This document shows positions 1 to 64,000 of a stretch of DNA of 64,000 nt, in pieces; position 1 is the first letter of the stretch; each line of letters begins with the position of its first letter. A program made the position numbers and the translations under genes. The notes beneath the pieces are model-generated. The model saw only the letters and a list, made by a program, of their open reading frames with translations, was not told where the DNA came from and searched no databases. This stretch comes from an uncultured Actinomycetes bacterium (lineage in GTDB: Bacteria > Actinomycetota > Thermoleophilia > UBA2241): NCBI GenBank assembly GCA_963725665.1, contig CAVRZA010000001.1, forward strand, positions 448,001-512,000, in the 5' to 3' direction.

Positions 1-187
1 ACCCCGTCAGCGAGTGCGCGAGATCGGCGCCCGAGTGGATGTGTCCGGTCAGGACGAGCCAGATGAGCAGAGTCGCGCTGAAGACGGCCACGTTGACGAC
101 GACGCCGCTCAGACCTACGACGGCGAACCTGAGGAACTGCAGCGCGTCGGCGCGCAGCCCCTCTCCTGTCGCTGTCTGGCTGCTCAC
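1..187 (-). CDS. GtrA-family membrane protein (runs off window start)
   Basis: GTG at 187 overlaps the upstream stop (GTGA); manual translation gives QFLRFAVVGLSGVVVNVAVF, a typical GtrA N-terminus. Confidence 0.7.
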   Translation of the reverse strand, partial: MSSQTATGEGLRADALQFLRFAVVGLSGVVVNVAVFSATLLIWLVLTGHIHSGADLAHSLTG

Positions 188-915
188 GTCGCGTCGGTTC
201 CTTTCGCGCGCGCTCCGGCCACGTCTCGCCGCCCGTCGTCGTCCCAGCGTTCAAGCTGCGCCCGAGCGGTCTCGAAGTCGGTCAGCGGATGATAGGCGAT
301 GCCCTCGGCGGCGCACAGCTGCTGGAGGACCCCGCGGGCGAAGACGATGTCGGCTTCGCGCGCGAGACAGAGGTCGGCGACGCCGTCGCCGAACACAGCG
401 ACGGCGTCGCCGGCCCGCCGCAGCGCGCGCACGGCTGCCCCTTTGCAGCCGCCCGGCCCGCACCGCGGGCAATCGCCGAACAGGTCGTCGAGTACCACCG
501 TGTTGCCGCCCTGGGGCAAGGCTTCAAGCTCGCTCGCGTAGAGCTCGACCGGCGGCAGACGGTGCCGCTCCCAGACGCGCTCGATCGCCTCGCGGAAGCC
601 GACCGAGACGATGGCGACCCGCGCCCCGCCGGCAAGTGCCCAGTCGAGAAAGCCAGCCAGGCCCGGCGCCGGCTCGGCAAGGTCGGCCATGGCCGCGAAG
701 AGCTTGTCGCGAGGCGCCCGGGCGAGAGCGAACTGCTGCTTGAAACACTCGGCGTGGCTGAGGCTGCCGTCGAGCGCCCTGGCCTCCAGCGGGCGCCAGG
801 CGTCGCCGGTAAAGCGCTGCAGGATGATCTCGTTGCACTCGTCGACCGTCACGGTGCCGTCGTAGTCGAGGACGAGCAGAAGCTGCTCGAGATGACGGTG
901 GGCGTGCTGGTTCAT
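184..915 (-). CDS. HAD-IB phosphatase (MtnX-like)
   Basis: DYDGT motif I and GDGVAD motif; ATG at 915 preceded by GAGGAG. Confidence 0.8.
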   Translation of the reverse strand: MNQHAHRHLEQLLLVLDYDGTVTVDECNEIILQRFTGDAWRPLEARALDGSLSHAECFKQQFALARAPRDKLFAAMADLAEPAPGLAGFLDWALAGGARVAIVSVGFREAIERVWERHRLPPVELYASELEALPQGGNTVVLDDLFGDCPRCGPGGCKGAAVRALRRAGDAVAVFGDGVADLCLAREADIVFARGVLQQLCAAEGIAYHPLTDFETARAQLERWDDDGRRDVAGARAKGTDAT

Positions 916-1144
916 GCGTCTCCTCATCAGGGTCACACCCATTCTATGCCGTCTGCTAGAATTGACCGCCCGACGCGACTGGTCCTCCGAGGGACGATTG
1001 CCTGCACATGCGTGCGAGCGTGCGAGGCAGACGCCCGCCGCGCCGCGCCGGCGCGCCGCCGGCGGCGGCCGGCGAGCCGGTCGGTCCGGCCCGGCGACCG
1101 CCGCCGGGCAGCATCCGTCGGCGAACGACTGAAAGACCGAGGCC

Positions 1145-4100
1145 TTGGTGAACGACGACAAGCGATCGCGCTTTCGCGACGTCTCCCCGCGCGTCGAGTT
1201 CCCCGAACTCGACGCGCGCATCCTCGCCTTCTGGAGGGAGCGCCGCATCTTCGAGAAGAGCCTCGCCCTGCGCGAGGACGCGCCGCTCTTCGTCTTCTAC
1301 GAAGGCCCTCCGACGGCCAACGGGCGCCCGGGTGCGCACCACGTGCTCTCGCGCGTCTTCAAAGACATCTTCCCCCGCTACAAGACGATGCGTGGCTTCA
1401 AGGTCCCGCGCAAGGCGGGCTGGGACACGCACGGTCTGCCCGTCGAGCTCGAGATCGAGCGCCGGCTGGGCATCAACGGCAAGAAGGAGATCGAGGAGTA
1501 CGGCATCGTCGAGTTCAACCGTCTCTGCAAGGAGAGCGTCCTCACCTACCTCGAGGAGTGGGACCGCCTGACCGAGCGCATCGGTTTCTGGATCGACCTC
1601 GGCGACGCCTACTACACGTTCACCAACGAGTACATCGAGACGGTGTGGTGGCTGCTGCGCCAGATCTGGGACAAGGACCTCCTCTACCAGGGGTACAAGG
1701 TGGTGCCCTACTGCCCTCGCTGCGGCACGGCCATCTCGAGCCACGAGGTGTCGCAGGGCTACCAGGAGATCGAAGAGCCAAGCGTCTACGTGCGCTTCCC
1801 GCTGCACGCGGAGGGCGCCGCGCTGCTCGCAGGCGAGGTTGAGGGCGGCGACGCCGCCGAAGAGGGCGGTGCCGCGTCGTTGCTCGTCTGGACCACGACC
1901 CCCTGGACGCTGATCTCGAACGTCGCCGCCGCCGTGCACCCCGACATCGAGTACGCGCTCGCCGAGAGCCGCGGCGAGCGCTTCGTGCTCGCCGCCGACC
2001 TCGTCGAGCCCGTCTTGGGCAAGGGCGCCCGCATCCTGGGCACGTTCCCCGGCAGCCGTCTGGTCGGACTGGGCTACGAGCCGCCTTACACCTTCGTCAC
2101 GCCCGACAAGCCGGCCTTCGTGGTAGTCCCCGGCGACTACGTGACCACGACCGAGGGCACAGGCGTCGTGCACACCGCGCCGGCCTTCGGCGAGGACGAC
2201 ATGCGCGTCTGCCTCGAGAACGACCTTCCCGTGCTGAACCCTGTCGATGGTGAGGGCAAGTTCGCCGCCGAGGTGACGCCCTGGGCAGGCGTCTTCGTCA
2301 AGGACGCCGACCCGCGCATCATCGCCGACCTGCGCCGGCGCGGCTTGCTCGTCGCCGAGGTCCCCTACGCGCACAGCTACCCCTTCTGCTGGCGCTGTGA
2401 CACGCCGCTCCTCTACTACTCGAAGTCGACCTGGTTCATCCGCACCACGGGCGTCAAGAAGGAGCTGCTGGCGGCCAACGACGCCGTCACCTGGTACCCG
2501 GAGCACATCAAGCGCGGGCGCTTCGGCGAGTGGCTCGAGAACAACGTCGACTGGGCCCTGTCGCGTGACCGCTACTGGGGTACCCCGCTGCCGGTGTGGC
2601 GCTGCGACGAGGGGCACGTGCACTGCGTCGGCAGCGTCGCCGAGCTGCGCGAGCTGGCGGTCACGCCGCCGCCCGACGACCTCGACCTGCACCGCCCCTA
2701 CGTCGACGAGGTCGTCCTGCGCTGTTCGGAGTGCGGCGGCGAGATGCACCGCGTGCCCGAGGTCATCGACGCCTGGTTCGACTCGGGCGCCATGCCCTAC
2801 GCGCAGTGGCACTATCCGTTCGAGAACACGGACACCTTCAAGGCCCGCTTTCCCGCCGACTTCATCGCCGAGGCCATCGATCAGACGCGGGGCTGGTTCT
2901 ACAGCCTGCTCGCCGAGGGCACCCTGCTCTTCGGCGAGAGCAGCTTCCGCACCGTCCTCTGCCTGGGCCACATCCTCGACGCCGAGGGCCAGAAGATGAG
3001 CAAGAGCCGCGGCAACGTGGTCGAGCCCGACGCCGTGCTCGACCGCCAAGGGGCCGATGCCTTCCGTTGGTACCTCTTCACCGTCTCGAGCCCCTGGTAT
3101 GTGCGCCGCTTCTCCCCCGAGATGGTCGACGAGGTGGTGCGCAAGTTCCTCCTCACGCTGTGGAACACCTACAGCTTCTTCACCGTCTACGCCAACATCG
3201 ACCGCTTCGATCCCACCGCCGAGCCCGTGCCGGTGGCCGAACGGGCGCTGCTCGACCGCTGGATCATCGGCGAGCTCAATCGCCTCGTCCGCGATGTGAC
3301 GAGCGGTCTCGAGGACTACGATGCGACGACCACGGGCCGGGCCATCCAGCAGTTCGTCGAAGACCTCTCGAACTGGTACGTGCGCCGCAGCCGGCGACGC
3401 TTCTGGAAGGGCGGCCACGACCGCGACAAGCTGGCCGCCTACCACACGCTCTACGAGTGCCTTGTTACGTTGGCCAAGCTGCTGGCGCCGTACACGCCCT
3501 TCATCGCCGAGGAGCTCTACCAAAACCTCGCGTGCTCCGTCGACGCGACGGTGCCCGAGAGCGTGCACCTCTGCGACTGGCCCGTCGCCGACGCCGATCT
3601 GATCGACGAGGCGGTGGGCTTCGACATGGCCGCCGCGCGCCAGGTCGTCGAGCTCGGGCGCGCGGCGCGCAACGGCGCCGGCGTCAAGACGCGCCAGCCG
3701 CTGCGCGAGGTCGCCGTGGCGGTCGGCGAGGCGCGCGAGCGCGCGGCGCTCGCGCGCCTCGCCGACCTCATCGTCGATGAGCTCAACGTGAAGGGGCTGC
3801 GCTTCGTCGAGAGCGCCGACGAGCTCTCTGGGGTGCGCGTCAAACCCAACCTGCCGGTGCTCGGACCCAAGCACGGCAAGCTCCTGCCGCAGATCAAGGC
3901 CGCGCTGGAGCTCGTGGAACCCGCGGCCTTCGTCGCCGAGCTCCGCAGCCGCGGCGCGCTCGCCCTGGCGCTCCCCGATGGCGCTGAGGTCGAGCTCAGC
4001 GAGGGCGACCTCCTGATCGAGACGACGGCCGCCGAGGGCTACCGCGTGGAGCGCCAGGGCGAGCGCGCCGTAGCCCTTGCCGTCGAGATAGACGGGCCGC

Positions 4101-4387
4101 TGCGCGAGGAAGGGCTGGCGCGCGAGATCGTGCACGCGGTTCAACTCTCGCGCAAGAACGCCGATTTACGCATCGAGGACACGATAAGCCTGGCGTTGCG
4201 CGTGCCCGACAGCGTGCGGCAGGTGGTGGAGCGCTTCGCGTCGTACATCAAGGGCGAGACGCTGGCGAGTGAGTTCAGTCTCGACGGTGGCGAGCGCGAC
4301 CACAACGAGACGGCCCGCGTCGACGGACACGAGATAGACATCGGTCTGTCGGCGACGGGAACGATCTTCACCGAGACGTACGGCTAG
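1145..4387 (+). CDS. ileS: Isoleucine--tRNA ligase
   Basis: EGPPTANG..HH, GWDTHGLPVE, WTTTPWTL, DWALSRDRYWG and KMSKS motifs; 1080 aa. Confidence 0.97.
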   Translation: MVNDDKRSRFRDVSPRVEFPELDARILAFWRERRIFEKSLALREDAPLFVFYEGPPTANGRPGAHHVLSRVFKDIFPRYKTMRGFKVPRKAGWDTHGLPVELEIERRLGINGKKEIEEYGIVEFNRLCKESVLTYLEEWDRLTERIGFWIDLGDAYYTFTNEYIETVWWLLRQIWDKDLLYQGYKVVPYCPRCGTAISSHEVSQGYQEIEEPSVYVRFPLHAEGAALLAGEVEGGDAAEEGGAASLLVWTTTPWTLISNVAAAVHPDIEYALAESRGERFVLAADLVEPVLGKGARILGTFPGSRLVGLGYEPPYTFVTPDKPAFVVVPGDYVTTTEGTGVVHTAPAFGEDDMRVCLENDLPVLNPVDGEGKFAAEVTPWAGVFVKDADPRIIADLRRRGLLVAEVPYAHSYPFCWRCDTPLLYYSKSTWFIRTTGVKKELLAANDAVTWYPEHIKRGRFGEWLENNVDWALSRDRYWGTPLPVWRCDEGHVHCVGSVAELRELAVTPPPDDLDLHRPYVDEVVLRCSECGGEMHRVPEVIDAWFDSGAMPYAQWHYPFENTDTFKARFPADFIAEAIDQTRGWFYSLLAEGTLLFGESSFRTVLCLGHILDAEGQKMSKSRGNVVEPDAVLDRQGADAFRWYLFTVSSPWYVRRFSPEMVDEVVRKFLLTLWNTYSFFTVYANIDRFDPTAEPVPVAERALLDRWIIGELNRLVRDVTSGLEDYDATTTGRAIQQFVEDLSNWYVRRSRRRFWKGGHDRDKLAAYHTLYECLVTLAKLLAPYTPFIAEELYQNLACSVDATVPESVHLCDWPVADADLIDEAVGFDMAAARQVVELGRAARNGAGVKTRQPLREVAVAVGEARERAALARLADLIVDELNVKGLRFVESADELSGVRVKPNLPVLGPKHGKLLPQIKAALELVEPAAFVAELRSRGALALALPDGAEVELSEGDLLIETTAAEGYRVERQGERAVALAVEIDGPLREEGLAREIVHAVQLSRKNADLRIEDTISLALRVPDSVRQVVERFASYIKGETLASEFSLDGGERDHNETARVDGHEIDIGLSATGTIFTETYG

Positions 4388-4403
4388 TGGGGAGGCGACA
4401 AGA

Positions 4404-5099
4404 GTGAACGCGCACAGCGAGTCGTCGCTGCAGGTCATCGAGGACCTCGCCCGGCCCACGGCGCACGACGGGCTGCTCGATCTCGAGACCGGCGTCGGCG
4501 ACGTGGCCTTTGCCTTCGCGGGGTCCGTCAAGAGTGTGGAGGCGGTTGACGATCGCCCCGAGATGATCGACGAGGCCGGCCGTCTGGCTCGGGAGATGAA
4601 GGTCTCCGGCGTCTCGTTCCGCCGCGCCGATCTCTACTCTCTGCCGTTCGATGACGGCGACTTCAGCCTCGTCGTCTGCCGCAACGGCCTGCATCGCCTG
4701 CCCGAGCCGGTCGCCGCGCTGAAGGAGGCGACACGAGTCTTGAGCCCCGGTGGGCGCATGGTGGTCTTCGAGACGAGTGTGTCCGAGGTAGTCGACCGCC
4801 CGCTGAACGAGCTCGCCAAGTTGCGCGAGCCCGCCCATCGGCGGTACTACCGGCTCGACGAGTATCGCGAACTGTTCGAGAAGGCGGGCTTGCGCGTCGA
4901 CGAGGAGCGCGAGGACCGGCGTACCGTCGACCTCGACTACTGGCTCGAGGCGGCCGGCGCGTCGCACGAACATCGCGAGATCGTGCAGTCACGTCTGCAG
5001 GAGCTACCCGTGAGGGTGCAGGGGGGGATGGACCTTGCTTTCGCCGACCAGCTCGTGTCGTTCTCCTACGACGTGGTCGGCTTTCGCCTGTCGCGCTAG
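4404..5099 (+). CDS. Class I SAM-dependent methyltransferase (UbiE-like)
   Basis: LLDLETGVG motif I variant, LPFDDGDF, RVLSPGG. Confidence 0.8.
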   Translation: MNAHSESSLQVIEDLARPTAHDGLLDLETGVGDVAFAFAGSVKSVEAVDDRPEMIDEAGRLAREMKVSGVSFRRADLYSLPFDDGDFSLVVCRNGLHRLPEPVAALKEATRVLSPGGRMVVFETSVSEVVDRPLNELAKLREPAHRRYYRLDEYRELFEKAGLRVDEEREDRRTVDLDYWLEAAGASHEHREIVQSRLQELPVRVQGGMDLAFADQLVSFSYDVVGFRLSR

Positions 5100-5126
5100 C
5101 CGCAGCCGGCGGAGCGCCCGCCGATC

Positions 5127-5441
5127 CTAGCCGAGGAAGTCGCTCAGCTCCTCGATCAGCTTCGGTTTGGGCAGAGCGCCCACGACCCGCTTGACGATGG
5201 CGCCCTTCTCGAAGGCCAGCAGCGTGGGGATGCTCATCACCTCGTAGCCCTGAGCGACGCTGGGATTCTCGTCGACGTTGAGCTGCACGAACCTGACGCC
5301 GGGGTAGTCGCCCTCGAGCTCGTCGAGCACCGGTCCGACCATGCGGCACGGACCACACCACTCGGCCCAGAAATCGACTAGCACCTTGCCGGGTGCCTGC
5401 AGCACCTCGGCGTCGAAGGTCTCCTGCGACACAGCTTCCAC
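5127..5441 (-). CDS. trxA: Thioredoxin
   Basis: WCGPC active site; GTG at 5441 with GGAGG upstream. Confidence 0.95.
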   Translation of the reverse strand: MEAVSQETFDAEVLQAPGKVLVDFWAEWCGPCRMVGPVLDELEGDYPGVRFVQLNVDENPSVAQGYEVMSIPTLLAFEKGAIVKRVVGALPKPKLIEELSDFLG

Positions 5442-5452
5442 GAAACGTCCTC

Positions 5453-6562
5453 CTAGGATGGGCTCTCGTCGCCGCTCGCGGCCTGCTCTCCGGCCACGCT
5501 CGCGGTCCCCTCGACGCTGCCGCCGTCGCCGTCTCGGGTCTCGTTCAGTCCGGCCTCGCACGCGGCTGTGGTCGCGCCGGTTGCCTCGACGCACGCCAGC
5601 GTATCGAGGTACTTCTCGGCCTGGATGCCGGCCAAAGCGCCCTCGCCCACGGCCCAGGCGATCTGCTTGATAGGCCCGACCTTGGCGTCGCCGCAGGCGA
5701 ACACCCCCGGCTGGCTCGTGCGCAGCAGCTCGTCGGTCACGATGTAGCCCCACTGGTCGAGCTCGACGACGTTGACCAGGAACCCAGTGTTTGGGAGCTG
5801 CCCGACGTAGATGAACACGCCATCGGCGGGCACGGTCGAAAGCGCCTTCGTCTTGACGTTCTGGATCTCGACACCCTCGACCTTGGTCTCGCCGCGGATG
5901 ACGCGCGGCACCGAGTCCCAGACGAAGTGCATCTTGCGGTTGGCGAAGGCGCGTTCCTGGGCGGTCTTGTTGGCGCGCAGCTCGTCGCGGCGATGGATCA
6001 CGTGCACGGTCTCGGCGAACTTGGTGAGGAAGAGCCCCTCCTCGATGGCCGAGTCGCCGCCCCCTATCACCGCCAGTTGCTTGCCGCGGTAGAGGGCGCC
6101 GTCACAGGTCGCGCAGTACGAGACGCCCCTGCCGAGGAACTCGGCCTCACCCGGTACGCCGACCATCTTGGGCACGACGCCGGGGGCCAGGATGATCACT
6201 CTGCCCGTGAGCGTCTCCTGGTCGGTGATGACGGTCCACAGCCCGCCCGCGGCCGGCTCCATGGCGGCCACGGTCGTGATCTCGCGCAGGTCGGCACCGA
6301 ACTGGGTCGCCTGCTTCTTCATCTTCTCGGTCAGGTCGAAGCCGGGGATGCCCTCGGGAAAGCCGGGGTAGTTCTCGATGCGCTCGGTGAGCGCCATCTG
6401 GCCGCCGGCGGTGTTGCGCTCGAGGATGACCGTCGAGAGGCGCGCCCGCGCGGTGTAGATGCCGGCGGTGAGGCCCGATGGACCGGCGCCGACGATGACG
6501 ATGTCGAACGTTCCGGAGGCGCCGGAGCGAGGCTCTTGCGGCAGGATGAACTCGAGCGACAT
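5453..6562 (-). CDS. trxB: Thioredoxin reductase
   Basis: GAGPSG, CATCDG, GGGDSA and HRRD motifs; adjacent to trxA. Confidence 0.95.
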   Translation of the reverse strand: MSLEFILPQEPRSGASGTFDIVIVGAGPSGLTAGIYTARARLSTVILERNTAGGQMALTERIENYPGFPEGIPGFDLTEKMKKQATQFGADLREITTVAAMEPAAGGLWTVITDQETLTGRVIILAPGVVPKMVGVPGEAEFLGRGVSYCATCDGALYRGKQLAVIGGGDSAIEEGLFLTKFAETVHVIHRRDELRANKTAQERAFANRKMHFVWDSVPRVIRGETKVEGVEIQNVKTKALSTVPADGVFIYVGQLPNTGFLVNVVELDQWGYIVTDELLRTSQPGVFACGDAKVGPIKQIAWAVGEGALAGIQAEKYLDTLACVEATGATTAACEAGLNETRDGDGGSVEGTASVAGEQAASGDESPS

Positions 6563-6573
6563 CGGTAGGACGC

Positions 6574-7617
6574 CTAGTATAGCATCCGTTGCCGGCGTCC
6601 GAGGGCGCCGCGACGCACGAGCTCTTCGGCGATCTGCACCGCGTTGAGGGCGGCTCCCTTGCGCAGGTTGTCGGCGACGACCCACATGACGAGGCCGTTC
6701 GTCACCGTTTCGTCCTCACGGATGCGTCCGACGTAGACCGGATCGCGGCCCTCGGCTGCCAGCGGAGTCGGGTAGGCTAGCGCGCCGGGGTCGTCGACGA
6801 CCTCGACGCCGGGCGCCCGCCGGAGGAGCTCGCGAGCCTCAGGGGCCGTGAGCTTGCGTCGCGTCTCGACGCTCACCACTTCGGAGTGCGCGCCGTAGAC
6901 GGGCACGCGCACGCACGTCGCCGCGACGGCAAGCTCCGGGTCGGCGAAGATCTTCTGCGTCTCGTCGGCCATCTTCTGCTCCTCCCTGGTGTAGCCCGAG
7001 GGCAGGAAGGAGTCGATGTGCGGCAGCAGGTTGAAAGCGATCTGGTACGGGAAGTGCTCGGGCTCGACCGGCCGTCCCGCGACGACCTGGGCCGCCTGGT
7101 GCTCGAGCGCGTCGACGGCGCGCTTGCCGGCTCCCGAGACCGACTGGTAGGTCGAGACGACGACGCGGCGGATGCCGGCGGCGTCGTAGATCGGCTTGAG
7201 CGCCACGACCATCTGGATGGTCGAGCAGTTGGGTGTCGCGATGAGGCCGGCATGCGACTCGAGGGCGTCGGGGTTGACCTCGGGTACGACGAGAGGCACG
7301 GAGGGGTCCTGACGGAAGACGCTCGACTTGTCGATCACGGTCGCCCCGGCGGCCACGGCCTTGGGCGTGTACTGCCTGCTGGCGGCGCCGCCGGCGGCGA
7401 AGAAGGCCAGGTCGACGCCGGCGAACGAGTCATCGTCCAGCGTCTCGACCGTGAGACTCGCGCCGCGGAAGGCGAGCTGCGCCCCGCGCGAGCGTTCGCT
7501 CGCCAGCAGGCGCAGCTCGCCCACCGGGAACGCGCGCTCCTCGAGGATCTGACGCACGGTCGTGCCCACGACGCCGGTCGCCCCGGCGATCGCCACGGTG
7601 TAGGTGCGCTCAGCCAC
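6574..7617 (-). CDS. asd: Aspartate-semialdehyde dehydrogenase
   Basis: GATGVVG, PNCST, QSVSGAG and [16 protein letters not shown] motifs. Confidence 0.96.
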
Positions 7618-8866
7618 GCACGCTCCCGCGATCGGCAGCCTCGAGCGTCGCGGGCTTGTCGAGCTGGAAGGCGTCGTGCAGCGCCCGCACGGCCTCTTCG
7701 ACGCGGTCCTTGGCGATGATGGCCGAGATCTTGATCGGTGAGGTTGAGATCATCTCCAGGTTGATGCCCCGCTCGGCCAGGGTACGGAACATGAGCGCGG
7801 CGACACCGGGGTTCGAGCGCATGCCGGCCCCCACGATGCTGACCATGGCGATGCCGTTGTCGACCTGGTACTCGCGCGCCGCGAGCTCCTCGACGACGCG
7901 GTCGAGCGCGGCGGCAGCCGGGCGCAGGTCGTCGACCGGCACCGTTACCGAGATGTCGGAGTGACCCTGCTCGCCGACGTTCTGGATGATCATGTCGATG
8001 TTGACCTGGGCGTCGGCGAGAGCACCGAAGACGCGCGCCGCGACACCGGGGTGGTCGGGCACCCCGCGCAGCGTGACCTTGGCCTGGTCGACGGAGTAGG
8101 TGACGCCGCTGATGAGGGGCTGCTCCATGCTTGCACCTTCCTTGCTCACCCACGTGCCCGGGCCGTCTGAGAAGCTCGAGCGCACGTGGATCTTCACACC
8201 GTAGCGGCGCGCGTACTCGACGGAACGCAGGGCGAGGACCTGAGCGCCCGAGGCCGCCAGCTCCAGCATCTCCTCGTAGGAGACGCGGTCGAGCTTGCGC
8301 GCGTTGGGGACGAGGTTCGGGTTGGCGGTGTAGACGCCGCCGACGTCGGTGTAGATCTCGCAGCTCTCGGCGCCCAGGGCGTGAGCGAGGGCGACGGCCG
8401 TGGTGTCGGAGCCGCCGCGGCCGAGGGTGGTGACGTCCTTGTCGGTCGAGACGCCCTGGAAGCCGGCGACCAGGACGATGCGTCCGTTCTCGAGCGCCTC
8501 CTCCACGCGAAAGGCGCGGATGTCGAGGATCTGCGCCCGGGTGTGCGTGGAGTCGGTCACGATGCCGGCCTGTGAGCCGGTGAAGCTCACGGCGTGGTGG
8601 CCGAGCCCGTGGATGGCCATGGCGAGCAAGGCGCACGAGATGCGCTCCCCGGTCGAGAGCAACATGTCGAGCTCGCGTTCCGGGGGATGCGGCGAGATCT
8701 CGTAGGCCATGGCCAGCAGCTCGTCGGTCGTGTCGCCGCGCGCCGAGACCACCGCGCACACCTTGTGACCCTGTTCGGCGGTCGCGACGATGCGCTGCGC
8801 GACGCTGAGGGTGCGCTGGCTGTTGGCGACGGACGTGCCCCCGTACTTCTGCACCACGGTTGCCAA
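7610..8866 (-). CDS. lysC: Aspartate kinase
   Basis: [19 protein letters not shown] and two ACT domains; probable TTG start at 8866; overlaps asd start. Confidence 0.95.
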
Positions 8867-9027
8867 GGGACCTGCAGACCTCCCTGCGGGTGGGCCGACC
8901 ACCGACCGGCAACGTGAGGCCCGGTGGCGGTCCCACCGATGGGGATCCGGCACTCCTGCGATTCGACCCGCAGCGACCCGGACCTGCCGACCGAGTGCCC
9001 AGTGTACCGGATTGCGCGGGAAGCGCT

Positions 9028-9762
9028 CTACGCCTTCATGCCCTCGGGGAGCGGCGCGATGGGGGGCAGGGAGCGCTTGTGCGCGCTCGCGGCGGCGAGC
9101 GCCTCGATGCGCTCCCTGCCCGTCGAGCTCGCGCCGCCCAGGTAGGCGTCGAGCTCGGCGTAGGTCAGTCCCATCTCATGCTCGTCGGTCTGTCCCGGCC
9201 AGAGGCCGGCGGAGGGAGGCTTCTCGATGATGCGCCGCGGCACGTCCAGGTGCTCGGCCAGGTCTCTCACGCGCGTCTTGGTCAGGTTGCCCAACGGCAG
9301 CAGGTCGGCGCCGCCGTCGCCGTACTTCGTGAAGTAGCCGACGGCCAGCTCGCTGCGGTTGCCGCAGCCGATCACACGGTAGCCGAGGTGGTTGGCGAAG
9401 GCGTAGAGGGTCGTCATGCGCAGGCGCGGCTTGATGTTGGCGCGCGCCAGGTCGTCCTCCGCCAGGTCTGTGAGTGTCTCGCTCAGGCGAGCGCAGAGCA
9501 GGTCGAACGTTTCGGAGAGGTCGACGGTGGCCGAGGCGAGGCCGATGTGGTGCGCGACCAGGTGCGCGTCCGTGGCGTCGGCGGGGTCGCTGTGGCAGGG
9601 CATGACCAGGCCCAGTGAGTGGTGCGGGAAGGCACGTATGCAGAGCGCCGCCACTGCGGCCGAATCGAGGCCTCCGGAGAGGCCGAAGACCGCCCCGGTG
9701 CCGCCGCTTGCCGTCACCGTGTCCCTGATCCAGTCGCTGAGATGAGCCGCGAGCTTCTCCAC
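9028..9762 (-). CDS. nadE: NH3-dependent NAD+ synthetase
   Basis: [25 protein letters not shown] and KPPSAGL motifs; GTG at 9762 with AAGGAGG. Confidence 0.95.
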
Positions 9763-9843
9763 GGGTGCCTCCTTCGCGCTGTCGGACAGGAGCATACAGC
9801 AGCCGGTCACAGGTGGTGCGCCGGCTGAGCGTAGACTGCGCGC

Positions 9844-10485
9844 GTGAAACTCAGAGCCAGATTCGGACATCTCCCCGGTGCCGTGCCTCGATCGGATGCC
9901 AACTCGCGGGACGAAGCCGCCCGCCGCGAACGCCGCTTTCGGGCGATATACCAAGCCGACTTCGCCGCCGTGCTGGGCTACGCGCTGCGGCGGACGAACA
10001 GAGCCGAGGACGCCGCCGATGTCGTAGCGGAGACCTTCCTCGTCGCCTGGCGGCGGTTCGACGACGTGCCACCCCTCGGCGAGAGCCGTCTCTGGTTGTA
10101 CGCCGTGGCGCGGAGGGTGCTGGCCAACCACAGGCGCGGCGAGCGGCGTCGGAGCGCCCTCGGCGAGGCGCTGGCGCGCGACCTCGTCGGCGTCTGTGAG
10201 GACCCGCGTCCCTCCGATCTCGAGCCCCTCGCACGTGCCTGGGCGGACCTGCGGGAAGCCGACCGGGACATCCTCGGTCTGGCCGCCTGGGAGGGACTCA
10301 GCGGCGACCGGCTGGCAGCCGTCGTCGGCTGCTCGCGGACCGCCGCCAAGCTGAGGCTGCACCGCGCCCGCCGCCGCTTCGCCAAGGAGCTGCGACGCAT
10401 CGGATTCGAGTGGAAACCCGTGCAGGCGATCGGACATGTGCAGGGTGGACGGGCATCCGCCCGCCCCGGTACGGAGGAGACGTGA
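9844..10485 (+). CDS. ECF-type RNA polymerase sigma factor
   Basis: DAADVVAETFLVAWRR region 2 and RLHRARRRF region 4; exact start uncertain. Confidence 0.9.
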   Translation: MKLRARFGHLPGAVPRSDANSRDEAARRERRFRAIYQADFAAVLGYALRRTNRAEDAADVVAETFLVAWRRFDDVPPLGESRLWLYAVARRVLANHRRGERRRSALGEALARDLVGVCEDPRPSDLEPLARAWADLREADRDILGLAAWEGLSGDRLAAVVGCSRTAAKLRLHRARRRFAKELRRIGFEWKPVQAIGHVQGGRASARPGTEET

Positions 10486-11627
10486 TGAGCGACCGCGAGG
10501 AGCGCGTCGACAGGGCCTTGGCCAGCCTGAAGCGCATCGACGATGAGCGGCTCGGCTCCTTGGCTGGCAGCCGTGCCGCCCAAGCCCTGTTCGAGGAGGT
10601 CGTCGCGATGGACGAACAGCAGCCGATGCCGCGAAAGCAGGGTGCCGGGGCGCGCCGCCGCACCTTGCTGCTGCGTGCCGGTGTCGCGGCGGCGGCCGTG
10701 GCGGCCTTGGTGGGCGTGCTCAGCGTCGTCAACCCGTTCGGGTCGAACGGGTTGACGACCGTGCAGCAGGCCGCCGCCGCGCTCGCGCCGCAGCAGAGCG
10801 TGATCCTACACATGAAGATGCTGGGCCGGCAGACGAACCCCGACGGCAGCGTCGTGACCTGGAGCGACGAAAGCTGGCAGGCGACGGAGGAGCCGTTCGA
10901 CAGGCGCCAGATCGAGATCGGCCCTGAAGGCAGCCGCGCTGAGACGGCGTTCGCCGACGGTCGCGGACAGCTCTACGAGGTCGACACCAACACGGTCTAC
11001 ATCGAGACCCCTCGCCTTGCAGAGTCCGCCTCGTCATCGACGGGGACCCCATCGCCGAAAGATCTCAAAGTCAGCGTCGCGCCGGGTCCCAGTCCGGGCA
11101 CCGTCAGAGTCAAGATCGCCGCGACGAATGCGGGTGACACGACGACGACCACCAGGGTCATGAGCGACAGGGACGCCAAGCTCCTCCTCGCCAGGGTGCA
11201 GGGCGGCGACGCGACGCCCCAGGTGGATGACGGCGGCTCAGCTGGGACTCTCGATGGCGAGACGGCGGATCCGTTCCGCGCCGAGATCCTCGCGATGCTT
11301 CGTTCAGGAACGGCGGTGGAAGAGGGTCGCCTGAGCATCGACGGCCGGGAAGCCATCCGTCTCGTCGCCACCCAGCGGGTGCCCGAAGGGGGTGCGCCCG
11401 GCAGTGCGAGCTACATCGTCGACGCCCGCACCTACGACCCCATCGAATGGCGCACGACCGGCGACGGTGGCGGCACCATCCTGCGCTTCGTGGTGTACGA
11501 GCACCTGCCGAACACGGCCTCCAACCGGGCTCTTCTCAGCCTCACGGAGCAGCACCCGGGCGCCCGCATCGACCGCGATCCGGCGCACTACCAGGAGGCC
11601 TCGGCCCGCCTGTTCCCGAACGGCTGA
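10485..11627 (+). CDS. Putative membrane anti-sigma factor
   Basis: TGATG coupling to the sigma gene; one TM segment followed by an extracytoplasmic domain. Confidence 0.65.
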   Translation: MSDREERVDRALASLKRIDDERLGSLAGSRAAQALFEEVVAMDEQQPMPRKQGAGARRRTLLLRAGVAAAAVAALVGVLSVVNPFGSNGLTTVQQAAAALAPQQSVILHMKMLGRQTNPDGSVVTWSDESWQATEEPFDRRQIEIGPEGSRAETAFADGRGQLYEVDTNTVYIETPRLAESASSSTGTPSPKDLKVSVAPGPSPGTVRVKIAATNAGDTTTTTRVMSDRDAKLLLARVQGGDATPQVDDGGSAGTLDGETADPFRAEILAMLRSGTAVEEGRLSIDGREAIRLVATQRVPEGGAPGSASYIVDARTYDPIEWRTTGDGGGTILRFVVYEHLPNTASNRALLSLTEQHPGARIDRDPAHYQEASARLFPNG

Positions 11628-11768
11628 CCGCCCAGCCGGCGATCCGACGGGTCGGCTGGAGTCGTCGCTCCCTGCTCATCGGCATGAAGTAGCGACGGGG
11701 GCGGGCACGCCTTGCAGGCGCGCCCGCCCCCGTCGCCGGAGACCGACTTCAGGTGACGCGGCGTCGGG

Positions 11769-13097
11769 TCACAGGATCGAGAAGTACTGTTCGATCTCGA
11801 ACGAAGTGACTTGCTCGCGGTAGCGGTACCACTCGTTCTTCTTGTTGGTGATGAAGCGCTCGAAGATGTGATCGCCCAGGGTGCGGTGGACGAGCTCGCT
11901 CTCCTCGGTGAGGTGGATGGCCTCCCACAGGTTGTTCGGCAGCGCGCCCAGGCCGATGGCCTCACGCTCGTCGGCCTGCATCTTGTAGATGTTGGGCTCT
12001 ACCGACGGCGGCAACTCGTACTCCTGCTCGATCCCCTCGAGCCCGGCCGCAAGCAGCACGGCGAAGGCCAGGTAGGGGTTGCAGGACGGGTCGGGGTTGC
12101 GCACCTCGGCGCGCACGGTGCTCTCCTTGCCGGGCACGTACAGCGGCACGCGGATGAGCGCCGTACGGTTGCGATGCGCCCACGAGATGTAGACCGGGGC
12201 CTCGTAACCGGGGACGAGGCGCTTGAAGCTGTTCACCCACTGGTCGAGCAACGAGCAGACCGCGCCCATGTGCTTGAGCTGCCCGGCGATGAAGCCGCGC
12301 GCTACGGGGGAGAGGTGGTCGGGGTCGTCGGCAGAGAAGAAAGCGTTGGTCTCCCCTCTGAAGAGGGACTGGTGGGTGTGCATGCCGCTGCCGTTCTCGC
12401 CGTGCAGCGGCTTGGGCATGAAGGTGGCGTACACGCCGTTGTGGGCGGCGACCTCCTTCGTGATGAGGCGCATGATCATCACCTGGTCGGCCATCTTCAG
12501 GGCCTTGTCGTAGTGCGGGTCGAGCTCGTGCTGTGAAGGAGCCACCTCGTGGTGGGAGGCCTCCATCACGATGCCCAGCTTCTCCAGCGTGCGCACAGTC
12601 TGCTTGCGCAGGTCGTTGCCCAGGTCGGCCGGCAGCACGTCGAAGTAGCCGCCCTCGTCGACGACCTCGGGCTTCTCGGGTGTCTTGAAGTAGAAATACT
12701 CGAGCTCGGGCCCCACGTAGAAGTCGAACCCCAGGTCGGCGGCGTGCTTGAGCTGGCGTCTGAGGATCCAGCGGGGGTCGCCTTGGTACGGCTCGAAGTC
12801 GCGGTTCAGGATGTTGCAGAAGACGAAGGCCGTGCGCTCCTGGTTCTGCGACCAGGGAAGCACACGCAAAGTCTCCCAGGCGGGCATCGCGACGATGTCC
12901 GACTCCTCGATCTCAGCGTACCCGGTGATCGACGAGCCGTCGAAGGCGGCGCCGTTCTCCATGACGCTGTCCAGCTGGGACTCCGGGATCTCGACCATCT
13001 TGAGGCTGCCCAAGATGTCGGTGAACCACAGCTGGATGTGACGCACGTTCTCGTCCGCGGCCTGCTTGCGGACCCTGGCCTGGAGCTCATTGTTCAT
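11769..13097 (-). CDS. glnA: Glutamine synthetase type I
   Basis: FDGSSI, HHEVAPSQHE, FMPKP, NGSGMHTH and RLVPGYEAP motifs. Confidence 0.96.
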   Translation of the reverse strand: MNNELQARVRKQAADENVRHIQLWFTDILGSLKMVEIPESQLDSVMENGAAFDGSSITGYAEIEESDIVAMPAWETLRVLPWSQNQERTAFVFCNILNRDFEPYQGDPRWILRRQLKHAADLGFDFYVGPELEYFYFKTPEKPEVVDEGGYFDVLPADLGNDLRKQTVRTLEKLGIVMEASHHEVAPSQHELDPHYDKALKMADQVMIMRLITKEVAAHNGVYATFMPKPLHGENGSGMHTHQSLFRGETNAFFSADDPDHLSPVARGFIAGQLKHMGAVCSLLDQWVNSFKRLVPGYEAPVYISWAHRNRTALIRVPLYVPGKESTVRAEVRNPDPSCNPYLAFAVLLAAGLEGIEQEYELPPSVEPNIYKMQADEREAIGLGALPNNLWEAIHLTEESELVHRTLGDHIFERFITNKKNEWYRYREQVTSFEIEQYFSIL

Positions 13098-13351
13098 AGT
13101 CTTCCTTTAGGCCGTGGGTTTGCCTCGCGCGCCCTACAGGGCGCTATGTCAGACCAGGGTTTTACCACCCTCGCGGTGAATGAGCAATACGGCAGCGGGC
13201 GCGGTCCCGTCTAGCCTCGCCGTCGTGCGTGGACGAAGCCAACGCAGCTTCGTTGCTTGCCTCGTTGGGCGAGGCTATACTAGCGCCCGATATTCCAGGG
13301 GTGGGTCAGGGGAAGGAAGGTTCTCTTCCCGGCCCGGAAAGGAGGACCTTC

Positions 13352-13501
13352 ATGGCGACCGAGGCGTACTGCGTGAAGTGCCGCACCAAGAGGACGATGA
13401 AGGACGAGAAGAAAGTCACGATGAAGAACGGCAAGCCCGCTACCCAGGGCACGTGCCCAGTGTGCAGCACGAAGATGTTCAAGATCGGCGCAGGCAAGTA
13501 G
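13352..13501 (+). CDS. Small zinc-ribbon protein (DUF5679-like)
   Basis: YCVKC...GTCPVCSTKMFKI; AAAGGAGG before ATG at 13352. Confidence 0.8.
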   Translation: MATEAYCVKCRTKRTMKDEKKVTMKNGKPATQGTCPVCSTKMFKIGAGK

Positions 13502-13540
13502 TAGCACCCTCGGACCACCCGGAAGCGTAGAGCAGTCTTC

Positions 13541-13580
13541 GGCGGGGGCGGCGGGCCCGGACGGGCCCGCCGCCCCCGCC
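13541..13580 (+). terminator. GC-rich hairpin, probable terminator at the end of the core region
   Basis: Perfect 18-bp inverted repeat GGCGGGGGCGGCGGGCCC / GGGCCCGCCGCCCCCGCC with a 4-nt loop, between convergent genes. Confidence 0.7.
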
Positions 13581-13657
13581 CGCTTTCACGCGTGCCGGGG
13601 AGGGCCGGGGGCAGGAGTGCCACAATCTGCCCCCGGCCCTCGTAGCTCACCACACCC

Positions 13658-14317
13658 TCAGGCGGTTCTCGAACTGCCCTCCGGCAGGAGAAGCTCGGCG
13701 AGACTGCTGGCGAGCCAGTCGCGGTAACGCTGCCTCGTCCAGCCCCGGACGCGGACAAGGAGCTGGTGGAGCTCGGGGCTCGTCAGCGCCCAGACCGTCT
13801 CGACGGCCTCGTCCACATCGAGCCGGAGCGGCCCGTTGGCAGCCAGGGCGTCGACGAGCACGTGAAGATTCTTCATCCGGTCGGCGTGCAGGGCGGCGAG
13901 GAGTTGCGCAAGCTCGGGGTCCGATCGCGACGCGCCCGCGACGACCGCGACGAGCGGCGCGGCGCGCTCGAGGCGGAGCACGATGTCGGCCGCGAAGAGC
14001 CGCAGTTGCTCGTGTTGATCGGTCGCCGCGGCCACGGCGCGCGGGCCCTTCTGCTCGGGCACAGGCGCAGGGTCGTCGCCGCGAACCGCACTGCGGACGA
14101 GTTCGCCGAGCAAGGAACGTTTGTTCCCAAAGTGGCCGTAGACGGACTCCGCCGACACATGAGCCCCCTCAGCGATCGCCGCGATGCTCGTGCCCTCATA
14201 CCCGCGCTCCCGAAATAGGGTCGCGGCGGCGTCGAGCACCAAAGCGCGCGTCTGCTCTGCCTGTTCGCGCCGGCGCTCAGAGTGATAACGGCGACGTTGG
14301 TTAGCATCTTCTGCCAT
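13658..14317 (-). CDS. TetR-family regulator
   Basis: N-terminal HTH (TSIAAIAEGAHVSAESVYGHFGNK). Confidence 0.9.
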   Translation of the reverse strand: MAEDANQRRRYHSERRREQAEQTRALVLDAAATLFRERGYEGTSIAAIAEGAHVSAESVYGHFGNKRSLLGELVRSAVRGDDPAPVPEQKGPRAVAAATDQHEQLRLFAADIVLRLERAAPLVAVVAGASRSDPELAQLLAALHADRMKNLHVLVDALAANGPLRLDVDEAVETVWALTSPELHQLLVRVRGWTRQRYRDWLASSLAELLLPEGSSRTA

Positions 14318-14323
14318 ATTGGG

Positions 14324-14358
14324 TACAGTGCCACAGTATCTACTACAGGTAAACTGTA
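14324..14358. promoter_or_regulatory. Tandem putative TetR operators
   Basis: TACAG-N5-CTGTA at 14344-14358 and a 1-mismatch copy at 14324-14338, 20 bp apart, in the divergent intergenic gap. Confidence 0.55.
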
Positions 14359-14375
14359 TCCAAAGGGAGGACCCC

Positions 14376-14825
14376 ATGTCCAGCCCAGAAGTGCTCGCCC
14401 GCCGCTTGATCGAGGAAGGCTTCAACGAGGGCAACCTCAGCGTCGCCGACGACCTCGTCTCCCCCAGCATGGTCGAACATCAGAACTTCGGACCGGATCA
14501 CGCTCCTGGAGCGGAGGGCGTCAAAGCGGTGATCTCCTCGCTGCGGCGCGCTTTCTCCGACTTCCATCTCACCATCGACGACCTCGCCGTCAACGGCGAC
14601 ACCGTCTGGCTCCGTATGACCGGCACTGGCACCAATGACGGTTCGTTCATGGGTCATCCACCGACAGGCCGCCCGATGCGTACCGACGTCTTCGACGCTC
14701 TCCGTGTCGAGAACGACCGCATAGTCGAACACTGGGGAATCCCTGACCGTCTGGGCACCCTCTTCCAGCTCGGACTGGCCGAGCCACCGCGTGCCGCCTC
14801 TTCGTCTACCTCGATGCTGACCTAG
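14376..14825 (+). CDS. SnoaL-like ester cyclase
   Basis: AFSDFHLTI, GTNDGSFMGHPPTGR and IVEHW; GGGAGG before ATG. Confidence 0.85.
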   Translation: MSSPEVLARRLIEEGFNEGNLSVADDLVSPSMVEHQNFGPDHAPGAEGVKAVISSLRRAFSDFHLTIDDLAVNGDTVWLRMTGTGTNDGSFMGHPPTGRPMRTDVFDALRVENDRIVEHWGIPDRLGTLFQLGLAEPPRAASSSTSMLT

Positions 14826-15005
14826 ATTCGGTGCGCGGCAGCTCAGTGATCCGCGAGCCCTCTCCAAGCGGCTCGAAGGCATACGGCCGAGGCCGGGGGC
14901 GCTGGATGCTTCCCACACGCCCTCGGCCTCGGCAGCCTCTCAGTGGTCGCGCCTCTCAGGCAGCGGACAAGACGCATGTCCGCGTGGCCCGTGGTGCGAC
15001 GCTTG

Positions 15006-15731
15006 TCACGCCGCCGGTCGCAGCTCGTTCTTGGAAGCGGTCGTGGAGGCGGACTCGACGGGCTCGAAGCCGAGCTGCTGCAGACCAGACGCCCTGAATC
15101 CCTTGACGACGAGGTAGACGCCCAGCGAGAACTCCCACAGCGCGATCGGGAGTGTGAGGAGCCCCGACATCGCGGAGCCATACTCGTTGGCGCCGAACAA
15201 CGTGGCGATGCTGGAAGCGACGAGCAGGGGCGCGCCGATGAATCCCAGCACGGGCAGGACCCGCGGCACCAGGCGCGACTGGTACAGCAGGTAGCCCAGC
15301 AACACGGCGTTCACGGCCGGAATGAGGCTTTGTCCGAGGATGAACGTCCAGTCATGCAGGCCGACCAGCGTCTGGCCGGTGGCCAGCGCACCTGCTCCGG
15401 CTCCGGCCTGCCGCAAGTTCACCACCGCCAGGAGGCTGAAGGCGCCGACGAAGATCATGGCGGCTTCCAGGGTCCGCACGCCGACGAAGCCCAACGCGAC
15501 CCCTTCGTTCTGCCGCTTGACCACCGGGTAGAGCGCCACGGCGGTGCCGATGCCGGCGAGGGCCACGATCAACTCCAGGACGACGCCGATGAACACGCGA
15601 GTGTCCGGGCCGGGGCCGACGATGTAGTTCGCCCCACGCACCGAACTGTAGAGAAACAGGGTCGGGATCGAGACAAAGGTGAGCAGGTAGAGCAAGCCCG
15701 CGGTCAGCGAGATCTTTCTAGTCGAATCCAT
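15006..15731 (-). CDS. DUF4386-like multi-pass membrane protein
   Basis: AGLLYLLTFV, LYQSRLVPR and WEFSLGVYLVVKGF; AAGGAG before ATG at 15731. Confidence 0.7.
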   Translation of the reverse strand: MDSTRKISLTAGLLYLLTFVSIPTLFLYSSVRGANYIVGPGPDTRVFIGVVLELIVALAGIGTAVALYPVVKRQNEGVALGFVGVRTLEAAMIFVGAFSLLAVVNLRQAGAGAGALATGQTLVGLHDWTFILGQSLIPAVNAVLLGYLLYQSRLVPRVLPVLGFIGAPLLVASSIATLFGANEYGSAMSGLLTLPIALWEFSLGVYLVVKGFRASGLQQLGFEPVESASTTASKNELRPAA

Positions 15732-15940
15732 CTTGACCAACTCCTTGGGTCGGTGCTTGGTCGAGCCGGCGATTGCGATAATGAACGTACTGCCATTTGG
15801 GAGGAAGACCCCTAATTTTCTCGGTGATGTCTGACCATGCCCCGTCTGGCGCATGGCGAACCCCAGGGCCCGTTTGGGGCGACTGGTCAACGCTCAGAGC
15901 GAGGTGCGGCGCCGGCGACGCTGCGGGAGGTGCCGCACGG

Positions 15941-16026
15941 TTCCTGCAGATTTAGCAGCTTCTTGGCAACTCGTGGTATCCTTGCCGAGCCGCAGCAGAG
16001 GAAAACCCCTGCAAAACGGCACAATG
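15941..16026 (+). repeat. Diverged copy of the about 85 bp immediately upstream of tRNA-Arg (left att arm/promoter)
   Basis: TTCCTGCAGATTT..GCAACTCGTGGTAT..CCGCAGC..CCTGCAAA.CGGCACAATG aligns with 20539-20624. Confidence 0.85.
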
Positions 16027-16032
16027 TGTCCT

Positions 16033-16605
16033 CTGGGCCGACCTCGACCTGGAGCGCGGCTTCGTCAACGTCTGCCGCACCGTCGAGGAGGACGAGGACG
16101 GCAGCCTCCTCGAGTACCCGCCGAAGAACGGCAAGGCGCGGGTGGTGCCGCTGCCCGCCGCGGCCTGCGAGGAGCTGCGCACCGCTCTCACGGCGCAGAA
16201 GGAGTACCGCCTGGCGCATGGCGGCTCTTGGAACAGGCGGGGAGGGTCGTCCCCAAGAAGGACGGCACCCAGATTGCGCCCTCGACCCTGAAGAGCCGGT
16301 GGTGGAACTGGGTGGCGCGGCAGAAGATCGATCCCCACCTGCCGATGCACGGGCTGCGCGACTCGCTCGGCACTTGGGTCTACGAGGAGTACGGCGTCAA
16401 GCAGGCGCAGGAGTGGCTCGGCCACTCCGACCCGGCGACCACGCTGCGCCACTACGTGCGCCTCACCACCGCCGCGCGGGCGAAGGCGGTCGCCGGGCTC
16501 GACGAGGTCACGCGGGCCGCGCTCGAGCGCGCCGAGTAGAGCGTCCGCGAGGACGCCCGGCCCGTCCTCGACAACGTCGTGTCGCTCGCAAGCCGGAGGC
16601 GCTGA
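16033..16605 (+). pseudogene. Tyrosine integrase family B, 3' fragment 1
   Basis: WADLDL, PPKNGKARVVPL, HGLRDSLG, WLGHSDPATTLRHY; frameshift near 16240 and in-frame TAG at 16537 before the native end NVVSLASRRR*. Confidence 0.88.
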
Positions 16606-16674
16606 CCAAGCCGAGCGGCGGCTCGGGTCACGCTAGTGCCCATTCGTGCGACAGTCTGCGACGAGCCACGCTCG

Positions 16675-17598
16675 CTAGGCGGCCTTCGGGAAGTCGCGCC
16701 GTACCACCTCCTCGAGACTCGTCGGGTGGACGCTCGGGTAGCTCCGCGCCGTCTCGCTGTCGTCGAAGGCCATGTCCGTCGTGTCCATGACGACGGCGGC
16801 CTTGGCCTGGCGGGCCATCGTCGAGCTGAAGGGCCGCATGATTACCGACATGGCCCGCAGCATCGGCAGCGGTATGTGCCGCTCGCGGCCTGAGGCGCCC
16901 GTTAGTTCCTCGAAGCGGTGCACGAGCTGGTTGACGCTCAGATCGTCCGGACCGCCGACGTCGATCGCCTGGCCACGGAGCCCGTGATCGACCAGGGCCA
17001 GTTCGATGAAGGCCGCGACATCGCGCGCCGAGACGAAGTTGATGGGATTGTCACCGCGCCCGAAGATGCGCGTCTTGTGGTCCTGGAGCAGCGGCGCCGC
17101 GACAAGCGCGGCCCAGACCTCCATCGACGGCGTGGGGCGGATGATGGTCCATGGCAGGATCGAAGACGTCAGGACCTGCTCGACCCGGTACTTGATCCGT
17201 CCCAGCTCGAGGGGGCTGTCCGGGGCGGCGCCGTGCAGCGAGACCAGGACGAAATGACTGCTGCCGGCGTTCTCCGCCGCGCGGATCAGATTGATGTTGC
17301 CCTGCAGGTCGGCGCTGCGTAGATCGCCGCCGTGTGGCCGGCCAAAGGCCGAGAAGGCCGAGACGACGGCGTCGCAGCCTTCGACCGCTGTCTCGAGGAC
17401 GTTCTGGTCCCGCACATCGCCCGGCACGACCTCGATCATCTCATTCTCCACGCTCCTGGCTCGCTCCGCGTCGCGGGCCAGGATCCGCACCTCGAAACCG
17501 TGCTCAGTCAGTCGGCCGACCAGATGGCCGCCGAGCGTGCCGGTGCCACCCGCGACGGCCACCAGACGAGGTTGATGCTCCTGCTGTTGCGTGCTCAT
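16675..17598 (-). CDS. NmrA/SDR-like NAD(P)-binding oxidoreductase
   Basis: GGTGTLG Rossmann motif, WTIIRP, FVSARDVA. Confidence 0.85.
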   Translation of the reverse strand: MSTQQQEHQPRLVAVAGGTGTLGGHLVGRLTEHGFEVRILARDAERARSVENEMIEVVPGDVRDQNVLETAVEGCDAVVSAFSAFGRPHGGDLRSADLQGNINLIRAAENAGSSHFVLVSLHGAAPDSPLELGRIKYRVEQVLTSSILPWTIIRPTPSMEVWAALVAAPLLQDHKTRIFGRGDNPINFVSARDVAAFIELALVDHGLRGQAIDVGGPDDLSVNQLVHRFEELTGASGRERHIPLPMLRAMSVIMRPFSSTMARQAKAAVVMDTTDMAFDDSETARSYPSVHPTSLEEVVRRDFPKAA

Positions 17599-18011
17599 GC
17601 GACTCGCCTCCCGCTCGCCAGGTCGGTGACTGCCTGCTCGATGCCGGCGCCACTCTCATCCACGGGCTCCATGTAGAGGCGCATCCAGCGGACGACGTCG
17701 TCGCGCTGGCCCAGGATGATGACGCCGCGCATCACCCATGGGCTGCCGTCGCGGCCCGTGCCACGCCACTCCCACTCCGTCCAGACCTCGTCCCCGTATG
17801 CTGCCCAGCTCTTCAGCTCGGCCTTGAGATCGGGCACGCTGCCGAGGATCTGCGTCCAGTTCTTGCGCACCTGCTCGCTCCCCCGGAACGAGCGGTCAGG
17901 GTGTGCGGGCTGGTCACTGTCGTAGTCGGGGTCGAAACATGCCGTGAGCGCGTCGAGATCGTGGTCATTGATGGCTTGCTGCATGCTCTGCACTATGCGT
18001 GGGGGGTTCAT
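17595..18011 (-). CDS. SnoaL/NTF2-like protein
   Basis: AINDHDLDALTACFDPDY and MRLYME; ATGA overlap with the SDR gene. Confidence 0.8.
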   Translation of the reverse strand: MNPPRIVQSMQQAINDHDLDALTACFDPDYDSDQPAHPDRSFRGSEQVRKNWTQILGSVPDLKAELKSWAAYGDEVWTEWEWRGTGRDGSPWVMRGVIILGQRDDVVRWMRLYMEPVDESGAGIEQAVTDLASGRRVA

Positions 18012-18183
18012 CACCACATCACCGACTCTCGCAGGAGCCACGGCCCAACGGCGCTGACCCTGCCGAGACCGCTGCTCGCTTCCGTTTCTCCGATGTCGGC
18101 AGTGTTCCCGAGTTCGTCGGGAAGAACGCACCGCCGCCGCCCTGCTCGCGTCGTGAGCAACCCTCCCTCAGCGCGTCAGATAC

Positions 18184-18209
18184 TTGACAGTATCATTGAT
18201 ATCATCAAT
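18184..18209 (+). promoter_or_regulatory. -35 TTGACA plus palindromic operator (putative MarR site)
   Basis: TTGACA at 18184; ATTGAT-atc-ATCAAT at 18195-18209 just before marR. Confidence 0.55.
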
Positions 18210-18219
18210 CATATCCGCC

Positions 18220-18720
18220 ATGGACCACCCGCCGATCTCCGCGCACGACGAAGGGCTCTTCGAGCATGATGTCGGAGTCAGCTACCTGCACCTGCTGCGC
18301 GAGGTGCTGCTCACGTACCGGCTTCTCATGCGGGGGGCGACGGCCGAGTTCGGGGTCTCGGGCGCCCAGTTCGAGGTCCTGCGGCAGCTCGCCCTGGCAG
18401 GCGGTCGCTCCATGACCTCGGCGTTGGCGCGCGACCTGGCCGTCGACCCGGCCGCCGTGACGCGGCTCGTCGCCGGCCTGGAGCGCCTCGAGCTGGTCTC
18501 GCGCGAGGACGATGTGCGGGACGGGCGCCGGCGGCCGGTGCTGCTCACGCCCGCCGGCCGCGCCATGATGCTCGACTTTCACGCGCGCATGCACGCCCGC
18601 GAGGCCGCGCTGGCCGAGTCTATCGACCAGGCGTCGATCGACGGCGCCATGCGTGTCCTCCAGACCATCAGAAGCGTCTTCGACCCCAGCGCGCTGCGCC
18701 GGCCGAGCCAGTCCAAGTGA
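18220..18720 (+). CDS. MarR-family regulator
   Basis: VTRLVAGLERLELVSR...DGRRRPVLLTPAG wing motif. Confidence 0.88.
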   Translation: MDHPPISAHDEGLFEHDVGVSYLHLLREVLLTYRLLMRGATAEFGVSGAQFEVLRQLALAGGRSMTSALARDLAVDPAAVTRLVAGLERLELVSREDDVRDGRRRPVLLTPAGRAMMLDFHARMHAREAALAESIDQASIDGAMRVLQTIRSVFDPSALRRPSQSK

Positions 18721-18730
18721 GGAGACTCTC

Positions 18731-18994
18731 GTGAATGCGAACCCTGGACGCCTGGACGCCTCGAAACCGCGGCGCCGTCACAGCCGGACCACGACGCCTT
18801 TCGTCGCCCTGGATCGATCGCTCTGCAAGGCGTGCTGGTGTTGTGTAGCGGCCTGCCCCGAGGCCGTCCTCGGCAAGCTGGAGTTCGGCTGGCACAAGCA
18901 CGCCGTGGTCGACTCCGGCGAGCTTTGCACCGGATGTGGCAAGTGCCTGAAGGCATGCACGTCCGGAGCGCTCAGCGGCCGCAGCGTCGCGTAG
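18731..18994 (+). CDS. 2x[4Fe-4S] ferredoxin-like protein
   Basis: CKACWCCVAACP and CTGCGKCLKAC; GAGGAG before GTG. Confidence 0.8.
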   Translation: MNANPGRLDASKPRRRHSRTTTPFVALDRSLCKACWCCVAACPEAVLGKLEFGWHKHAVVDSGELCTGCGKCLKACTSGALSGRSVA

Positions 18995-19149
18995 TCGATG
19001 GGTCACTTGGGCGGGGACCTTCACATGGACGCGCCAGAGAAACAGACGTCGAGCGAGGTCCTGCCTTGGGCTCTGATCGGCGTCTATTTCGCGGCCAGTC
19101 TGGCCGACAAGATCTACCCGAACGCCGCCTGCGGCGTGACCTTCGTCGT

Positions 19150-19430
19150 CGCCGCGAGGGCGCCAGCCGTTTCTTCGAACGGAGTGCCGGGGTCGGGCCA
19201 GTGCAGCTGGTAGAGGTCGATGTAGTCCGTGCCAAGGTTGCGCAGGCTCGACTCCACGCCCTCCCTCAGCCAGGACGCGCTCGAGTCCCTGACGAGGGTG
19301 TCTCCCTCCATGCGCAGCCCGCCCTTGGTCGCCACGATCACCTCATCGCGCCGGACCCGTTCCCACAGCGCCTCGCCCAGCAAACGCTCGGACACGCCGA
19401 AGCCGTAGCCCTGTGCCGTGTCGTTGGCGA
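19150..19430 (-). pseudogene. Aldo/keto reductase internal fragment
   Basis: DTAQGYGFGVSE, ATKGG and SLRNLGTDYIDLYQLHWPD; both ends missing. Confidence 0.8.
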
Positions 19431-19453
19431 AGATGTGTGGGAGTGTCACAGAG

Positions 19454-19779
19454 CACCCTCGACCATGAAGAGCCAGTGGTGGAACTGGGTCGCCCGCCAG
19501 AGGATCGACCCGCATCTGCTCATCCACGGCCGGCGCGACTCGTTCGGTACCTGGGTCTGCGAGACCTACGGCGTCAAGCAGGCGCAGGAGCGGCTCGGCC
19601 ACTCCGACCCGGCGACCACGCTGCGCCACTACGTGCGCCTGACCACCGCCGCAAGGGCGAAGGCGGTCGCGGGGCTCGACGAGGTGACGCGGGCCGCGCT
19701 CGAGGCTGCCCAGGCGCAGTGCATGGAGGACGAGACGCCGCCGAACAATGTTGTCGAGTTGGCCAGCCGACGCCGCTGA
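19454..19779 (+). pseudogene. Tyrosine integrase family B, 3' fragment 2
   Basis: PSTMKSQWWNWVARQRIDPHL..LGHSDPATTLRHY..NVVELASRRR*, closely matching 16277-16605. Confidence 0.9.
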
Positions 19780-19839
19780 AGCTGTCAGGTGGCGGCGACC
19801 TCCAGGGACGTGGTGCGCTTCAGCCGCGACTGTGAGCGC

Positions 19840-20211
19840 TCAGCTCACCGCTTGCTTCACGAGCGCGGTGATCTTCGCCTCCTCGGCGGCGGTCAACTTC
19901 TTCACCGCGAAGGCGACTGGCCACATTGCGCCTTCGTCGAGGTTCGCCTCGTGCTGGAAGCCAAACGTCGCGTACCTCGTCTTGAATTTCTGTGCGCTTT
20001 GGAAGAAGCACACGACCTTGCCGTCCTTGGCATACGCGGGCATCCCGTACCAGAGTCTTGGCGAGAGAACTGGTCCGTTGGCTTTGATGATCGCATGGAG
20101 CCGCTCGGCTATGGCGCGATCAGGTTCCGGCATCGCGGCGATGTTTGCGAGCACCTCGGCCTCGCCGTCGGCCTTCTTCGTTGCCTTGTTCGCAGCTTTC
20201 TTCTCAGCCAT
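19840..20211 (-). CDS. DUF1801-like protein
   Basis: [19 protein letters not shown] and TRYATFGF. Confidence 0.75.
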
Positions 20212-20324
20212 AGTGCCTTCCCTCCTATCTGCGGAGCTGTCAGTGAGGAATCAACGCGGTCGGTTCAACGAACAGCTTGTACCCGGCGCAGCGGGCCGAG
20301 AACATACATACCCGCCTGCGTGGT

Positions 20325-20510
20325 GTGGCCGATGGAGAAGATCGCCCGCGTCGTCGTCCGCGCCCGCGGCCTGCAGGTCCACGCAGCCGGCGTGCTCGCC
20401 GGCTTCTCCGGCCTCAGGGTCGGGGAGGTCGCGGGCCTGCGCTGGTCCGACCTCGACTTCGACCAGGGTTTCGTGCATGTGCACTTCACCATCGAGGAGG
20501 ACGAGGACAA
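20325..20510 (+). pseudogene. Tyrosine integrase family B, internal fragment 3
   Basis: FSGLRVGEVAGLRWSDLDFDQGFVHVHFTIEEDED; overlaps the region at the start of fragment 1 (VEEDED). Confidence 0.8.
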
Positions 20511-20550
20511 GACGCCGGGAAGGGTTCCACCGTCGCGTTTCCTGCAGATT

Positions 20551-20580
20551 TGGCAACTTATTAGCAACTCGTGGTATTCT
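20551..20580 (+). promoter_or_regulatory. Putative tRNA promoter (extended -10) overlapping GCAACT direct repeats
   Basis: TGnTATTCT at 20572-20580; TGGCAACT/TAGCAACT 11 bp apart; motif conserved in the 15941 copy. Confidence 0.55.
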
Positions 20581-20623
20581 GGTCCGGCCGCAGCGGGACA
20601 AAGTACCTGCAAATCGGCACAAT

Positions 20624-20699
20624 GCCCTCGTAGCTCAGTGGATAGAGCACAGGTTTCCTAAACCTGGTGTCGTAGGTTCGATTCCTACCGGGGGCACCA
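20624..20699 (+). tRNA. tRNA-Arg(CCT)
   Basis: Full cloverleaf: GCCCTCG/CGGGGGC acceptor, CAGGT-TTCCTAA-ACCTG anticodon arm, GTAGG-TTCGATT-CCTAC T arm, encoded CCA. Confidence 0.97.
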
Positions 20700-20946
20700 G
20701 TTTTCCCCTGCATATGGCGATTTCGCCTTCCTGCTCGAGGCCTCATTCTTGGCCGAATCGGCAAGATTGCCGACATTTTGCCGACGAGACGCACGGCCAC
20801 AGCAGGCTACTGCAGGGCACGGGGCAGTATTGAAGGGCGCCGCGACGGAGTGAGAGCTCGTCTGGTTCACTACGGACATGGGTCGACTGAAGCGTGCGCC
20901 CGTCAAGGCGGCGCAACTTTGAGAGGGTCGTAGCCGTTCGCGGAGC

Positions 20947-21789
20947 CTACGAGGCCCGATCCTCCCGGACTCGCGCGCGCTGTACCTGCCGCGACCGCTC
21001 GTGAGCCCCCTGCCCCCGTCGCAGCAGGATGGCGGCCGGCACGACGGCGATGAGCACCCCCAGCGCCACGAGCTGGGCCTCGCGCAGCCCGAGGAAGAGG
21101 ATGACGTTGACGCGCTCGAAGGAGATGAAGAAGCGCCCCAGGGAGTAGAGCCCCAGATAGAGCAGGAAGGCCATGCCGTCGGTCTTCAGCCGCGGCATGG
21201 CCCAGAGCAGGATGGCGATCACAACCAGCAACCAGAGCTGCTCGTAGACCGGCGTCGGCTGCGTGGGGACACCGAGCAGGTTCGCCGGCAGCAGCGCATG
21301 CGGGTTCTTATAGACGAACCCCCAAGGGAGCTTCGTGGCGTAGCCCCAGGTGTCGCCGTTGATGATGTTGGCGCACTTGCCGATCAGCTGCCCGACTGGG
21401 ATGGCCAGCGCCAAGGCATCGAGCACGCGCAGGAAGGGCAGCTTCTTCCAGCGGCAGTAGATGAAGACCGCTAGAACGCCGCCACTGATGACGCCGTAGA
21501 TGGCCAGGCCGATGAGCTGCAGCGTCCAGAGCTGCCCCGGGTGGTGCCAGTAGAAGCCCAAGTTGTCGAGGATGTGGAAGAGCCGCGCCCCGGCGATGCC
21601 AAGCGGGATGGCAAGGAGCAGCATCCCGTAGACGTGGTCGGGGTCGATGCCACGCCGCCGCAGCTGGCGCGCAAAGACGTAGGCGCCGACGAGCACGGCG
21701 ATGGCCATGATGACGCCGTACCAGCGCACGGCGAACGGCCCCAGGTGGAAGAGGATGGGGTCGATGTTGATCGTGATGGAGCCGGTCAC
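20947..21789 (-). CDS. lgt: Prolipoprotein diacylglyceryl transferase
   Basis: IDPILFHLGPFAVRWYG, GARLFH and QPTPVYE; signature somewhat diverged (GKCANIINGD). Confidence 0.85.
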   Translation of the reverse strand: MTGSITINIDPILFHLGPFAVRWYGVIMAIAVLVGAYVFARQLRRRGIDPDHVYGMLLLAIPLGIAGARLFHILDNLGFYWHHPGQLWTLQLIGLAIYGVISGGVLAVFIYCRWKKLPFLRVLDALALAIPVGQLIGKCANIINGDTWGYATKLPWGFVYKNPHALLPANLLGVPTQPTPVYEQLWLLVVIAILLWAMPRLKTDGMAFLLYLGLYSLGRFFISFERVNVILFLGLREAQLVALGVLIAVVPAAILLRRGQGAHERSRQVQRARVREDRAS

Positions 21790-21838
21790 CGGGCAGTCGC
21801 CTCGAGCACTTCTTCCCCCCGACAGGTTTGGCTATTCC

Positions 21839-21857
21839 GAAAATGGTTATCAGTTTC
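21839..21857. promoter_or_regulatory. Putative Zur/Fur box
   Basis: AT-rich imperfect palindrome GAAAATG-GTTAT-CAGTTTC between divergent lgt and znuA, with a Fur-family gene in the operon. Confidence 0.55.
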
Positions 21858-21860
21858 AGC

Positions 21861-22784
21861 GTGGTTGCCAACCTGTCACGTCTACTCCATCGCCCTGTGC
21901 CCGGCGCGCTCGCCCTGTCGGCTCTCCTTGCGCTGCTTCTCTCCGCCTGCGGCAGCGGCACCTCGACAGCGAGCGGCGGCGGCAAGGTGAACGTCGTGGC
22001 CGCCGAGAACTTCTGGGGCAACATCGCCGCGCAGATCGGCGGCGGCCACGTCCAGGTGACCTCGATCATCTCCGATCCCAGCGCCGACCCCCACCTCTAT
22101 GCCTCCAACGCCGCCAACGCCGCCGCCGTGGCTCGTGCCCAACTCGTGATCGACAGCGGCGCCGGCTACGACACCTTCATGAACGATCTTCTGAGCGCCT
22201 CGGGCGCCCATCCCGCGGTCGTCTCGGCGCAAGCGGTTCTCAAGGTAAGCGGCGCCGACGCCAACCCCCATCTCTGGTACGACATCCCGCGGGTGCCCGC
22301 CGTCGCCGCCGCCATCGAGCACGCGCTGGCCCGTATCGACCCGGCCAACAAGGCCGCCTTCGAAGCCAACCTCGCCAAGTTCGATCGCTCGTTGGCCCCT
22401 GTGAAGGCGGTCATCGCAAAGATCAAGGGCAAGTACGGCGGCGCACCGGTCGCCTACACGGAACGCGTGCCCGGCTACCTGCTCGCCGACGCGGGGCTTA
22501 CGGTGGCCTCGCCGCCGGGCTTCGCCAGTGCCATCGAGAACGGCAACGAACCCGCCCCCGCCGACGTGCAGGCGATGAACACCCTGCTCAGCGGGCACAA
22601 GGTGCGTCTCCTTCTCTACAACGAACAGGCGGTGAGCGCGGTCACCCAGCGCGTCCGCTCGCTGGCGCAGCAGAACGGCATCCCCGTGGTCGGCGTCAGC
22701 GAGACCCTGCCGCCCTCCGATGCGAGCTACCAGGCGTGGCAGCTGCGCCAGGCGCAGGAGATCCTGCGCGCGCTGGGCGGCTAG
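21861..22784 (+). CDS. Zn/Mn ABC transporter substrate-binding lipoprotein (ZnuA-like)
   Basis: Lipobox LLSAC, DPHLY and NPHLWYD; start approximate. Confidence 0.9.
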   Translation: MVANLSRLLHRPVPGALALSALLALLLSACGSGTSTASGGGKVNVVAAENFWGNIAAQIGGGHVQVTSIISDPSADPHLYASNAANAAAVARAQLVIDSGAGYDTFMNDLLSASGAHPAVVSAQAVLKVSGADANPHLWYDIPRVPAVAAAIEHALARIDPANKAAFEANLAKFDRSLAPVKAVIAKIKGKYGGAPVAYTERVPGYLLADAGLTVASPPGFASAIENGNEPAPADVQAMNTLLSGHKVRLLLYNEQAVSAVTQRVRSLAQQNGIPVVGVSETLPPSDASYQAWQLRQAQEILRALGG

Positions 22785-22808
22785 CGTCGTGGCGCGGGAC
22801 GGGAAGCT

Positions 22809-23637
22809 GTGCGGAGAACGGAGGTCCTTCTGCGCCTACGTGGCGCGACGTGGCCTTCGGCGCGCGCACACTCTGGCAGGGCCTCACGCTGGAGGTCCGC
22901 CGGGGCGAGTTCCTGGCCGTGCTGGGACCGAACGGCTCGGGCAAGACGACGCTCCTGCGCGTCCTTTTGGGGCTGCAGCCCCTGGCCGCCGGAACGGTCG
23001 AGATCGCCGGACAGCCTCCCCATCGCGGCGACCCCCGCGTCGGCTACGTGCCCCAGCAGCGCGCCTTCGACCGCGACCTCCCCGTGCGGGGGCGTGATCT
23101 CGTTCGCTTGGGCCTCGACGGACATCGCGCGGGCTGCCCCTTCGGCGCAGAAGCGTGCGAGCGCGCGTCGATGCGGCGATCTGGCTGCGGTCGGCGCGGC
23201 AGACTACGCCAACGCCCCCATCGGCCGGCTCTCGGGCGGCGAGCAGCAACGACTGCGCATCGCCCAGGCGCTGTTGGGAGATCCGCTGGCGCTGCTCTGC
23301 GACGAGCCGCTGCTCTCGCTCGACCTCGCTCACCAGCAGGCGATGACGGCGCTCCTCGACCAGCGGCGGCGCGCGCCGGTACGGCCATCGTCTTCGTGAC
23401 GCACGAGATCAACCCCATCCTGCCCTACGCCGATCGCGTGCTCTACCTCGTGGGCGGCCGCTGGGCGGTGGGCACGCCCGAGGAGGTCCTCACGAGCGCG
23501 CGCTTGAGCGCCCTCTACGGCGCCCCCGTCGAGGTCGTTCGCCTGGGGGACGCATCCTGGTGGCGGCGGCGGACGAGAGCGACTACACCGAGCCCGAGGG
23601 CCACACCCACCACCTCGAGCAAGGGCGCATCACGTGA
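22809..23637 (+). pseudogene. Metal ABC transporter ATPase (ZnuC-like), several frameshifts
   Basis: GPNGSGKT, LSGGEQQR, LLCDEP and VTHEINP fall in different frames. Confidence 0.85.
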
Positions 23638-24509
23638 GCCTGGGCTCCTACCTGCAGCTGCCGTTCGCACAGCACGCCCTGCTCGCGGGCGCCCTGGTGG
23701 CGGTCACCTGCGGCCTCATCGGACCCTTCGTCATCACGCGCCGCATGGCCTTCGCCGTGCACGGCGCCAGCGAGCTCGCCTTCACCGGCGCCGCGGCGGG
23801 GCTCCTGGTCGCCGGCGACGCCGTCGCCGGCGCGCTCTGCGGCGCCGCCGTGGTCGCCGTCCTCATCGGCGTCCTCGGCGTGCGCGAGCACGAGCGCGAC
23901 TCGGCCATCGGGGTGGTGCTCGCCGCCGGCCTGGGCCTCGGCGTTTTGCTCTTAAGCTACTACCACGGCTTCGCCACGGCGGCCACCAACATCCTCTTCG
24001 GCGACATCTTCGGCGTCAGCAATCACCAGCTCGTCCTGCTGCTGGCGATCGGCATCGCCGTGGTCGTCGTCATGGCGGTCATCTACCGGCCGCTGCTCTT
24101 CGCCTCGGTCGATCCCGAGGTGGCCGTGGCGCGCGGCGTGCCCGTGCGCCTGCTGGGGCTGGTGTTTCTCTTCGTCTTGGCCTTCACCGTCACCGAGGCG
24201 GCCCAGGTCGTCGGCACGCTGCTCGTCCTGAGCCTGGCCATCACCCCCGCCGCTTCAGCACAACGTTTGGCGACGAGCCCCTTCGCCGTGTTCGGCCTGT
24301 CGATCGGCTTCGCCTTGATCGCCGCCGACGGCGGCATTCTCGCCAGCCTGCAGAGCAGCACCGTCAAGCCGAGCGTCTTTGTGACCGGCATCAGCTTCGG
24401 TATCTACGTGCTCGCGCGCCTTCTCGGCCCCCGTCTCAGGGGACAGCGGCGGGTGGTACCATCGGCAGTGGAAGGAAGGGAGACTCATGGACAGCAAGCA
24501 ATCTCCTGA
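23634..24509 (+). CDS. Metal ABC transporter permease (ZnuB-like)
   Basis: RRMAFAVHGASE, ILFGDI and DPEVAVARGVP. Confidence 0.9.
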   Translation: MSLGSYLQLPFAQHALLAGALVAVTCGLIGPFVITRRMAFAVHGASELAFTGAAAGLLVAGDAVAGALCGAAVVAVLIGVLGVREHERDSAIGVVLAAGLGLGVLLLSYYHGFATAATNILFGDIFGVSNHQLVLLLAIGIAVVVVMAVIYRPLLFASVDPEVAVARGVPVRLLGLVFLFVLAFTVTEAAQVVGTLLVLSLAITPAASAQRLATSPFAVFGLSIGFALIAADGGILASLQSSTVKPSVFVTGISFGIYVLARLLGPRLRGQRRVVPSAVEGRETHGQQAIS

Positions 24510-24957
24510 TCAAAGCCGAGCAAGGACGACCCGACAGGGCGAGGCCGTGCTGCGCACCGCCCAGTCATCGGAGCTCTTCCGCAGCGCGCAGGACATCCAC
24601 GCCGAGCTGCGCGCCGCCGGCGAGTCGGTCGGGCTGACGACCGTGTATCGTCATCTCCAGTCGCTGGCGGATGACGGTGTCCTTGACACCCTGCGGACGG
24701 GCGAAGGCGAGCTCCTCTACCGCTGCTGCCGTATGGACGAGCATCACCACCATCTGGTCTGCGAGAGCTGCGGCCGAACGACCGAGATCGAGGGCGCCGA
24801 CATCGAGCGCTGGGTCGAGAAGGCAGCGGGCAAGCACGGCTACACGAGCACGAGTCACACCCTCGAGATCTTCGGCCTGTGCGCAGCCTGCCATGAGAAG
24901 GCAGTCGCAGAGGGAGCCTCTTTCCACGGTGTCGACTCTGGCAGGAACGCCAGGTAA
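24487..24957 (+). CDS. Fur-family regulator (Zur-like)
   Basis: GLTTVYRHL, HHHHLVCESCG and GLCAAC. Confidence 0.9.
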   Translation: MDSKQSPDQSRARTTRQGEAVLRTAQSSELFRSAQDIHAELRAAGESVGLTTVYRHLQSLADDGVLDTLRTGEGELLYRCCRMDEHHHHLVCESCGRTTEIEGADIERWVEKAAGKHGYTSTSHTLEIFGLCAACHEKAVAEGASFHGVDSGRNAR

Positions 24958-25073
24958 CACGCTCGGGTCGGACGGCCATCGCTCGGACCGCCAGCTCGAA
25001 GAGTGCCGATCTGGAGAGTTTCGTGCTGGGCCGTGAAGTGCAGCGCCGCCTCGAGTGCCTGGACCGACCTCGG

Positions 25074-25328
25074 CTACGTCCCGGCGAACACCAGCCCCGC
25101 GATCAGCGCCGCCGCCTCCTCCTGCATCGCCGGGATGGCGTGCGAGTAGGTGTCGAGAGTGATGGAGACGGTGGCGTGGCCGAGGCGCTCGGAGACGACC
25201 TTGGGGTGTACGCCGGCCTGCAGGGCGAGGGTGGCGTGCGTGTGGCGCAGGTCGTGCAGTTGGATGCTCGGCGCCGCCTTCTTGACTGCCTGCCCGAAGA
25301 AACGACTCGACGACCTCGGGGTGCGGGG
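25074..25328 (-). repeat. Integrase A 3' tail #1
   Basis: ..LHDLRHTHATLALQAGVHPKVVSERLGHATVSITLDTYSHAIPAMQEEAAALIAGLVFAGT*. Confidence 0.95.
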
Positions 25329-25447
25329 CCTGGCCGTCCTCGTGTGTGAAAGATCACCTCCTTCTTCGACGGCAGCGCTGCAACGGCATCAGCGGGTCGA
25401 CGGCGGGGGAAGCTTGTCGTACGAGATGCGATCAGAGGAGGACAAGC

Positions 25448-25801
25448 ATGCCACTGCAGAAGAAGAGTTTCGCTTCGCCGGATGAGGTGCGGCCCATGGC
25501 CGACAAGGGTCGCGTCGAGATCCTGCGGGTCGGCGATGGCGTCGTTGGCAAGGCTACGTTCGAGCCCGGTTGGCGCTGGTCGCAGCACGTCAAGCCGATC
25601 GCCGGCACCGACAGCTGCCAAGCGGCCCATCTCGGCTATGTCCTCTCCGGGCACCAGAAGGTAGTCATGGACGATGGCAGCGAACTCGAGTTCGGCCCCG
25701 GCGACGTGGTCGCCATCCCTCCCGGCCACGACGGCTGGGTCCTCGGTGACGAGCCCTGCGTCCTGCTGGACTTCGCCGGCATGGAACACTACGCGAAGTA
25801 G
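25448..25801 (+). CDS. Cupin-domain protein (copy 1)
   Basis: PGWRWSQHVKP, CQAAHLGY and IPPGHDGWV; GAGGAGG upstream. Confidence 0.85.
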   Translation: MPLQKKSFASPDEVRPMADKGRVEILRVGDGVVGKATFEPGWRWSQHVKPIAGTDSCQAAHLGYVLSGHQKVVMDDGSELEFGPGDVVAIPPGHDGWVLGDEPCVLLDFAGMEHYAK

Positions 25802-25825
25802 GGGATGGCGGAGACCAGCGCGTGA

Positions 25826-25905
25826 GCGAGGCGCTCTGAGACGACCTTGGGATGCACTCCCGCCTGCAGGGCGAGAGTGGGGTTCGTGTGGCGCAGGTCG
25901 TGCAG
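25826..25905 (-). repeat. Integrase A internal fragment #2
   Basis: LHDLRHTNPTLALQAGVHPKVVSERL; lacks the stop-proximal part. Confidence 0.85.
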
Positions 25906-26154
25906 GGCGGGGCGCACCTCCGCTAGCCGCTACCTCGCCGGCGTCGCGTCGGTAGCGTGTCGGCCGGATAGGGAGAGCTACTGCACGTCGCGCCACTCTT
26001 CAGTTTCCGACACGATTTGAAGACCTGTGACCGCGACCGACACACCATCACGGCTGGGGCAACGCCGAGAGAGGATTTCCTTAGTCCGGTTCTGGCAATC
26101 AATCGTGGAAGCGCCGCGGTCCAGACGGCGAGACGATAACGAAGGAGGCACGCC

Positions 26155-27564
26155 ATGGCGACCCCGGCTCGCTCGGCGCTCGATCCCCTCTCGGAGTTCG
26201 AGGCCGGCTTTCATGGCACCCTTGTGCCCCCCGGCCAGAACGGCTACGAGGAGGCGCGCGCGGTATGGAACGGCATGATCGACAAGCGCCCGCGCGCGGT
26301 GGCACAGTGCAGCGACGTCGAAGACGTCGTACGTGCAGTCGATTTCGCCCGCCGCTACGGCTGGCCCCTCGCCGTACGCGGCGGCGGTCACAACGTCGCC
26401 GGACTGGCGACCTGTGAGGGCGGGCTCGTGCTCGATCTCTCGGCGATGAACGGCGTCGAGGTCGACTCCCAGACCAGGCGGGCGCGCGTCCAAGGCGGCG
26501 CGATCTGGCGGGACGTCGATGCGGCGACGCAACCGCACGGGCTCGCCGCATCGGCAGGGCTGGTGTCGCAGACCGGTGTGGCCGGCCTCACCCTCGGCGG
26601 AGGCATCGGCTGGCTGCGCCGCAAGTACGGCCTGAGCTGCGACAACCTCCTCTCCGCCGAACTCGTGACCGCCGCCGGCGAGCGCGTGCACGCGAGCGAG
26701 CGTGAGAACCCCGAGCTGCTGTGGGCTCTGCGCGGCGGCGGCGGCAACTTCGGCGTCGTGACAACCTTCGAGTTCGCGCTGCACCCGGTGGGCCCCGAGA
26801 TCGCCTACGCGCTGGTCTTCTTTGACGGCGCGCAGACGGTGCAGGGCCTGCGCGGCTTTCGCGAGCTGGCGCGGTCGCTGCCTGACGAGATCGCGCCAGT
26901 CCTGTTCACGGGAGCCGTGCCAGAGGCCGAGGGCATCCCGGCCGAGATCGTGGGCAAGCCCATGCTGGCCGCCGCCGCCGTGTACGTCGGCCCGCCCGAG
27001 GAGGGCGAGGAGCGGCTACGCTCGCTGCGTGACCTCGCCACGCCGCTGGCGGACCTAAGCGGCCGCATGCCGTACGTCGACATCCAGCAGTTCCTGGACG
27101 AGGACTACCCGCGTGGCCGCCGCTACTACTGGAAGTCGGCGACCATCGGCGAGTTGAGCGACGAGGTCATCGACATCGTCGCCGACTTCGCGGCGCGCCA
27201 GCCCTCGCCCATCAGCACCATCGACGTGTGGCTGATGGGTGGCGCCCTGCGCCGCGAGCCGCCGGGCGGAGCCGCCTACAGCGGGCGCGAGGCGGGCTTC
27301 CAGGTGAATCCGGAGGCCGACTGGGACGACCCAGCGATGGACGACGCCAACGTCGGCTGGGCGCGGGGCATCATCGAGGCGTTGAAGCCGCACACGGTCG
27401 GCACGTACCTGAACTTCCCCGGCATGCTCGAGGAAGGCGAGCAGCAGCTGCGCCTGAGCTTCGGGCCGCACTACGAGCGCCTCACCCAGGTCAAGCGGCG
27501 CTGGGACCCGGACAACCTGTTCCGACTGAACCACAACGTCCCGCCAGCGACCGCGGCACCCTGA
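26155..27564 (+). CDS. FAD-binding oxidoreductase (BBE/VAO family)
   Basis: RGGGHNVAG, GLTLGGGIG, GGGGNFGVV and KRRWDPDNLF. Confidence 0.92.
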   Translation: MATPARSALDPLSEFEAGFHGTLVPPGQNGYEEARAVWNGMIDKRPRAVAQCSDVEDVVRAVDFARRYGWPLAVRGGGHNVAGLATCEGGLVLDLSAMNGVEVDSQTRRARVQGGAIWRDVDAATQPHGLAASAGLVSQTGVAGLTLGGGIGWLRRKYGLSCDNLLSAELVTAAGERVHASERENPELLWALRGGGGNFGVVTTFEFALHPVGPEIAYALVFFDGAQTVQGLRGFRELARSLPDEIAPVLFTGAVPEAEGIPAEIVGKPMLAAAAVYVGPPEEGEERLRSLRDLATPLADLSGRMPYVDIQQFLDEDYPRGRRYYWKSATIGELSDEVIDIVADFAARQPSPISTIDVWLMGGALRREPPGGAAYSGREAGFQVNPEADWDDPAMDDANVGWARGIIEALKPHTVGTYLNFPGMLEEGEQQLRLSFGPHYERLTQVKRRWDPDNLFRLNHNVPPATAAP

Positions 27565-27788
27565 CGCGCGAGAAGCCGAGCGGTCATGATCCGCGCATGG
27601 GCGCGGGGCCATTCCTCGATCCCTGAGGAGGATCGACCGAGGCCGAGGGGACGAGTCGCTGGGATCTTCGCGCCCACCGTGCTGCGTCGTCGATAGCTGG
27701 AGCTGCGCTGGAAGCGATGGAGGCGGCCCTCCGCGGCGAGTGCGGGTTCTGGTGGGGAGAAGCTGTTGGACGGGCTCACGAGCGCGTC

Positions 27789-27876
27789 TCAGCCCTGAGC
27801 GAACACCAGCCCCGCGATCAGCGCCGTTGCCTCCTCCTGCAGAGCGGGGATGGCGTGGCTGTATGTGTCGAGGATG
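27789..27876 (-). repeat. Integrase A 3' tail #3
   Basis: LDTYSHAIPALQEEATALIAGLVFAQG*. Confidence 0.92.
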
Positions 27877-27942
27877 CTCTGCACGGTCCGGCGGGAAGAA
27901 ACGAGGAGTTGGCCAAGGTCCATGCTTGGCCAGGAGGGCGAC

Positions 27943-28860
27943 ATGACCCGCTACGAGATCATCGAGGCGCCCAGCGTCCTCGGCCTCTTTCCCAAGGGCG
28001 TTGAACACCTCCCCCAGGCCTTGCTCGATGCCGGGCTCGTGGACCGGCTGGCCGCGGCCCGCGGACCTCTGGTCACGCCGCCTGCCTACCACGGCGAGCG
28101 CGACGCCGAGAGCGGCTTGCTCAACGCGACGGCACTCGCCGACTACGCCCGCGCGCTGGCCGATGAGGTCGGTTCCGTGCTATCGAGGCGCGCGTTCCCG
28201 ATCGTGCTCGGCGGTGACTGCAGCATCCTGCTGGGATCGCTCCTGGCGCTGCGCCGGCGCGGACGCTACGGCCTGCTCTTCCTCGACGGCCACGCCGACT
28301 TTGCCCATCCCAGCGAGGAGCCGTCCGGCGAGGCTGCCTCCATGGACCTGGCGCTGGTCACCGGCCGCGGCCCGCGCGTCGTGGCAGATATCGACGGTTG
28401 CGGTCCGCTCGTGCGCGACGATGACGTCGCGCTCCTCGGCTACCGGGTCTTCACGGATGGCACCGATCGGCACCTCGGCACGCACGTGCGCGACACGGCC
28501 ATCCTCGTCGACGACCTCAACGACATCCGTCGTGACGGCTTGACTGCCGCCCTCGAAGCGTCTCTGGCGCGAGTCGCGCGCGACGACCTCAGCGGTTTCT
28601 TCGTGCACCTCGACGCGGACGTCCTCGACGATGCCGTCATGCCTGCCGTCGACTACCGCACCCCCGGCGGCTTGCAGTTCAGCGAGGTCGCGCGGATCGT
28701 GAGCGCGGCACTCACTACCGGCAAGGCCGTGGGTCTGGAGCTCACCATCTTCAATCCGGCTCTCGACCCGGACGGCTCGCTCGCACGCGAGCTCGTCGAT
28801 ATGCTCGTCGCCGGGTTGAGCGCAAGCGACGCGCACCAAGGGGGCGCGTTGGGTCGATGA
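27943..28860 (+). CDS. Arginase/ureohydrolase-family protein
   Basis: LGGDCS, DGHADF and HLDADVLD. Confidence 0.88.
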   Translation: MTRYEIIEAPSVLGLFPKGVEHLPQALLDAGLVDRLAAARGPLVTPPAYHGERDAESGLLNATALADYARALADEVGSVLSRRAFPIVLGGDCSILLGSLLALRRRGRYGLLFLDGHADFAHPSEEPSGEAASMDLALVTGRGPRVVADIDGCGPLVRDDDVALLGYRVFTDGTDRHLGTHVRDTAILVDDLNDIRRDGLTAALEASLARVARDDLSGFFVHLDADVLDDAVMPAVDYRTPGGLQFSEVARIVSAALTTGKAVGLELTIFNPALDPDGSLARELVDMLVAGLSASDAHQGGALGR

Positions 28861-28890
28861 ACTGACCTTGAGCGGCGCGGTCGGTACCTA

Positions 28891-28977
28891 CTAGTCCGCG
28901 AACACCAGCCCCGCGATCAGCGCGGCGGCCTCCTCCTGCATCGCCGGGATGGCGTGCGAGTAGGTGTCCAGGGTGAT
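28891..28977 (-). repeat. Integrase A 3' tail #4
   Basis: ITLDTYSHAIPAMQEEAAALIAGLVFAD*. Confidence 0.95.
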
Positions 28978-29003
28978 AGGACGCGAACCCGGTGCGTCGG
29001 GCA

Positions 29004-29859
29004 CTAGGGCGTAACGCTGGACCCTAGAGTTCCGGAGGAGTCCGAAACGGCGCGGCGTCCTCTCGGGCGTGTGCTAAACGTCTCGAGCACGAGGGCCAGG
29101 GCGATACCGCCGACGAGTCCGCCCAAGAGCCCCACAGCAGCAGCGGTCTTGGGGCGCGGTGCGTAGGGCCCAGCCGGCGCGGTCGCAGGCAGCACAATCG
29201 TGGTAGTCGCCCGTCGCCGCCTCCGCCGCCTTGGCAAGGTCCTGCAGCCGCGCCTCAAGAGCGAAGTAGTCGGGCGAGCGCCGCGACTGAGGCGAGGAGA
29301 ACGCCTTCAGCCTCTCCCTTATGACCTTCTGGGCGTTGGCGATTTGAGCAAGCTGCTGGTCTCTGCTCAACTCGACGATGGCCCGGCCATAGGCGTTGGC
29401 TACGTCGGCAGACTCTGCCGCACTGGGACTCGTCGCGGAGAGGTTGAGCTGATTGACGACCTGACCGTTGTAAATGCTTGTGGCACCGCCGCCGACCAGT
29501 TCGGCAGAGACCCGGTAGGGTAGGCGCGGAGTGCTGCCGAGGATGCGCTCTGCCCTTGCGACAACGGCGGGATTCGAAACGATGCCAGCGGCGCTCGTGT
29601 AGAGGGCGGGCGCCGGCGCAGCCTGGGGCGCGGGCTGCGACGCGGGAGTGATGAATAACGGGTTGCGGGGGACCATCGGGGGCTGGTAGATCATGACGAC
29701 GGTCGCCCGGTACATGGGCGTCTCTCGCAGCGCCAGACCGTAGGCGCCGAGAGTGGCAAGGGCCGCCACTCCAAGCACGGCCCACTTCCAGCGCCACAGC
29801 ACGCGTGGGAAGCCGCGGAAGCTCAACCCTTCTGGCCGGTCCCTGGTACCCTGCGCCAT
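29004..29859 (-). pseudogene. Wzz/polysaccharide chain-length-regulator-like protein, frameshift near 29200
   Basis: N-terminal TM plus TPMYRAT; C-terminal PYAPRPK plus Gly-rich TM in another frame. Confidence 0.65.
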
Positions 29860-30166
29860 GTGCTTCTCCTGCGGAGGCTCTCGTAGCAGTGTACCTCATC
29901 GCGAATCCGTGGAGGCGGTGAAGGCTGCGCGACGTCTCCTTGTCAGGCGCGCTCTGGCCTGTGCAGGTTCACCCGGCCCGACGAGGAGCGGCCTCGCGGC
30001 GACGCCGGAGGGTCTTCACGCCACGGTCACCGCAACCGTGGCGGCGCCGGCTAGCGCACGGTACCAGCGCGTTGCCGGCCCACTCTCCAATCCCAAGTCT
30101 GGAGACCGCCGCTGTGGGGGACACCCCGGTCAGCGTCGCACCGCGTCGTCCTTGTGGGGGAACGGC

Positions 30167-31417
30167 CTACCTGGCCGCGAACACCAGCCCGGCGATCAGC
30201 GCTGCCGCCTCCTCCTGCATCGCCGGGATGGCGTGCGAGTAGGTGTCGAGCGTGATCGAGACGGTGGCGTGGCCGAGGCGTTCTGAGACGACCTTGGGAT
30301 GCACGCCGGCCTGCAGGGCCAGGGTCGCGTGCGTGTGGCGCAGGTCGTGCAGCCTGATCTGCGGCAGCATCGCCTTCTTGACGGCCTGACGCCAGTAGCG
30401 TGAGACGTCCTCGGGGTCGAGGGCCTCGCCGTTCTCGAGCGTGAAGACGAGGCCCGTCTCGACCCAGCCCTCCTCCCACTCGCTCTGCTCGTCGAGCTGG
30501 CGCTGAGCCTGGGCCTTCAGGACCTCGACGGTGGCCGGGTCGAGGGCGATGACGCGGCGGCCCTTGGCCGTCTTGGGCTCGCTCACGACGACCTCGCCCT
30601 TGATGGGGATGAGGGCGCGACGCACGGAGAGACGCGCGTTCTCGAGGTCGACGTCGCCCAGCGCAGGCCGAGGGCTTCGCCGCGCCTCATGCCGGTCATG
30701 GCGATCAGGTGCCAGAGGGCGTGGAGGCGGTCGTCCTTCACCGAGTCGAGGAACGCCTTCAGCTGCTCCTTGGTCCAGGTCTGCATCTCCTTCGTGCCGT
30801 CGCCGTTGCCGCGCGGCGGGTCGGCGGCATCGAGCGGGTTGCGTGCGATGTAGCCCCATCTGACCGCGTCCTTGCACGCCTTGTGCAGACAGGAGTGCAC
30901 GTGGTGGATGGTCATGGGGGAGAGGCCCTTCTTGCCGTCCTTCTTGCCGTTCTCGACGAGCTTGGCGTAGAGAGCGTTGACCTGCGATCCGGTGAGCTTG
31001 GCCAGCTTCATGGCGCCGATGTGCGGCACGATGTGGTAGTCGACGTGCTGCATGTAGGAGTTGTAGGTGGAAGGGCGGATGGTCGCCTTCACCGCCGGCA
31101 GCCACTCCTTGGTCAGGTACTCCTTCACGGTCATCTTGGTCGGCGGCGGTAGGTCTGCTGCTCGACGGCCACCAGGAGCTTGTTCATCGCCGCCTGGCAC
31201 TCCTTCTGCGTGGCGAAGCCGCCCTTGATCGCGCCGGCGCTCGCTCGATGCTCTCTGCGAGTTCGCCACCACATCTGGGGCACGACGTCTTCGGTCTTGC
31301 GCTCCACCCAGTAGCCGCTTCTTGCAGGCTCGGGCAGCGCTGGGCGTCGTGCATGCCGACGTCGACGATGTACTCCCAGCTGCCGGGGTCACCGCGTTTG
31401 CGGACGTGGCCTCTCAC
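30167..31417 (-). pseudogene. Tyrosine integrase A, full length but frameshifted (copy #5)
   Basis: Arm-binding N-terminus MRGHVRKRG..W, core-binding domain, TGMRRGE, PKT, HDLRH, LGH and DTY, spread over at least three frames. Confidence 0.93.
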
Positions 31418-31779
31418 TGCTCGGCATCCTTCGCACTGGTGGGACTATGCGCTTGGCTGTCGTGACTCGGGCACTCGCCCGCCTTGCCTGGCACAGCCGG
31501 CCCCAGCAGTCCCATTTCGCGCGCGCGCTGCACCCAGCGGCGCAGCGTGGAGAGCGAGACGTACCGCTGCTCCTGCATGTAGGCGTAGGGGTTTGTGGGA
31601 TGTCGCAGCAGGCCCTCCCTGTAGAGAGCGGCGATGTCCTCGTAGAACGGGGGCTCGTACGCGCGTCGACCGCTCCGAGCGGGGCGCTTGGCAGGTGGCG
31701 CGGGCTCCGCGAGCAGCTGGGCTAGGCCGAGCAGGCGGGCTCGTCGAACCGACCTACGTCGGACACTCAGGATTCGAGT
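31414..31779 (-). pseudogene. 5'-truncated HTH DNA-binding protein coupled to the integrase
   Basis: Manual translation gives FYEDIAALYREG..YVSLSTLRRWVQRAREMGLLGP; its TGA overlaps the int GTG; no start found for the full open frame. Confidence 0.6.
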
Positions 31780-32172
31780 TCAGGAGATGAGGACGGAGGA
31801 CGCAATGGAACCGCGAGTTCTCAGTGGAGGGAGGGCGCACCCACCTCTCCCATCTCCACGTGCAACCACCCTGCAACCCACTAGTCCCCAGAGGCTGCCC
31901 GAGTCGACATGAGGTGTCCGGGCGGAGAGGCCTCCCCCGGCCCGCGGAGGGTATCTCCGTCACGCTGTGAATGGCCATGAGGGGCCTCCCCGGTGGCATG
32001 CTCCACGTGTCAGCGATGGAGCGGCCAGAAGGAGGGCTCGTCGCGGACTTCTACTGGGTCCTCGGCTACACGGTGGTGTTCTTCGCCCTGGGCGTTCTCG
32101 CCTTCAGACGGAGGATGGTAGAGTGAGCCGGCCCCGAGCAAAGACCGTCATCAGCGTAGAGGGAGGCATCCC

Positions 32173-32815
32173 ATGGCCACGCAGCCCGAGTCTTACGCCG
32201 CCCGCCTGGACATCGACTACCCGGAGAAGCTCGATCGGCTCACGACCTTGTTCCGGCTGCATCTGGATCATCCCAATCGCCATCGTCTACGGCGTGCTCT
32301 CCTCCGCCGTAACGTGGACGGAGGTCACCCACACTGGCGCCACGATCACAAGGACCGGCGGGGGGATTACCGGCGGCCTCTTCTTCGCGACCCTGCTGAT
32401 GCTGCTGTTCCGGCAGAAGTACCCGCGCTGGTGGTTCGACTTCGCGCGGGAGTTCACACGTTTCGGGGCGCGGGTCTCCGCCTACTTCGTCTTGCTCACC
32501 GACGCGTATCCTTCGACGACCGACGAGCAGTCGGTGCACCTCGAGTTAGACTACCCCGACGTCGAGCGCGACCTCACCCGCTGGATGCCCCTAGTCAAGT
32601 GGCTGCTGGCCATCCCGCACTACATCGTGCTCTTCGTACTCGTCATCGGCGCCGTCTTCGCCGTGATCATCGCCTGGTTCGCCATTCTCTTCACCGGGCG
32701 GTATCCTCGCGGGTTGTTCGACTACGTCGTCGGCGTCGGCAGGTGGTCACTGCGGGTCGAGGCCTACGCCTTCCTGCTCGTCACCGACCGCTACCCGCCG
32801 TTCAGCCTGCGATGA
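32173..32815 (+). pseudogene. DUF4389-like membrane protein, frameshift near 32260
   Basis: Two internal repeats (DYP..L.R; LLAIPHYIVL; LVTDRYPPFSL). Confidence 0.75.
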
Positions 32816-32879
32816 TCTGAGGGGCGACGGGCCGTCCCGGATCCGGGCGGCAGCGGGCTGCGATTGCACCGAAGTCGTG

Positions 32880-33059
32880 GCGTGCCGCCATGTGCAAACA
32901 CGGCGTCACGAACAATCCGTCTTCCCTTGGCAGAACGACTACGTCTTCATCACATCCGACATTCTCGAGCGCGAGCCCACCGTGGAGGTGTTCGACGATG
33001 AGCCCGCGTGGGAACTCAGCGGCCACTGTCCGATCGCGATCGAGTGGGGAGACGCCTGA
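32880..33059 (+). pseudogene. Endonuclease/exonuclease/phosphatase C-terminal fragment
   Basis: WQNDYVF...LSGHCPI resembles the DY..SDHxP motifs. Confidence 0.5.
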
Positions 33060-33203
33060 ACACCATCGGAACAGCGCCGCCTCCCACCGCAGGCGTCTCC
33101 GGCCTCGCCAGGGCGGTGAGCTCTCGCAATCCGTGCCCCGGGTTGGCCATGCGCGATGCGGGGAACACTCAGCCATCCACGAAGAAATTAGGAGGCGTCC
33201 TCC

Positions 33204-33693
33204 ATGCCTGCTGTAGAACAGTCCATCGACGTGAACGTCGACGTGTCCACGGCCTACGACCAGTGGACCAGGTTCGAGAGCTTCCCTCAGTGGATGGAGG
33301 GGGTTGCGTCGGTCGACCAGATCGACGACACGCCACCTCCACTGGGTGGCCAAGGTCAAGAACGAGGTCGCCGAGGTCGAGAACGAGACCCGTGAGTGGG
33401 ACGCCCAGATCACCGGGCGAATCCGCGACGAGCGCATCTCCTGGGAGAGCGTCGGCGGGGATCCTGATGCGAAGCCAAATGCGGGGCAGGCCACGTTTGA
33501 ACCGCTCGGCGATTCGGCCTGCCGCGTCACCTTTCGGATGGAGTGGGAGCCGGAAGGTAAGCTCAAGTCGAATGAAAGCTACGTGCTCGCTGCAGTGACC
33601 CAGGTGGTGACGGCGGATCTCGCGCGCTTCAAGGACTTCATCGAGGCGCGCGGTGAGGAGACCGGCTCGTGGCGCGGCGAGATGGGCGTCTGA
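33204..33693 (+). pseudogene. SRPBCC/cyclase-family protein, frameshift near 33335
   Basis: AYDQWTRFESFPQWMEGV, then DLARFKDFIEARGEETGSWRG in another frame. Confidence 0.8.
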
Positions 33694-33737
33694 GAGACGT
33701 CCTAGAGACCGCCGCTCCTCAGGGACGTGATGAAACG

Positions 33738-34758
33738 ATGAAGGCGATCGTGCAAGAGAGGTACGGATCTCCTGATGATCTGGAGCTCCGAGACGTCGAG
33801 AAGCCGGTGGTCGGCGATGACGAAGTCCTCGTGCGCGTTCAAGCGGCTTCGCTCCACCCGGACGTGTGGCACGTCGTGACCGGGCGACCCTTCCGTCCTA
33901 CGCCTGATGGGAGCTGGGTTCTCCAGACCCAAGAACCCGATCCCCGGTACGGACATGGCGGGGATCGTCGAGTCTGTCGGCAAGAGCGTGACACGGTTTC
34001 GTCCCGGCGACCCGGTGTTCGGCGAGACGATTCCCGCCCAGCAATGGGTCAACGGCGGCGCCTTCGCCGAGTATGTGTCCGTCCGTCAAGACCTGCTGGC
34101 GCTAAAACCGGACGACGTCACCTTCGAGCAAGCCGCCTCCGTCCCGACCTCCGGCTTCATCGCCCTGCAGAACCTCCGCGGCCTGAGTCAGCGGCGGGGG
34201 CAGATGGTGCTGATCAACGGTGGCGGGGGCGGGGTGGGCGCGCTCGCCGTGCAGATCGCCAAGGCCTACGGCGCGCACGTGACCGCCGTGGACAGCACGA
34301 GCAAGCTGGGGATGCTGCGCTCGCTCGGGGCAGACGAGGTCGTCGACTACTCACGGGAAGACTTCACGCGACGTGGCGTTCGCTACGACCTCATCTTCGA
34401 CGTCCCGGGGAACTACCCGTTCTCCGCCTGTCGGCGCGCGCTCAAACCTGACGGGAGATACGTGCTCATCGGGCATGAGCGCTTTGGAGCATCAGGCAAG
34501 CGCGTGTTCGGGCTCATCCCCCATTTCCTCACGCTCATGGTGCTCTCACGCTTCGTGAGGCAGCTGCGCGGTCCGGGCGTATCGGTGCCCACCAAGAACG
34601 AAGCGATCGCCGTCCTCAGGGAACTCCTCGAGACCGGGAAGATCACGCCGATCATCGACAGCACGTACCACCTCAGTGAGGTTCGCGAGGCGTTCCGGCA
34701 CATGATCGAGCACGAGCTCCAAGGTAAGGTGATCGTCACTCCGGCGGAAGCTGTCTGA
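33738..34758 (+). pseudogene. MDR-family NAD(P)-dependent dehydrogenase, frameshift near 33895
   Basis: MKAIVQERYGSPD, INGGGGGVG and GKVIV. Confidence 0.85.
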
Positions 34759-34853
34759 CGACGGCATGCACCTGACCAGGCTACACGCCACAGGTCATGC
34801 CGAGGTCGTAGATAGCACTCGGAGGGGGCGTGGCTGCGCGACGTCCTCGACAG

Positions 34854-35012
34854 CTAGTGCTCCGCGAACACCAGCCCCGCGATCAGCGCTGCCGCCTCCC
34901 CCTGCACCGCCGGGGTGGCGTGCGAGTAGGCGTTGAGCGTGATCGAGACGGTGGCGTGACCAAGCCGCTCGGACACGACCTTGGGGTGCACGCCGGCCTG
35001 CAGCGCCAGGGT
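34854..35012 (-). repeat. Integrase A 3' tail #6
   Basis: TLALQAGVHPKVVSERLGHATVSITLNAYSHATPAVQGEAAALIAGLVFAEH*. Confidence 0.93.
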
Positions 35013-35023
35013 GAGCAACAGCA

Positions 35024-35641
35024 TCAAGTGTTCTTCAGCACGATGCTCTCGAGGATGTTGGCGACGTCCTCACACTGGTCGATCGCACCCTCGAGTGTCG
35101 CGTAGATGTCCTTCCACTTGATGATGTCGGTGCACTTCATGTCGCCGTCGAACAGCTCGGCGACGGCGTCGCGATAGAGCCGGTCGCCGTCGTTTTCGAG
35201 GCGGTTGACCTCGATCCAGTGCTCGTCGAGGCCCTTGCGCTTCTCGAGGTTGTCGATGGCCGTCTTGAGCACGGCCGTCTGCTTGGCGATCACCGCGGCC
35301 TGCTCGACGGCCTGCTTCGTGGGCGCCTCGATGCGGTAGAGGACCATCATGTCGGCCGCCGCTTCGATGCTGTCGAGGACTTCGTCGAGGGTGGCGGCGA
35401 GGTCGTAGATGTCTTCGCGCTCGAGGGGCGTGATGAAGGTCTTGTTCAGGCGCCCGACGATGTCGTGCACGAGCTTGTCGCCGACGTGCTCGAGATCGAA
35501 CATCTGGCGGGCCTTGCCCTTCGCGTCGTGGAAGTCGCTCGTGAGCGAGACGAGGAGCTGCGCCGCCGCGTCGAGGTTGGCGGCGAACTCCGAGAACAGG
35601 CGGAAGTACTCCCGCTCCTGCGGTACCAGGTTGAGTTTCAC
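35024..35641 (-). CDS. DUF47 / phosphate transport regulator (PhoU-like)
   Basis: LNKTFITPLEREDI, RLENDGD and IKWKDIY; GGAGG before GTG at 35641. Confidence 0.88.
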   Translation of the reverse strand: MKLNLVPQEREYFRLFSEFAANLDAAAQLLVSLTSDFHDAKGKARQMFDLEHVGDKLVHDIVGRLNKTFITPLEREDIYDLAATLDEVLDSIEAAADMMVLYRIEAPTKQAVEQAAVIAKQTAVLKTAIDNLEKRKGLDEHWIEVNRLENDGDRLYRDAVAELFDGDMKCTDIIKWKDIYATLEGAIDQCEDVANILESIVLKNT

Positions 35642-35846
35642 GCGGCCCCCTCCTGACCGGTCAAGCCCCTCTTCATAGGCAAGCGAGGGGCGGGGCCCTC
35701 GGGACATCTATGGTAGCGGAGTGGCACGGCGGATCAACCGATGGGCCGACACCCACAGCACCCTCCGACTGAGACCAGCGACGCGATCGTTACCCCCGGG
35801 CTACGGATGCGACCGCTGCGGGTGCACGATGGCTGCGGACCTCAAG

Positions 35847-36320
35847 TCACTCGGTGCTGAACACCAGCCCCGCGATCAGTGCCGCCGCCTCCTCCTGCAT
35901 CGCCGGGATGGCATGCGAGTAGGTGTCGAGGGTGATCGAGACGGTGGCGTGACCGAGGCGCTCGGAGACGACCTTGGGATGCACACCGGCCTGCAGGGCC
36001 AGCGTCGCATGGGTGTGGCGCAGGTCGTGCAGACGGATCTGTGGCAACATCGCCTTCTTGACCGCCTGACGGAAGTAGCGTGAGACATCCTCGGGGTCGA
36101 GGGCCTCGCCGTTCTCGAGCGTGAAGACGAACCCCGTCTCGACCCACCCGTCCGCCCAGTCGCTCTGCTCGTCGAGCTGGCGTTGAGCCTGCTTCTTGAG
36201 GACCTCGACGGTTGCGGGGTCGAGGGCGATCACCCGCCGACCTTTGGCTGTCTTGGGCTCACTGACGACGACCTCGCCGTTGATGGGGATGAGGGCGCGG
36301 CGTACAGAGAGACGAGCGTT
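35847..36320 (-). repeat. Integrase A 3' tail #7 (about 470 bp)
   Basis: NARLSVRRALIP..HDLRH..GLVFSTE*, nearly the same protein as 30167-30640. Confidence 0.96.
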
Positions 36321-37557
36321 ACTGCAGTCCGGGAGAGGTAGTCGCCGGCACCGCCGGCCGGACTCTCTGCAGCGCAAACAGGACGCTGCCCAGCAAGCCT
36401 GTCGCCAAGATGAGCAGGCAGGCGCCGCGTGCACCCAGATCGTCCATGGCAATCCCACCCAGGGTGGGTCCCAGGGCGAGACCGCCTATCCAGACCAGCG
36501 TCCAGGCGCCCATGTAGCGTCCCCGCAACTCCTCGGGGGCCATCTCGGAGACGATCGTCGACGATATAGGCACGAGCAGCACCACGCCCAGGCTGACCAG
36601 TAGCACCAACGCCACGATGGGCCAGCCTGGCCCAACGAAGGCCACGCCGCCCATCCCAAGCCCGATGAGAGCGCTGGCGACCGCCATGAGGCTCATCTTG
36701 TCGCAGCCGCGCAGGCGGCGCACGAGGGGGTACTGCAGGAGCACTGCGGTCAGCGCGTAGAGGGTAACGAGCAGGCCCCAGTTGGCGGCCGAGATGCCGA
36801 GCAGGCTGGCCACCGCCACGGGGAAGGTCACCCAGAGCTGACCAAAGCCGTAGAGCGGCAGCACCATAAGAGTGCAGAAGGCAAGGAAGTGACGATCGGC
36901 AAAGACGACACGATAGCCGGCCAGCGTCGAGACGGCGGTCTCGGCCTGTGTGCGCGTGGCGGGCTTGGTCTCTTTGAGCCAGAGCAGGGTGAGCAGCACG
37001 AAGAGCAGGCAGACCGCGCCCCCCAGGGCAAAGAGGGTGCGGAAGCCGAACCCGGCGCGGAGCAGGAAGCTAGCGCAGAGGGGCCCCACGACCATGCCGG
37101 CGCTCACGGCCACGCGACTTAGGGAGTAGGCCTCGGCCCGTCGGGCGAGGGGCGTGAGGTCGGCGATGATGGCGTTGTTGGCCGTCATGAACATGGCCCA
37201 GCCACAGCCGGCCTCGAAGGCGATCACGAGCACTACTGGCCAGAGGCCTTGCGAGAAGGCGAGGCCTTCCCAGAGGACGGCGCTGGCGCAGATACCGAGG
37301 ACGAGCACGGGGCGACGGCCGTAACGGTCGGCGATAGCGCCACCGAGGATCAGCACGGGCAGGCCGACGAACATCGGCAAGCCGATGATGAGCCCGACGG
37401 TCGTCATGGTAATGTGCAGGTGGCCGTGCAGGTAGATAGTCTCGTAGGGGTAGCCAAAGTTATAGCCCAGGTGGAAGATGAAGGTGCCCGTCACAAGCAG
37501 CCAGAAGGCGGCCGGGAAGACTCGGCCGCGAGCGCGCACGCTTGTTAGCAACCCCAC
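36319..37557 (-). CDS. MFS transporter
   Basis: GAIADRYGRRPV motif A and about 12 TMs; its stop sits exactly at the junction with tail #7. Confidence 0.9.
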   Translation of the reverse strand: MGLLTSVRARGRVFPAAFWLLVTGTFIFHLGYNFGYPYETIYLHGHLHITMTTVGLIIGLPMFVGLPVLILGGAIADRYGRRPVLVLGICASAVLWEGLAFSQGLWPVVLVIAFEAGCGWAMFMTANNAIIADLTPLARRAEAYSLSRVAVSAGMVVGPLCASFLLRAGFGFRTLFALGGAVCLLFVLLTLLWLKETKPATRTQAETAVSTLAGYRVVFADRHFLAFCTLMVLPLYGFGQLWVTFPVAVASLLGISAANWGLLVTLYALTAVLLQYPLVRRLRGCDKMSLMAVASALIGLGMGGVAFVGPGWPIVALVLLVSLGVVLLVPISSTIVSEMAPEELRGRYMGAWTLVWIGGLALGPTLGGIAMDDLGARGACLLILATGLLGSVLFALQRVRPAVPATTSPGLQ

Positions 37558-37862
37558 GGCGGTCCTCTCCCTCTCCCCGCTAGCTGCCTCTTGTCATCCT
37601 AGCTCACACAGCGCCTGCCCGCGCCCTGGTCGGCAGCGGCGAGGCTGGCCGAATCAGTTGGATGGGCAGTTGCTGCTGCGGCAGGATCTCCAACAGCTCG
37701 TCCGCCGGCATCGCGTCGGCGGTGACACCGAAGTGGCTGCACGTGCCGAGGATCTTCAGACGCGACACGTTACGTGAACCTGTGACGACTGTGTCCGGGG
37801 ACTCAACCATCCCGCTTGGACGCCGGCGCGGCGGATGGCAGAACCGGTGTACGCTACCCGCC

Positions 37863-38198
37863 ATGTCGGCCTTCAACATCTCCTTCATGCGCGTCGATCG
37901 CGACGAAGACCCAACGATCGCGGAGAGCTTCACTCGGGCAGTCGACTGGCCGCTCCTGCCGCGCGAAGGTAAAGGCCTCGACCTCGGCGAGGGGACTCCG
38001 TTACCGTCGAGAGCGTTGGCTGTGACTTCGACGGCTACCCGAACGTCTTCATCGGGCGCCTCGTGCTTGACGACCTCCGGGCGGCGCAACTGCGCAAACT
38101 GGCCTGGCGCGCAAGCCCGCTTCCGTTCAGCCGTCGCTGACGTTCGCCTACTCGCCGCCGGGAAACCGGGTCTGTTCCTGCGGCCCGACACCTCTTGA
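37863..38198 (+). CDS. Hypothetical protein, possibly frameshifted remnant
   Basis: ATG at 37863; plausible N-terminus MSAFNISFMRVDRDED..WPLLPREG; no family recognised. Confidence 0.3.
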   Translation: MSAFNISFMRVDRDEDPTIAESFTRAVDWPLLPREGKGLDLGEGTPLPSRALAVTSTATRTSSSGASCLTTSGRRNCANWPGAQARFRSAVADVRLLAAGKPGLFLRPDTS

Positions 38199-38404
38199 AG
38201 ACCTATGACGAGGCCGCGCCGCATCATCCCGCCGTCCGGCAGCTGGCGCGGCTCCGCTGCAGGACTCCTCAAACAGGCCGGGTTCACGGCGCCCCGCGCC
38301 AAGTCTTCCGCCGGAGTCCTGACGGCCGCGCGTCTGGCATGTAGAGTCTGCGGCTGAGTGTGGCGGTGCAGGGACGCCGCCGGGCGGTGCCCAAGGGGGA
38401 GGGC

Positions 38405-39364
38405 ATGGAACACGCGATACCCGCCGGGTTCGAGGTGCGTCGCGCGCGACTAGACGATGCGGAGGCCGTCACGGCGCTGGTTGCCGCCTCGCAGGAGGCG
38501 CTGCGCGGCGAGGCCGAGATCAGCCGCGCGAGCGTGCTGCGCAAGTGGCGCGCGCCTCGTTTCCATCTCGAGCGCGACGCGTGGCTGGTGCAGGCTGACG
38601 ATGGACGCGTGGTGGCGTTCGGCGCCGTCCGCGAGTCCGTCCCGGGGGAGGAGTTCGAGGGCAATCTCGCCGTGCATCCCGACTACCGCGGCCTCGGCCT
38701 CGGCATGTACATCCTCGAGCGGGAGGAGGAGCGGGTGCGCGAGGCGATCGCAACGTCGGGTGCAGGCGTCGCATCACTGCGTACCTGGAGCAGTGCCGAC
38801 GCCGCCGAGCGCGAGCTCTTCGCCCAGGCCGACTTTCGCTGCGTGGCCGTCTTCTTGCGCATGGAGAAGGACCTGGCCAAGGAGCCCGAGCCTCCGGCGT
38901 TGCCAGACGGCATCCAGCCTCGGGCTTTTCGCCGCGGCGAGGACGACGCCGCCGTGTACACGGTCCTCGTCGAGGCGTTCGGCGCGGACAGCGGCGACCT
39001 CTGGGCCGATGCGGCGCAGTGGAGCCGCGACGTGGTGGACGACCCGCGCGCCGAGCCTGGCTTGTGGCTCCTCGCCTGCGAAGGCGACGAGGTCGTCGGC
39101 GTCGCCATCTGCTCCTTCGCCAACCCCAGGGGCGTCATCGAGCGCCTCGCCGTGCGCCCGGGGTGGCAGGGCAGGGGCATCGGCGGCGCCCTGCTGCGCG
39201 GCGCCTTCGTCGTTCTCTACCGGCGCGGCGCCGCCAAGGTGATCCTTGCCGTCGAGCTCGAAGTGGCCGTCGAGGCGCTCGACCTCTACCGGCGCGCCGG
39301 CATGGAGGAGGTGCGCCGCATCGAGTTCTTCGAGAAGCGCATCGCTCGCGCCATGGACTTCTGA
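38405..39364 (+). CDS. Tandem GNAT acetyltransferase
   Basis: VHPDYRGLGLG and VRPGWQGRGIG acetyl-CoA motifs. Confidence 0.88.
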   Translation: MEHAIPAGFEVRRARLDDAEAVTALVAASQEALRGEAEISRASVLRKWRAPRFHLERDAWLVQADDGRVVAFGAVRESVPGEEFEGNLAVHPDYRGLGLGMYILEREEERVREAIATSGAGVASLRTWSSADAAERELFAQADFRCVAVFLRMEKDLAKEPEPPALPDGIQPRAFRRGEDDAAVYTVLVEAFGADSGDLWADAAQWSRDVVDDPRAEPGLWLLACEGDEVVGVAICSFANPRGVIERLAVRPGWQGRGIGGALLRGAFVVLYRRGAAKVILAVELEVAVEALDLYRRAGMEEVRRIEFFEKRIARAMDF

Positions 39365-39527
39365 GACGACGAGGGCTGGCGGAGCGACACGGGAGTGGAA
39401 CTCGCCCGGTACAGGAGCACTGCCCCGCGGGCGGTCATGAAGATCTGCGCCACCGCGAGGCTGTCTCAAGTGCGGTTCCTACGAGGGCATATCATGTCCG
39501 CATCCACGACGGATCGGGGGCGCGACG

Positions 39528-40481
39528 ATGAGGGCGATCGTTCAGGACGGGTACGGCTCAACCGACGTTCTGCGACTGAAGGACATCGACACGCCGGTGG
39601 CCGGCGACGGTGAGGTGCTTCTCCGCGTTCACGCGGCCGGCCTCAACGCCGGTGACTACTTCACCATGAGAGGCGTGCCCGTCCTCATCCGCCTAACGAT
39701 GGGTCTGCGCAGACCGAGGAACGGACGCGTGGTGGGATGGGATGTGGCCGGGCGCGTCGAGGCGGTCGGCAGCACCGTGACGCGGCTTCGACCGGGGGAC
39801 GAGGTATTTGGTGCCTGCAGCTGCACCTGTGCGGAGTATGTGTCTGCCAAGGAAGAGAGGTTCGTGCTCAAGCCGGCCGACCTCAGCTTTGAGCAGGCGG
39901 CAGCCGTACCGACGGCGGCAGCCACCGCCCTGCTCGCTCTTCGCGATGTGGGCAAGGTAGGTCCGGGGCAGAAGGTCTTGGTCAACGGTGCCTCGGGGGG
40001 CGTGGGCACGTTCGCCGTGCAGATCGCGAAGTGGCTCGGAGCGGAAGTCACCGGCGTCTGTAGCAGCAGGAACATCGATCTGATCCGCTCGCTTGGCGCC
40101 GACCACGTCATCGACTACACGCAGGAGGACTTCACGCAGGGTGGGCAGCGCTACGACCTCATCCTCGACAATGTCGGCAGCCGTTCCTTCTCAGACCACA
40201 GACTAGTCCTCACGCCCCATGGCAGGCTGATACCGAACACCGGCCATGCCGGTATGGGCTACGTCGTCAAGGCGTTTGCCTTGTCCGCAGTCGTGCGCCA
40301 GATAGCACGCCCGTTTCTTGGCACCCCGGCCAATGAGGACCTTGTCCTTCTGAAGGGACTCCTTGAGTCGGGGAAGGTGAGGCCGGTCATCGACAGGACC
40401 TACCCGCTGGAGGAGACGCCGCAGGCGATCGCCTATCTCGGGCTGGGACACGCTCGAGGAAAGGTCGTCATCACGGCATAG
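39528..40481 (+). CDS. MDR-family NAD(P)-dependent dehydrogenase
   Basis: VNGASGGVG and HARGKVVI; paralog of 33738-34758. Confidence 0.9.
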   Translation: MRAIVQDGYGSTDVLRLKDIDTPVAGDGEVLLRVHAAGLNAGDYFTMRGVPVLIRLTMGLRRPRNGRVVGWDVAGRVEAVGSTVTRLRPGDEVFGACSCTCAEYVSAKEERFVLKPADLSFEQAAAVPTAAATALLALRDVGKVGPGQKVLVNGASGGVGTFAVQIAKWLGAEVTGVCSSRNIDLIRSLGADHVIDYTQEDFTQGGQRYDLILDNVGSRSFSDHRLVLTPHGRLIPNTGHAGMGYVVKAFALSAVVRQIARPFLGTPANEDLVLLKGLLESGKVRPVIDRTYPLEETPQAIAYLGLGHARGKVVITA

Positions 40482-40778
40482 CGTCCCGCGGGCGTGCATC
40501 GACGGGGGGTCGGCCCATTGTCGGTGGCGGTCTGAGAACGCCTGCAAGGGGCGGTGCTTCCATCGCCTGATACGTCATCAAGACCTGTGACGCCAGGGCC
40601 TGCTCGCCGTCGTCGCTGGTCTGGCCGGGCTTCTCTCTTGCCGACTACAGTCCCCCGTCCCGTAGGCCGAAGATAGTCATGGGACTAACATGGAAAGTGG
40701 ACCGACGAATGGGGTCCGGTCAGCCGGTATCGATGAGTCGCATCAGGCGGCGATCGGACTTGCAGAGGGGGATCTTTG

Positions 40779-43700
40779 ATGAAGCGCTTCGTGTGGTTGC
40801 CTGTCAGTCTCTGCCTGCTATGCGTCTTCTGCCTCGCGACGCTCTTGGCCGCCCCGGAAGCGGCCAGAGCCGATGGCGCACTCAGCTCCACTCCCGACCA
40901 GCAGCCCTGGATTGCCAACGACACCGTCAACGTCATCGCCACCGCGCCCAACGGGATCACCTACGTCGGCGGCGGGTTCACGTATGTCGGCCCCAACACG
41001 GGAGGCGCCGCCGCCCTCGATGAGACAAGCGGCGCCCCGGATATGGCGTTCCCGCGGGTGGAAGGCACCGTGGAAGCGGCGGTCAGTGACGGCGCCGGCG
41101 GCTACTACATCGGCGGCGTGTTCACTCGGGTGGGCGGCGTCACCCGCAACGACATCGCCCACATCCTGCCCGACGGCTCGGTGGACCCAGCCTTCGACCC
41201 CAATGCGAACGACTCGGTCCTCACGCTGGCCGTCTCGGGCTCGACCGTCTACGCCGGCGGGACCTTCACCTCGATCGGCGGACAGACGCGCAACAACATC
41301 GCCGCCCTGTCTGCCGGCAGCGGCCTGGCCACGACCTGGGACCCCAACGCCGACAAGGAGGTCGACGCCCTCCTCGTCTCGGGCTCGACCGTCTACGCAG
41401 GCGGCTGGTTCACCTCGATCGGCGGCCAGACTCGCTACGCCATCGCCGCCCTGTCTGCCGGCAGCGGGCTCGCCACGACCTGGGCCCCCAATGCCGGCAA
41501 CGCACCGTACGGCAACGCCAACGTCTCCACCCTGGCTGTCTCGGGCTCGACCGTCTACGCCGGCGGCTGGTTCACCTCGATCGGCGGCCAGAGCCGCAGC
41601 GGCATCGCCGCCGTGTCTGCAAGCAGCGGCTCAGCCACGGCGTGGAACCCGAAGGCAGGCGGCGGCACTTCCATCGGATCTCCCGTCCTGGCCCTCGCCG
41701 TCTCGGGCTCGACCGTCTACGCGAGCGGGTTCTTCACCTCGATAGGGGGCCAGAACCGCACCTTCATCGCCGCCCTGGATGCCGGCAGCGGCCTGGCCAC
41801 GGCCTGGAATCCCAGCGCGGACGGCACAGTCAGGGCCTTCGCCGTCACGGGCTCGACCGTCTACGCCGGCGGTAACTTCACCTCGATAGGGGGCCAGAAC
41901 CGCCATGGCATCGCTGCCCTGAATGCGAGCAGTGGCGCCGCCACGACCTGGAACCCCAACCCGGTCAACGGGGTCAGCGACGGCACCGTCAACGCCCTCG
42001 TCATCTCGGGCTCGACCATCTACGCCGGCGGGGACTTCACCTCGATCGGCGGCCAGACCCGCAACGGCATCGCAGCTTTGAACGCGAGCGGCGCCGTCAC
42101 GGCGTGGAACCCCGACGCGACCTGGGGGGACTGGCAGGGGAGCATCGCCGCCATCGCCGTCTCGGGCTCGACCGTCTACGTCGGCGGGGACTTTGACTTC
42201 ATCGGCGGCCAGACCCGCAACGACATCGCCGCCTTGGACGCCGGCAGTGGCCTTGCCACGGCCTGGGATCCCGAGGCGAGCGCGACGGGCTATGCCGGGG
42301 TCTCAGCCCTCGCCGTCTCGGGCTCGACCGTCTACGCCGGCGGGCTGTTCACCTCGATCGGCGGCCAGATGCGAAATCACATCGCCGCGCTTGATGCCGG
42401 CAGCGGCCTCGCCACAGGCTGGGATCCCAACGCGGACGCCAACGTCTCCGCCTTGGCCGTCTCGGGCTCGACCGTCTACGCGGGAGGCTGGTTCACCTCG
42501 GTCGGCGGCCAGACCCGCAAGAACCTCGCCGCCCTGGATGCGACCAGCGGCCTCGCCACAGGCTGGGATCCCAGTCCCGACCGAGCGGTCGATGCCCTCG
42601 CCGTCTCGGGCTCGACCGTCTACGCCGTCGGCTACTTCACCTCGATCGGCGGCCAGAGCCGCAGCGAGATCGCCGCCGTGGATGCGACCAGCGGCCTCGC
42701 CACAGGCTGGGACCCCAACGCGGGCGGCACCTCCTACCATGAGGTCCACACACTGGCCGTCTCGGGATCGACCGTCTATGTCGGCGGCGAGTTCAGCACC
42801 ATCGGCGGTCAGGCGCGCGACAACCTCGCCGCCCTCGATGCCGGCAGCGGCCTCGCCACGGCCTGGGATCCCGGCGCGGGCGACCCGTCGTATTCCACGG
42901 TCTACGCGCTCGCCGTGTCGGGCTCGACCGTCTACGTCGGCGGGAACTTCACCTCGATCGGCGGCCACTACCAGCCGTACCTGGCGCGCTTCTCGTCGCC
43001 CACTCCTCCCACCGTGACCAGCCCCAACGGTGGCGAGACCTGGACGCTGGTTTCCACCCACGACATCACCTGGGATGCCGGCAACGGCGGCAAGGTGAAC
43101 GTCGAACTCTCGCGCGACAACGGCTCAAGCTGGGAGACCCTCTTCGCCTCGACGGCCAACGACGGCTCCGAGTCCTGGACGGTCAGCGGCCCGACCACCA
43201 GCCAGGCCCTGGTGCGGATCTCCAACGAGAAGGGCAGCGGCAGCTCCACCGCGCCGTTCACGATCGCCCCCGCCCTGACGGGCTCGATGAGCCTCGACGG
43301 CGGCGCCGCGTATGCAACGAGCACCGCGGTGACGATCGACAGCTCGGTCTCGGGCGTCACCCAGATGCGCTTCGAGAACGCCGGCGGCAGCTGGAGCACC
43401 TGGGAGGCCTACAACGCCACCAAGGCCTGGACGCTGCCCTCAGGCGACGGCGCCAAGACCGTCGAGGCCCAGTACCGTGATGCGGACGATAACGTCCTCG
43501 ATCTCTCCGCTGACGTCACCCTGGACAGCACCCCGCCGGTGACTACCAACGACGCCCCCACCGGCTGGAAGAAAGCCTCCGTGACGGTGCACTTGAGCCC
43601 GACCGATGCAGGCTCGGGCATGACCGGCGGTTCTGCCAAGACCGAGTACTCCACCGATGGCGGCACGACCTGGACGACCGGCACCTCCCTGACGATCACC

Positions 43701-44123
43701 GCCGACCCGGTCGCGCACACCACAGACGGCATCACCACCATCAACTACCGCTCGGTCGACAACGCCGGCAACGTCGCGGCCGTCCAGACCTGCCGCGTCG
43801 AGCTCGACACCCGCAAGCCGATCACTAAGGCGCCCTCGAGTGCCAGCGCGCGCCGCGGGCGCACCGCGACGCTGAAGTATCGCGCCAACGACCTACCCCC
43901 CAACGGCGGTACGGCAACGGTGACGATCAAGGTCAAGACCCTGCACGGCACGCTCAAGAAGACGCTGCGCTGCGGCGTCAAGGCGGTCAACACGACCCTC
44001 ACGGTGCGCTTCAAGGTGCCGCTCACCTGGAAGGCTGGCACGTACCGCTTCTTCGTCTATGCCATCGACGCGGCCGGCAACGCTCAGGCCAAAGTCGGCT
44101 CTAACCGCCTCGTCGTGCGGTAG
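40779..44123 (+). CDS. Secreted beta-propeller repeat protein with C-terminal beta-sandwich modules
   Basis: Signal peptide; 12 canonical plus 2 degenerate repeats of LAVSGSTVYAGGxFTSIGGQxR..W.P. Confidence 0.85.
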   Translation: MKRFVWLPVSLCLLCVFCLATLLAAPEAARADGALSSTPDQQPWIANDTVNVIATAPNGITYVGGGFTYVGPNTGGAAALDETSGAPDMAFPRVEGTVEAAVSDGAGGYYIGGVFTRVGGVTRNDIAHILPDGSVDPAFDPNANDSVLTLAVSGSTVYAGGTFTSIGGQTRNNIAALSAGSGLATTWDPNADKEVDALLVSGSTVYAGGWFTSIGGQTRYAIAALSAGSGLATTWAPNAGNAPYGNANVSTLAVSGSTVYAGGWFTSIGGQSRSGIAAVSASSGSATAWNPKAGGGTSIGSPVLALAVSGSTVYASGFFTSIGGQNRTFIAALDAGSGLATAWNPSADGTVRAFAVTGSTVYAGGNFTSIGGQNRHGIAALNASSGAATTWNPNPVNGVSDGTVNALVISGSTIYAGGDFTSIGGQTRNGIAALNASGAVTAWNPDATWGDWQGSIAAIAVSGSTVYVGGDFDFIGGQTRNDIAALDAGSGLATAWDPEASATGYAGVSALAVSGSTVYAGGLFTSIGGQMRNHIAALDAGSGLATGWDPNADANVSALAVSGSTVYAGGWFTSVGGQTRKNLAALDATSGLATGWDPSPDRAVDALAVSGSTVYAVGYFTSIGGQSRSEIAAVDATSGLATGWDPNAGGTSYHEVHTLAVSGSTVYVGGEFSTIGGQARDNLAALDAGSGLATAWDPGAGDPSYSTVYALAVSGSTVYVGGNFTSIGGHYQPYLARFSSPTPPTVTSPNGGETWTLVSTHDITWDAGNGGKVNVELSRDNGSSWETLFASTANDGSESWTVSGPTTSQALVRISNEKGSGSSTAPFTIAPALTGSMSLDGGAAYATSTAVTIDSSVSGVTQMRFENAGGSWSTWEAYNATKAWTLPSGDGAKTVEAQYRDADDNVLDLSADVTLDSTPPVTTNDAPTGWKKASVTVHLSPTDAGSGMTGGSAKTEYSTDGGTTWTTGTSLTITADPVAHTTDGITTINYRSVDNAGNVAAVQTCRVELDTRKPITKAPSSASARRGRTATLKYRANDLPPNGGTATVTIKVKTLHGTLKKTLRCGVKAVNTTLTVRFKVPLTWKAGTYRFFVYAIDAAGNAQAKVGSNRLVVR

Positions 44124-44305
44124 CCCATTCCGTGCGGCGGCCGCGGGGCTGAAAGGACGCGCCGAAGGCGCGCCCTGCCGTCGTAATGAACGTGGACCGG
44201 CGAATGCGGTCAGGCCAGTCGGCGCACGCTTGCGGTTCGCCGCGAACGGGTCATCCTCCACCGTGCGAGAGGGAGAGGGTCATGTCGAAGCACTTGCAGG
44301 GAGTC

Positions 44306-47300
44306 ATGACGAAGCACTTCTGGCGCGTCGGCGCTGCGACCGGCATCGCTCTTGTCGCGGTGCTCGTTGTCTGTGCCCCTGCCCAGGCGACCGTCGTGAA
44401 GCTCTCCGTGCCGAAGATGAGCCGCATGGCGACGACCGTCGTGGTCGGCCGCGTGGCGTCGGCGACACCACGACACGTGTCCGGCCACGGGTGGGGCTCG
44501 ATCGTCACCGACACCACCCTGCGCATCGACACCGTGCTTAAGGGCACGGCGCCGGCGACGCTGACTCTGCACCTGCCCGGCGGGCGCATCGGCAGCGTGC
44601 GGGAGGTCGTGGAAGACGTCCCGACGTTGGCGCCGGGCGACAGCTACATCCTCTTCCTCGACGGCCAGGGTCGCATCGTCGGCTGGAGCGAGGGAGCGCT
44701 GCCGGTGGTGGGCGGCGCGGTGCCCGCCCTCGGCGGCGCGCCGCTGCGCGCCGCCGAGGGCATCATCCACCGCGCCGCCCACCCCTCGCTTACGGGCCCG
44801 CTGCGGACCTCGGCAGGTGAGGCGACGCTGGCGCGGCCGGCGCTCGCGTCGCCGCTCGCGCCGCTCCCCGCCAGCGTCACCGCCGACTCCACCGTCGCCC
44901 TTCTGAGCAGCGACTTCGAGGCAGGCATGTCGGGCTGGACGCTCGCCGGCTCGCCGACCTGGGGTCGCACGACCTACCGCAAGCAGGCCGGTTCGTACTC
45001 GGCCTACTGCGCCCAGAGCACGACCGCCGCCCCCGGCCCTTACTCAAACTCCATGAGCAATTGGATGGTGGCCGGCCCCTTCGACCTCAGCGACGCCACC
45101 TCCGCTGCGCTGAACTTCGACACTCGGTTCGACCTGGCGAGCAACGACTGGCTCATGGTCGGCTTCTCCACCGACGGCAGCAACTTCGACCTGATGGGGT
45201 GGCAGGGCGCCTCGTCGGGAGGCTGGTATCAGGACACCGAGGACCTGAGCAGCTTCGGCGGCACGAGCTACATCGGACAGCCCCAGGTGTGGGTCGCCTT
45301 GCGCTTCACCTCCGACGCCAGCGGCACCGCCGAGGGCGCCTACGTCGACAACGTCCTTCTGACCAAGCAGACGGGCGCGGCGCCGACGATCACGAACATT
45401 ACGCCCGCGTCGGCCTCGGCGGGCACCGGCAGCCAGGTGACGATCACCGGCACCGGGTTCGGCGCCACGCAGGGCACGGGCAGCGTCAACTTCTACTACG
45501 ACGGCACCGACACGATTCCCGGTCCGGTCACCTCGTGGAGCGACACCCAGATCGTCTGCACGGTGCCCACGGCGACGGTGAAGGGGTATCCCGCCTCGAC
45601 GGGCAGCGGGCCCGTGACGGTGACCGACGGCACGGGCACGACTGGCCCCAGCTACAACGGCTTCTCCGTGCCCTTCGGCTACGGCGGCACGAAGTGGAGC
45701 GGCCTGGGCATGACCTACCGGGTCAACCCCAACACCGCCGACACGACCAACGCGGAGGCGCTCGCCGATGCCGGCGCCTCGACCTGGAACGGCAACTCGC
45801 TGTTCGGCTTCACCGACGGCGGTCTGTGCTCGACCAGCTCCGTCGGCTATGACGGCCACGACGACATCTTCTGGGGCACCGGCCTGCCCGCCGGCGTGCT
45901 CGCGCAGGCCAGCTATTGGTTCTCGGGCTCGACGCTGAGCGAGGCCGACATCGAGTTCAACGACAGCTACACCTGGAGCGACGGCTCCGGCAGCACCTAC
46001 GACGTCCAGTCGATCGCCACGCACGAGCTGGGGCACACGCTCAACCTGCGCGACCTCTATGGCGCCAACGACACCAGCAAGGTCATGTACGGCTACGGCA
46101 GCAGCGGGCAGCAGAAGCGCACCCTCGATCCGGGCGACGCCGCCGGCATCGCCTGGATCTACGGTTCGGCCACACCGATGAGCGGCACGATGGTCGTGAA
46201 CAACGATGCTGCCTACACGAAGAGCACCACGGTGACGCTGGACTCGGCGATCGTCGGCGCCACGCAGATGCACTTCCGCAACCAGGGCGGGTCATGGTCG
46301 GCGTGGGAAGCCTACTCGTCCACGAAGAGCTGGACGCTGGCGGCCGGCGGCGACGGGGTGCGGACGGTCGAGGCGGAGTACAAGGACGCCGCCGCCAACA
46401 TCTACGCGCAGTCCGACTCGATCACCCTCGACGCCACCGGACCGACGACCGCCCAGTCCGGCGGCGGCTCCGACTGGCACACGACCGACGCCACCGTCAC
46501 CTTCACGCCGACCGATGCAGGATCGGGCATGAGCGGCGGCTCGGCCAAGACACAGTACTCGACCAACGGCGGCACGACCTGGACGACGGGCGCGAGCGTG
46601 ACCATCGTCGCCGACCCTGCGGGGCACACGACCGACGGCGTCCACGCGATCAGCTACCGCTCGACCGACGCCATCGGCAACGTCGAGACCGTGCAGACGA
46701 CCACCCTCAACATTGACACCACGCCACCGAAGACGACCCTCGTCCCGGTCCGGCTCTACGAGCTCGGCTACTGGAACAACGCTCCCTGCAGCTTCACGTT
46801 CACGGCCTCCGACGCTGGCTCGGGCGTTGCCCAAACACAGCTCAACGTCGACAACCACGGTTGGCTTCCATGGAGCCCCGGTGCCAGCGACACGTTGCCT
46901 GCCCCCGCCGACCACTCGAACGACGGCACGCACACGTTGCTCCTGCGCTCTGTCGATGTGATCGGCAATCTCGAGACCGCGCAGCAGTTCTCGCTCGGCA
47001 TCGACACGAGACGGCCGTCTGCGCGGACGCCCTATGCCAGCACCGTGCGCCGCTACGCGTACGCCACGCTGAAGTTCAAGGTCCTCGACGCGCGGCCCAG
47101 CGCCGGTTCCTGTCGGGTGGTCATCAGGGTGAAGACGCTGAGTGGCCGGCTCAAGGCGAAGTTCTCCCCGACGCGCTGGTACACGTGCGGCACACTGTAT
47201 TCCTACCGCTTCCGTTGCCGCCTTGCCCATGGCAAGTACACGTTCAGTGTGACCACGTACGACGGCGCGCGGAACGTCTCGGCCAAGGCTGCTCATAACT

Positions 47301-47317
47301 ACCTGACGGTGCGGTGA
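44306..47317 (+). CDS. Secreted metzincin-like metalloprotease with IPT/TIG and beta-sandwich modules
   Basis: Signal peptide (alternative ATG at 44282), VTITGTGFG, HELGHTLNLRD and Met-turn VMYG. Confidence 0.8.
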   Translation: MTKHFWRVGAATGIALVAVLVVCAPAQATVVKLSVPKMSRMATTVVVGRVASATPRHVSGHGWGSIVTDTTLRIDTVLKGTAPATLTLHLPGGRIGSVREVVEDVPTLAPGDSYILFLDGQGRIVGWSEGALPVVGGAVPALGGAPLRAAEGIIHRAAHPSLTGPLRTSAGEATLARPALASPLAPLPASVTADSTVALLSSDFEAGMSGWTLAGSPTWGRTTYRKQAGSYSAYCAQSTTAAPGPYSNSMSNWMVAGPFDLSDATSAALNFDTRFDLASNDWLMVGFSTDGSNFDLMGWQGASSGGWYQDTEDLSSFGGTSYIGQPQVWVALRFTSDASGTAEGAYVDNVLLTKQTGAAPTITNITPASASAGTGSQVTITGTGFGATQGTGSVNFYYDGTDTIPGPVTSWSDTQIVCTVPTATVKGYPASTGSGPVTVTDGTGTTGPSYNGFSVPFGYGGTKWSGLGMTYRVNPNTADTTNAEALADAGASTWNGNSLFGFTDGGLCSTSSVGYDGHDDIFWGTGLPAGVLAQASYWFSGSTLSEADIEFNDSYTWSDGSGSTYDVQSIATHELGHTLNLRDLYGANDTSKVMYGYGSSGQQKRTLDPGDAAGIAWIYGSATPMSGTMVVNNDAAYTKSTTVTLDSAIVGATQMHFRNQGGSWSAWEAYSSTKSWTLAAGGDGVRTVEAEYKDAAANIYAQSDSITLDATGPTTAQSGGGSDWHTTDATVTFTPTDAGSGMSGGSAKTQYSTNGGTTWTTGASVTIVADPAGHTTDGVHAISYRSTDAIGNVETVQTTTLNIDTTPPKTTLVPVRLYELGYWNNAPCSFTFTASDAGSGVAQTQLNVDNHGWLPWSPGASDTLPAPADHSNDGTHTLLLRSVDVIGNLETAQQFSLGIDTRRPSARTPYASTVRRYAYATLKFKVLDARPSAGSCRVVIRVKTLSGRLKAKFSPTRWYTCGTLYSYRFRCRLAHGKYTFSVTTYDGARNVSAKAAHNYLTVR

Positions 47318-47391
47318 CCCCCGAGGACCAATCAAGGAGCCTCTCCTCAAGGGCATGGTCGTCGTCGCAGAAGGCGCCCAGTGCGAAGGAG

Positions 47392-47540
47392 TGTACCGTG
47401 TCTAGCTTCTCGGACACTTAGCCGCGAAACAAGTGTGGATCTGCGCGGTGCATCGGGAGCGGGGACCGCTGCCCCAGCGACTCGTGTGGCCTGACCTCGT
47501 TGTAGAGCGAGAAGTAGCTCGTGATTACCTCGGCGAGCCT
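47392..47540 (-). mobile_element. IS3-family-like right-end remnant
   Basis: YNEVRPHESLG..SP transposase C-terminus followed by an IR-like end (TGTACCGTGTCTAG..GGACAC on +). Confidence 0.6.
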
Positions 47541-47674
47541 CACTGCCGACACATTGCCGACGAGACGCCACACCACGGCCCAACATGGGCACGATCCATC
47601 ACCGAGACGGCGCTGAACCTTGGACTGTGCAGCACCTTTGCACACGAGGCACCACGGCTCGGCACGCCTTCCTG

Positions 47675-47723
47675 AGGTTTCCTAAACCTGGTGTCGTAGG
47701 TTCGATTCCTACCGGGGGCACCA
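47675..47723 (+). repeat. tRNA-Arg 3'-half duplicate (att junction 2)
   Basis: 49-bp match to 20651-20699; the next about 90 bp also resemble 20700-20790. Confidence 0.95.
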
Positions 47724-47936
47724 GCTTTTCCCTGCATATGGCGATTTCTCCTTCTCCTCGAAGTGCGCGTTTCTGGCCGAATCGGCAAGATTGCCGACAT
47801 TCTGCCGACGAGACTCCCGAGCACGAGCGGCCACAGTGGCACATCGGGCAACACGAGCCTGTTGGGCAGATCGCGATGAAGGGCATCTTCAGCGGACAGG
47901 GCCCACTCCGGTGCCCGCCACGAGAGGAGGCCGCAG

Positions 47937-48317
47937 GTGAGCGAGTCTGCGAACCGCGCGACACTCGAGGCGCTTGTCGCCGCGCTGAACGCCAGTGACC
48001 TTGAGGGACTCGACAAGGTGTTCACCGACGACGTCGTGATGGAATGGCCGCAGTCGGGCGAGCGCATTGTCGGAGGGCAGAACCGGCGCGAGATCTACAG
48101 CCGCTTCCCGTCTCTGCCGCACGTCACGCCGCGACGTATGACAGGAAGCGACGACCTCTGGGTGCTCGAGGCGAGCCTCGACTACGGAGACGGCGATCCT
48201 TTCCAGTGCGTCTTCATCTTCGAGATGCGCGACGGGCTCATCGCCAAGGAGACGGGCTACTGGTCGAAGCCGTTCCCGGCCCCCGACTGGCGGGCGCCCT
48301 GGGTCGAGCGTCTCTAG
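47937..48317 (+). CDS. SnoaL/NTF2-like protein
   Basis: EWPQSGERI and ETGYWSKPFPAPDWRAPWVE. Confidence 0.85.
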   Translation: MSESANRATLEALVAALNASDLEGLDKVFTDDVVMEWPQSGERIVGGQNRREIYSRFPSLPHVTPRRMTGSDDLWVLEASLDYGDGDPFQCVFIFEMRDGLIAKETGYWSKPFPAPDWRAPWVERL

Positions 48318-48385
48318 GGCTTCGCCGCGAACACCAGCCCCGCGATCAGTGCCGCCGCCTCTTCCTGCATCGCCGGGATGGCGTG
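48314..48385 (-). repeat. Integrase A 3' tail #8
   Basis: HAIPAMQEEAAALIAGLVFAAKP*; cut by the IS630-like end. Confidence 0.92.
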
Positions 48386-48388
48386 AGA

Positions 48389-49140
48389 CTAGTACTCTGG
48401 CTCGTAAGTTCGCTCACGTAAGTGGCTTCCCTCAGGCGGCTATCTCGGCGACGGGCGCGTCCTCTGCGAGGCGAGCCATGAGGTTGTCAAGGTCGCCCCG
48501 CGTGAACCTCCAGTCGAAGGGGACGGCAGCCCGCTCGTAGCGGGCCTGGAAGGCCAGGAGGCGCTCAGCGAGCTCCTCGGGCGAGGCGAAGTCGGCAGGG
48601 GTGAGCACCTTGCGCTACACGACCGAGAAGTAGATCTCGACCTGGTTGAGCCAGCTGGCGTGGATTGGCAGGTGCACGAGCACGAGCTTGGGGTAGGCCG
48701 CCGCCAGGCGCCGAATCGAGGCCGCGCCACGGTGCGAGGAGCCGTTGTCGACCACCCAGAACACGCGCCGCGCCGCGGTAGGGCGGGCTTTCCATCACCT
48801 GATCGACCAGCCTCGTGAAGGGCGCGCTGCCAGTGGCCGGCTCGATGCGTCCGAAGAGCCTGGCGCGGTGCAGGTTCCAGGCGGCCAGGGTAGGCCAGCG
48901 TGCCGCGGCGCTCGTACTCGTGCTCGACACGGCGGCAGACACCCGGCCGGGGTGGCGTTGCGCGGTGGCGGCGAGAGAGCACCTGCAGCTGGGTCTTCTC
49001 GTCGGCCGAGATCACGTACTCATCGACTTCAAGCCGCCTCCCCTGCCAGGTCCGGCCGTAGAGGTCGAGCACTCGGCCCGCCTTGGACTCGAAGTCGGGG
49101 TCGCGCGGGAAGAGCCAGCTGCGCTGACACCAGTCGCGGC
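48389..49140 (-). mobile_element. IS630-family transposase remnant (5'-truncated, frameshifted)
   Basis: SADEKT, HEYERRGT, VVDNGSSH and HASWLNQVEIYFS; end sequence AACTTACGAGCCAGAGTACTAG. Confidence 0.85.
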
Positions 49141-49193
49141 GGAGCAGGCGCGTCGGAGACTCCCACCAGGGCACAACGATCTTAGCGGCATTC

Positions 49194-49628
49194 CTAGGCC
49201 ACGGATCGCTGCGATTCGGACTCTCGGCGACTCGCCTCCTCTGCCCTTCGCTTGAGGTATAACACAAGCCGAGGTAACTCGCCGTCCTTGGAGTCACAAA
49301 GGGTGTCGTAGAGCGCGGAGACGAGCGCCGGCGAGGCAGCGAGGGCGGTGATGAGGCGAGAGAGACGGTACTCGGCGAAGCAGGTCGGCTCGACGTGCAG
49401 GGCGCGGGCGATGCGCTCTATCGTCTCGGGGGCGGGGACCGAGCGCGTGCCTTTGGATAGGTGGTTGAGGTAGCCGGCCGAGAGCCCCGTCCGGTATGCG
49501 AGCTGACGGAAACTGTAGCCGCGCTCCTCCTTGAGCAGACTCAGTTCGCGGTGGAAGGGTCGACTAGCTGACCCCGGCAGGACCGCTGCGGAGCAAGCAG
49601 GTTCTAGGGGCACGGCAAATCTCGTCAT
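49194..49628 (-). CDS. XRE-family HTH regulator
   Basis: YSFRQLAYRTGLSAGYLNHLSKG..P..IARALHV. Confidence 0.8.
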   Translation of the reverse strand: MTRFAVPLEPACSAAVLPGSASRPFHRELSLLKEERGYSFRQLAYRTGLSAGYLNHLSKGTRSVPAPETIERIARALHVEPTCFAEYRLSRLITALAASPALVSALYDTLCDSKDGELPRLVLYLKRRAEEASRRESESQRSVA

Positions 49629-50194
49629 AGAGCGTCCTTCCGCTCGCGGGTTGCCCGGGTTTGCCGGATTTCGATGATGGCGGTAGCAGGGGAGAAGGCC
49701 TGCCTTGGCGGCCTACGGCTTCCACAGCCTGTAAACGGGCCGCGAGGAGCCGGTGACGATTCCGTAAAGTCTCGCAGGTGCCTGGAGGCGGCTCTCATGG
49801 GCTATCAGGGGCCGGTCGATGTCTCACAGTTATAGAACGTCGGTCGAGCCGCTTCCATAACACTCACCCCGGAGGAGGCACTTTGCGGCACGCTCGTTAC
49901 GTTCGCGTTAGGACGGGATGAGCAGGCAAGGAAGCGGGGAACCGCTCTAAACTGCGACCACGTCGCCGAGCACCGCGAGCTGCAGGGCTCACACGAGGGA
50001 TCCTCGCCGGCCGGCCACCGCTCGAAGGGGATAAGGGTGTTGAATCTCTAGGCGGTCCCCTCCAGACCTCGGCGCGCCCTGGCTTGAAATCGGTCGCAAA
50101 TTGGCGGTTCGCGTCCGAAATCCTAGCTGCATCGGTGTCGGAAGTCGGCCCAGGCGACTTTAGGCACAAGCCGGCAAGGTGGTGTTTCGGCGGA

Positions 50195-50325
50195 TCAAGC
50201 CTCCAATACCAGACCCGCAATCAGCGCCCCCGCCTCCTCCTGCATAGCCGGGATGGCGTGCGAGTAGGTGTCCAGGGTGATCGAGACGGTGGCATGTCCG
50301 AGGCGCTCTGAGACGACCTTGGGAT
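50195..50325 (-). repeat. Integrase A 3' tail #9
   Basis: PKVVSERLGHATVSITLDTYSHAIPAMQEEAGALIAGLVLEA*. Confidence 0.92.
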
Positions 50326-50420
50326 CGCTGTCATGCCCGCTCGGTTACAGCGCCCGCCCGGCAAGGCGATCCCGAGATCGGTTTGCTCTGATCGCCTCGA
50401 CCCAAAGGTGGCTCAGCACA

Positions 50421-50735
50421 TCAGCAGTTGTCTCGCTGCCGGCCTCGCTCCTGAGATGCCGCCAGGCGACAGGTCTCGCAGCAGTAGCGCTTCCTGGGGT
50501 TGTCCGTGAAGAAGAGAGAGCCGCAGAGAGGCGATGCGCAGACAGTCAGGAGCTCTCTCTTTGCATGACGCCGCGGCCGCGTCGCCAAACGTCGCGATTG
50601 CTGCGAGCGATGGAGCGCGCAGTAGAGCAGCGAGTTGTAGATGCTGAGGCGGGCTGAACAACCGGGAGCGGCGCACACGCGTCCGCTGGCGTAGGTCCGG
50701 GAAGGCGTTCCGAGAGCCACCACACGATGTCCCAT
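50421..50735 (-). CDS. Small Cys-rich zinc-finger protein
   Basis: CAAPGC..YCALH and CASPLC..YCCETC; GGAGG before ATG at 50735. Confidence 0.6.
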   Translation of the reverse strand: MGHRVVALGTPSRTYASGRVCAAPGCSARLSIYNSLLYCALHRSQQSRRLATRPRRHAKRELLTVCASPLCGSLFFTDNPRKRYCCETCRLAASQERGRQRDNC

Positions 50736-51049
50736 GACTGCAAGACCTCCTCGTATCCGTGACCTCTTCGCTTGAAGAGGACGTCCCGAGAACATGGTTC
50801 GGCAGGGCGTCGGACCGCCGTGAGCCGGATAGACGGATATCCCAGGCGCTTGCGAGCCTCGCTTTCGCTTGGAACCCGGTCACCTCAGGCGCAAGAATCG
50901 GCGAGGGCCAACACCGGTCACCGAAGGAGCGCTGCCCGCGAGCGCCGAGACGGTCTACTCGTCAAGGTGCTCTGCGCGTTCACGGTGTTGGGCGTGCCGA
51001 GGTTGAAGACACACCGATGCCGGCGCCGACGTCGCCTGGAGATGGGGCG

Positions 51050-51163
51050 CTACTTCGCCGCGAACACCAGCCCCGCGATCAGCGCCGTCGCCTCCTCCTG
51101 CATCGCCGGGATGGCGTGCGAGTAGGTGTACAAGGTGATGGAGACGGTGGCGTGGCCGGGGCG
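51050..51163 (-). repeat. Integrase A 3' tail #10
   Basis: GHATVSITLYTYSHAIPAMQEEATALIAGLVFAAK*. Confidence 0.93.
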
Positions 51164-51388
51164 AATCGCCACGAGCATTAGCTGTGATGGCGTCCTCGCC
51201 AGCCTGTCGGACGCCGGATTGGGCTGCATCACGCGGCGGCCCCCTAAGGGGCCGCAGATGTCACAACAAATGAGAATCCCATGAGGCCGTTCATGCGCTT
51301 GCCGTCACCGCGGAGCGCGCGGCCCGAAAAGCCCAACCCGGGGCGAGCCGCCGTGAGGCGGCTCGCCCCGCGCCCTGACCCGCCGGTG

Positions 51389-51760
51389 TCACGCCGCCTT
51401 GCGGCGAGTCTCCGGGGATTCGCTGGCCCCTGACAGCGGAGTCGGCGTCGGTGCCGACCCGGCCGAGGTCTCGACCAGCCTGCGGCGCTGCCAGACCACC
51501 AGCCCGAGCGCCAAAGCCGCAACGGCGGCAATGGCCACACCGAGGCCGAGGTAGGTGGGCCAGCTGGTCGTCGTGGTGGCCGTGGGTGCGATAGCCGGAA
51601 CGCGCTGCGCATGCACGCCGAGTTGATGAGCCTGCGCCTGAGCCGCCGCCTGCGGCGCAGGTTTAGCCTGCGCGCTCGTCACAACGACTGCGAGGAGCGT
51701 CACGGCCAAGACTACCAAGCCGGCAAACACTGCGGGTAGTTTCTGGTACTTCGTTGCCAT
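51389..51760 (-). CDS. Small membrane-anchored hypothetical protein
   Basis: Signal peptide plus C-terminal TM followed by QRRR; GGAGGGGAG upstream. Confidence 0.6.
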   Translation of the reverse strand: MATKYQKLPAVFAGLVVLAVTLLAVVVTSAQAKPAPQAAAQAQAHQLGVHAQRVPAIAPTATTTTSWPTYLGLGVAIAAVAALALGLVVWQRRRLVETSAGSAPTPTPLSGASESPETRRKAA

Positions 51761-51932
51761 TGCTCCCCCTCCCGGCTTGGCGGCTTCGTCTCGAAGCCGC
51801 GCTCACCTTTATCGTTGGGGCGGTGGACGTGCGACCGCTTCCGCACAGAATGGCCCTCATGAGCAGAGGATAAACCTATCACCGTAGGGACAACTGTGTA
51901 TTCAAGACAGGGACTGAGGAGGTGTCGCGCGC

Positions 51933-52376
51933 ATGGCTCGTCTGGTGGGAATCAATCACGTAGCGCTCGAAGTCGCAGACGTCGGCGAGGCCCTTGACTT
52001 ATACGGGCGCTTCTTCTCCTTCGATTTGCGTGGCAGAGTCGGCTCGAGGGCGGCCTTCATCGACATGGGCGACCAGTTCCTCGCGCTCATGGCGGGACGT
52101 AGGCAGCCCCCCGACGCGGTAAGGCACGTCGGGCTGGTGGTCGACGATAAGGAAGCTGTGCGCCGGCAGCTCAGGCAGCAGGGCATAAGCGTGCAGGAAT
52201 CCGGATCTCTGGACTTCACAGATCCCTGGGGTAACCACGTGCAGGTCGTCGACTACCGCGAGATCCAGTTCACTAAGGCTCCTTCCGTCCTGCGCGGCAT
52301 GGGGCTCGGGGAGCTTGGCAAGACCGAGCAGGCGCTCGCTGAGCTGCGCAAGAAGGGACTCGCCGGTGAGCCGTAG
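51933..52376 (+). CDS. VOC/glyoxalase-family protein
   Basis: GINHVALEV, HVGLVVD and DPWGNHVQ. Confidence 0.88.
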   Translation: MARLVGINHVALEVADVGEALDLYGRFFSFDLRGRVGSRAAFIDMGDQFLALMAGRRQPPDAVRHVGLVVDDKEAVRRQLRQQGISVQESGSLDFTDPWGNHVQVVDYREIQFTKAPSVLRGMGLGELGKTEQALAELRKKGLAGEP

Positions 52377-52421
52377 CGGGACTGAGGAGTCCGTGGCGGA
52401 AGCGAACCTCTCAGGGCTCAC

Positions 52422-52675
52422 CTACTTGACTGCGAAGACCAGCCCCGCGATCAGCGCCGCCGCCTCCTCCTGCAGCGCCGGGATGGCGTGCGGGTAGGTG
52501 TCGAGCGTGATCGAGACGGTGTCGTGCCCGAGGTGCTCCGAGACCACCGTGGGGTGGATGCCGGCCGGCGGGGGAGGGTGGCGTGCGTGTGGCGCAGGTC
52601 GTGCAGTTGGATGCTCGGCGCCGCCTTCTTGACTGCCTGCCCGAAGAAACGACTCACGACCTCGGGGTGCGGGGC
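52422..52675 (-). repeat. Integrase A 3' tail #11 (decayed)
   Basis: LHDLRHTHAT ... EEAAALIAGLVFAVK*; same 5' truncation point as tail #1. Confidence 0.9.
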
Positions 52676-52792
52676 CCGGCCGTCCTCGTGTGGAAAGATC
52701 ACCTCCTTCTTCGACGGCAGCGCTGCAACGGCATCAGCGGGTCGACGGCGGGGGAAGCTTGCCGTACAAGATGCGATCAGAGGAGGACAAGC

Positions 52793-53146
52793 ATGCCACT
52801 GCAGAAGAAGAGTTTCGCTTCGCCGGATGAGGTGCGGCCCATGGCCGACAAGGGTCGCGTCGAGATCCTGCGGGTCGGCGATGGCGTCGTTGGCAAGGCT
52901 ACGTTCGAGCCCGGTTGGCGCTGGTCGCAGCACGTCAAGCCGATCGCCGGCACCGACAGCTGCCAAGCGGCCCATCTCGGCTATGTCCTCTCCGGGCACC
53001 AGAAGGTAGTCATGGACGATGGCAGCGAACTCGAGTTCGGCCCCGGCGACGTGGTCGCCATCCCTCCCGGCCACGACGGCTGGGTCCTCGGTGACGAGCC
53101 CTGCGTCCTGCTGGACTTCGCCGGCATGGAACACTACGCGAAGTAG
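52793..53146 (+). CDS. Cupin-domain protein (copy 2)
   Basis: Protein identical to 25448-25801. Confidence 0.87.
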   Translation: MPLQKKSFASPDEVRPMADKGRVEILRVGDGVVGKATFEPGWRWSQHVKPIAGTDSCQAAHLGYVLSGHQKVVMDDGSELEFGPGDVVAIPPGHDGWVLGDEPCVLLDFAGMEHYAK

Positions 53147-53149
53147 GGG

Positions 53150-53509
53150 ATGGCGGAGACCAGCGCGAGCAAGCGCGGATCCAGTCCGCCGGTAAGGATG
53201 AGCAGGCGGCTGAGCAACCACTACGTCTACAGGTTGATCCCGCCGCGGCCAACGTTCCACGAGGACATGAACGACGAGGAGCGGGCCATCATGACCCGCC
53301 ACGCCGCCTACTGGAGCGAGCTGATCGAACAGGGAGGTGTGATCGTCTACGGTCCCGTGGTCGACAGCAGCGGCTCCTGGGGCCTGGGGGTCATCCACGC
53401 CGAGAGCGAGGACGAGGCCCGCGCGTTGCCGGAGGCGGACCCTGCGGTCTCGTCCGGCATGGCGACCTTCGAGATCGGCACGATGCTGGTGGCGGTCCTG
53501 CCGGGCTAG
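53150..53509 (+). CDS. YciI-family protein
   Basis: RHAAYW, YGPVVD and ADPAV. Confidence 0.75.
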   Translation: MAETSASKRGSSPPVRMSRRLSNHYVYRLIPPRPTFHEDMNDEERAIMTRHAAYWSELIEQGGVIVYGPVVDSSGSWGLGVIHAESEDEARALPEADPAVSSGMATFEIGTMLVAVLPG

Positions 53510-53524
53510 CGCAGTCAGGATCGT

Positions 53525-53706
53525 CTAGTCAGTGAACACCAGCCCCGCGATCAGCGCCGCCTCCTCCTGCATGGCCGGGATGGCGTGCGAGTAGGTGTCG
53601 AGCGTGATCGAGACGGTGGCGTGGCTGAGGCGTTCGGAAACGGCCTTTGGGTGGATTGCAGCCTGGGGGGCCAGAGCGGTATGCGTGTGCCTGAGGTCGT
53701 GCAGGC
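53525..53706 (-). repeat. Integrase A 3' tail #12
   Basis: LHDLRHTHT...DTYSHAIPAMQEEAALIAGLVFTD*. Confidence 0.9.
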
Positions 53707-53877
53707 TACCTGTACTGCTCGCCCTCGCGAAGCCTCCAGGCGCTCCTGGCCGATTCCCTCCGCGGCGGGGAGGCGTTACCCTGCCGGGCCGCTTGGAAAC
53801 GGACTCGACGGCTGGGGTCCGGGGTAGAGATCTTACTTAGCGGCGCAGTGGCGCCGGGGAGCCAGGGCAAGGAGTGC

Positions 53878-54237
53878 ATGATGGCCGACAGCGTGATCTT
53901 CATCGGCTGGTCAAACGCCGTTCGCGGCCGCGAGCAGGCCTCGGAGAAGGTCTTCAGGGAGGCGATGGAGTACTGGGGCCGGCTGCAGGCGGCGGGGGAG
54001 ATCGAAAGCGTCGATGCAGTGCTGCTGGATGCCCACGGCGGCGATCTCGGCGGCTTCTTCCTCCTCAAGGGCGAGCGCGAGAAGCTGGCGCGCGTCCAGG
54101 CGAGCGCGGAGATGGAGAAGCTGATGATTCGGGCGAACGTGATCGTCGACGATCTCGGCGCCGTGGGCGGCGTCACCGGCGAGGGCGTGATGCGGCGGCT
54201 GGCCATGTTCCTGGAGGCCTCGGGCAGCCTTCTCTAG
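53878..54237 (+). CDS. Hypothetical protein
   Basis: AAGGAG before ATG; IFIGWSNAVRGRE..HGGDLGGFFLLKG; no family named with confidence. Confidence 0.7.
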   Translation: MMADSVIFIGWSNAVRGREQASEKVFREAMEYWGRLQAAGEIESVDAVLLDAHGGDLGGFFLLKGEREKLARVQASAEMEKLMIRANVIVDDLGAVGGVTGEGVMRRLAMFLEASGSLL

Positions 54238-54396
54238 AGGCGGACGGACGTGGGGCGCTGACGCGCTCCACGCCCTATCTTTCTCGTAGCGCCCCGGAGG
54301 ACAGTAGTCCCCACGGGGTGAGCGGCGTGGGCAGCCATGACGTGGACTCGCTCATGAAGTGGCGTGGCCCCCGACGCTGCCTGTCACGACAGGTGT

Positions 54397-54496
54397 CTAC
54401 GCCTCAGCGAACACCAGCCCCGCAATCAGCGCCGCCGCCTCCTCCTGCAGCGCCGGGATGGCGTGCCAGTAGGTGTCGAGCGTGATCGAGACGGTG
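54397..54496 (-). repeat. Integrase A 3' tail #13
   Basis: TVSITLDTYWHAIPALQEEAAALIAGLVFAEA*. Confidence 0.93.
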
Positions 54497-54547
54497 CCGC
54501 CGGGTACATCCCAAAGGGACGCAAGACCGATCAGGAAGGGACCCTCA

Positions 54548-54973
54548 ATGTCACAGCCAAACAAGGAGACTCTGCGACGCATCCCGCTCGAGGCCATCAA
54601 GGAAGGCAAAGTGGAGATCGTCGATGAGGTGCTCGCCGCCGATTTCGTCGAGCACGGCTCGCTGCCGCCCGGGCTGCCCCAGGGCCGCGAGGGGCTCAAG
54701 GCCCTGATCGTGGGGCTGAGGGCGGCGTTCCCCGACTTTCGCTACAGCGTGCTCCACGAGATTGCCGAGGACGACATGGTCGTGCAGCACATGCGCGCCT
54801 CGGGCACGATGAAGGGCGAGTACGCCGGCATGAAGCCGACCGGCAAGAGCGCCACCTGGGACGAGGTTCACATCGTGCGCATGAAGGACGGCAAGGCCGT
54901 CGAGCACTGGGCGGTGGTAGACCAGCTCGGCATGCTTCAACAGCTCGGCTTGGCGCCCGCTGCTCCCGCCTGA
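54548..54973 (+). CDS. SnoaL-like ester cyclase
   Basis: AAFPDF, GTMKGEYAGMKPTGK and VEHWAVVDQLG. Confidence 0.87.
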   Translation: MSQPNKETLRRIPLEAIKEGKVEIVDEVLAADFVEHGSLPPGLPQGREGLKALIVGLRAAFPDFRYSVLHEIAEDDMVVQHMRASGTMKGEYAGMKPTGKSATWDEVHIVRMKDGKAVEHWAVVDQLGMLQQLGLAPAAPA

Positions 54974-55196
54974 TTAAGCAGACGATCGTCCTCTCAGGGC
55001 GCGAACGAGCCACCTACTGTGACTCGTTCGCACCTCTCTTGCGCTAGACGCCTCGTGCTCGCGTGGCCGCACGGCTCGAGGTGTGATTCAAGAGTCTCGA
55101 GGCGCGGCGCCTACCCTACGGCATCAACCTCTGCACAGCGGGTACCGTGATACTTACGGACGCTGCTAGCGTGAAGACGTCACCGAGGAGGGCACC

Positions 55197-55361
55197 ATGG
55201 CACTCTACGAGTTCACCTGCAAGAAGTGCGGCACCGAGTTCGAGGTCACCTGCCACATGGACGAGCGCGACGCCCAAGCGCTCTGCCCCAAATGCGGCAG
55301 CCACAAGGTGCACCAGAAGCTCAGCGCCGCGTTCTCCTCGCCGCGGCCACCCAAATACTGA
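55197..55361 (+). CDS. FmdB-family zinc-ribbon protein
   Basis: Manual translation MALYEFTCKKCG..CPKCGS; GAGGAGG upstream. Confidence 0.8.
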   Translation: MALYEFTCKKCGTEFEVTCHMDERDAQALCPKCGSHKVHQKLSAAFSSPRPPKY

Positions 55362-55422
55362 AGCCCAGCTGCGGCGCTCAGCCTGCCAGGACCAACATGG
55401 GCTGCGCTCGCAGAGGACGGCC

Positions 55423-55536
55423 CTACTGCCCCGCGAACACCAGCCCGGCGATCAGCGCCGCCGCCTCCTCCTGCAGCGCCGGGATGGCGTGCGAGTAGGC
55501 GTCGAGGGTGATTGCCACGGTGGCGCGTCCGGGGGG
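55423..55536 (-). repeat. Integrase A 3' tail #14
   Basis: ATVAITLDAYSHAIPALQEEAAALIAGLVFAGQ*; same junction as tail #10. Confidence 0.92.
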
Positions 55537-55607
55537 AATCGCCACGGGCATCCCCTGTGGCGGCGTCTTCACCGGCCTGTCGGACGCCGGATTGGGGGAG
55601 AACACTG

Positions 55608-55751
55608 CAAGACGGGGACTGAGGAGGTGTCGCGCGTATAGCTCGTCTGGTGGGAATCAATCACGTGGCGCTCGAAGTCGCAGACGTCGGCGAGGCCCTT
55701 GACTTATACGGGCGCTTCTTCTCCTTCGATTTGCGTGGCAGAGTCGGCTCG
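55608..55751 (+). pseudogene. Truncated duplicate of the VOC gene 5' end
   Basis: Matches about 51903-52046; start codon ATG changed to ATA. Confidence 0.88.
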
Positions 55752-55853
55752 CCCAGAATGCTTGAGCACGGCCCAGCACCGAGCCCGCCCGGAACTTTGG
55801 ACCGTGCAGCACCTTTGCGCACGCGGCAGTACGCCCCATCACGCCTTCGGCAT

Positions 55854-55900
55854 GTTTCCTAAACCTGGTGTCGTAGGTTCGATTCCTGCCGGGGGCACCA
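55854..55900 (+). repeat. tRNA-Arg 3'-half duplicate (att junction 3)
   Basis: 47-bp match with one mismatch; both flanks resemble those of junction 2. Confidence 0.93.
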
Positions 55901-56133
55901 GCTTTCTCCTGCATATGCCGATTTCACCTGCCTTCCGAAGTGCCCCTTCCTTGCCGAATCGGCAAGATTGCCGACATTTTGCCGACGAGGCGCGGTGACA
56001 TGGTTAACTGCGCGAGCACACAGGCGGGCATCGTCTGCTGATCCGCAAGGTGCGCACGTCAGCGCAACAGCTTCGACAAGCCGATTCGCCGCCCGGCGTC
56101 GCCCTGCTCGGACATCTGAGCGGCCAGGGCGCC

Positions 56134-59100
56134 CTAGCCGCGGCGCCTCCACCACCGACGGCGCTCCTCAGAGGCAACTGGCCCGCGATCGGGTTCTTCT
56201 CTCGACTCGATTGGCCTGGCTACTGGATGCGGATCCAGCGACTCACCCATCGGCTCCAGGATGTACACGGTTCCACTTGTGTCCCCACAGCAGATGCGCG
56301 TCCCTTGCGGACTGTAATCGCAGCAAGACACAAATCCGAGGCACGGCAACATCGCAACACACTCCATGTTCTGGGCATCCCAGAGCGTGAGGGTGCTGCT
56401 GTCCCATGAGCCAGAGGCGATGCGGCTGCCGTCCGGGGAGTAGGCGACAGCGGTCACCGAGCCCGTATGGCCCCTGAAGGTGGCGAGCTCCACGCCATTG
56501 GCGGCGTCCCAGACCTTGAGCGTCCCGTCGCCTGAGCCGGAGACGATGCGGGTGCCGTCCGGGGAGTAGGCCACGGCCCGCACCGAGTCATCGTGGCCGC
56601 TGAAGGTGGCGAGCTCCGCGCCGCTGGCGGCGTCCCAGACCCTGAGTGTCCCGTCACTTGAGCCGGAGACGATCCGGGTGCCGTCCGGGCAGTAGGCAAC
56701 CGTGTTCACCCCCTCCGTGTGCCCGCTGAAGGTGGCGAGCTCCGCGCCGCTGGCGGCGTCCCAGACTCTGAGCGTGTGGTCGTCTGAGCCGGAGGCGATG
56801 CGGCTGCCGTCCGGAGAGTACGCGACGGCGAATACATAGCCGGTGTGGCCGGTGAGGGTGAGAAGCTCCGCGCCGCTGGCGGCATCCCAGACCTTGGCTG
56901 TGTTGTCGTACGCGCAGCCATCGACGATGCGGCTGCCGTCCGGGGAGTAGGCGACGGCCTCCACATAGCCTGTGCCGCTGAGGGTGAGGAGCTCCGCGCC
57001 GCTGACGGCGTCCCACACCTTGAGCGTGCAGTCGCGTGAACCGGAGACGATTCGGCTGCCGTCCCGGGAGCAGGCGACGGCCCGCACCCAGTCCGTGTGA
57101 CCGCTGAGGGCGGTGAGCTCCGCATCGCCGGCGGGGTCCCAGACCTTAAGGGTGCCGTCGCCTGAGCCGGAGACGATGCGGGTCCCGTCCGGGGAGAAGG
57201 CGACGGCAGACACCGAGTACGTGTGCCCGCTGAGGGTGGCGAGCTCCGCGCCATTGGCCGCGTCCCAGACCCTGACGGTGTAGTCGTCTGAGCCAGAGGC
57301 GATGCAGGTGCCGTCCGGGGAGTAAGCCACGGTGAGCACCGGTTTCGTGTGCCCGCTGAGGGTGGCGAGCTCCGCGCCGCTGACGGCGTCCCAGATCTTG
57401 AGGGTGTTGTCCCAGGAGCCGGAGGCGATGCGGCTGCCGTCCGGGGAGTAGGCGACGGCGGTCACGTGATCCGTGTGGCCGCTGAGCGCGGCGAGCTCCG
57501 TGCCGGCGGCGGCGTCCCAGACCTTAAGGGTGCTGTCGCCTGAGGCGGAGGCGATGCGGCTGCCGTCCGGGGAGTAGGCGACCGCCTGAACGTGGCTAGT
57601 GTGGCCAGTGAGGGCAGCGAGCTCCGCGCCGGTGTCAGCGTGCCACACTTTCAGAGTGTTGTCGCCTGAGCCGGAGACGATGCGGTTGCCGTCCGGGGAG
57701 TAGGCGACGGCATACACCGAGTCCGTGTGGCCGCTGAGGGTGAGAAGCTCCGCGCCGCTGACGGCGTCCCAGATCTTGAGAGTGTTGTCGCCTGAGCCGG
57801 AGACGATGCGGCTGCCGTCCGGGGAGTAGGCGACGGCCTGAACGTGGCCAGTGTGGCCAGTGAGGGTGGCGAGCTCCGCGCCGCTGACGGCGTCCCACAC
57901 CTTAAGCGTGTTGTCCTCTGAGCCGGAGAGGAAGCGGGTGCCTGAGCCGGAGACGATGCGGCTGCCGTCCGGGGAGTAGGCGACCGCCCCCACCAAGCCC
58001 GTGTGGCCGGCGAGGACGCGTATCAGCGCCCCCGACTCGCGAAGTCGAGTCAGCAAGTGCAGCCACAGTCCGGCGCCGGGCTTGCTGCGTTCCTCGAGCT
58101 CGGGTGCAAGAACCCCGGAGACGACCCCCCCGTTCTCCGGCCCGTCGACCCACTGCAGCCGGTTGTACATCTGCTGCCAGAGCAGATCGGGGCCCGGGGT
58201 CAGGTTGTGCGCCTCCCGACCGAGTATCTTCGCGAACGCCTCGAGCACGAGGCGCTGATCGGACCGTGCCGTCATTGGGTCGCCCACGAGCGCCTGCGCG
58301 GCCGGGAAGGCTGCCAGCGCCCGGTCGTAGTCGTCGATCAGCGCCAGCACGCCGTTGTAGACGCCGACGTCCTCGCCCTCGGCGCCGGCGCTCGTCACGA
58401 CGGCGACGCGCTTCGCTTTCTGTTCGAGGTAGGTGAAGTCGGTGAGCGTGGCAGAGAGGTCATCCCAGCGCTCGGCCCGGGTGAGGTGGTAGGGCAGCTC
58501 GGCGAGCGCGTGCGCGCTGCCTTTCCACTCGCGCGCGCCCGCGTCCTTGCCGCGTGCCAGCCGTTGCATCACGTTCGCGAGCACGTCGTGCAATTGCGCT
58601 GACCGTCCGTCGACGTAGCGCTTCTGTGCCGCGTCGGCAAGCTCCTTGTGGAAGAACGACAGCAGCGACGCCCCTTCGGAGGCCCGCGGACTCAGGTACG
58701 GCGCCAGATCGAAGTGCAGCCGCGACCACACGACGACCGGCAGCTGCCGCAGCGGCATCTCCCATTCGGCGCCGGCCCTGAACTCCGCCCACGTCTCCTC
58801 GTCGGCGGCGAGCGCATCGAGGAGCTCGTCCTCGGAGAGGCCCAGCCGCTCGTAGGCGCAGGCGAGGAAGCCGAGCGCGTGGCCCACCAGCTCGCCCCCG
58901 TGCTCGGTTTCGAGCCGCTTGTAGAGGTCGCCGATGATGGCGGGCTCGTCTGCGCCGATCCGGACCTCCTCGAGTGCGGAGGGCCACAGACGCGCCTCCT
59001 CGAAGGCGAGGCGCAGGTAGAGCGGTGAGCCGCGGGCGCCAAAGCGTCCGAGGATTCCCTCGCGTTGCGGGGGCCTGAGCGTGCGGCCGCTATTCTGTAG

Positions 59101-60639
59101 CCAGGAGTCCAGCAGGCTCTCGCCCTCGTCCGGTGGCATTCCCTGAAGCTCCAGCACGAGGTTCTCGGGCAGGCGGTCTGCCAGGCTCTCGAGGAGGGGA
59201 CCGGGCCTGGTCGCGGTGACCAGACGGACTTTAGCGGGCAGCTCGGAGGGCAGCCAGGACAGGTTCGTGCCCTCGCCCCCAACCAGTTGATCGAGCGAGT
59301 CCAGGAAGACGATGAGCGGCCGCTCCGCCGATGCGAGCTCGAGTCGCTTGGGCAGCTCGCGCTGGAGATCCTGCAGGGTAGATGGGACCGGCTCGCTCGA
59401 TCCGTAGGCCTCACCGATCTCGCCGCACAGGTCCTGCAGCAGGGAGCGAGGATCGGCCGAAGCCGACGTGACGCCGATAAAGCGCGTCACGATCACCGCG
59501 TCGGAATGCTTCTCGCCGGCGTCGGTAGCCGCGCGTGCCATGAGCGCCGACTTGCCGAGACCTCCGGCGGCGAACACGCAGAGGGGGTGGTCGCTCCCGC
59601 TGGCCAGGTAGCGAGCGATGGCGTCGAGGTAGCGCGCCCGCCCGATGAACCCATCGGCGTGCTCCGCCGCGAACGCGCCGTGCGCCGCGCGCTCCTGGTC
59701 AAGATGCGAGTAGGCGCCGAGCCGCTCGATCTCGGCGTCGATGACGCGCGTGAGCGACGAGAGCATGTCCGCGCAGAGCTGGTCGATGTGAGCGGTGCTC
59801 GCAGCGGCGCCGGTCCACTGGGCCTGGTACTCGAAGGCGTTGTCGCCCAGCCCCCGGTCCTGGCGAGACGCGCCGTCGCCAAGCCGCTCGCGCAGGCGGG
59901 TCTTGAGGTCTTCGAGCAGCGCCCCAGCCTCTTTGTCAGGGGTCCCGTCCTCGTGGAAGTCGCGGTAGTTCGCGGCCGGGGGCCACAGCTCCGGGTCATC
60001 GCAGGGCGGCACCCGGTCCGGTAGGCCGCTGAGGTCGCGCAGGAAACAGAAGACATGCTCGTCGGCGTACTCGGCCGCAAAGGCGCCCTTTAGGATCTCC
60101 TGTTCGGTCGCCGAGAGGGTGTACTTGGCGAGTGCGGCGTCCGGGAGACCGGCGCCGCGTGCCGCCTCAGCGAGCGCCTCGCGAAGGGCGTCCGCATCGT
60201 AGGCCGCTGCACCCTCGCGGCGCGGCTCAAGCACGTACTCCGGCGGGACCGCATTGTCGTCGCGGTAGTAGGCAGCTTCTGGGGCCGCCAAGGCCGCCGG
60301 GGCGAGTAGCGCCTTGAGGGTCTCGAACTCCTCGGCGCCGACGACTTCGGGCAGCGGGCGCCAACCGTAGCGGTCGCCGAGAAGCACGACGAAGTTCGGC
60401 CTGGGCGAGACCTCCTGGCAGCGCGCGACTTCCGAAAGGCAGATGCGCATCGTACGCTGACCGGCCGAGGCCTCTTCCCCGATGCCCCAGCGCAGATCGA
60501 CGGCCTGGAAGGCATAGCCCTTGGCCGCACAGTGTGCGCGCAGCTCCGGGAAGACCTTCTCCTGCAGCGCGTCGCGCTCCGCCTTGAGATCGCGGAAGGT
60601 GGAGGAGACGAAGACACGGAATACCCGAGTCCCGAGCAT
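56134..60639 (-). CDS. DUF4062 + NACHT/AAA NTPase + WD40-repeat protein (NLR/STAND-like)
   Basis: RVFVSSTFRDLKAER, VDLRWG, Walker A AGGLGKS, Walker B LIVFLDSLD, 13 near-identical plus 1 degenerate WD40 repeats. Confidence 0.9.
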   Translation of the reverse strand: MLGTRVFRVFVSSTFRDLKAERDALQEKVFPELRAHCAAKGYAFQAVDLRWGIGEEASAGQRTMRICLSEVARCQEVSPRPNFVVLLGDRYGWRPLPEVVGAEEFETLKALLAPAALAAPEAAYYRDDNAVPPEYVLEPRREGAAAYDADALREALAEAARGAGLPDAALAKYTLSATEQEILKGAFAAEYADEHVFCFLRDLSGLPDRVPPCDDPELWPPAANYRDFHEDGTPDKEAGALLEDLKTRLRERLGDGASRQDRGLGDNAFEYQAQWTGAAASTAHIDQLCADMLSSLTRVIDAEIERLGAYSHLDQERAAHGAFAAEHADGFIGRARYLDAIARYLASGSDHPLCVFAAGGLGKSALMARAATDAGEKHSDAVIVTRFIGVTSASADPRSLLQDLCGEIGEAYGSSEPVPSTLQDLQRELPKRLELASAERPLIVFLDSLDQLVGGEGTNLSWLPSELPAKVRLVTATRPGPLLESLADRLPENLVLELQGMPPDEGESLLDSWLQNSGRTLRPPQREGILGRFGARGSPLYLRLAFEEARLWPSALEEVRIGADEPAIIGDLYKRLETEHGGELVGHALGFLACAYERLGLSEDELLDALAADEETWAEFRAGAEWEMPLRQLPVVVWSRLHFDLAPYLSPRASEGASLLSFFHKELADAAQKRYVDGRSAQLHDVLANVMQRLARGKDAGAREWKGSAHALAELPYHLTRAERWDDLSATLTDFTYLEQKAKRVAVVTSAGAEGEDVGVYNGVLALIDDYDRALAAFPAAQALVGDPMTARSDQRLVLEAFAKILGREAHNLTPGPDLLWQQMYNRLQWVDGPENGGVVSGVLAPELEERSKPGAGLWLHLLTRLRESGALIRVLAGHTGLVGAVAYSPDGSRIVSGSGTRFLSGSEDNTLKVWDAVSGAELATLTGHTGHVQAVAYSPDGSRIVSGSGDNTLKIWDAVSGAELLTLSGHTDSVYAVAYSPDGNRIVSGSGDNTLKVWHADTGAELAALTGHTSHVQAVAYSPDGSRIASASGDSTLKVWDAAAGTELAALSGHTDHVTAVAYSPDGSRIASGSWDNTLKIWDAVSGAELATLSGHTKPVLTVAYSPDGTCIASGSDDYTVRVWDAANGAELATLSGHTYSVSAVAFSPDGTRIVSGSGDGTLKVWDPAGDAELTALSGHTDWVRAVACSRDGSRIVSGSRDCTLKVWDAVSGAELLTLSGTGYVEAVAYSPDGSRIVDGCAYDNTAKVWDAASGAELLTLTGHTGYVFAVAYSPDGSRIASGSDDHTLRVWDAASGAELATFSGHTEGVNTVAYCPDGTRIVSGSSDGTLRVWDAASGAELATFSGHDDSVRAVAYSPDGTRIVSGSGDGTLKVWDAANGVELATFRGHTGSVTAVAYSPDGSRIASGSWDSSTLTLWDAQNMECVAMLPCLGFVSCCDYSPQGTRICCGDTSGTVYILEPMGESLDPHPVARPIESREEPDRGPVASEERRRWWRRRG

Positions 60640-60738
60640 GATCAGCCTCCTTGGCCGTTCAGCGCATGGTTTCGCGCTGCAAGAGGCACCCTACTACGAA
60701 CGAGGCGGCGCGACTGCGCACGTCGAGTGTCCTGTCCG

Positions 60739-60808
60739 CTACCTTTCCGCGAAGAGCAGCCCCGCGATCAGCGCCGCCTCCTCCTGCATCGCCGGGATGG
60801 CGTGCGAG
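60739..60808 (-). repeat. Integrase A 3' tail #15
   Basis: SHAIPAMQEEAALIAGLLFAER*. Confidence 0.9.
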
Positions 60809-60957
60809 CGGCTGGTGACGGAGATCACAATGCTGCTGGAGGATCGCATCGCTCTTGAGCCAGTGCCCGTGCCCAGCGGCCTTGGGCGGGGCGGCGGGAT
60901 CCTTCGCCCGCCGCCGCCTTCGCACCTTCGGCCTGGCACTCGCTCCCCGGGTCGGTA

Positions 60958-61277
60958 TCAGGAGCCGGGCGGCCTGTAGTCGACCTGCTTCTTGGTCGCC
61001 GCGTCGATCTCCTCCGCCGTCAGCAGCACCGTCGTCGTCACGCTCACCGCCCCGGTGCTCGAGATAGACAGCGCGAGCGCTGCCGCCGTCACGTTGTCGG
61101 GGACACCCGCGATGGCGAACACGTCGTCCTCACCGAAGGCCCAGTAGATCGCTTCGAGCGAGCCCCGGCCTGCTTCATGAGCCGTTCCACTTCCTGGCGC
61201 CGGTTACTGCCGCCCACCTTGAGAAGGCCCTTCGTCCCCTGCGCTGTGTAGCTCACGCGCATCAAGTACTTCGCCAC
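60958..61277 (-). pseudogene. GYD-domain-like protein, frameshift near 61160
   Basis: AKYLMRVSYTAQG, then YWAFGEDD..TTVLLTAEEID..YRPPG in another frame. Confidence 0.75.
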
Positions 61278-61769
61278 AACCTCTCCTGTCGCGTCGTTGC
61301 GGAACGCTACCGCTTTCCCCGGCAAGTACTTGGGCAACCGTTGGGCGCGCGACAAGGCTCGACCGAGGACGGACGGTGGGTCGGCGCCGGGCCTCCCGCG
61401 CTCAGGGGCCCCCTCACCAGACAGGGATGGCCGATCGTGGGCACGACGCGTTGGCGGTGCACCCGCTGGCGACCGCCGCCGCCGTGATTCTGCAGCCTGC
61501 GCAGGTAGGGCAAGGGGGCTCTCGCCTCCGGTCTCTACCCGGGTCTTCATCGCCGACCTCGCCCTCTGCGGTGCTCCAACCCGTGCCGTAGCAGGTTCAT
61601 CCAGGGCGAGATGGGCTACGACGGGACAGCACGGGTATCTGCGCGGCACCCCAACGGTTCGATCTCCGGTCGAGGCGGAATACCACATCAGCAAGACGAC
61701 AAGGTTCGCAGCTCTGACCAAAGAGGTGTGGTACCCAGTGGGGCCCACTCAACAGGAGGGAGAACAATC

Positions 61770-62057
61770 ATGGCCTACGGCGTCGTGCATCATTTTCCGG
61801 GCGGCACCAGGGAGCAGTACGAGGCATCGATCGGCGCGGTTCACCCGGGCGAAGGTCTCTTGCCCGAGGGTCAGACCTTCCACGCTGCCGGCCCTTCCGC
61901 CGGCGGTTGGACGATCATGGCCGTGCACGACTCAAAGGAGAGCTGGGAGCGCTTCCGTGACGGCACCCTCCTTCCTCGCATGCAGCAGGGTATCGCGGGC
62001 GGGTTTGCGACGCCCCCCGAGGAGACGACCTTCGAGGTGTACAAGAGCATGCCGTAG
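61770..62057 (+). CDS. Small hypothetical protein (dimeric alpha/beta-barrel-like)
   Basis: AGGAGG upstream; FPGGTREQYEA..FHAAGP..HDSKESWERF. Confidence 0.7.
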   Translation: MAYGVVHHFPGGTREQYEASIGAVHPGEGLLPEGQTFHAAGPSAGGWTIMAVHDSKESWERFRDGTLLPRMQQGIAGGFATPPEETTFEVYKSMP

Positions 62058-62122
62058 AGGGGCCGGAGCGAGCCCGTTAGACCTGCAAGCAGATCGGCGT
62101 AGGCGACGAACGGGCGGGCAGA

Positions 62123-62438
62123 CTACGCTTCCGCGAACACGACTTCGCTTCCGGGAACACGAGCCCCGCGATCAGCGTTGCCTCCTCCTCCTCCTCCTCC
62201 TGCTGCTGCTGCATCGCCGGGATGGCGTGCGATTGGGTGTCGAGGGTGATCGAGACCGTGGCATGCCCCAGGCGCTCATTCTCACCTGTGACTCGACGAT
62301 CAGCGTTGCCCCCTCCTGCCGAGGCGCTCGGAGACGACCTTGGGATGCACGCCGGCCTGCAGGGCCAGGGTCGCGTGGGTGTGGCGCAAGTCGTGCAACC
62401 TGATCGTCGGTAGCATCCCCTTCTTGTCGGCTTGACGG
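62123..62438 (-). repeat. Integrase A 3' tail #16 (internally rearranged)
   Basis: VFAEA* end, duplicated VF segment, QQQQEEEEEE expansion, then a second piece with HDLRH. Confidence 0.9.
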
Positions 62439-62517
62439 ACCCCGCTTGCGGAACGGGGCGCTTCCTGCTCGCCGCCCACGACTGCGCCGCGATTCCGTTT
62501 GACGAATGCGACCGAGC

Positions 62518-62625
62518 CCACTGGCGCGCGAACATCAGCCCCGCGATCAGCGCCGCCGCCTCCTCCTGCATGGCCGGGATGGCGTGTGGAGTAGGTGTCG
62601 AGGGATGGCGATGCTGGCGTGCCGA
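62518..62625 (-). repeat. Integrase A 3' tail #17
   Basis: MQEEAAALIAGLMFARQ, with TGG at the usual stop position. Confidence 0.88.
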
Positions 62626-62732
62626 GACTCAATCTGAGGACGCAACGCCGGCTCGATGGCTACAATGGTCATGAGGTCGAAGCTTGGTCTCATACTACTT
62701 GCGCTGACCAGAGAGCCGATTGAAGGAGCCGC

Positions 62733-63809
62733 GTGACGCCCAGCACCGACGCCCTCGTGACGGCCTTCGGCCTGCCGGTCTTCCTGGTGCCGTGGGCCGA
62801 CCGCTTCCTCGAGCCACTCGACTTCGCCCTGGTCGAGGCGCTCGCCGCCGGCCCGCTGCCCGAGGCTGAGGTGCTGCGTCGCATTCCCGGCCTCACCGCC
62901 GTCGACCTGGCGCGCGCAGTGCGTCGGGGAGTAGCCGACCTGGCGGATGAAGGAGATCGGCTCGCCCTCGCCAGCTTTCATGCCCGCTTCGAGATCTGGG
63001 CGATGTTCGAGGGCTGGAAGGACGTCCCCGATGACGTGGCCGTGCAGCTCAACGAGTGGGAGCTTTCGTACTACGAGGCAGGCGTCGCCGCGGATCTGGG
63101 GATCGGGCCCGACGGAGGCATCAGCGCCGACCCCGGCTCCTCCAGGAACGCGGCCTACGCCTACATCTTGCTCAACGAGGCCGAGGACATCGTGCGCTCC
63201 GTGCCCCACGTCTACCAGTGGCCCTGCGACTGCCGCGCCATGTTCGGGCGCTGTCGCAAGCCGGTCAACGTGTGCTTGCGCTTCGACAACGACCGCGGGC
63301 TCGGCTGGGAGATCTCGGCCGAGCGCGCCGTGTCACTCCTGCGCGAGGCCGACCGTGCCGGGCTGATGCACACCGGCTTCGTCGGCTTGGGAGACGAGGC
63401 CGGCGAGATCTGCAACTGCTGCACCGACTGCTGCTTCCCGCATCAGGCGTCGCGGCGCCTCGGCATCGACGGCGAGTGGCCGGGGCGGCAGTACGTCGCT
63501 GCGGTGGACGCCGCCGCCTGCACGCTCTGCGGACGCTGCGCGAAGCGCTGCCCCTTCGAGGCGCTCACCTTGTCGCCGGAGCCGGGGTCCGAACGGGCTC
63601 CGCGGAGTGGCGCGACCGTGATGCCGGACGCGGAGACGGACGGCGCGGTCGTGGTCGCCGAGCCGGCGGCGCACACGGGCAAGCGGCAGGCCCGGGGGTC
63701 GCGCAGCCTGCTCTTCACCGCCGATCGCTGCCGCGGTTGCGGGCTGTGTGCGAGTGGCTGCCCGGAGAGCGCCATTGCGATGGCGCGGCGGCTGGCCGCC
63801 CTGGCATGA
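62733..63809 (+). CDS. 4Fe-4S cluster-binding protein
   Basis: CDCR, ICNCCTDCC, CTLCGRCAKRCP and CRGCGLCASGCP. Confidence 0.85.
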   Translation: MTPSTDALVTAFGLPVFLVPWADRFLEPLDFALVEALAAGPLPEAEVLRRIPGLTAVDLARAVRRGVADLADEGDRLALASFHARFEIWAMFEGWKDVPDDVAVQLNEWELSYYEAGVAADLGIGPDGGISADPGSSRNAAYAYILLNEAEDIVRSVPHVYQWPCDCRAMFGRCRKPVNVCLRFDNDRGLGWEISAERAVSLLREADRAGLMHTGFVGLGDEAGEICNCCTDCCFPHQASRRLGIDGEWPGRQYVAAVDAAACTLCGRCAKRCPFEALTLSPEPGSERAPRSGATVMPDAETDGAVVVAEPAAHTGKRQARGSRSLLFTADRCRGCGLCASGCPESAIAMARRLAALA

Positions 63810-63854
63810 GAAGGCCGATGCCGACATGCCTGCCGACCTGCGGGCACCGGTTGG

Positions 63855-63943
63855 CTACGTGGCGCTTAACACCAGCCCCGCGATCAACACCGCCGCCTCC
63901 TCCTGCAGCGCCGGGATGGCGTGCGAGTAGGTGTCGAGGGTGA
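63855..63943 (-). repeat. Integrase A 3' tail #18
   Basis: TLDTYSHAIPALQEEAAVLIAGLVLSAT*. Confidence 0.92.
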
Positions 63944-64000
63944 GGAACGTCGCAGGTGTAGGGAACGACTGCAGAGTCTATGTCCGCTTCTACGCCGAGT

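Follow-up and report, generated by a model that had tools for sequence, protein, structure and literature searches.

Probable decayed array of small integrative elements on the 5′ side of a tRNA-Arg(CCT) gene in an uncultured Thermoleophilia bacterium

The tRNA-Arg(CCT) gene and its 5′ flank

The window, i.e., the whole stretch of 64,000 nucleotides analyzed from an uncultured Thermoleophilia bacterium, contains a tRNA-Arg(CCT) gene that is preceded by a repeated upstream arm, several cargo modules and three pieces of a tyrosine integrase gene, here termed integrase B (Table 1). The three plus-strand pieces had been attributed to a second integrase family in an earlier reading made from the sequence alone (the sequence-only reading), and all of them were recovered. 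The convergent cargo described there (SDR/SnoaL and DUF1801) is likewise borne out by Pfam matches, all on the minus strand.

Table 1. Features on the 5′ side of tRNA-Arg(CCT), in window coordinates
Feature	Position	Strand	Basis or remarks
Native spacer, DUF5679 gene to original tRNA position	13502-13635	+	Layout like that of the spacers at the empty sites, G015 (L020) and G008 (L024)
Native tRNA-Arg(CCT) stub, first 14 nt, exact	13636-13649	+	14-mer search and alignment
Cargo module of oldest element	13652-14806	.	Pfam; TetR 13658-14470 (-), SnoaL 14319-14825 (+)
Cargo module of second element	14880-15928	-	Pfam; DUF4386 protein 15006-15890
Arm 1 (P arm from older element)	15938-16026	+	80% identical to arm 2
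Integrase-B fragment A	16028-16587	+	Residues 242-428 of 433 (tblastn with intact 433-aa relative)
Cargo after fragment A	16675-19420	.	Pfam; NmrA/SDR 16675-17655 (-), SnoaL_2 17595-18167 (-), MarR (+), ferredoxin (+), internal fragment of aldo/keto reductase ~19149-19419 (-)
Integrase-B fragment B	19453-19779	+	Residues 325-432 (tblastn with intact 433-aa relative, match at 19453-19773)
Cargo DUF1801 protein	19840-20250	-	Pfam
Integrase-B fragment C	20322-20515	+	Residues 204 to about 268; holds GLRVGE arginine box
Arm 2 (element-borne P arm, current tRNA upstream region)	20536-20623	+	Conserved blocks in relatives, missing at empty sites
tRNA-Arg(CCT)	20624-20699	+	ARAGORN; single copy in genome

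The 89 nt in front of the tRNA (20536-20624) recur at 15938-16026 (repeat family D13; 80% identity, E = 3.4e-16 in a whole-genome search), which refines the duplication of about 85 bp reported previously. The repeat ends at tRNA base +1, and the left copy lacks the tRNA 5′ half. Comparison of 41 distinct arm sequences reveals conserved blocks. Arm 2 contains two GCAAC repeats, an extended -10-like box of the form TG-n-TATTCT, and a CCTGCAAATCGGCAC box. The TG-n-TATTCT box is conserved and may thus serve as a promoter element, in which case the arm would have promoter activity; a simple sigma-70 scan of the arm found no promoter. The GCAAC repeats, which recur on the opposite arm of the attachment site in relatives, are predicted to be bound by the integrase.

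At the left end of the locus, the first 14 nt of the tRNA are found 135 bp past a DUF5679 homologue (gene at 13229-13501). The only other occurrence of this 14-mer in the window is the start of the tRNA itself, against a chance expectation of 0.01. In the spacer ahead of it, a terminator-like hairpin is accompanied by a -10-like CACAAT located 9 nt before the stub, and this spacer is probably the original promoter of the tRNA. Two relatives, G015 (L020) and G008 (L024), preserve empty sites in which the order is glnA, DUF5679, ~105-135 bp, and tRNA; that is, the DUF5679 homologue neighbors the tRNA, as had been anticipated for a site without an island. The arm is missing at both. Of what Islander-type mapping looks for, the locus shows an intact tRNA (20624-20699) at one end, a same-strand 5′ stub upstream (13636-13649), and empty sites with which the occupied one can be compared; of an integrase gene inside the island, it retains the three fragments only. 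No displaced 5′ fragment lies farther out than the stub, which forms the left boundary of the array; the array therefore spans 13636-20662 and does not begin at 15006, as first proposed.

In principle, the arm could be conserved native sequence upstream of the tRNA, its copy at 15938 having arisen through a segmental duplication at the locus and the integrase pieces being unrelated debris. The arm does precede the whole tRNA in 9 of 40 relatives, is 81-88% conserved there, and carries the -10-like box. All nine belong to the family of the window genome (9/24 there, 0/16 in other families). Within genera g2 and g10, however, its presence is patchy. The arm is also absent from the two relatives in which DUF5679 abuts the tRNA, and a different, native-type promoter with a tRNA stub is retained at 13636. 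Moreover, arm 1 is closer to arms from other genomes (89% identity to that of G023, L045) than to arm 2, which ranks only 20th among the arm 1 matches. We consider a native origin of the arm highly improbable.

Integrase B and its attachment site in relatives

In fragment A, the reading frame shifts somewhere between 16231 and 16261, and a stop codon at 16537-16539 comes too early; the fragment keeps the HGLRD motif (16348), which appears in fragment B in the mutated form HGRRD (19525). The tblastn match of fragment C covers 20323-20535 (residues 204-274), and its DNA homology stops near 20515. The pieces differ from one another by 11-24% at the DNA level. For fragment B, identity is 91% with copies from elsewhere (other genomes) and 89% with fragment A; for fragment C the corresponding values are 87% and 76%, the latter over the 67 nt in common. 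Indeed, every fragment and arm in the window is nearer to copies from other genomes than to its window partner, which ranks between 19th and 35th; this points to separate acquisitions and not to local duplication. Because the pieces overlap (residues 242-428, 325-432 and 204-274), they must derive from at least two genes, and by their divergence from three.

This overlap already contradicts the notion of one shattered element, i.e., a single integrase and its cargo broken up by insertions and rearrangements without any series of integrations. Such an origin would account for the presence of fragments only and for several junctions that are plain deletions, but it is at odds with the sequence differences between the pieces, with the presence of two arms plus a native stub, and with the finding that in relatives the cargo modules are parts of separate elements. 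It is therefore very improbable. We also considered an SSV-type splitting of the integrase gene, suggested by the end of fragment C and the start of fragment A lying near the same 67-nt stretch beside an arm. This was ruled out: fragment A is continuous through that stretch, intact relatives have no attachment site there, and the copies are only 76% identical.

This genome has no intact integrase B. Among relatives, all of them Thermoleophilia metagenome-assembled genomes, intact genes of 433 aa are found in equivalent islands of G021 (L040 3485-4783), G003 (L046 9257-10552) and nine further loci, on the same strand as tRNA-Arg(CCT) and pointing at its 5′ end. The reading frame was checked in 19 scan loci, the set of 20 near-full-length integrase loci less L054, and proved open in 11. 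Sixteen of these 20 have, 0.1-5 kb downstream on the same strand, either arm plus tRNA or arm, 5′ half and P′ arm, the remaining four being L049, L054, L057 and L081; intact homologs thus occupy the position expected of them upstream of tRNA-Arg(CCT). These locus counts are not independent, since several loci come from one genome (L056 from G021, L064 from G003, L070 and L075 from G012, L073 and L076 from G021).

The intact relative matches PF00589 (tyrosine recombinase; E = 1.8e-22). Residues R235, H349, R352, H374 and Y384, which fit the R...HxxR...H/W...Y catalytic set, are invariant in 11 sequences, and each is presumed to have the catalytic role known for the tyrosine recombinase family. 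Ahead of the SAM-like domain lies an additional N-terminal region of ~85 residues, in which no Pfam arm-binding domain was found. The AlphaFold model of the protein is poor (mean pLDDT 59.6); its N-terminal 83 residues are modeled as three strands and a helix (pLDDT 67-84) with no fold match, and in a wide fold search the same poor model retrieved only weak hits, largely helical (best Z 6.2), together with partial ones to the Tn1549 integrase and XerD.

The attachment site is defined by the displaced copies in relatives, which consist of the arm and tRNA nt 1-39 followed by a common P′ arm. In all eight aligned displaced copies, identity to the tRNA stops after ...TTTCCTAAA, i.e., at nt 39. 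The attP of the relatives is ~240 bp long, with a P arm of ~89 nt, tRNA-Arg(CCT) nt 1-39, and a conserved P′ arm of ~140 nt; a ~34-nt module with two GCAAC repeats is present on both arms, P and P′, in the same orientation. Additional upstream copies of arm plus 5′ half are found in G012, G014 and G021, and bare 5′ halves in G005 and G020. In L084 and G005 (L044), the native promoter and 5′ half are fused straight to a P′ arm.

This layout of the integrase loci points to a crossover in the anticodon loop, with the element bringing the 5′ half and the arm upstream of it. In the window the corresponding loop is 20655-20661, and tRNA nt 1-39 (20624-20662) would be the portion restored by the element. 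The sequence gives a right limit for the crossover, namely the end of identity after nt 39, but no left limit, since the two partners share homology across the arm and the 5′ half.

In the window itself, no displaced 5′ half was found beyond the 14-nt stub. Both the 5′ half and the P′ arm, present after the arm in relatives, are deleted after arm 1. A profile search for the P′ arm returned none in the window, the matches being confined to the arm-like motif at 20524-20571 and 15939-15973. Genome-wide, the only full match is C6:160983-161126 (E 1.7e-27), and a partial match at C1:71595-71697 (E 1.3e-10) corresponds to the outer, motif-bearing part of the profile. These absences count against the array model given below, and serial integration within this lineage is therefore a proposal.

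Origin of the array

The cargo of the array has counterparts in relatives. Over 1.1 kb, that of the oldest element shares 80-81% identity with modules in G021 (L040/L056), L059 and L066, which sit between the integrase stop and arm plus 5′ half. The DUF4386 module has counterparts of 81-86% identity in L064, L066, L077 and L078; in L077 it is followed by arm, 5′ half and P′ arm, and in the window by arm 1. Likewise, 16675-18129 is 79% identical to L059 9938-11392, located there between the integrase and arm plus 5′ half. In three elements (L055, L056 and L059), 87 long reading frames and 57 short ones were scanned with Pfam, and none had an excisionase, replication or transfer domain.

Taken together, we conclude that 13636-20662 very probably holds the decayed remains of five or more small integrative elements, arranged in tandem, that landed at tRNA-Arg(CCT). 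What is directly observed is the makeup of the window and, in relatives, the att structure and the empty sites, together with the link between integrase and target; the mechanism is read from relatives, because every displaced copy of 5′ half and P′ arm in the window has been deleted. In relatives the elements measure 2.5-8 kb, each carrying one tyrosine integrase, variable cargo and the attP. In the mechanism we propose, attP would recombine with the chromosomal tRNA gene inside the anticodon loop, so that the element's P arm and 5′ half join the resident 3′ part into a working tRNA gene. The former 5′ half, with its upstream DNA, would end up at the element's left end, away from the tRNA. 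Serial integrations would pile up leftwards, the newest element adjoining the tRNA, and the elements presumably arrived in that order. Later deletions would have taken all displaced cores, all P′ arms and most of each integrase, so that the cargo remains, along with three pieces of integrase, a single displaced arm and the 14-nt native stub. That a second integrase family integrates here and restores the 5′ part of the tRNA, as the sequence-only reading had proposed, is thereby supported, mostly by relatives.

The array may alternatively have been built and decayed in another lineage, and then brought in as a block by homologous recombination at conserved flanks, i.e., glnA/DUF5679 on one side and the tRNA on the other. 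This would fit the lack of an intact integrase B or P′ arm at the locus, the order TetR-SnoaL ... DUF4386 found also in L066, and the conservation of the flanks across the family. Such an import is a less likely though credible history, and the kind of element and its mode of integration would be the same under either one.

Arrays on both sides of the tRNA and relation to known systems

The HDLRH motifs of the other integrase family all lie on the minus strand (25242, 25888, 30335, 36015, 52589, 53687 and 62381); the two families share 27-29% identity. The earlier claim of arrays on both sides of the gene holds up, as a mirror pattern is seen 3′ of the tRNA, with the 3′ half and a ~90 bp downstream arm repeated at 47675-47814 and 55851-55993. 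The 3′ copies of this other family begin at tRNA nt 27-32. A search of this genome with the proteins encoded 3′ of the tRNA in six relatives produced no useful match by which to place the right end of the 3′ island; the native 3′ half is probably at C1:551970, beyond the window.

Tentatively, the single tRNA-Arg(CCT) could be seen as a two-way landing pad, rebuilt wholly from mobile DNA and working as a gene-capture platform, a joint reading that we hold to be possible but on balance doubtful. Its parts would be that unrelated families use one anticodon loop with opposite polarity; that each family renews its own side, one the promoter with the 5′ half and the other the 3′ half with the downstream arm; that the native halves (stub 13636 and C1:551970) are now ~90 kb apart; and that integrase-only elements leave fixed cargo once integrase and att core are deleted. 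Gene capture in Thermoleophilia might then be likened to an integron on a tRNA gene.

An element that replaces the 5′ part of a tRNA must supply both a promoter and a gene half, which is thought to account for the rarity of such elements. Islands with a displaced 5′ tDNA fragment, or 'reversed target orientation', were reportedly described by Zhao and Williams in 2002, and an anticodon-loop class of tDNA attachment sites is attributed to Williams in the same year. Table 1 of Islander gives 159 islands with a 5′ fragment and 3760 with a 3′ fragment (total 3919), i.e., a 5′ share of ~4% of its mapped tDNA islands, in line with the expectation that 5′ restoration is much the rarer; the same source counts 2083 islands with anticodon-centred sites and only 4 tandems of 3 or more (PMC4383910). 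5′-distal recombination is termed 'considerably less frequent' in a passage of another report (PMC6563490). Integration with a displaced 5′ fragment is thus rare but already documented, and the present locus adds a new example.

With 5′-fragment islands the elements have in common the tyrosine integrase, the intact tDNA that closes one end, and a same-orientation 5′ fragment upstream, with the 5′ part restored. They differ in that a ~89-nt arm moves along with the 5′ half, and in being very small, with the integrase as sole common gene, and arranged in multi-element arrays. As in the anticodon-loop class (Islander 'anticodon centered attP site A'), the anticodon loop is where copy and gene cease to be identical, but the polarity is opposite to the usual one. 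Prochlorococcus tycheposons, as described in a preprint (Hackl et al., bioRxiv 10.1101/2020.12.28.424599), are also small cargo elements with a tyrosine recombinase and tRNA targets, in which newcomers drive older elements deeper into the island and broken integrases and partial tRNAs remain. The likeness is one of description; tycheposons belong to another phylum and have replication or packaging modules, none of which were found in the three elements scanned here. Finally, the ~240-bp attP, the short repeats on both arms and the extra N-terminal region may point to a resemblance to lambda-type heterobivalent integrases; the arm-type sites are putative, and no Pfam arm-binding domain was found.

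The locus leaves knowledge of site-specific integration itself unchanged. It can help to annotate islands in Thermoleophilia metagenome-assembled genomes, and the family is a source of integrases with a known tRNA target. With a defined attP, intact copies and empty sites, this family is a clean and widespread natural example of 5′ restoration in uncultured soil Thermoleophilia, in which the two halves of one tRNA are served by two different integrase families.

The integrase-B array on the 5' side of tRNA-Arg(CCT)

ARAGORN finds a single tRNA gene in the window, a tRNA-Arg(CCT). The 89 nucleotides that end at its first base recur further upstream at 80% identity (repeat family D13; E = 3.4e-16 in a whole-genome search), confirming the duplication proposed by the sequence-only reading. 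We call this sequence the arm, i.e., the proposed P arm of attP. Its conserved blocks among 41 distinct arm sequences are a GCAAC module, a TG-n-TATTCT box, and a CCTGCAAATCGGCAC box adjoining the tRNA. A simple promoter scan found no promoter in the arm; we infer that it has promoter activity and that integrase binds to the GCAAC repeats.

Comparison with an intact 433-residue relative confirms the earlier claim of three plus-strand pieces of integrase B, a tyrosine-integrase family with HGLRD rather than HDLRH. A motif search places HGLRD at 16348 and HGRRD at 19525, and Pfam bears out that fragments A and B are followed by convergent cargo. A genome search found no integrase-B sequence beyond fragments A, B and C. 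Each fragment and each arm finds closer matches in other genomes, and its partner in the window comes only 19th to 35th, a pattern that favors separate acquisitions over local duplication.

The modules of the array were assigned from Pfam domains and comparison with the relatives' loci. The array had been read as spanning 15006 to 20624; with a native tRNA stub at 13636, its extent is corrected to 13636-20662. The NmrA-SnoaL_2 part of its cargo is 79% identical to cargo in locus L059. Deletions account for at least six of its junctions, and a P'-arm profile search found no displaced anticodon-loop cores or P' arms left in the window array.

Features of the array and the adjoining tRNA gene (residues refer to the intact 433-residue relative)
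Feature	Position	Strand	Remarks
Native tRNA stub	13636-13649		exact first 14 nt of tRNA
TetR + SnoaL	13652-14806		in G021, L059 and L066, between integrase stop and arm + 5' half
DUF4386	14880-15928		in L077, followed by arm + 5' half + P' arm
Arm 1	15938-16026
Fragment A	16028-16587	+	residues 242-428; frame change 16231-16261; premature stop 16537
NmrA, SnoaL_2, MarR, ferredoxin, internal aldo/keto-reductase fragment			between fragments A and B
Fragment B	19453-19773	+	residues 325-432
DUF1801			between fragments B and C
Fragment C	20323-20535	+	residues 204-274
Arm 2	20536-20624		directly upstream of tRNA
tRNA-Arg(CCT)	20624-20699	+

Attachment sites and target of integrase B in relatives

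A search of 40 relatives with arm plus tRNA as query recovered the arm with a whole tRNA in nine (81-88% identity), namely in 9/24 from the window's family and 0/16 from other families. Extra upstream copies in three genomes (G012, G014, G021) end at query position 127, that is, tRNA nucleotide 39, and bare 5' halves occur in G005 and G020. In all eight aligned displaced copies, i.e., 5' halves that an integrating element would have pushed upstream, tRNA identity reaches ...TTTCCTAAA in the anticodon loop and then gives way to a shared P' arm roughly 140 nt long. The P' arm holds a ~34-nt module with two GCAAC repeats, resembling the start of the upstream arm (its first 34 nt); thus, both attP arms carry one module in the same orientation. 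The attP of relatives carries arm and 5' half, which supports the claim that this family restores the 5' part of the tRNA.

Intact integrase-B genes in G021 (L040 3485-4783, minus strand) and G003 (L046 9257-10552) aim at the tRNA from 0.9-1.35 kb, with convergent cargo in between. Pfam assigns them PF00589 and weak SAM-like domains, and their only NCBIfam matches are Xer-like and below threshold. The quality of the structure model was too low for assigning the N-terminal domain. Scanning one genome per species gave 39 loci, mostly labeled as Thermoleophilia or other actinobacterial MAGs, with L080 and L081 labeled Delta- or Betaproteobacteria. As L081 carries a sample label that Thermoleophilia MAGs also have, a binning error seems likelier than transfer.

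Of the 20 near-full-length integrase loci, 16 are followed on the same strand, at a distance of 0.1-5 kb, by either arm plus tRNA-Arg(CCT) or arm, 5' half and P' arm, counts that are not independent since several loci come from the same MAGs. Neither arrangement follows the integrase in L049, L054, L057 and L081; the sequence past it is only about 2.2 kb in L049 and 1.6 kb in L054. The integrase frame is open in 11 of the 19 loci checked for it (the 20 near-full-length ones minus L054). In another Actinomycetota MAG, a more distant integrase (L069 7001-8377; 57% identity) ends 93 bp upstream of tRNA-Arg(CCT) and points at its 5' end, with arm homology of no more than 18 nt. Target and polarity may be older than the arm.

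Similar sequences occur elsewhere in the window's genome. An orphan att-like site at C6:160983-161238 (L009 about 1370-1624, minus strand) consists of arm, decayed tRNA-Arg 5' half and full P' arm (72% identity to the query; P' profile E 1.7e-27); it has no tRNA gene or integrase B nearby, and a reading frame resembling a transporter gene extends into it. Another orphan, a P'-like arm that contains the GCAAC module, lies at C1:71595-71697 (minus strand; profile E 1.3e-10), a long way from all tRNA-Arg genes. GCAACC-N5-TGCAAC occurs at least eight times in two contigs (window 31862; C1:39157, 57257, 60940, 77467, 123321; C2:393733, 402436), and these could be arm-type sites of related integrative elements that use other targets.

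The native gene and the 3' side

The empty site, expected to place the gene upstream of the array next to the tRNA, was found in G015 (L020) and G008 (L024), with the order glnA, DUF5679, about 105-135 bp, tRNA. The spacer has no similarity to the arm, and a -10-like box lies 8-10 nt ahead of the tRNA. In L084 and G005 (L044), a 5' half lacking the element arm is fused straight to a P' arm. In L084, DUF5679 and the native spacer precede it, a layout that bears the signature of a first insertion into the native gene. In the window, the DUF5679 stop (13499-13501) is followed by a hairpin, CACAAT and the tRNA stub (chance expectation of the match 0.01); homology to the G021 TetR-SnoaL module starts 2 nt past it. 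The stub is the relic of the first integration into the native gene, as in L084.

On the other side, 20651-20790 (tRNA 3' half and about 90 nt downstream) is repeated at 47675-47814 (91%) and 55851-55993 (87%), and this downstream arm carries two TGCCGAC repeats. Fragments of the HDLRH family (family A), only 27-29% identical to integrase B, lie on the minus strand downstream of the tRNA and point towards it; the earlier description as a mirror-image array is thus fair. A third copy, outside the window at C1:551970-552033, has the 3' half and just 18 nt more before it diverges, as native flank would. It lacks the arm and probably represents the native 3' half; some 90 kb separate it from the native 5' stub. 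Both halves of the present gene are probably element-derived.

Between the tRNA and the first HDLRH fragment (25073-25385, minus strand) lie lgt, znuA, ABC ATPase/permease and Fur-family regulator genes (20947-24957). Because they are placed as cargo is in the mirror layout, they may be family-A cargo, not core genes. A long coding array of degenerate repeats at 40961-43038 (periods 144-156 nt; 11 copies of a 31-nt core; families D1, D2, D8) looks like a repeat protein.

Proposed mechanism and comparison with known islands

The evidence is in line with ordinary tyrosine-integrase recombination, which would join an attP of about 240 bp, composed of P arm, tRNA nucleotides 1-39 and P' arm, to the anticodon loop of the chromosomal tRNA gene. 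Its polarity would be the reverse of the usual, the element supplying a new promoter region and 5' half and displacing the old ones upstream. Just three parts recur from element to element: the P' arm, the integrase together with 40-160 bp ahead of it, and the P arm plus 5' half. The remainder is variable cargo. Domain scans of three elements turned up no excisionase and nothing for replication or transfer.

In Islander (PMC4383910), a 5' tDNA fragment marks 159 islands and a 3' fragment 3760, and no more than 4 tandems comprise three or more islands. Tycheposons (bioRxiv 10.1101/2020.12.28.424599) are described as small cargo elements that pile up at tRNA genes and leave decayed integrases and partial tRNAs, a stacking that the window array shares. 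The kind of array is already known, and the window array is a further member. Worth a further look are the rebuilding of a single tRNA gene from both sides and cargo elements with an integrase only.

Follow-up and report, generated by a model that had tools for sequence, protein, structure and literature searches.

The island and its integrase stumps

The DNA analysed here is a stretch of 64,000 nt (the window; w precedes positions in it, C1 denotes the contig and G000 the genome under study). The host is a soil actinobacterium of the Thermoleophilia. An approximately 83-kb composite genomic island lies at a tRNA-Arg(CCT) gene, from w20624 to about w104033 (C1 468624-552033), with the tRNA gene at one end and a distal partial copy of it at the other. 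As originally noted, the tRNA gene stands upstream of an array of integrase sequences interspersed with cargo genes. The features in the window are given below; stumps and fragments of the integrase were defined with a DNA profile of the gene (nhmmer), to which the profile positions refer.

20624..20699 (+) tRNA-Arg(CCT) (ARAGORN)
20700..20795 (+) P' arm of the attachment site, conserved in three window copies
20947..24957 (both strands) tRNA-proximal cargo: Lgt (-); ZnuA, ABC-3 permease and Fur (+) (Pfam)
25080..25351 (-) integrase 3' stump, 272 nt (profile 969-1242)
25811..25905 (-) internal integrase fragment (profile 1063-1157)
27798..27887 (-) integrase 3' stump, about 90 nt
28894..28979 (-) integrase 3' stump, about 85 nt
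30174..31416 (-) full-length integrase gene (profile 2-1241)
34861..35013 (-) integrase 3' stump, 152 nt
35857..36320 (-) integrase 3' part, 466 nt (profile 775-1238; Pfam Phage_integrase)
47560..47815 (+) attP-like internal junction: P arm, tRNA-Arg 3' half, P' arm (alignment; blastn)
47839..48321 (+) SnoaL-like cargo module; the stop codons of module and adjoining stump overlap (CTAG)
48323..48392 (-) integrase 3' stump, 68 nt
50200..50342 (-) integrase 3' stump, 138 nt
51055..51163 (-) integrase 3' stump, 106 nt
52427..52699 (-) integrase 3' stump, 274 nt
53528..53707 (-) integrase 3' stump, 181 nt, with a single in-frame deletion of 3 nt
54404..54496 (-) integrase 3' stump, 92 nt
55430..55531 (-) integrase 3' stump, 101 nt
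55756..55993 (+) second attP-like internal junction, same order of P arm, tRNA-Arg 3' half and P' arm (alignment; blastn)
60745..60808 (-) integrase 3' stump, 65 nt
62152..62439 (-) two pieces (62152 and 62319) of the integrase 3' part, with an expanded triplet repeat (QQQQEEEEEEE)
62528..62630 (-) integrase 3' stump, 107 nt
63820..63850 (+) P' arm remnant (GCCGACAT..GCCGAC) (motif scan)
63864..63951 (-) integrase 3' stump, 92 nt

The claim of 18 same-strand integrase copies was borne out: the profile detects 19 pieces distributed over 18 places of the window, and every one is on the minus strand. As had also been noted, just one piece lacks the stop-codon end (w25811-25905) and one includes the 5' half (w30174-31416). 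A repeat search of the window returned a 103-nt family of 17 copies at the places first reported, and the 72-nt core suggested as a search probe matches the window seven times when up to 3 mismatches are allowed, whereas 100 shuffles gave no match. The array extends past w64000 and covers 76 kb (C1 473080-549546) with 29 integrase-homologous pieces; these make up 29 of the 40 genome-wide profile matches, and all are co-oriented. Stop-reaching stumps of about 60 nt or more number 26 in the array and 56 in the loci of relatives, compared to 0 and 2 (non-edge) pieces, respectively, that hold only the 5' part. Stump lengths peak at 60-100 nt. Stumps of 21-45 nt were absent from the array and amounted to seven in the relatives' loci, against 56 longer ones, in a search (up to 4 mismatches in 23 nt) that undercounts decayed short stumps. 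Neutral deletion does not predict such an asymmetry between 3' stumps and 5' halves.

The integrase itself is a zinc-ribbon tyrosine recombinase of about 415 aa, of phage type (PHROG 1, E 4e-75; Pfam Phage_integrase and Phage_int_SAM_3), and is abundant in uncultured Thermoleophilia. Its full-length copy in the window spans two frames, with one frameshift near GLRW/GDVDL which may be explained by an assembly error, and is 87% identical to a second full copy at C1 513255-514476. A frameshift or stop was present in all five G000 copies inspected (two from the array and three from C2 and C6), and here too assembly error is possible. In a metagenome protein set, 7939 of 8000 scored candidates matched the family, and the 119 matches listed below the top one were 72-80% identical. 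By comparison, the best match among the phage integrases listed was 34% identical (Bacillus phages) and the best among the plasmid integrases listed 38%, with three more plasmid records at 60-80% in the summary counts. The varied last residues noted originally are real, but the family as a whole ends in GLVFA followed by about two poorly conserved residues and the stop (consensus FAGK and stop), so that the sharp boundary really lies at the stop codon.

Attachment sites and the cargo slot

The identity segment (O) of attL comprises the 3' 48 nt of the tRNA-Arg gene and about 19 nt downstream. The tRNA-Arg 3' half recurs at w47675, w55851 and w103970, giving four copies in the island altogether; the two internal copies have both arms, and the last has the P arm only. 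The P' arm contains a CTGCAnATGG box and two GCCGACAT/GCCGAC arm-type repeats, with cargo beginning directly after it, and is also conserved at the tRNA-Arg gene of the relatives L010, L019 and L007. The motif GCCGACAT-N1-6-GCCGAC occurs six times in the island, where 0.4 would be expected by island size. The junction at w47560-47815 has the form expected between two tandemly integrated elements. P' remnants separated from a tRNA half number two to three in the island, and the one at w63820-63850 directly touches the stop codon of the stump that follows, which is the arrangement of an unloaded element.

The layout of the family can be read from its relatives, where a tRNA-Arg(CCT) or tRNA-Cys(GCA) gene is followed by a P' arm of about 95 nt, then by a slot that takes 0-7 kb of cargo, and then by the stop codon of the integrase (L004, which is unloaded, L007, L010, L019, L025, L042 and L050-L052). 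In L030, an integrase has a complete attP 360 nt downstream. Stump DNA was found in 23 of the 41 genomes searched, G000 counted.

Cargo stop codons lie roughly 0-100 nt from those of the stumps. The observation that cargo is often transcribed toward the stump was confirmed, with 33 of the 47 Pfam-annotated non-mobile ORFs of the island on the plus strand and convergent with the stumps (counted by hand on ORFs from a GC3-based ORF picker, not a gene caller). Cargo modules have their own upstream regions and occur in both directions. A Pfam scan of 90 ORFs revealed no replication or helicase module, and no conjugation or mobilisation genes were seen in the island. Linkage of cargo to the integrase is kept across genomes for w55091-55524 (L026, L024), w83309-83973 (L047, L021) and w101131-101546 (L020); the first of these includes w55091-55422, which lies on the stop side of stump w55430 and in L026 and L024 directly follows the stop of a full-length integrase. 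Lgt homologues likewise adjoin integrases of the same family in L023, L032 and L040. The SnoaL-like module is 91% identical to L011 13765-14249, from another genus. That copy has an internal integrase fragment about 150 nt upstream; a P' arm and a stop-reaching stump are both absent from its flanks. Since the module crossed genera without either, some cargo travels in another way.

Origin of the stumps and assembly of the array

Over profile positions 1100-1175, the mismatch to the family consensus at the three codon positions was 0.071/0.050/0.236 for 24 G000 stumps and 0.064/0.030/0.258 for 39 full-length integrase copies. Mean pairwise identity of the stumps was 0.893 (325 pairs), and 0.891 for neighbours. 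Given the divergence of about 11%, mainly at third codon positions as in the full-length copies, the stumps descend from many distinct working alleles; and since adjacent stumps are no closer than average, the array is not a local amplification. Both points agree with the original prediction. Recombination has nevertheless acted on the stumps. The stump at w25080-25351 is a recent duplicate of w52427-52699 with a breakpoint about 190 nt inside the stump, that at w50200-50342 is with its flank a 98% duplicate of C1 526767-526909 that breaks about 25 nt from the stop, and a third within-genome duplication breaks about 0 nt from the stop. Three duplications that break at different depths indicate homologous, not site-specific, recombination. 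Stump w51055 has a ragged junction in common with w55430 and C1 530334. Stump-plus-cargo units with a different stop-side flank are shared by L051 and L045, by L019 and L033, and by L023 and L020, the last pair being contigs of one MAG. Thus the proposal that stumps serve as recombination handles holds for passive homologous crossover points, but there is no sign of a site-specific reaction.

The array is probably the product of repeated site-specific integration of dozens of minimal elements of one family at tRNA-Arg(CCT), followed by decay and homologous reshuffling. Each element consists of the integrase, cargo and an attachment site made up of P arm, tRNA 3' half and P' arm. Only one gap is permissive, that from the P' arm to the stop codon of the integrase; the cargo occupies it and mostly reads towards the integrase. 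Once elements are integrated, their integrase bodies would be lost by deletion, as would most attachment sites inside the island, leaving cargo genes with 3' stumps between them. Because they are all homologous and co-oriented, the stumps could then act as dispersed direct repeats, through which homologous recombination may duplicate, delete and reshuffle units. The anatomy, the attachment sites in tandem, the descent of the stumps from diverse coding sequences and the crossovers within them are seen in the data, while we infer the order of events, the deletion step and any reason for stump survival. In its main points (serial integration, a cargo slot at the integrase stop, loss of the backbone) this is the accretion model put forward originally, and the partial tRNA copies, the attP-like junctions, the layout in relatives including the unloaded element, and the third-position pattern all speak for it. 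The part of that model which placed the newest unit nearest the tRNA is not shown by the data: a decay proxy correlated with distance at a Spearman coefficient of 0.35 (p = 0.08), and the orphan stumps between the full-length integrase and the tRNA in L025, L042, L051 and L052 are contrary to the expectation that the unit next to the tRNA is the newest and most intact.

It is possible, if rather unlikely, that selection maintains the stumps as portable homology handles for a recombinase-independent, integron-like exchange of cassettes. Cargo between two stumps of about 60 nt or more would be copied into other arrays of the family by RecA-type recombination, within the cell or after DNA uptake, and units that keep their stump would spread while those that lose it would not. 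The excess of 3' stumps over 5' halves and P' remnants is consistent with this, and so are the crossovers inside stumps, the same stump-plus-cargo units with differing neighbours in different genomes, and a tRNA-Cys-type attachment remnant inside the island, which cannot have come via integration at the Arg site. The soft lower limit of stump length, near 50-60 nt, is in the range of minimal homology for RecA recombination, but decayed short stumps are undercounted. Moreover, only three shared units were found among about 80 stumps, one pair of them within one MAG, and the stumps of the genome resemble one another (identity 0.893) only modestly more than they resemble foreign copies (0.851), so homogenisation is weak. 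A further possibility, which we regard as doubtful, is that the last ~60 nt of the integrase gene are a true recombination site, with the integrase inserting and excising cargo-plus-stump cassettes beside its own stop as an actinobacterial counterpart of the integron. The sharp edge at the stop codon in all copies, the strict co-orientation, the retention of the terminal segment, the unusual conservation of the amino acid sequence after the catalytic tyrosine (0.86-0.97), and the orphan stumps between full-length integrase and tRNA (in L020, L022 and L026 besides the four loci above) would fit such a site. Against it stand the three breakpoint depths and the fact that these elements have genuine attachment sites, complete with arm repeats, at another place. 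In addition, six single-strand DNA folds of five stumps were no better than shuffles (z -0.41 to +0.99). A candidate hairpin in the minimal stump had 86% of cells paired, which 37 of 500 shuffles equalled, and its 14 cells with compensatory changes did not exceed slid controls (7-30). RNAalifold found no structure in 104 sequences, synonymous identity over the last 20 codons (0.65-0.70) lay inside the gene-wide range (0.43-0.80) and indicated no special constraint, and no conserved half-site was found beyond the stop.

The retained terminal segment, the short distance between cargo and stump stops and the convergence of 33 of the 47 annotated ORFs could also mean that the stump serves the cargo or the host, as a 3' untranslated or terminator region or as a source of antisense RNA that targets integrase mRNA from incoming or resident elements and so stabilises the array. 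We consider this very improbable: one third of the cargo is oppositely oriented, and no terminator-like fold rises above shuffles. An assembly artefact, in which repeats of many metagenome strains were chained into one contig, seems extremely improbable, even with a 12-contig assembly of 5% contamination, repeats that are about 90% identical and frameshifts in integrase copies of the kind that noisy reads produce. The stumps (60-270 nt) are far shorter than long reads. Logan contigs from four runs of three studies bridge several cargo-stump junctions and pass straight from the P' arm end (47814-47818) into stump stops; one, of run X1, crosses a whole stump from cargo to cargo (54051-54538, 14 differences), and single junctions are also bridged at 49508-50243 (9 differences) and 48044-48377. 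Neither an excision product nor an array variant of the G000 strain was seen among these contigs. Similar arrays, with at least six stump matches, exist in eight further genomes from the family, some of these within a few large contigs (G003, G024), and in L019 the array adjoins the same tRNA.

Relation to known systems

Integrons consist of an integron integrase, attI and attC cassettes. The island resembles them as a one-directional array of many unrelated small genes with a repeat of ~60-150 nt between them and a tyrosine recombinase gene adjoining, and in that arrays vary among relatives. Its repeat, however, is integrase coding sequence and not an imperfect palindrome and shows no fold above shuffles, its cargo has upstream regions of its own and runs in both directions, and crossovers fall at no fixed point. 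Integron-integrase models scored 26-43 bits, against cut-offs of 265-435. In the absence of an attC-like fold, compensatory changes or special synonymous constraint, the island is not an integron; an attC-type fold, an integron integrase and promoterless cassettes are all missing, and the original label "integron-like" stands as an analogy only.

Accretion islands hold tandem elements at one attachment site, with internal att sites persisting, and some of their units lack a recombinase of their own and are still bounded by att sites. The segment at w47.8-55.8 kb is just such a recombinase-less unit between att sites. Tandem accretion is described for streptococcal ICE/IME/CIME and for ssrA-specific Dehalococcoides islands (PMC5704250, PMC3146451). 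Unlike in accretion islands, it is mostly stumps, not att sites, that stand between the units here, and no conjugation or mobilisation genes accompany them. The "suicidal" archaeal integrases of the SSV type, as far as the cited account describes them, leave orphan C-terminal fragments in the chromosome and trapped elements. Their attP lies inside the integrase gene, so that integration splits it into int(N) at one end and int(C) at the other, each next to a tRNA half (PMC8371274). Orphan C-terminal fragments and trapped elements are common to both systems; here, in contrast to that account, the attachment site is outside the gene, 5' halves are missing and the stumps do not abut tRNA halves.

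A close description, in the portions of the preprint drawn on here, concerns the tycheposons of Prochlorococcus, cargo-bearing tyrosine-recombinase elements that integrate at tRNA genes, where successive integrations at the same site displace older elements inward, and fragmented integrases and scattered further partial tRNAs are mentioned (bioRxiv 10.1101/2020.12.28.424599). The novelty originally suggested for the present layout was hence overstated. As far as that account goes, the two share a tyrosine recombinase with cargo, a tRNA target, tandem accretion, fragmented integrases and partial tRNAs. They differ in that the elements in our Thermoleophilia host apparently comprise only integrase, attachment site and cargo, and that their remnants are almost only 3' stumps, dozens of them in one orientation, and that partial tRNAs are scarce, at 4 per 83 kb. 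The island is thus a regular example of a known mode of island building, not a new integron.

Integrase remnants and attachment sites at tRNA-Arg(CCT)

The original prediction placed 18 copies of the 3' end of one tyrosine-integrase gene on the minus strand of the window, downstream of a tRNA-Arg, with a single copy lacking the stop codon and a single copy retaining the 5' half. The repetition proved real: a 72-nt core occurs seven times in the window with at most three mismatches (0 of 100 shuffles), a repeat search of the window grouped 17 copies, all in one orientation and where predicted, into a 103-nt family, and a DNA profile built from 19 intact integrase genes of relatives found 19 pieces, confirming all 18 places on the minus strand as well as the two exceptional copies and the upstream tRNA. 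The array of these remnant 3' ends, here called stumps, extends past the window (contig C1 448001-512000): 29 of the 40 profile matches in the host genome (3.73 Mb, 12 contigs) lie on one strand at contig C1 473080-549546. Among these 29 pieces, 26 reach the stop codon (two of them full length), three are internal and none is a 5' half alone.

Landmarks of the island (window coordinates; positions beyond 64,000 are window-equivalent)
20624-20699: tRNA-Arg(CCT), upstream of the array; its 3' half is at 20650
25811-25905, minus strand: the only integrase piece in the window without the stop end
30174-31416, minus strand: the only full-length integrase copy in the window
47675 and 55851: repeats of the tRNA 3' half
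103892-104033: fourth copy, with its tRNA 3' half at 103970
69536-70039 and 88203-88708 (C1 517536-518039 and 536203-536708): direct repeat of 506 nt
92218-92340 (C1 540218-540300; 8218-8340 of locus L002, a part of C1): partial tRNA-Cys with arm repeats of the Cys type

Each stump has one sharp and one ragged edge. On the stop side, homology between array copies ceases within a few bases in every copy. In a line-up of some 60 copies, drawn from many genomes, the family C-terminus reads GLVFA, followed by roughly two residues of low conservation (consensus GK) and a stop codon, mostly TAG, with no conserved sequence past the stop; the sharp edge is therefore the end of the gene. The varied last residues, previously read as a sign of distinct alleles, are real, but the same line-up indicates that the C-terminus of the family is simply loosely constrained. 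The other edge is ragged, array stumps being 60 to 466 nt long. HDLRHTHAT and LDTYSH are present near the C-terminus in the translations, which we take to be the HxxR box and the nucleophile tyrosine motif of the catalytic domain. The PF00589 model gave 60 bits for the piece at 35847-36458 and 59 bits for another at L001:1249-1707, compared to 77 bits for the intact integrase of a relative (P0002) and a cut-off of 27.1. A frameshift or stop was present in all five integrase copies inspected in the host genome, of which two are in the array and the others on C2 and C6; the same was seen in many loci from long-read MAGs and not in those from short-read MAGs, and we therefore do not conclude that the host integrases are dead.

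Two small features of the stumps were also observed. A GAG/GCG triplet run (QEEAAA) is expanded to QQQQEEEEEEE at window 62152-62278, and in a locus of another genome (L033, 579-764) the same run has grown to about 10 Glu with one Asp among them. At window 48314-48320, a palindromic CTAG provides the stop of two convergent frames, a SnoaL cargo gene and a stump.

The copies of the attachment site define the island. Those at 47675 and 55851 repeat the last 48 nt of the tRNA and some 100 nt beyond it, and they share about 80 nt upstream that is absent at the true tRNA. They have the form expected where elements integrate in tandem: a P arm, the core (tRNA 3' half) and a P' arm. The fourth copy has the P arm and core, lacks the P' arm and retains only about 19 nt of post-tRNA sequence; we take it as the probable distal end of the island, which on this basis is about 83 kb long. 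Within the P' arm are a CTGCAnATGG box and two GCCGACAT/GCCGAC repeats, which are kept at the tRNA-Arg of three other genomes and occur in variant form at tRNA-Cys; the motif pair is found six times in the island, compared to 0.4 expected from island size. Direct repeats of the tRNA 3' part thus bound the inserted DNA, and the content at the same tRNA differs among relatives, as in a tRNA-targeting island: locus L007 holds one integrase and two cargo ORFs, L010 holds 1.1 kb and a partial integrase, and L019 holds a stump array. Two left-flank genes also lie upstream of tRNA-Arg in L010, and no right-flank homologues were found among the relatives' loci compared. The segment at 47.8-55.8 kb is bounded by attachment sites and contains seven stumps (48323 to 55430) and no full integrase, while one such unit in L033 has two stumps as well as a single long integrase. 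There are therefore composite units whose cargo slot includes stumps, and they may move as wholes.

Some features of the island are of a different kind. The partial tRNA-Cys must have arrived otherwise than by integration at the Arg site, since it is a Cys-type remnant inside a tRNA-Arg island; it is surrounded by a 16-kb stretch without stumps, with sigma-70, cold-shock and GGDEF/EAL genes. The two copies of the 506-nt repeat are 99% identical, lie 18.7 kb apart and are not integrase-related. Just upstream of tRNA-Arg, an ORF at window 20400-20520 (plus strand) reads FSGLRVGEVAGLRWSDLDFDQG, like the start of a tyrosine-recombinase catalytic domain, and has no Pfam match.

Single junctions of the array are covered by contigs from four public sequencing runs of three studies: among the bridging contigs are those for 49508-50243 (nine differences), 54051-54538, which spans a whole stump, and 48044-48377. 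These records bridge single junctions and none spans several units; the short Logan contigs, assembled from public runs, contained no excision products or array variants of this strain.

The element family and its cargo slot

In L007 the integrase is intact (429 residues), with a zinc ribbon at its N-terminus in addition to SAM-like and phage-integrase catalytic domains, and it matches PHROG 1. Named phage and plasmid integrases among the matches listed are at most 34-38% identical, the plasmid summary holding three further records at 60-80% identity outside those matches. The family is matched by 7939 of the 8000 candidates that were scored from a metagenome protein set, and the 119 proteins after the top match, among the matches listed from this large set, are 72-80% identical. 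The genomes with this integrase are nearly all from uncultured Thermoleophilia or Actinomycetota of peat, wetland and soil.

In relatives' loci the order is constant: tRNA-Arg(CCT) or tRNA-Cys(GCA), the P' arm, unrelated genes over 0.1 to 7 kb and then the stop of an integrase that reads towards the tRNA. Cargo is absent in L004, where the arm repeats stop about 25 nt from the integrase stop; L030 has a complete attP, 360 nt past the integrase stop. Contigs from public runs fuse the end of the P' arm (47814-47818) straight to stump stops, which indicates that an unloaded form is present in the community; the most likely source of these joints is unloaded or intact copies in other members of the community. 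Together with the attP-like junctions, the joints are indirect evidence that elements may excise as circles and integrate again. Taken together, the constant layout and the unloaded forms identify the cargo slot as the short gap between P' arm and stop, perhaps the sole spot in so small an element where added DNA would break nothing.

Family copies also occur elsewhere in the host genome. An integrase remnant lies about 200 nt past tRNA-Gly(TCC) at C8 58678-59446, and at C6 238322-282596 three partial tRNA-Cys copies accompany three integrase pieces, in mirror orientation. Two copies near a contig end (C2 582106-586764) and a stump near a contig start (C3 6289-6578) may belong to one island cut by contig ends.

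A Pfam scan of 90 ORFs, picked by third-position GC, identified small genes for metabolism, transport and regulation, among them Znu/Fur, cupins, a BBE oxidase, arginases, dehydrogenases, SnoaL-like proteins and glyoxalases, together with YCII, MFS, GNAT, Amt, full sigma-70 and cold-shock proteins. The 90 ORFs include two transposase remnants and no replication or conjugation genes. Among the annotated non-mobile ORFs, 33 of 47 are convergent with the stumps and 14 run the opposite way. Three stop-side cargo genes remain with their integrase or stump across genomes. The SnoaL module is 91% identical between genera; the homology runs from about 100 nt ahead of its start to its own stop codon, where it ends exactly. 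In the other genus, P' arm and stop-reaching stump are both missing beside the module, and about 150 nt upstream there is an internal integrase fragment. Three other stretches of cargo stand out.

Unusual cargo genes (window coordinates)
20947-21789, minus strand: Lgt (prolipoprotein diacylglyceryl transferase) gene, an unexpected recurrent cargo; homologues with 75-82% DNA identity adjoin family integrases in three other genomes (L023, L032, L040)
40776-47317, plus strand: neighbouring giant ORFs of 1115 and 1043 aa in an 11-kb stump-free stretch, with DUF5122 beta-propeller, Ig-like/TIG and matrixin (M10) domains and internal repeats of 144-156 nt
56134-60639, minus strand: ORF of 1501 aa, mostly WD40 repeats, with a 126-nt unit in 12-13 tandem copies; cargo directly past the second attP-like junction (P arm, core and P' arm)

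Origin of the units and one-sided survival of stumps

Stump divergence was measured as mismatches to the family consensus at codon positions 1, 2 and 3. Over profile positions 1100-1175, the values were 0.071, 0.050 and 0.236 for 24 array stumps and 0.064, 0.030 and 0.258 for 39 full-length copies; over the last 60 nt, they were 0.047, 0.038 and 0.130 for array stumps and 0.074, 0.058 and 0.174 for full-length copies. The stumps therefore carry the mark of divergence under purifying selection, and they have decayed little since then. Stumps of other genomes have about 4-5 points more change at codon positions 1 and 2. Over the last 63 nt, array stumps are on average 89.3% alike and neighbours 89.1%, compared to 85.1% between array stumps and foreign copies and 82.4% among foreign copies, which fits many separate arrivals from what would be a diverse pool rather than a single amplification. 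A few array units are recent copies: three within-array duplications have 97-100% identity on the ragged side and drop to ordinary stump identity about 190, 25 and 0 nt ahead of the stop. Units of stump plus cargo, with unrelated DNA past the stop, are common to different genomes in two pairs of loci (L051/L045 and L019/L033), and a third pair (L023/L020) comes from two contigs of one MAG. Such variable breakpoints point to exchange that is homologous and not site-specific. Of the two models proposed earlier, the serial arrivals at the tRNA are supported in the main, and the shuffling of units by their stumps stands as homologous recombination and not as a site-specific process. The suggestion that the newest units lie nearest the tRNA was not borne out, the relation of position to age being weak and not significant.

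The array had been called integron-like, and a stronger form of this idea would make the last ~60 nt of the integrase gene a working site, at which the integrase or a dedicated partner would insert and excise cassettes of cargo plus stump at its own stop. If this were true, the Thermoleophilia arrays would be integron-like gene capture, independently invented in Actinomycetota, with coding sequence as the cassette site. The minimal stump (profile 1178-1239) coincides exactly with a candidate hairpin of -30 kcal/mol on the consensus, with 86% of cells paired, but 37 of 500 shuffles equal this pairing, there is no excess of covariation (14 compensatory cells compared to 7-30 in slid controls) and wobble changes mostly disrupt pairs; it was dropped as a conserved structure. 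RNAalifold returned no consensus structure for 104 sequences, and six single-strand DNA folds from five stumps gave no attC-like folding (z -0.41 to +0.99, 200 shuffles each). Constraint at the DNA level on the integrase 3' end was likewise rejected, synonymous identity in the last 20 codons (0.65-0.70) being within the range of the gene (0.43-0.80). NCBIfam models of integron-type integrases scored 42.9 bits (cut-off 265) and 26.1 bits (cut-off 435). Nor are the cassettes promoterless and of one direction: 14 of the 47 annotated ORFs are reversed, and the SnoaL module is conserved along with the ~100 nt ahead of its start. With folds, covariation, synonymous identity and integrase models all against it, we do not file the region as an integron, and we regard the working site as improbable. 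The notion that the stump is a secondary attachment site through likeness to the tRNA (CCTAC...CACCAG; GTAGGTGTCGA compared to GTAGGTTCGA) was rejected because the tRNA end and P' arm are absent at ragged ends and elements at tRNA-Cys carry the same stump.

What still calls for an explanation is why stumps survive on one side only. Random deletion between cargo genes predicts a far-side remnant (a piece of P' arm, or a 5' half with the attachment site) about as often as a stump. The counts disagree: this array has 26 stop-reaching copies and no 5' halves, other loci have 56 and two, besides six internal pieces (edge cases excluded), and arm remnants without a tRNA half number only two or three. 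Stump lengths peak at 60-100 nt, with a median of about 92 in other loci. A search with a 21-23-nt terminal motif found no stumps of 21-45 nt in this array, seven in relatives' loci compared to 56 longer ones, and one or two elsewhere in the host genome, which partly rejects the ~60-nt lower limit as a mere detection limit. In several relatives, orphan stumps lie between a full-length integrase and the tRNA. We prefer the reading that units with about 60 nt or more of stump could spread by homologous recombination; it partly draws on the minimal-homology figure for this process. If stumps are kept because they allow homologous movement of cargo, this would be a simple form of cassette exchange that needs no dedicated recombinase. 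The survival of the integrase 3' end, and not of the rest of the element with its attachment arms, thus poses a sharp and testable question.

Relation to known systems

Our findings indicate that the region is a very regular and very large tRNA island built by minimal integrase elements of a new and abundant family, in which the stumps appear to be the homology for reshuffling of units. The host lineage is uncultured, with small genomes, from soil and peat, and the same arrangement is found across several genera and thousands of integrase genes from metagenomes. On our reading, if it is correct, much of the flexible gene pool in these bacteria comes from a single family of very small integrase elements, which stacks tens of small metabolic, transport and regulatory genes at one tRNA. 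The array is also a readable record of about 25 separate acquisitions in one genome.

Related cases of accretion reportedly include ICEs and IMEs and the ssrA islands of Dehalococcoides. Like a tycheposon, the element has a tyrosine recombinase, sits at a tRNA, is flanked by partial tRNAs and carries cargo; unlike a tycheposon, it has no replication module, with no primase, helicase or polymerase family found by Pfam in the 90 ORFs. In a literature search whose coverage stops short of subscription journals, no published account of integrase 3' stump arrays or of this integrase family was found. One preprint describes tycheposon islands in which one tRNA is integrated successively and fragmented integrases and partial tRNAs are scattered (bioRxiv 10.1101/2020.12.28.424599), and a review of archaeal recombinases describes tandem integration, exchange of modules by homologous recombination and split integrases (PMC8371274). 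The layout differs from the partitioning integrase of the SSV type, in which attP is within the integrase gene and integration leaves int(N) and int(C) at opposite ends; here the gene includes neither the identity segment nor either arm, and the array holds no 5'-only pieces. Island building of this kind is thus a known process, and the one-sided survival of stumps is the part worth following.
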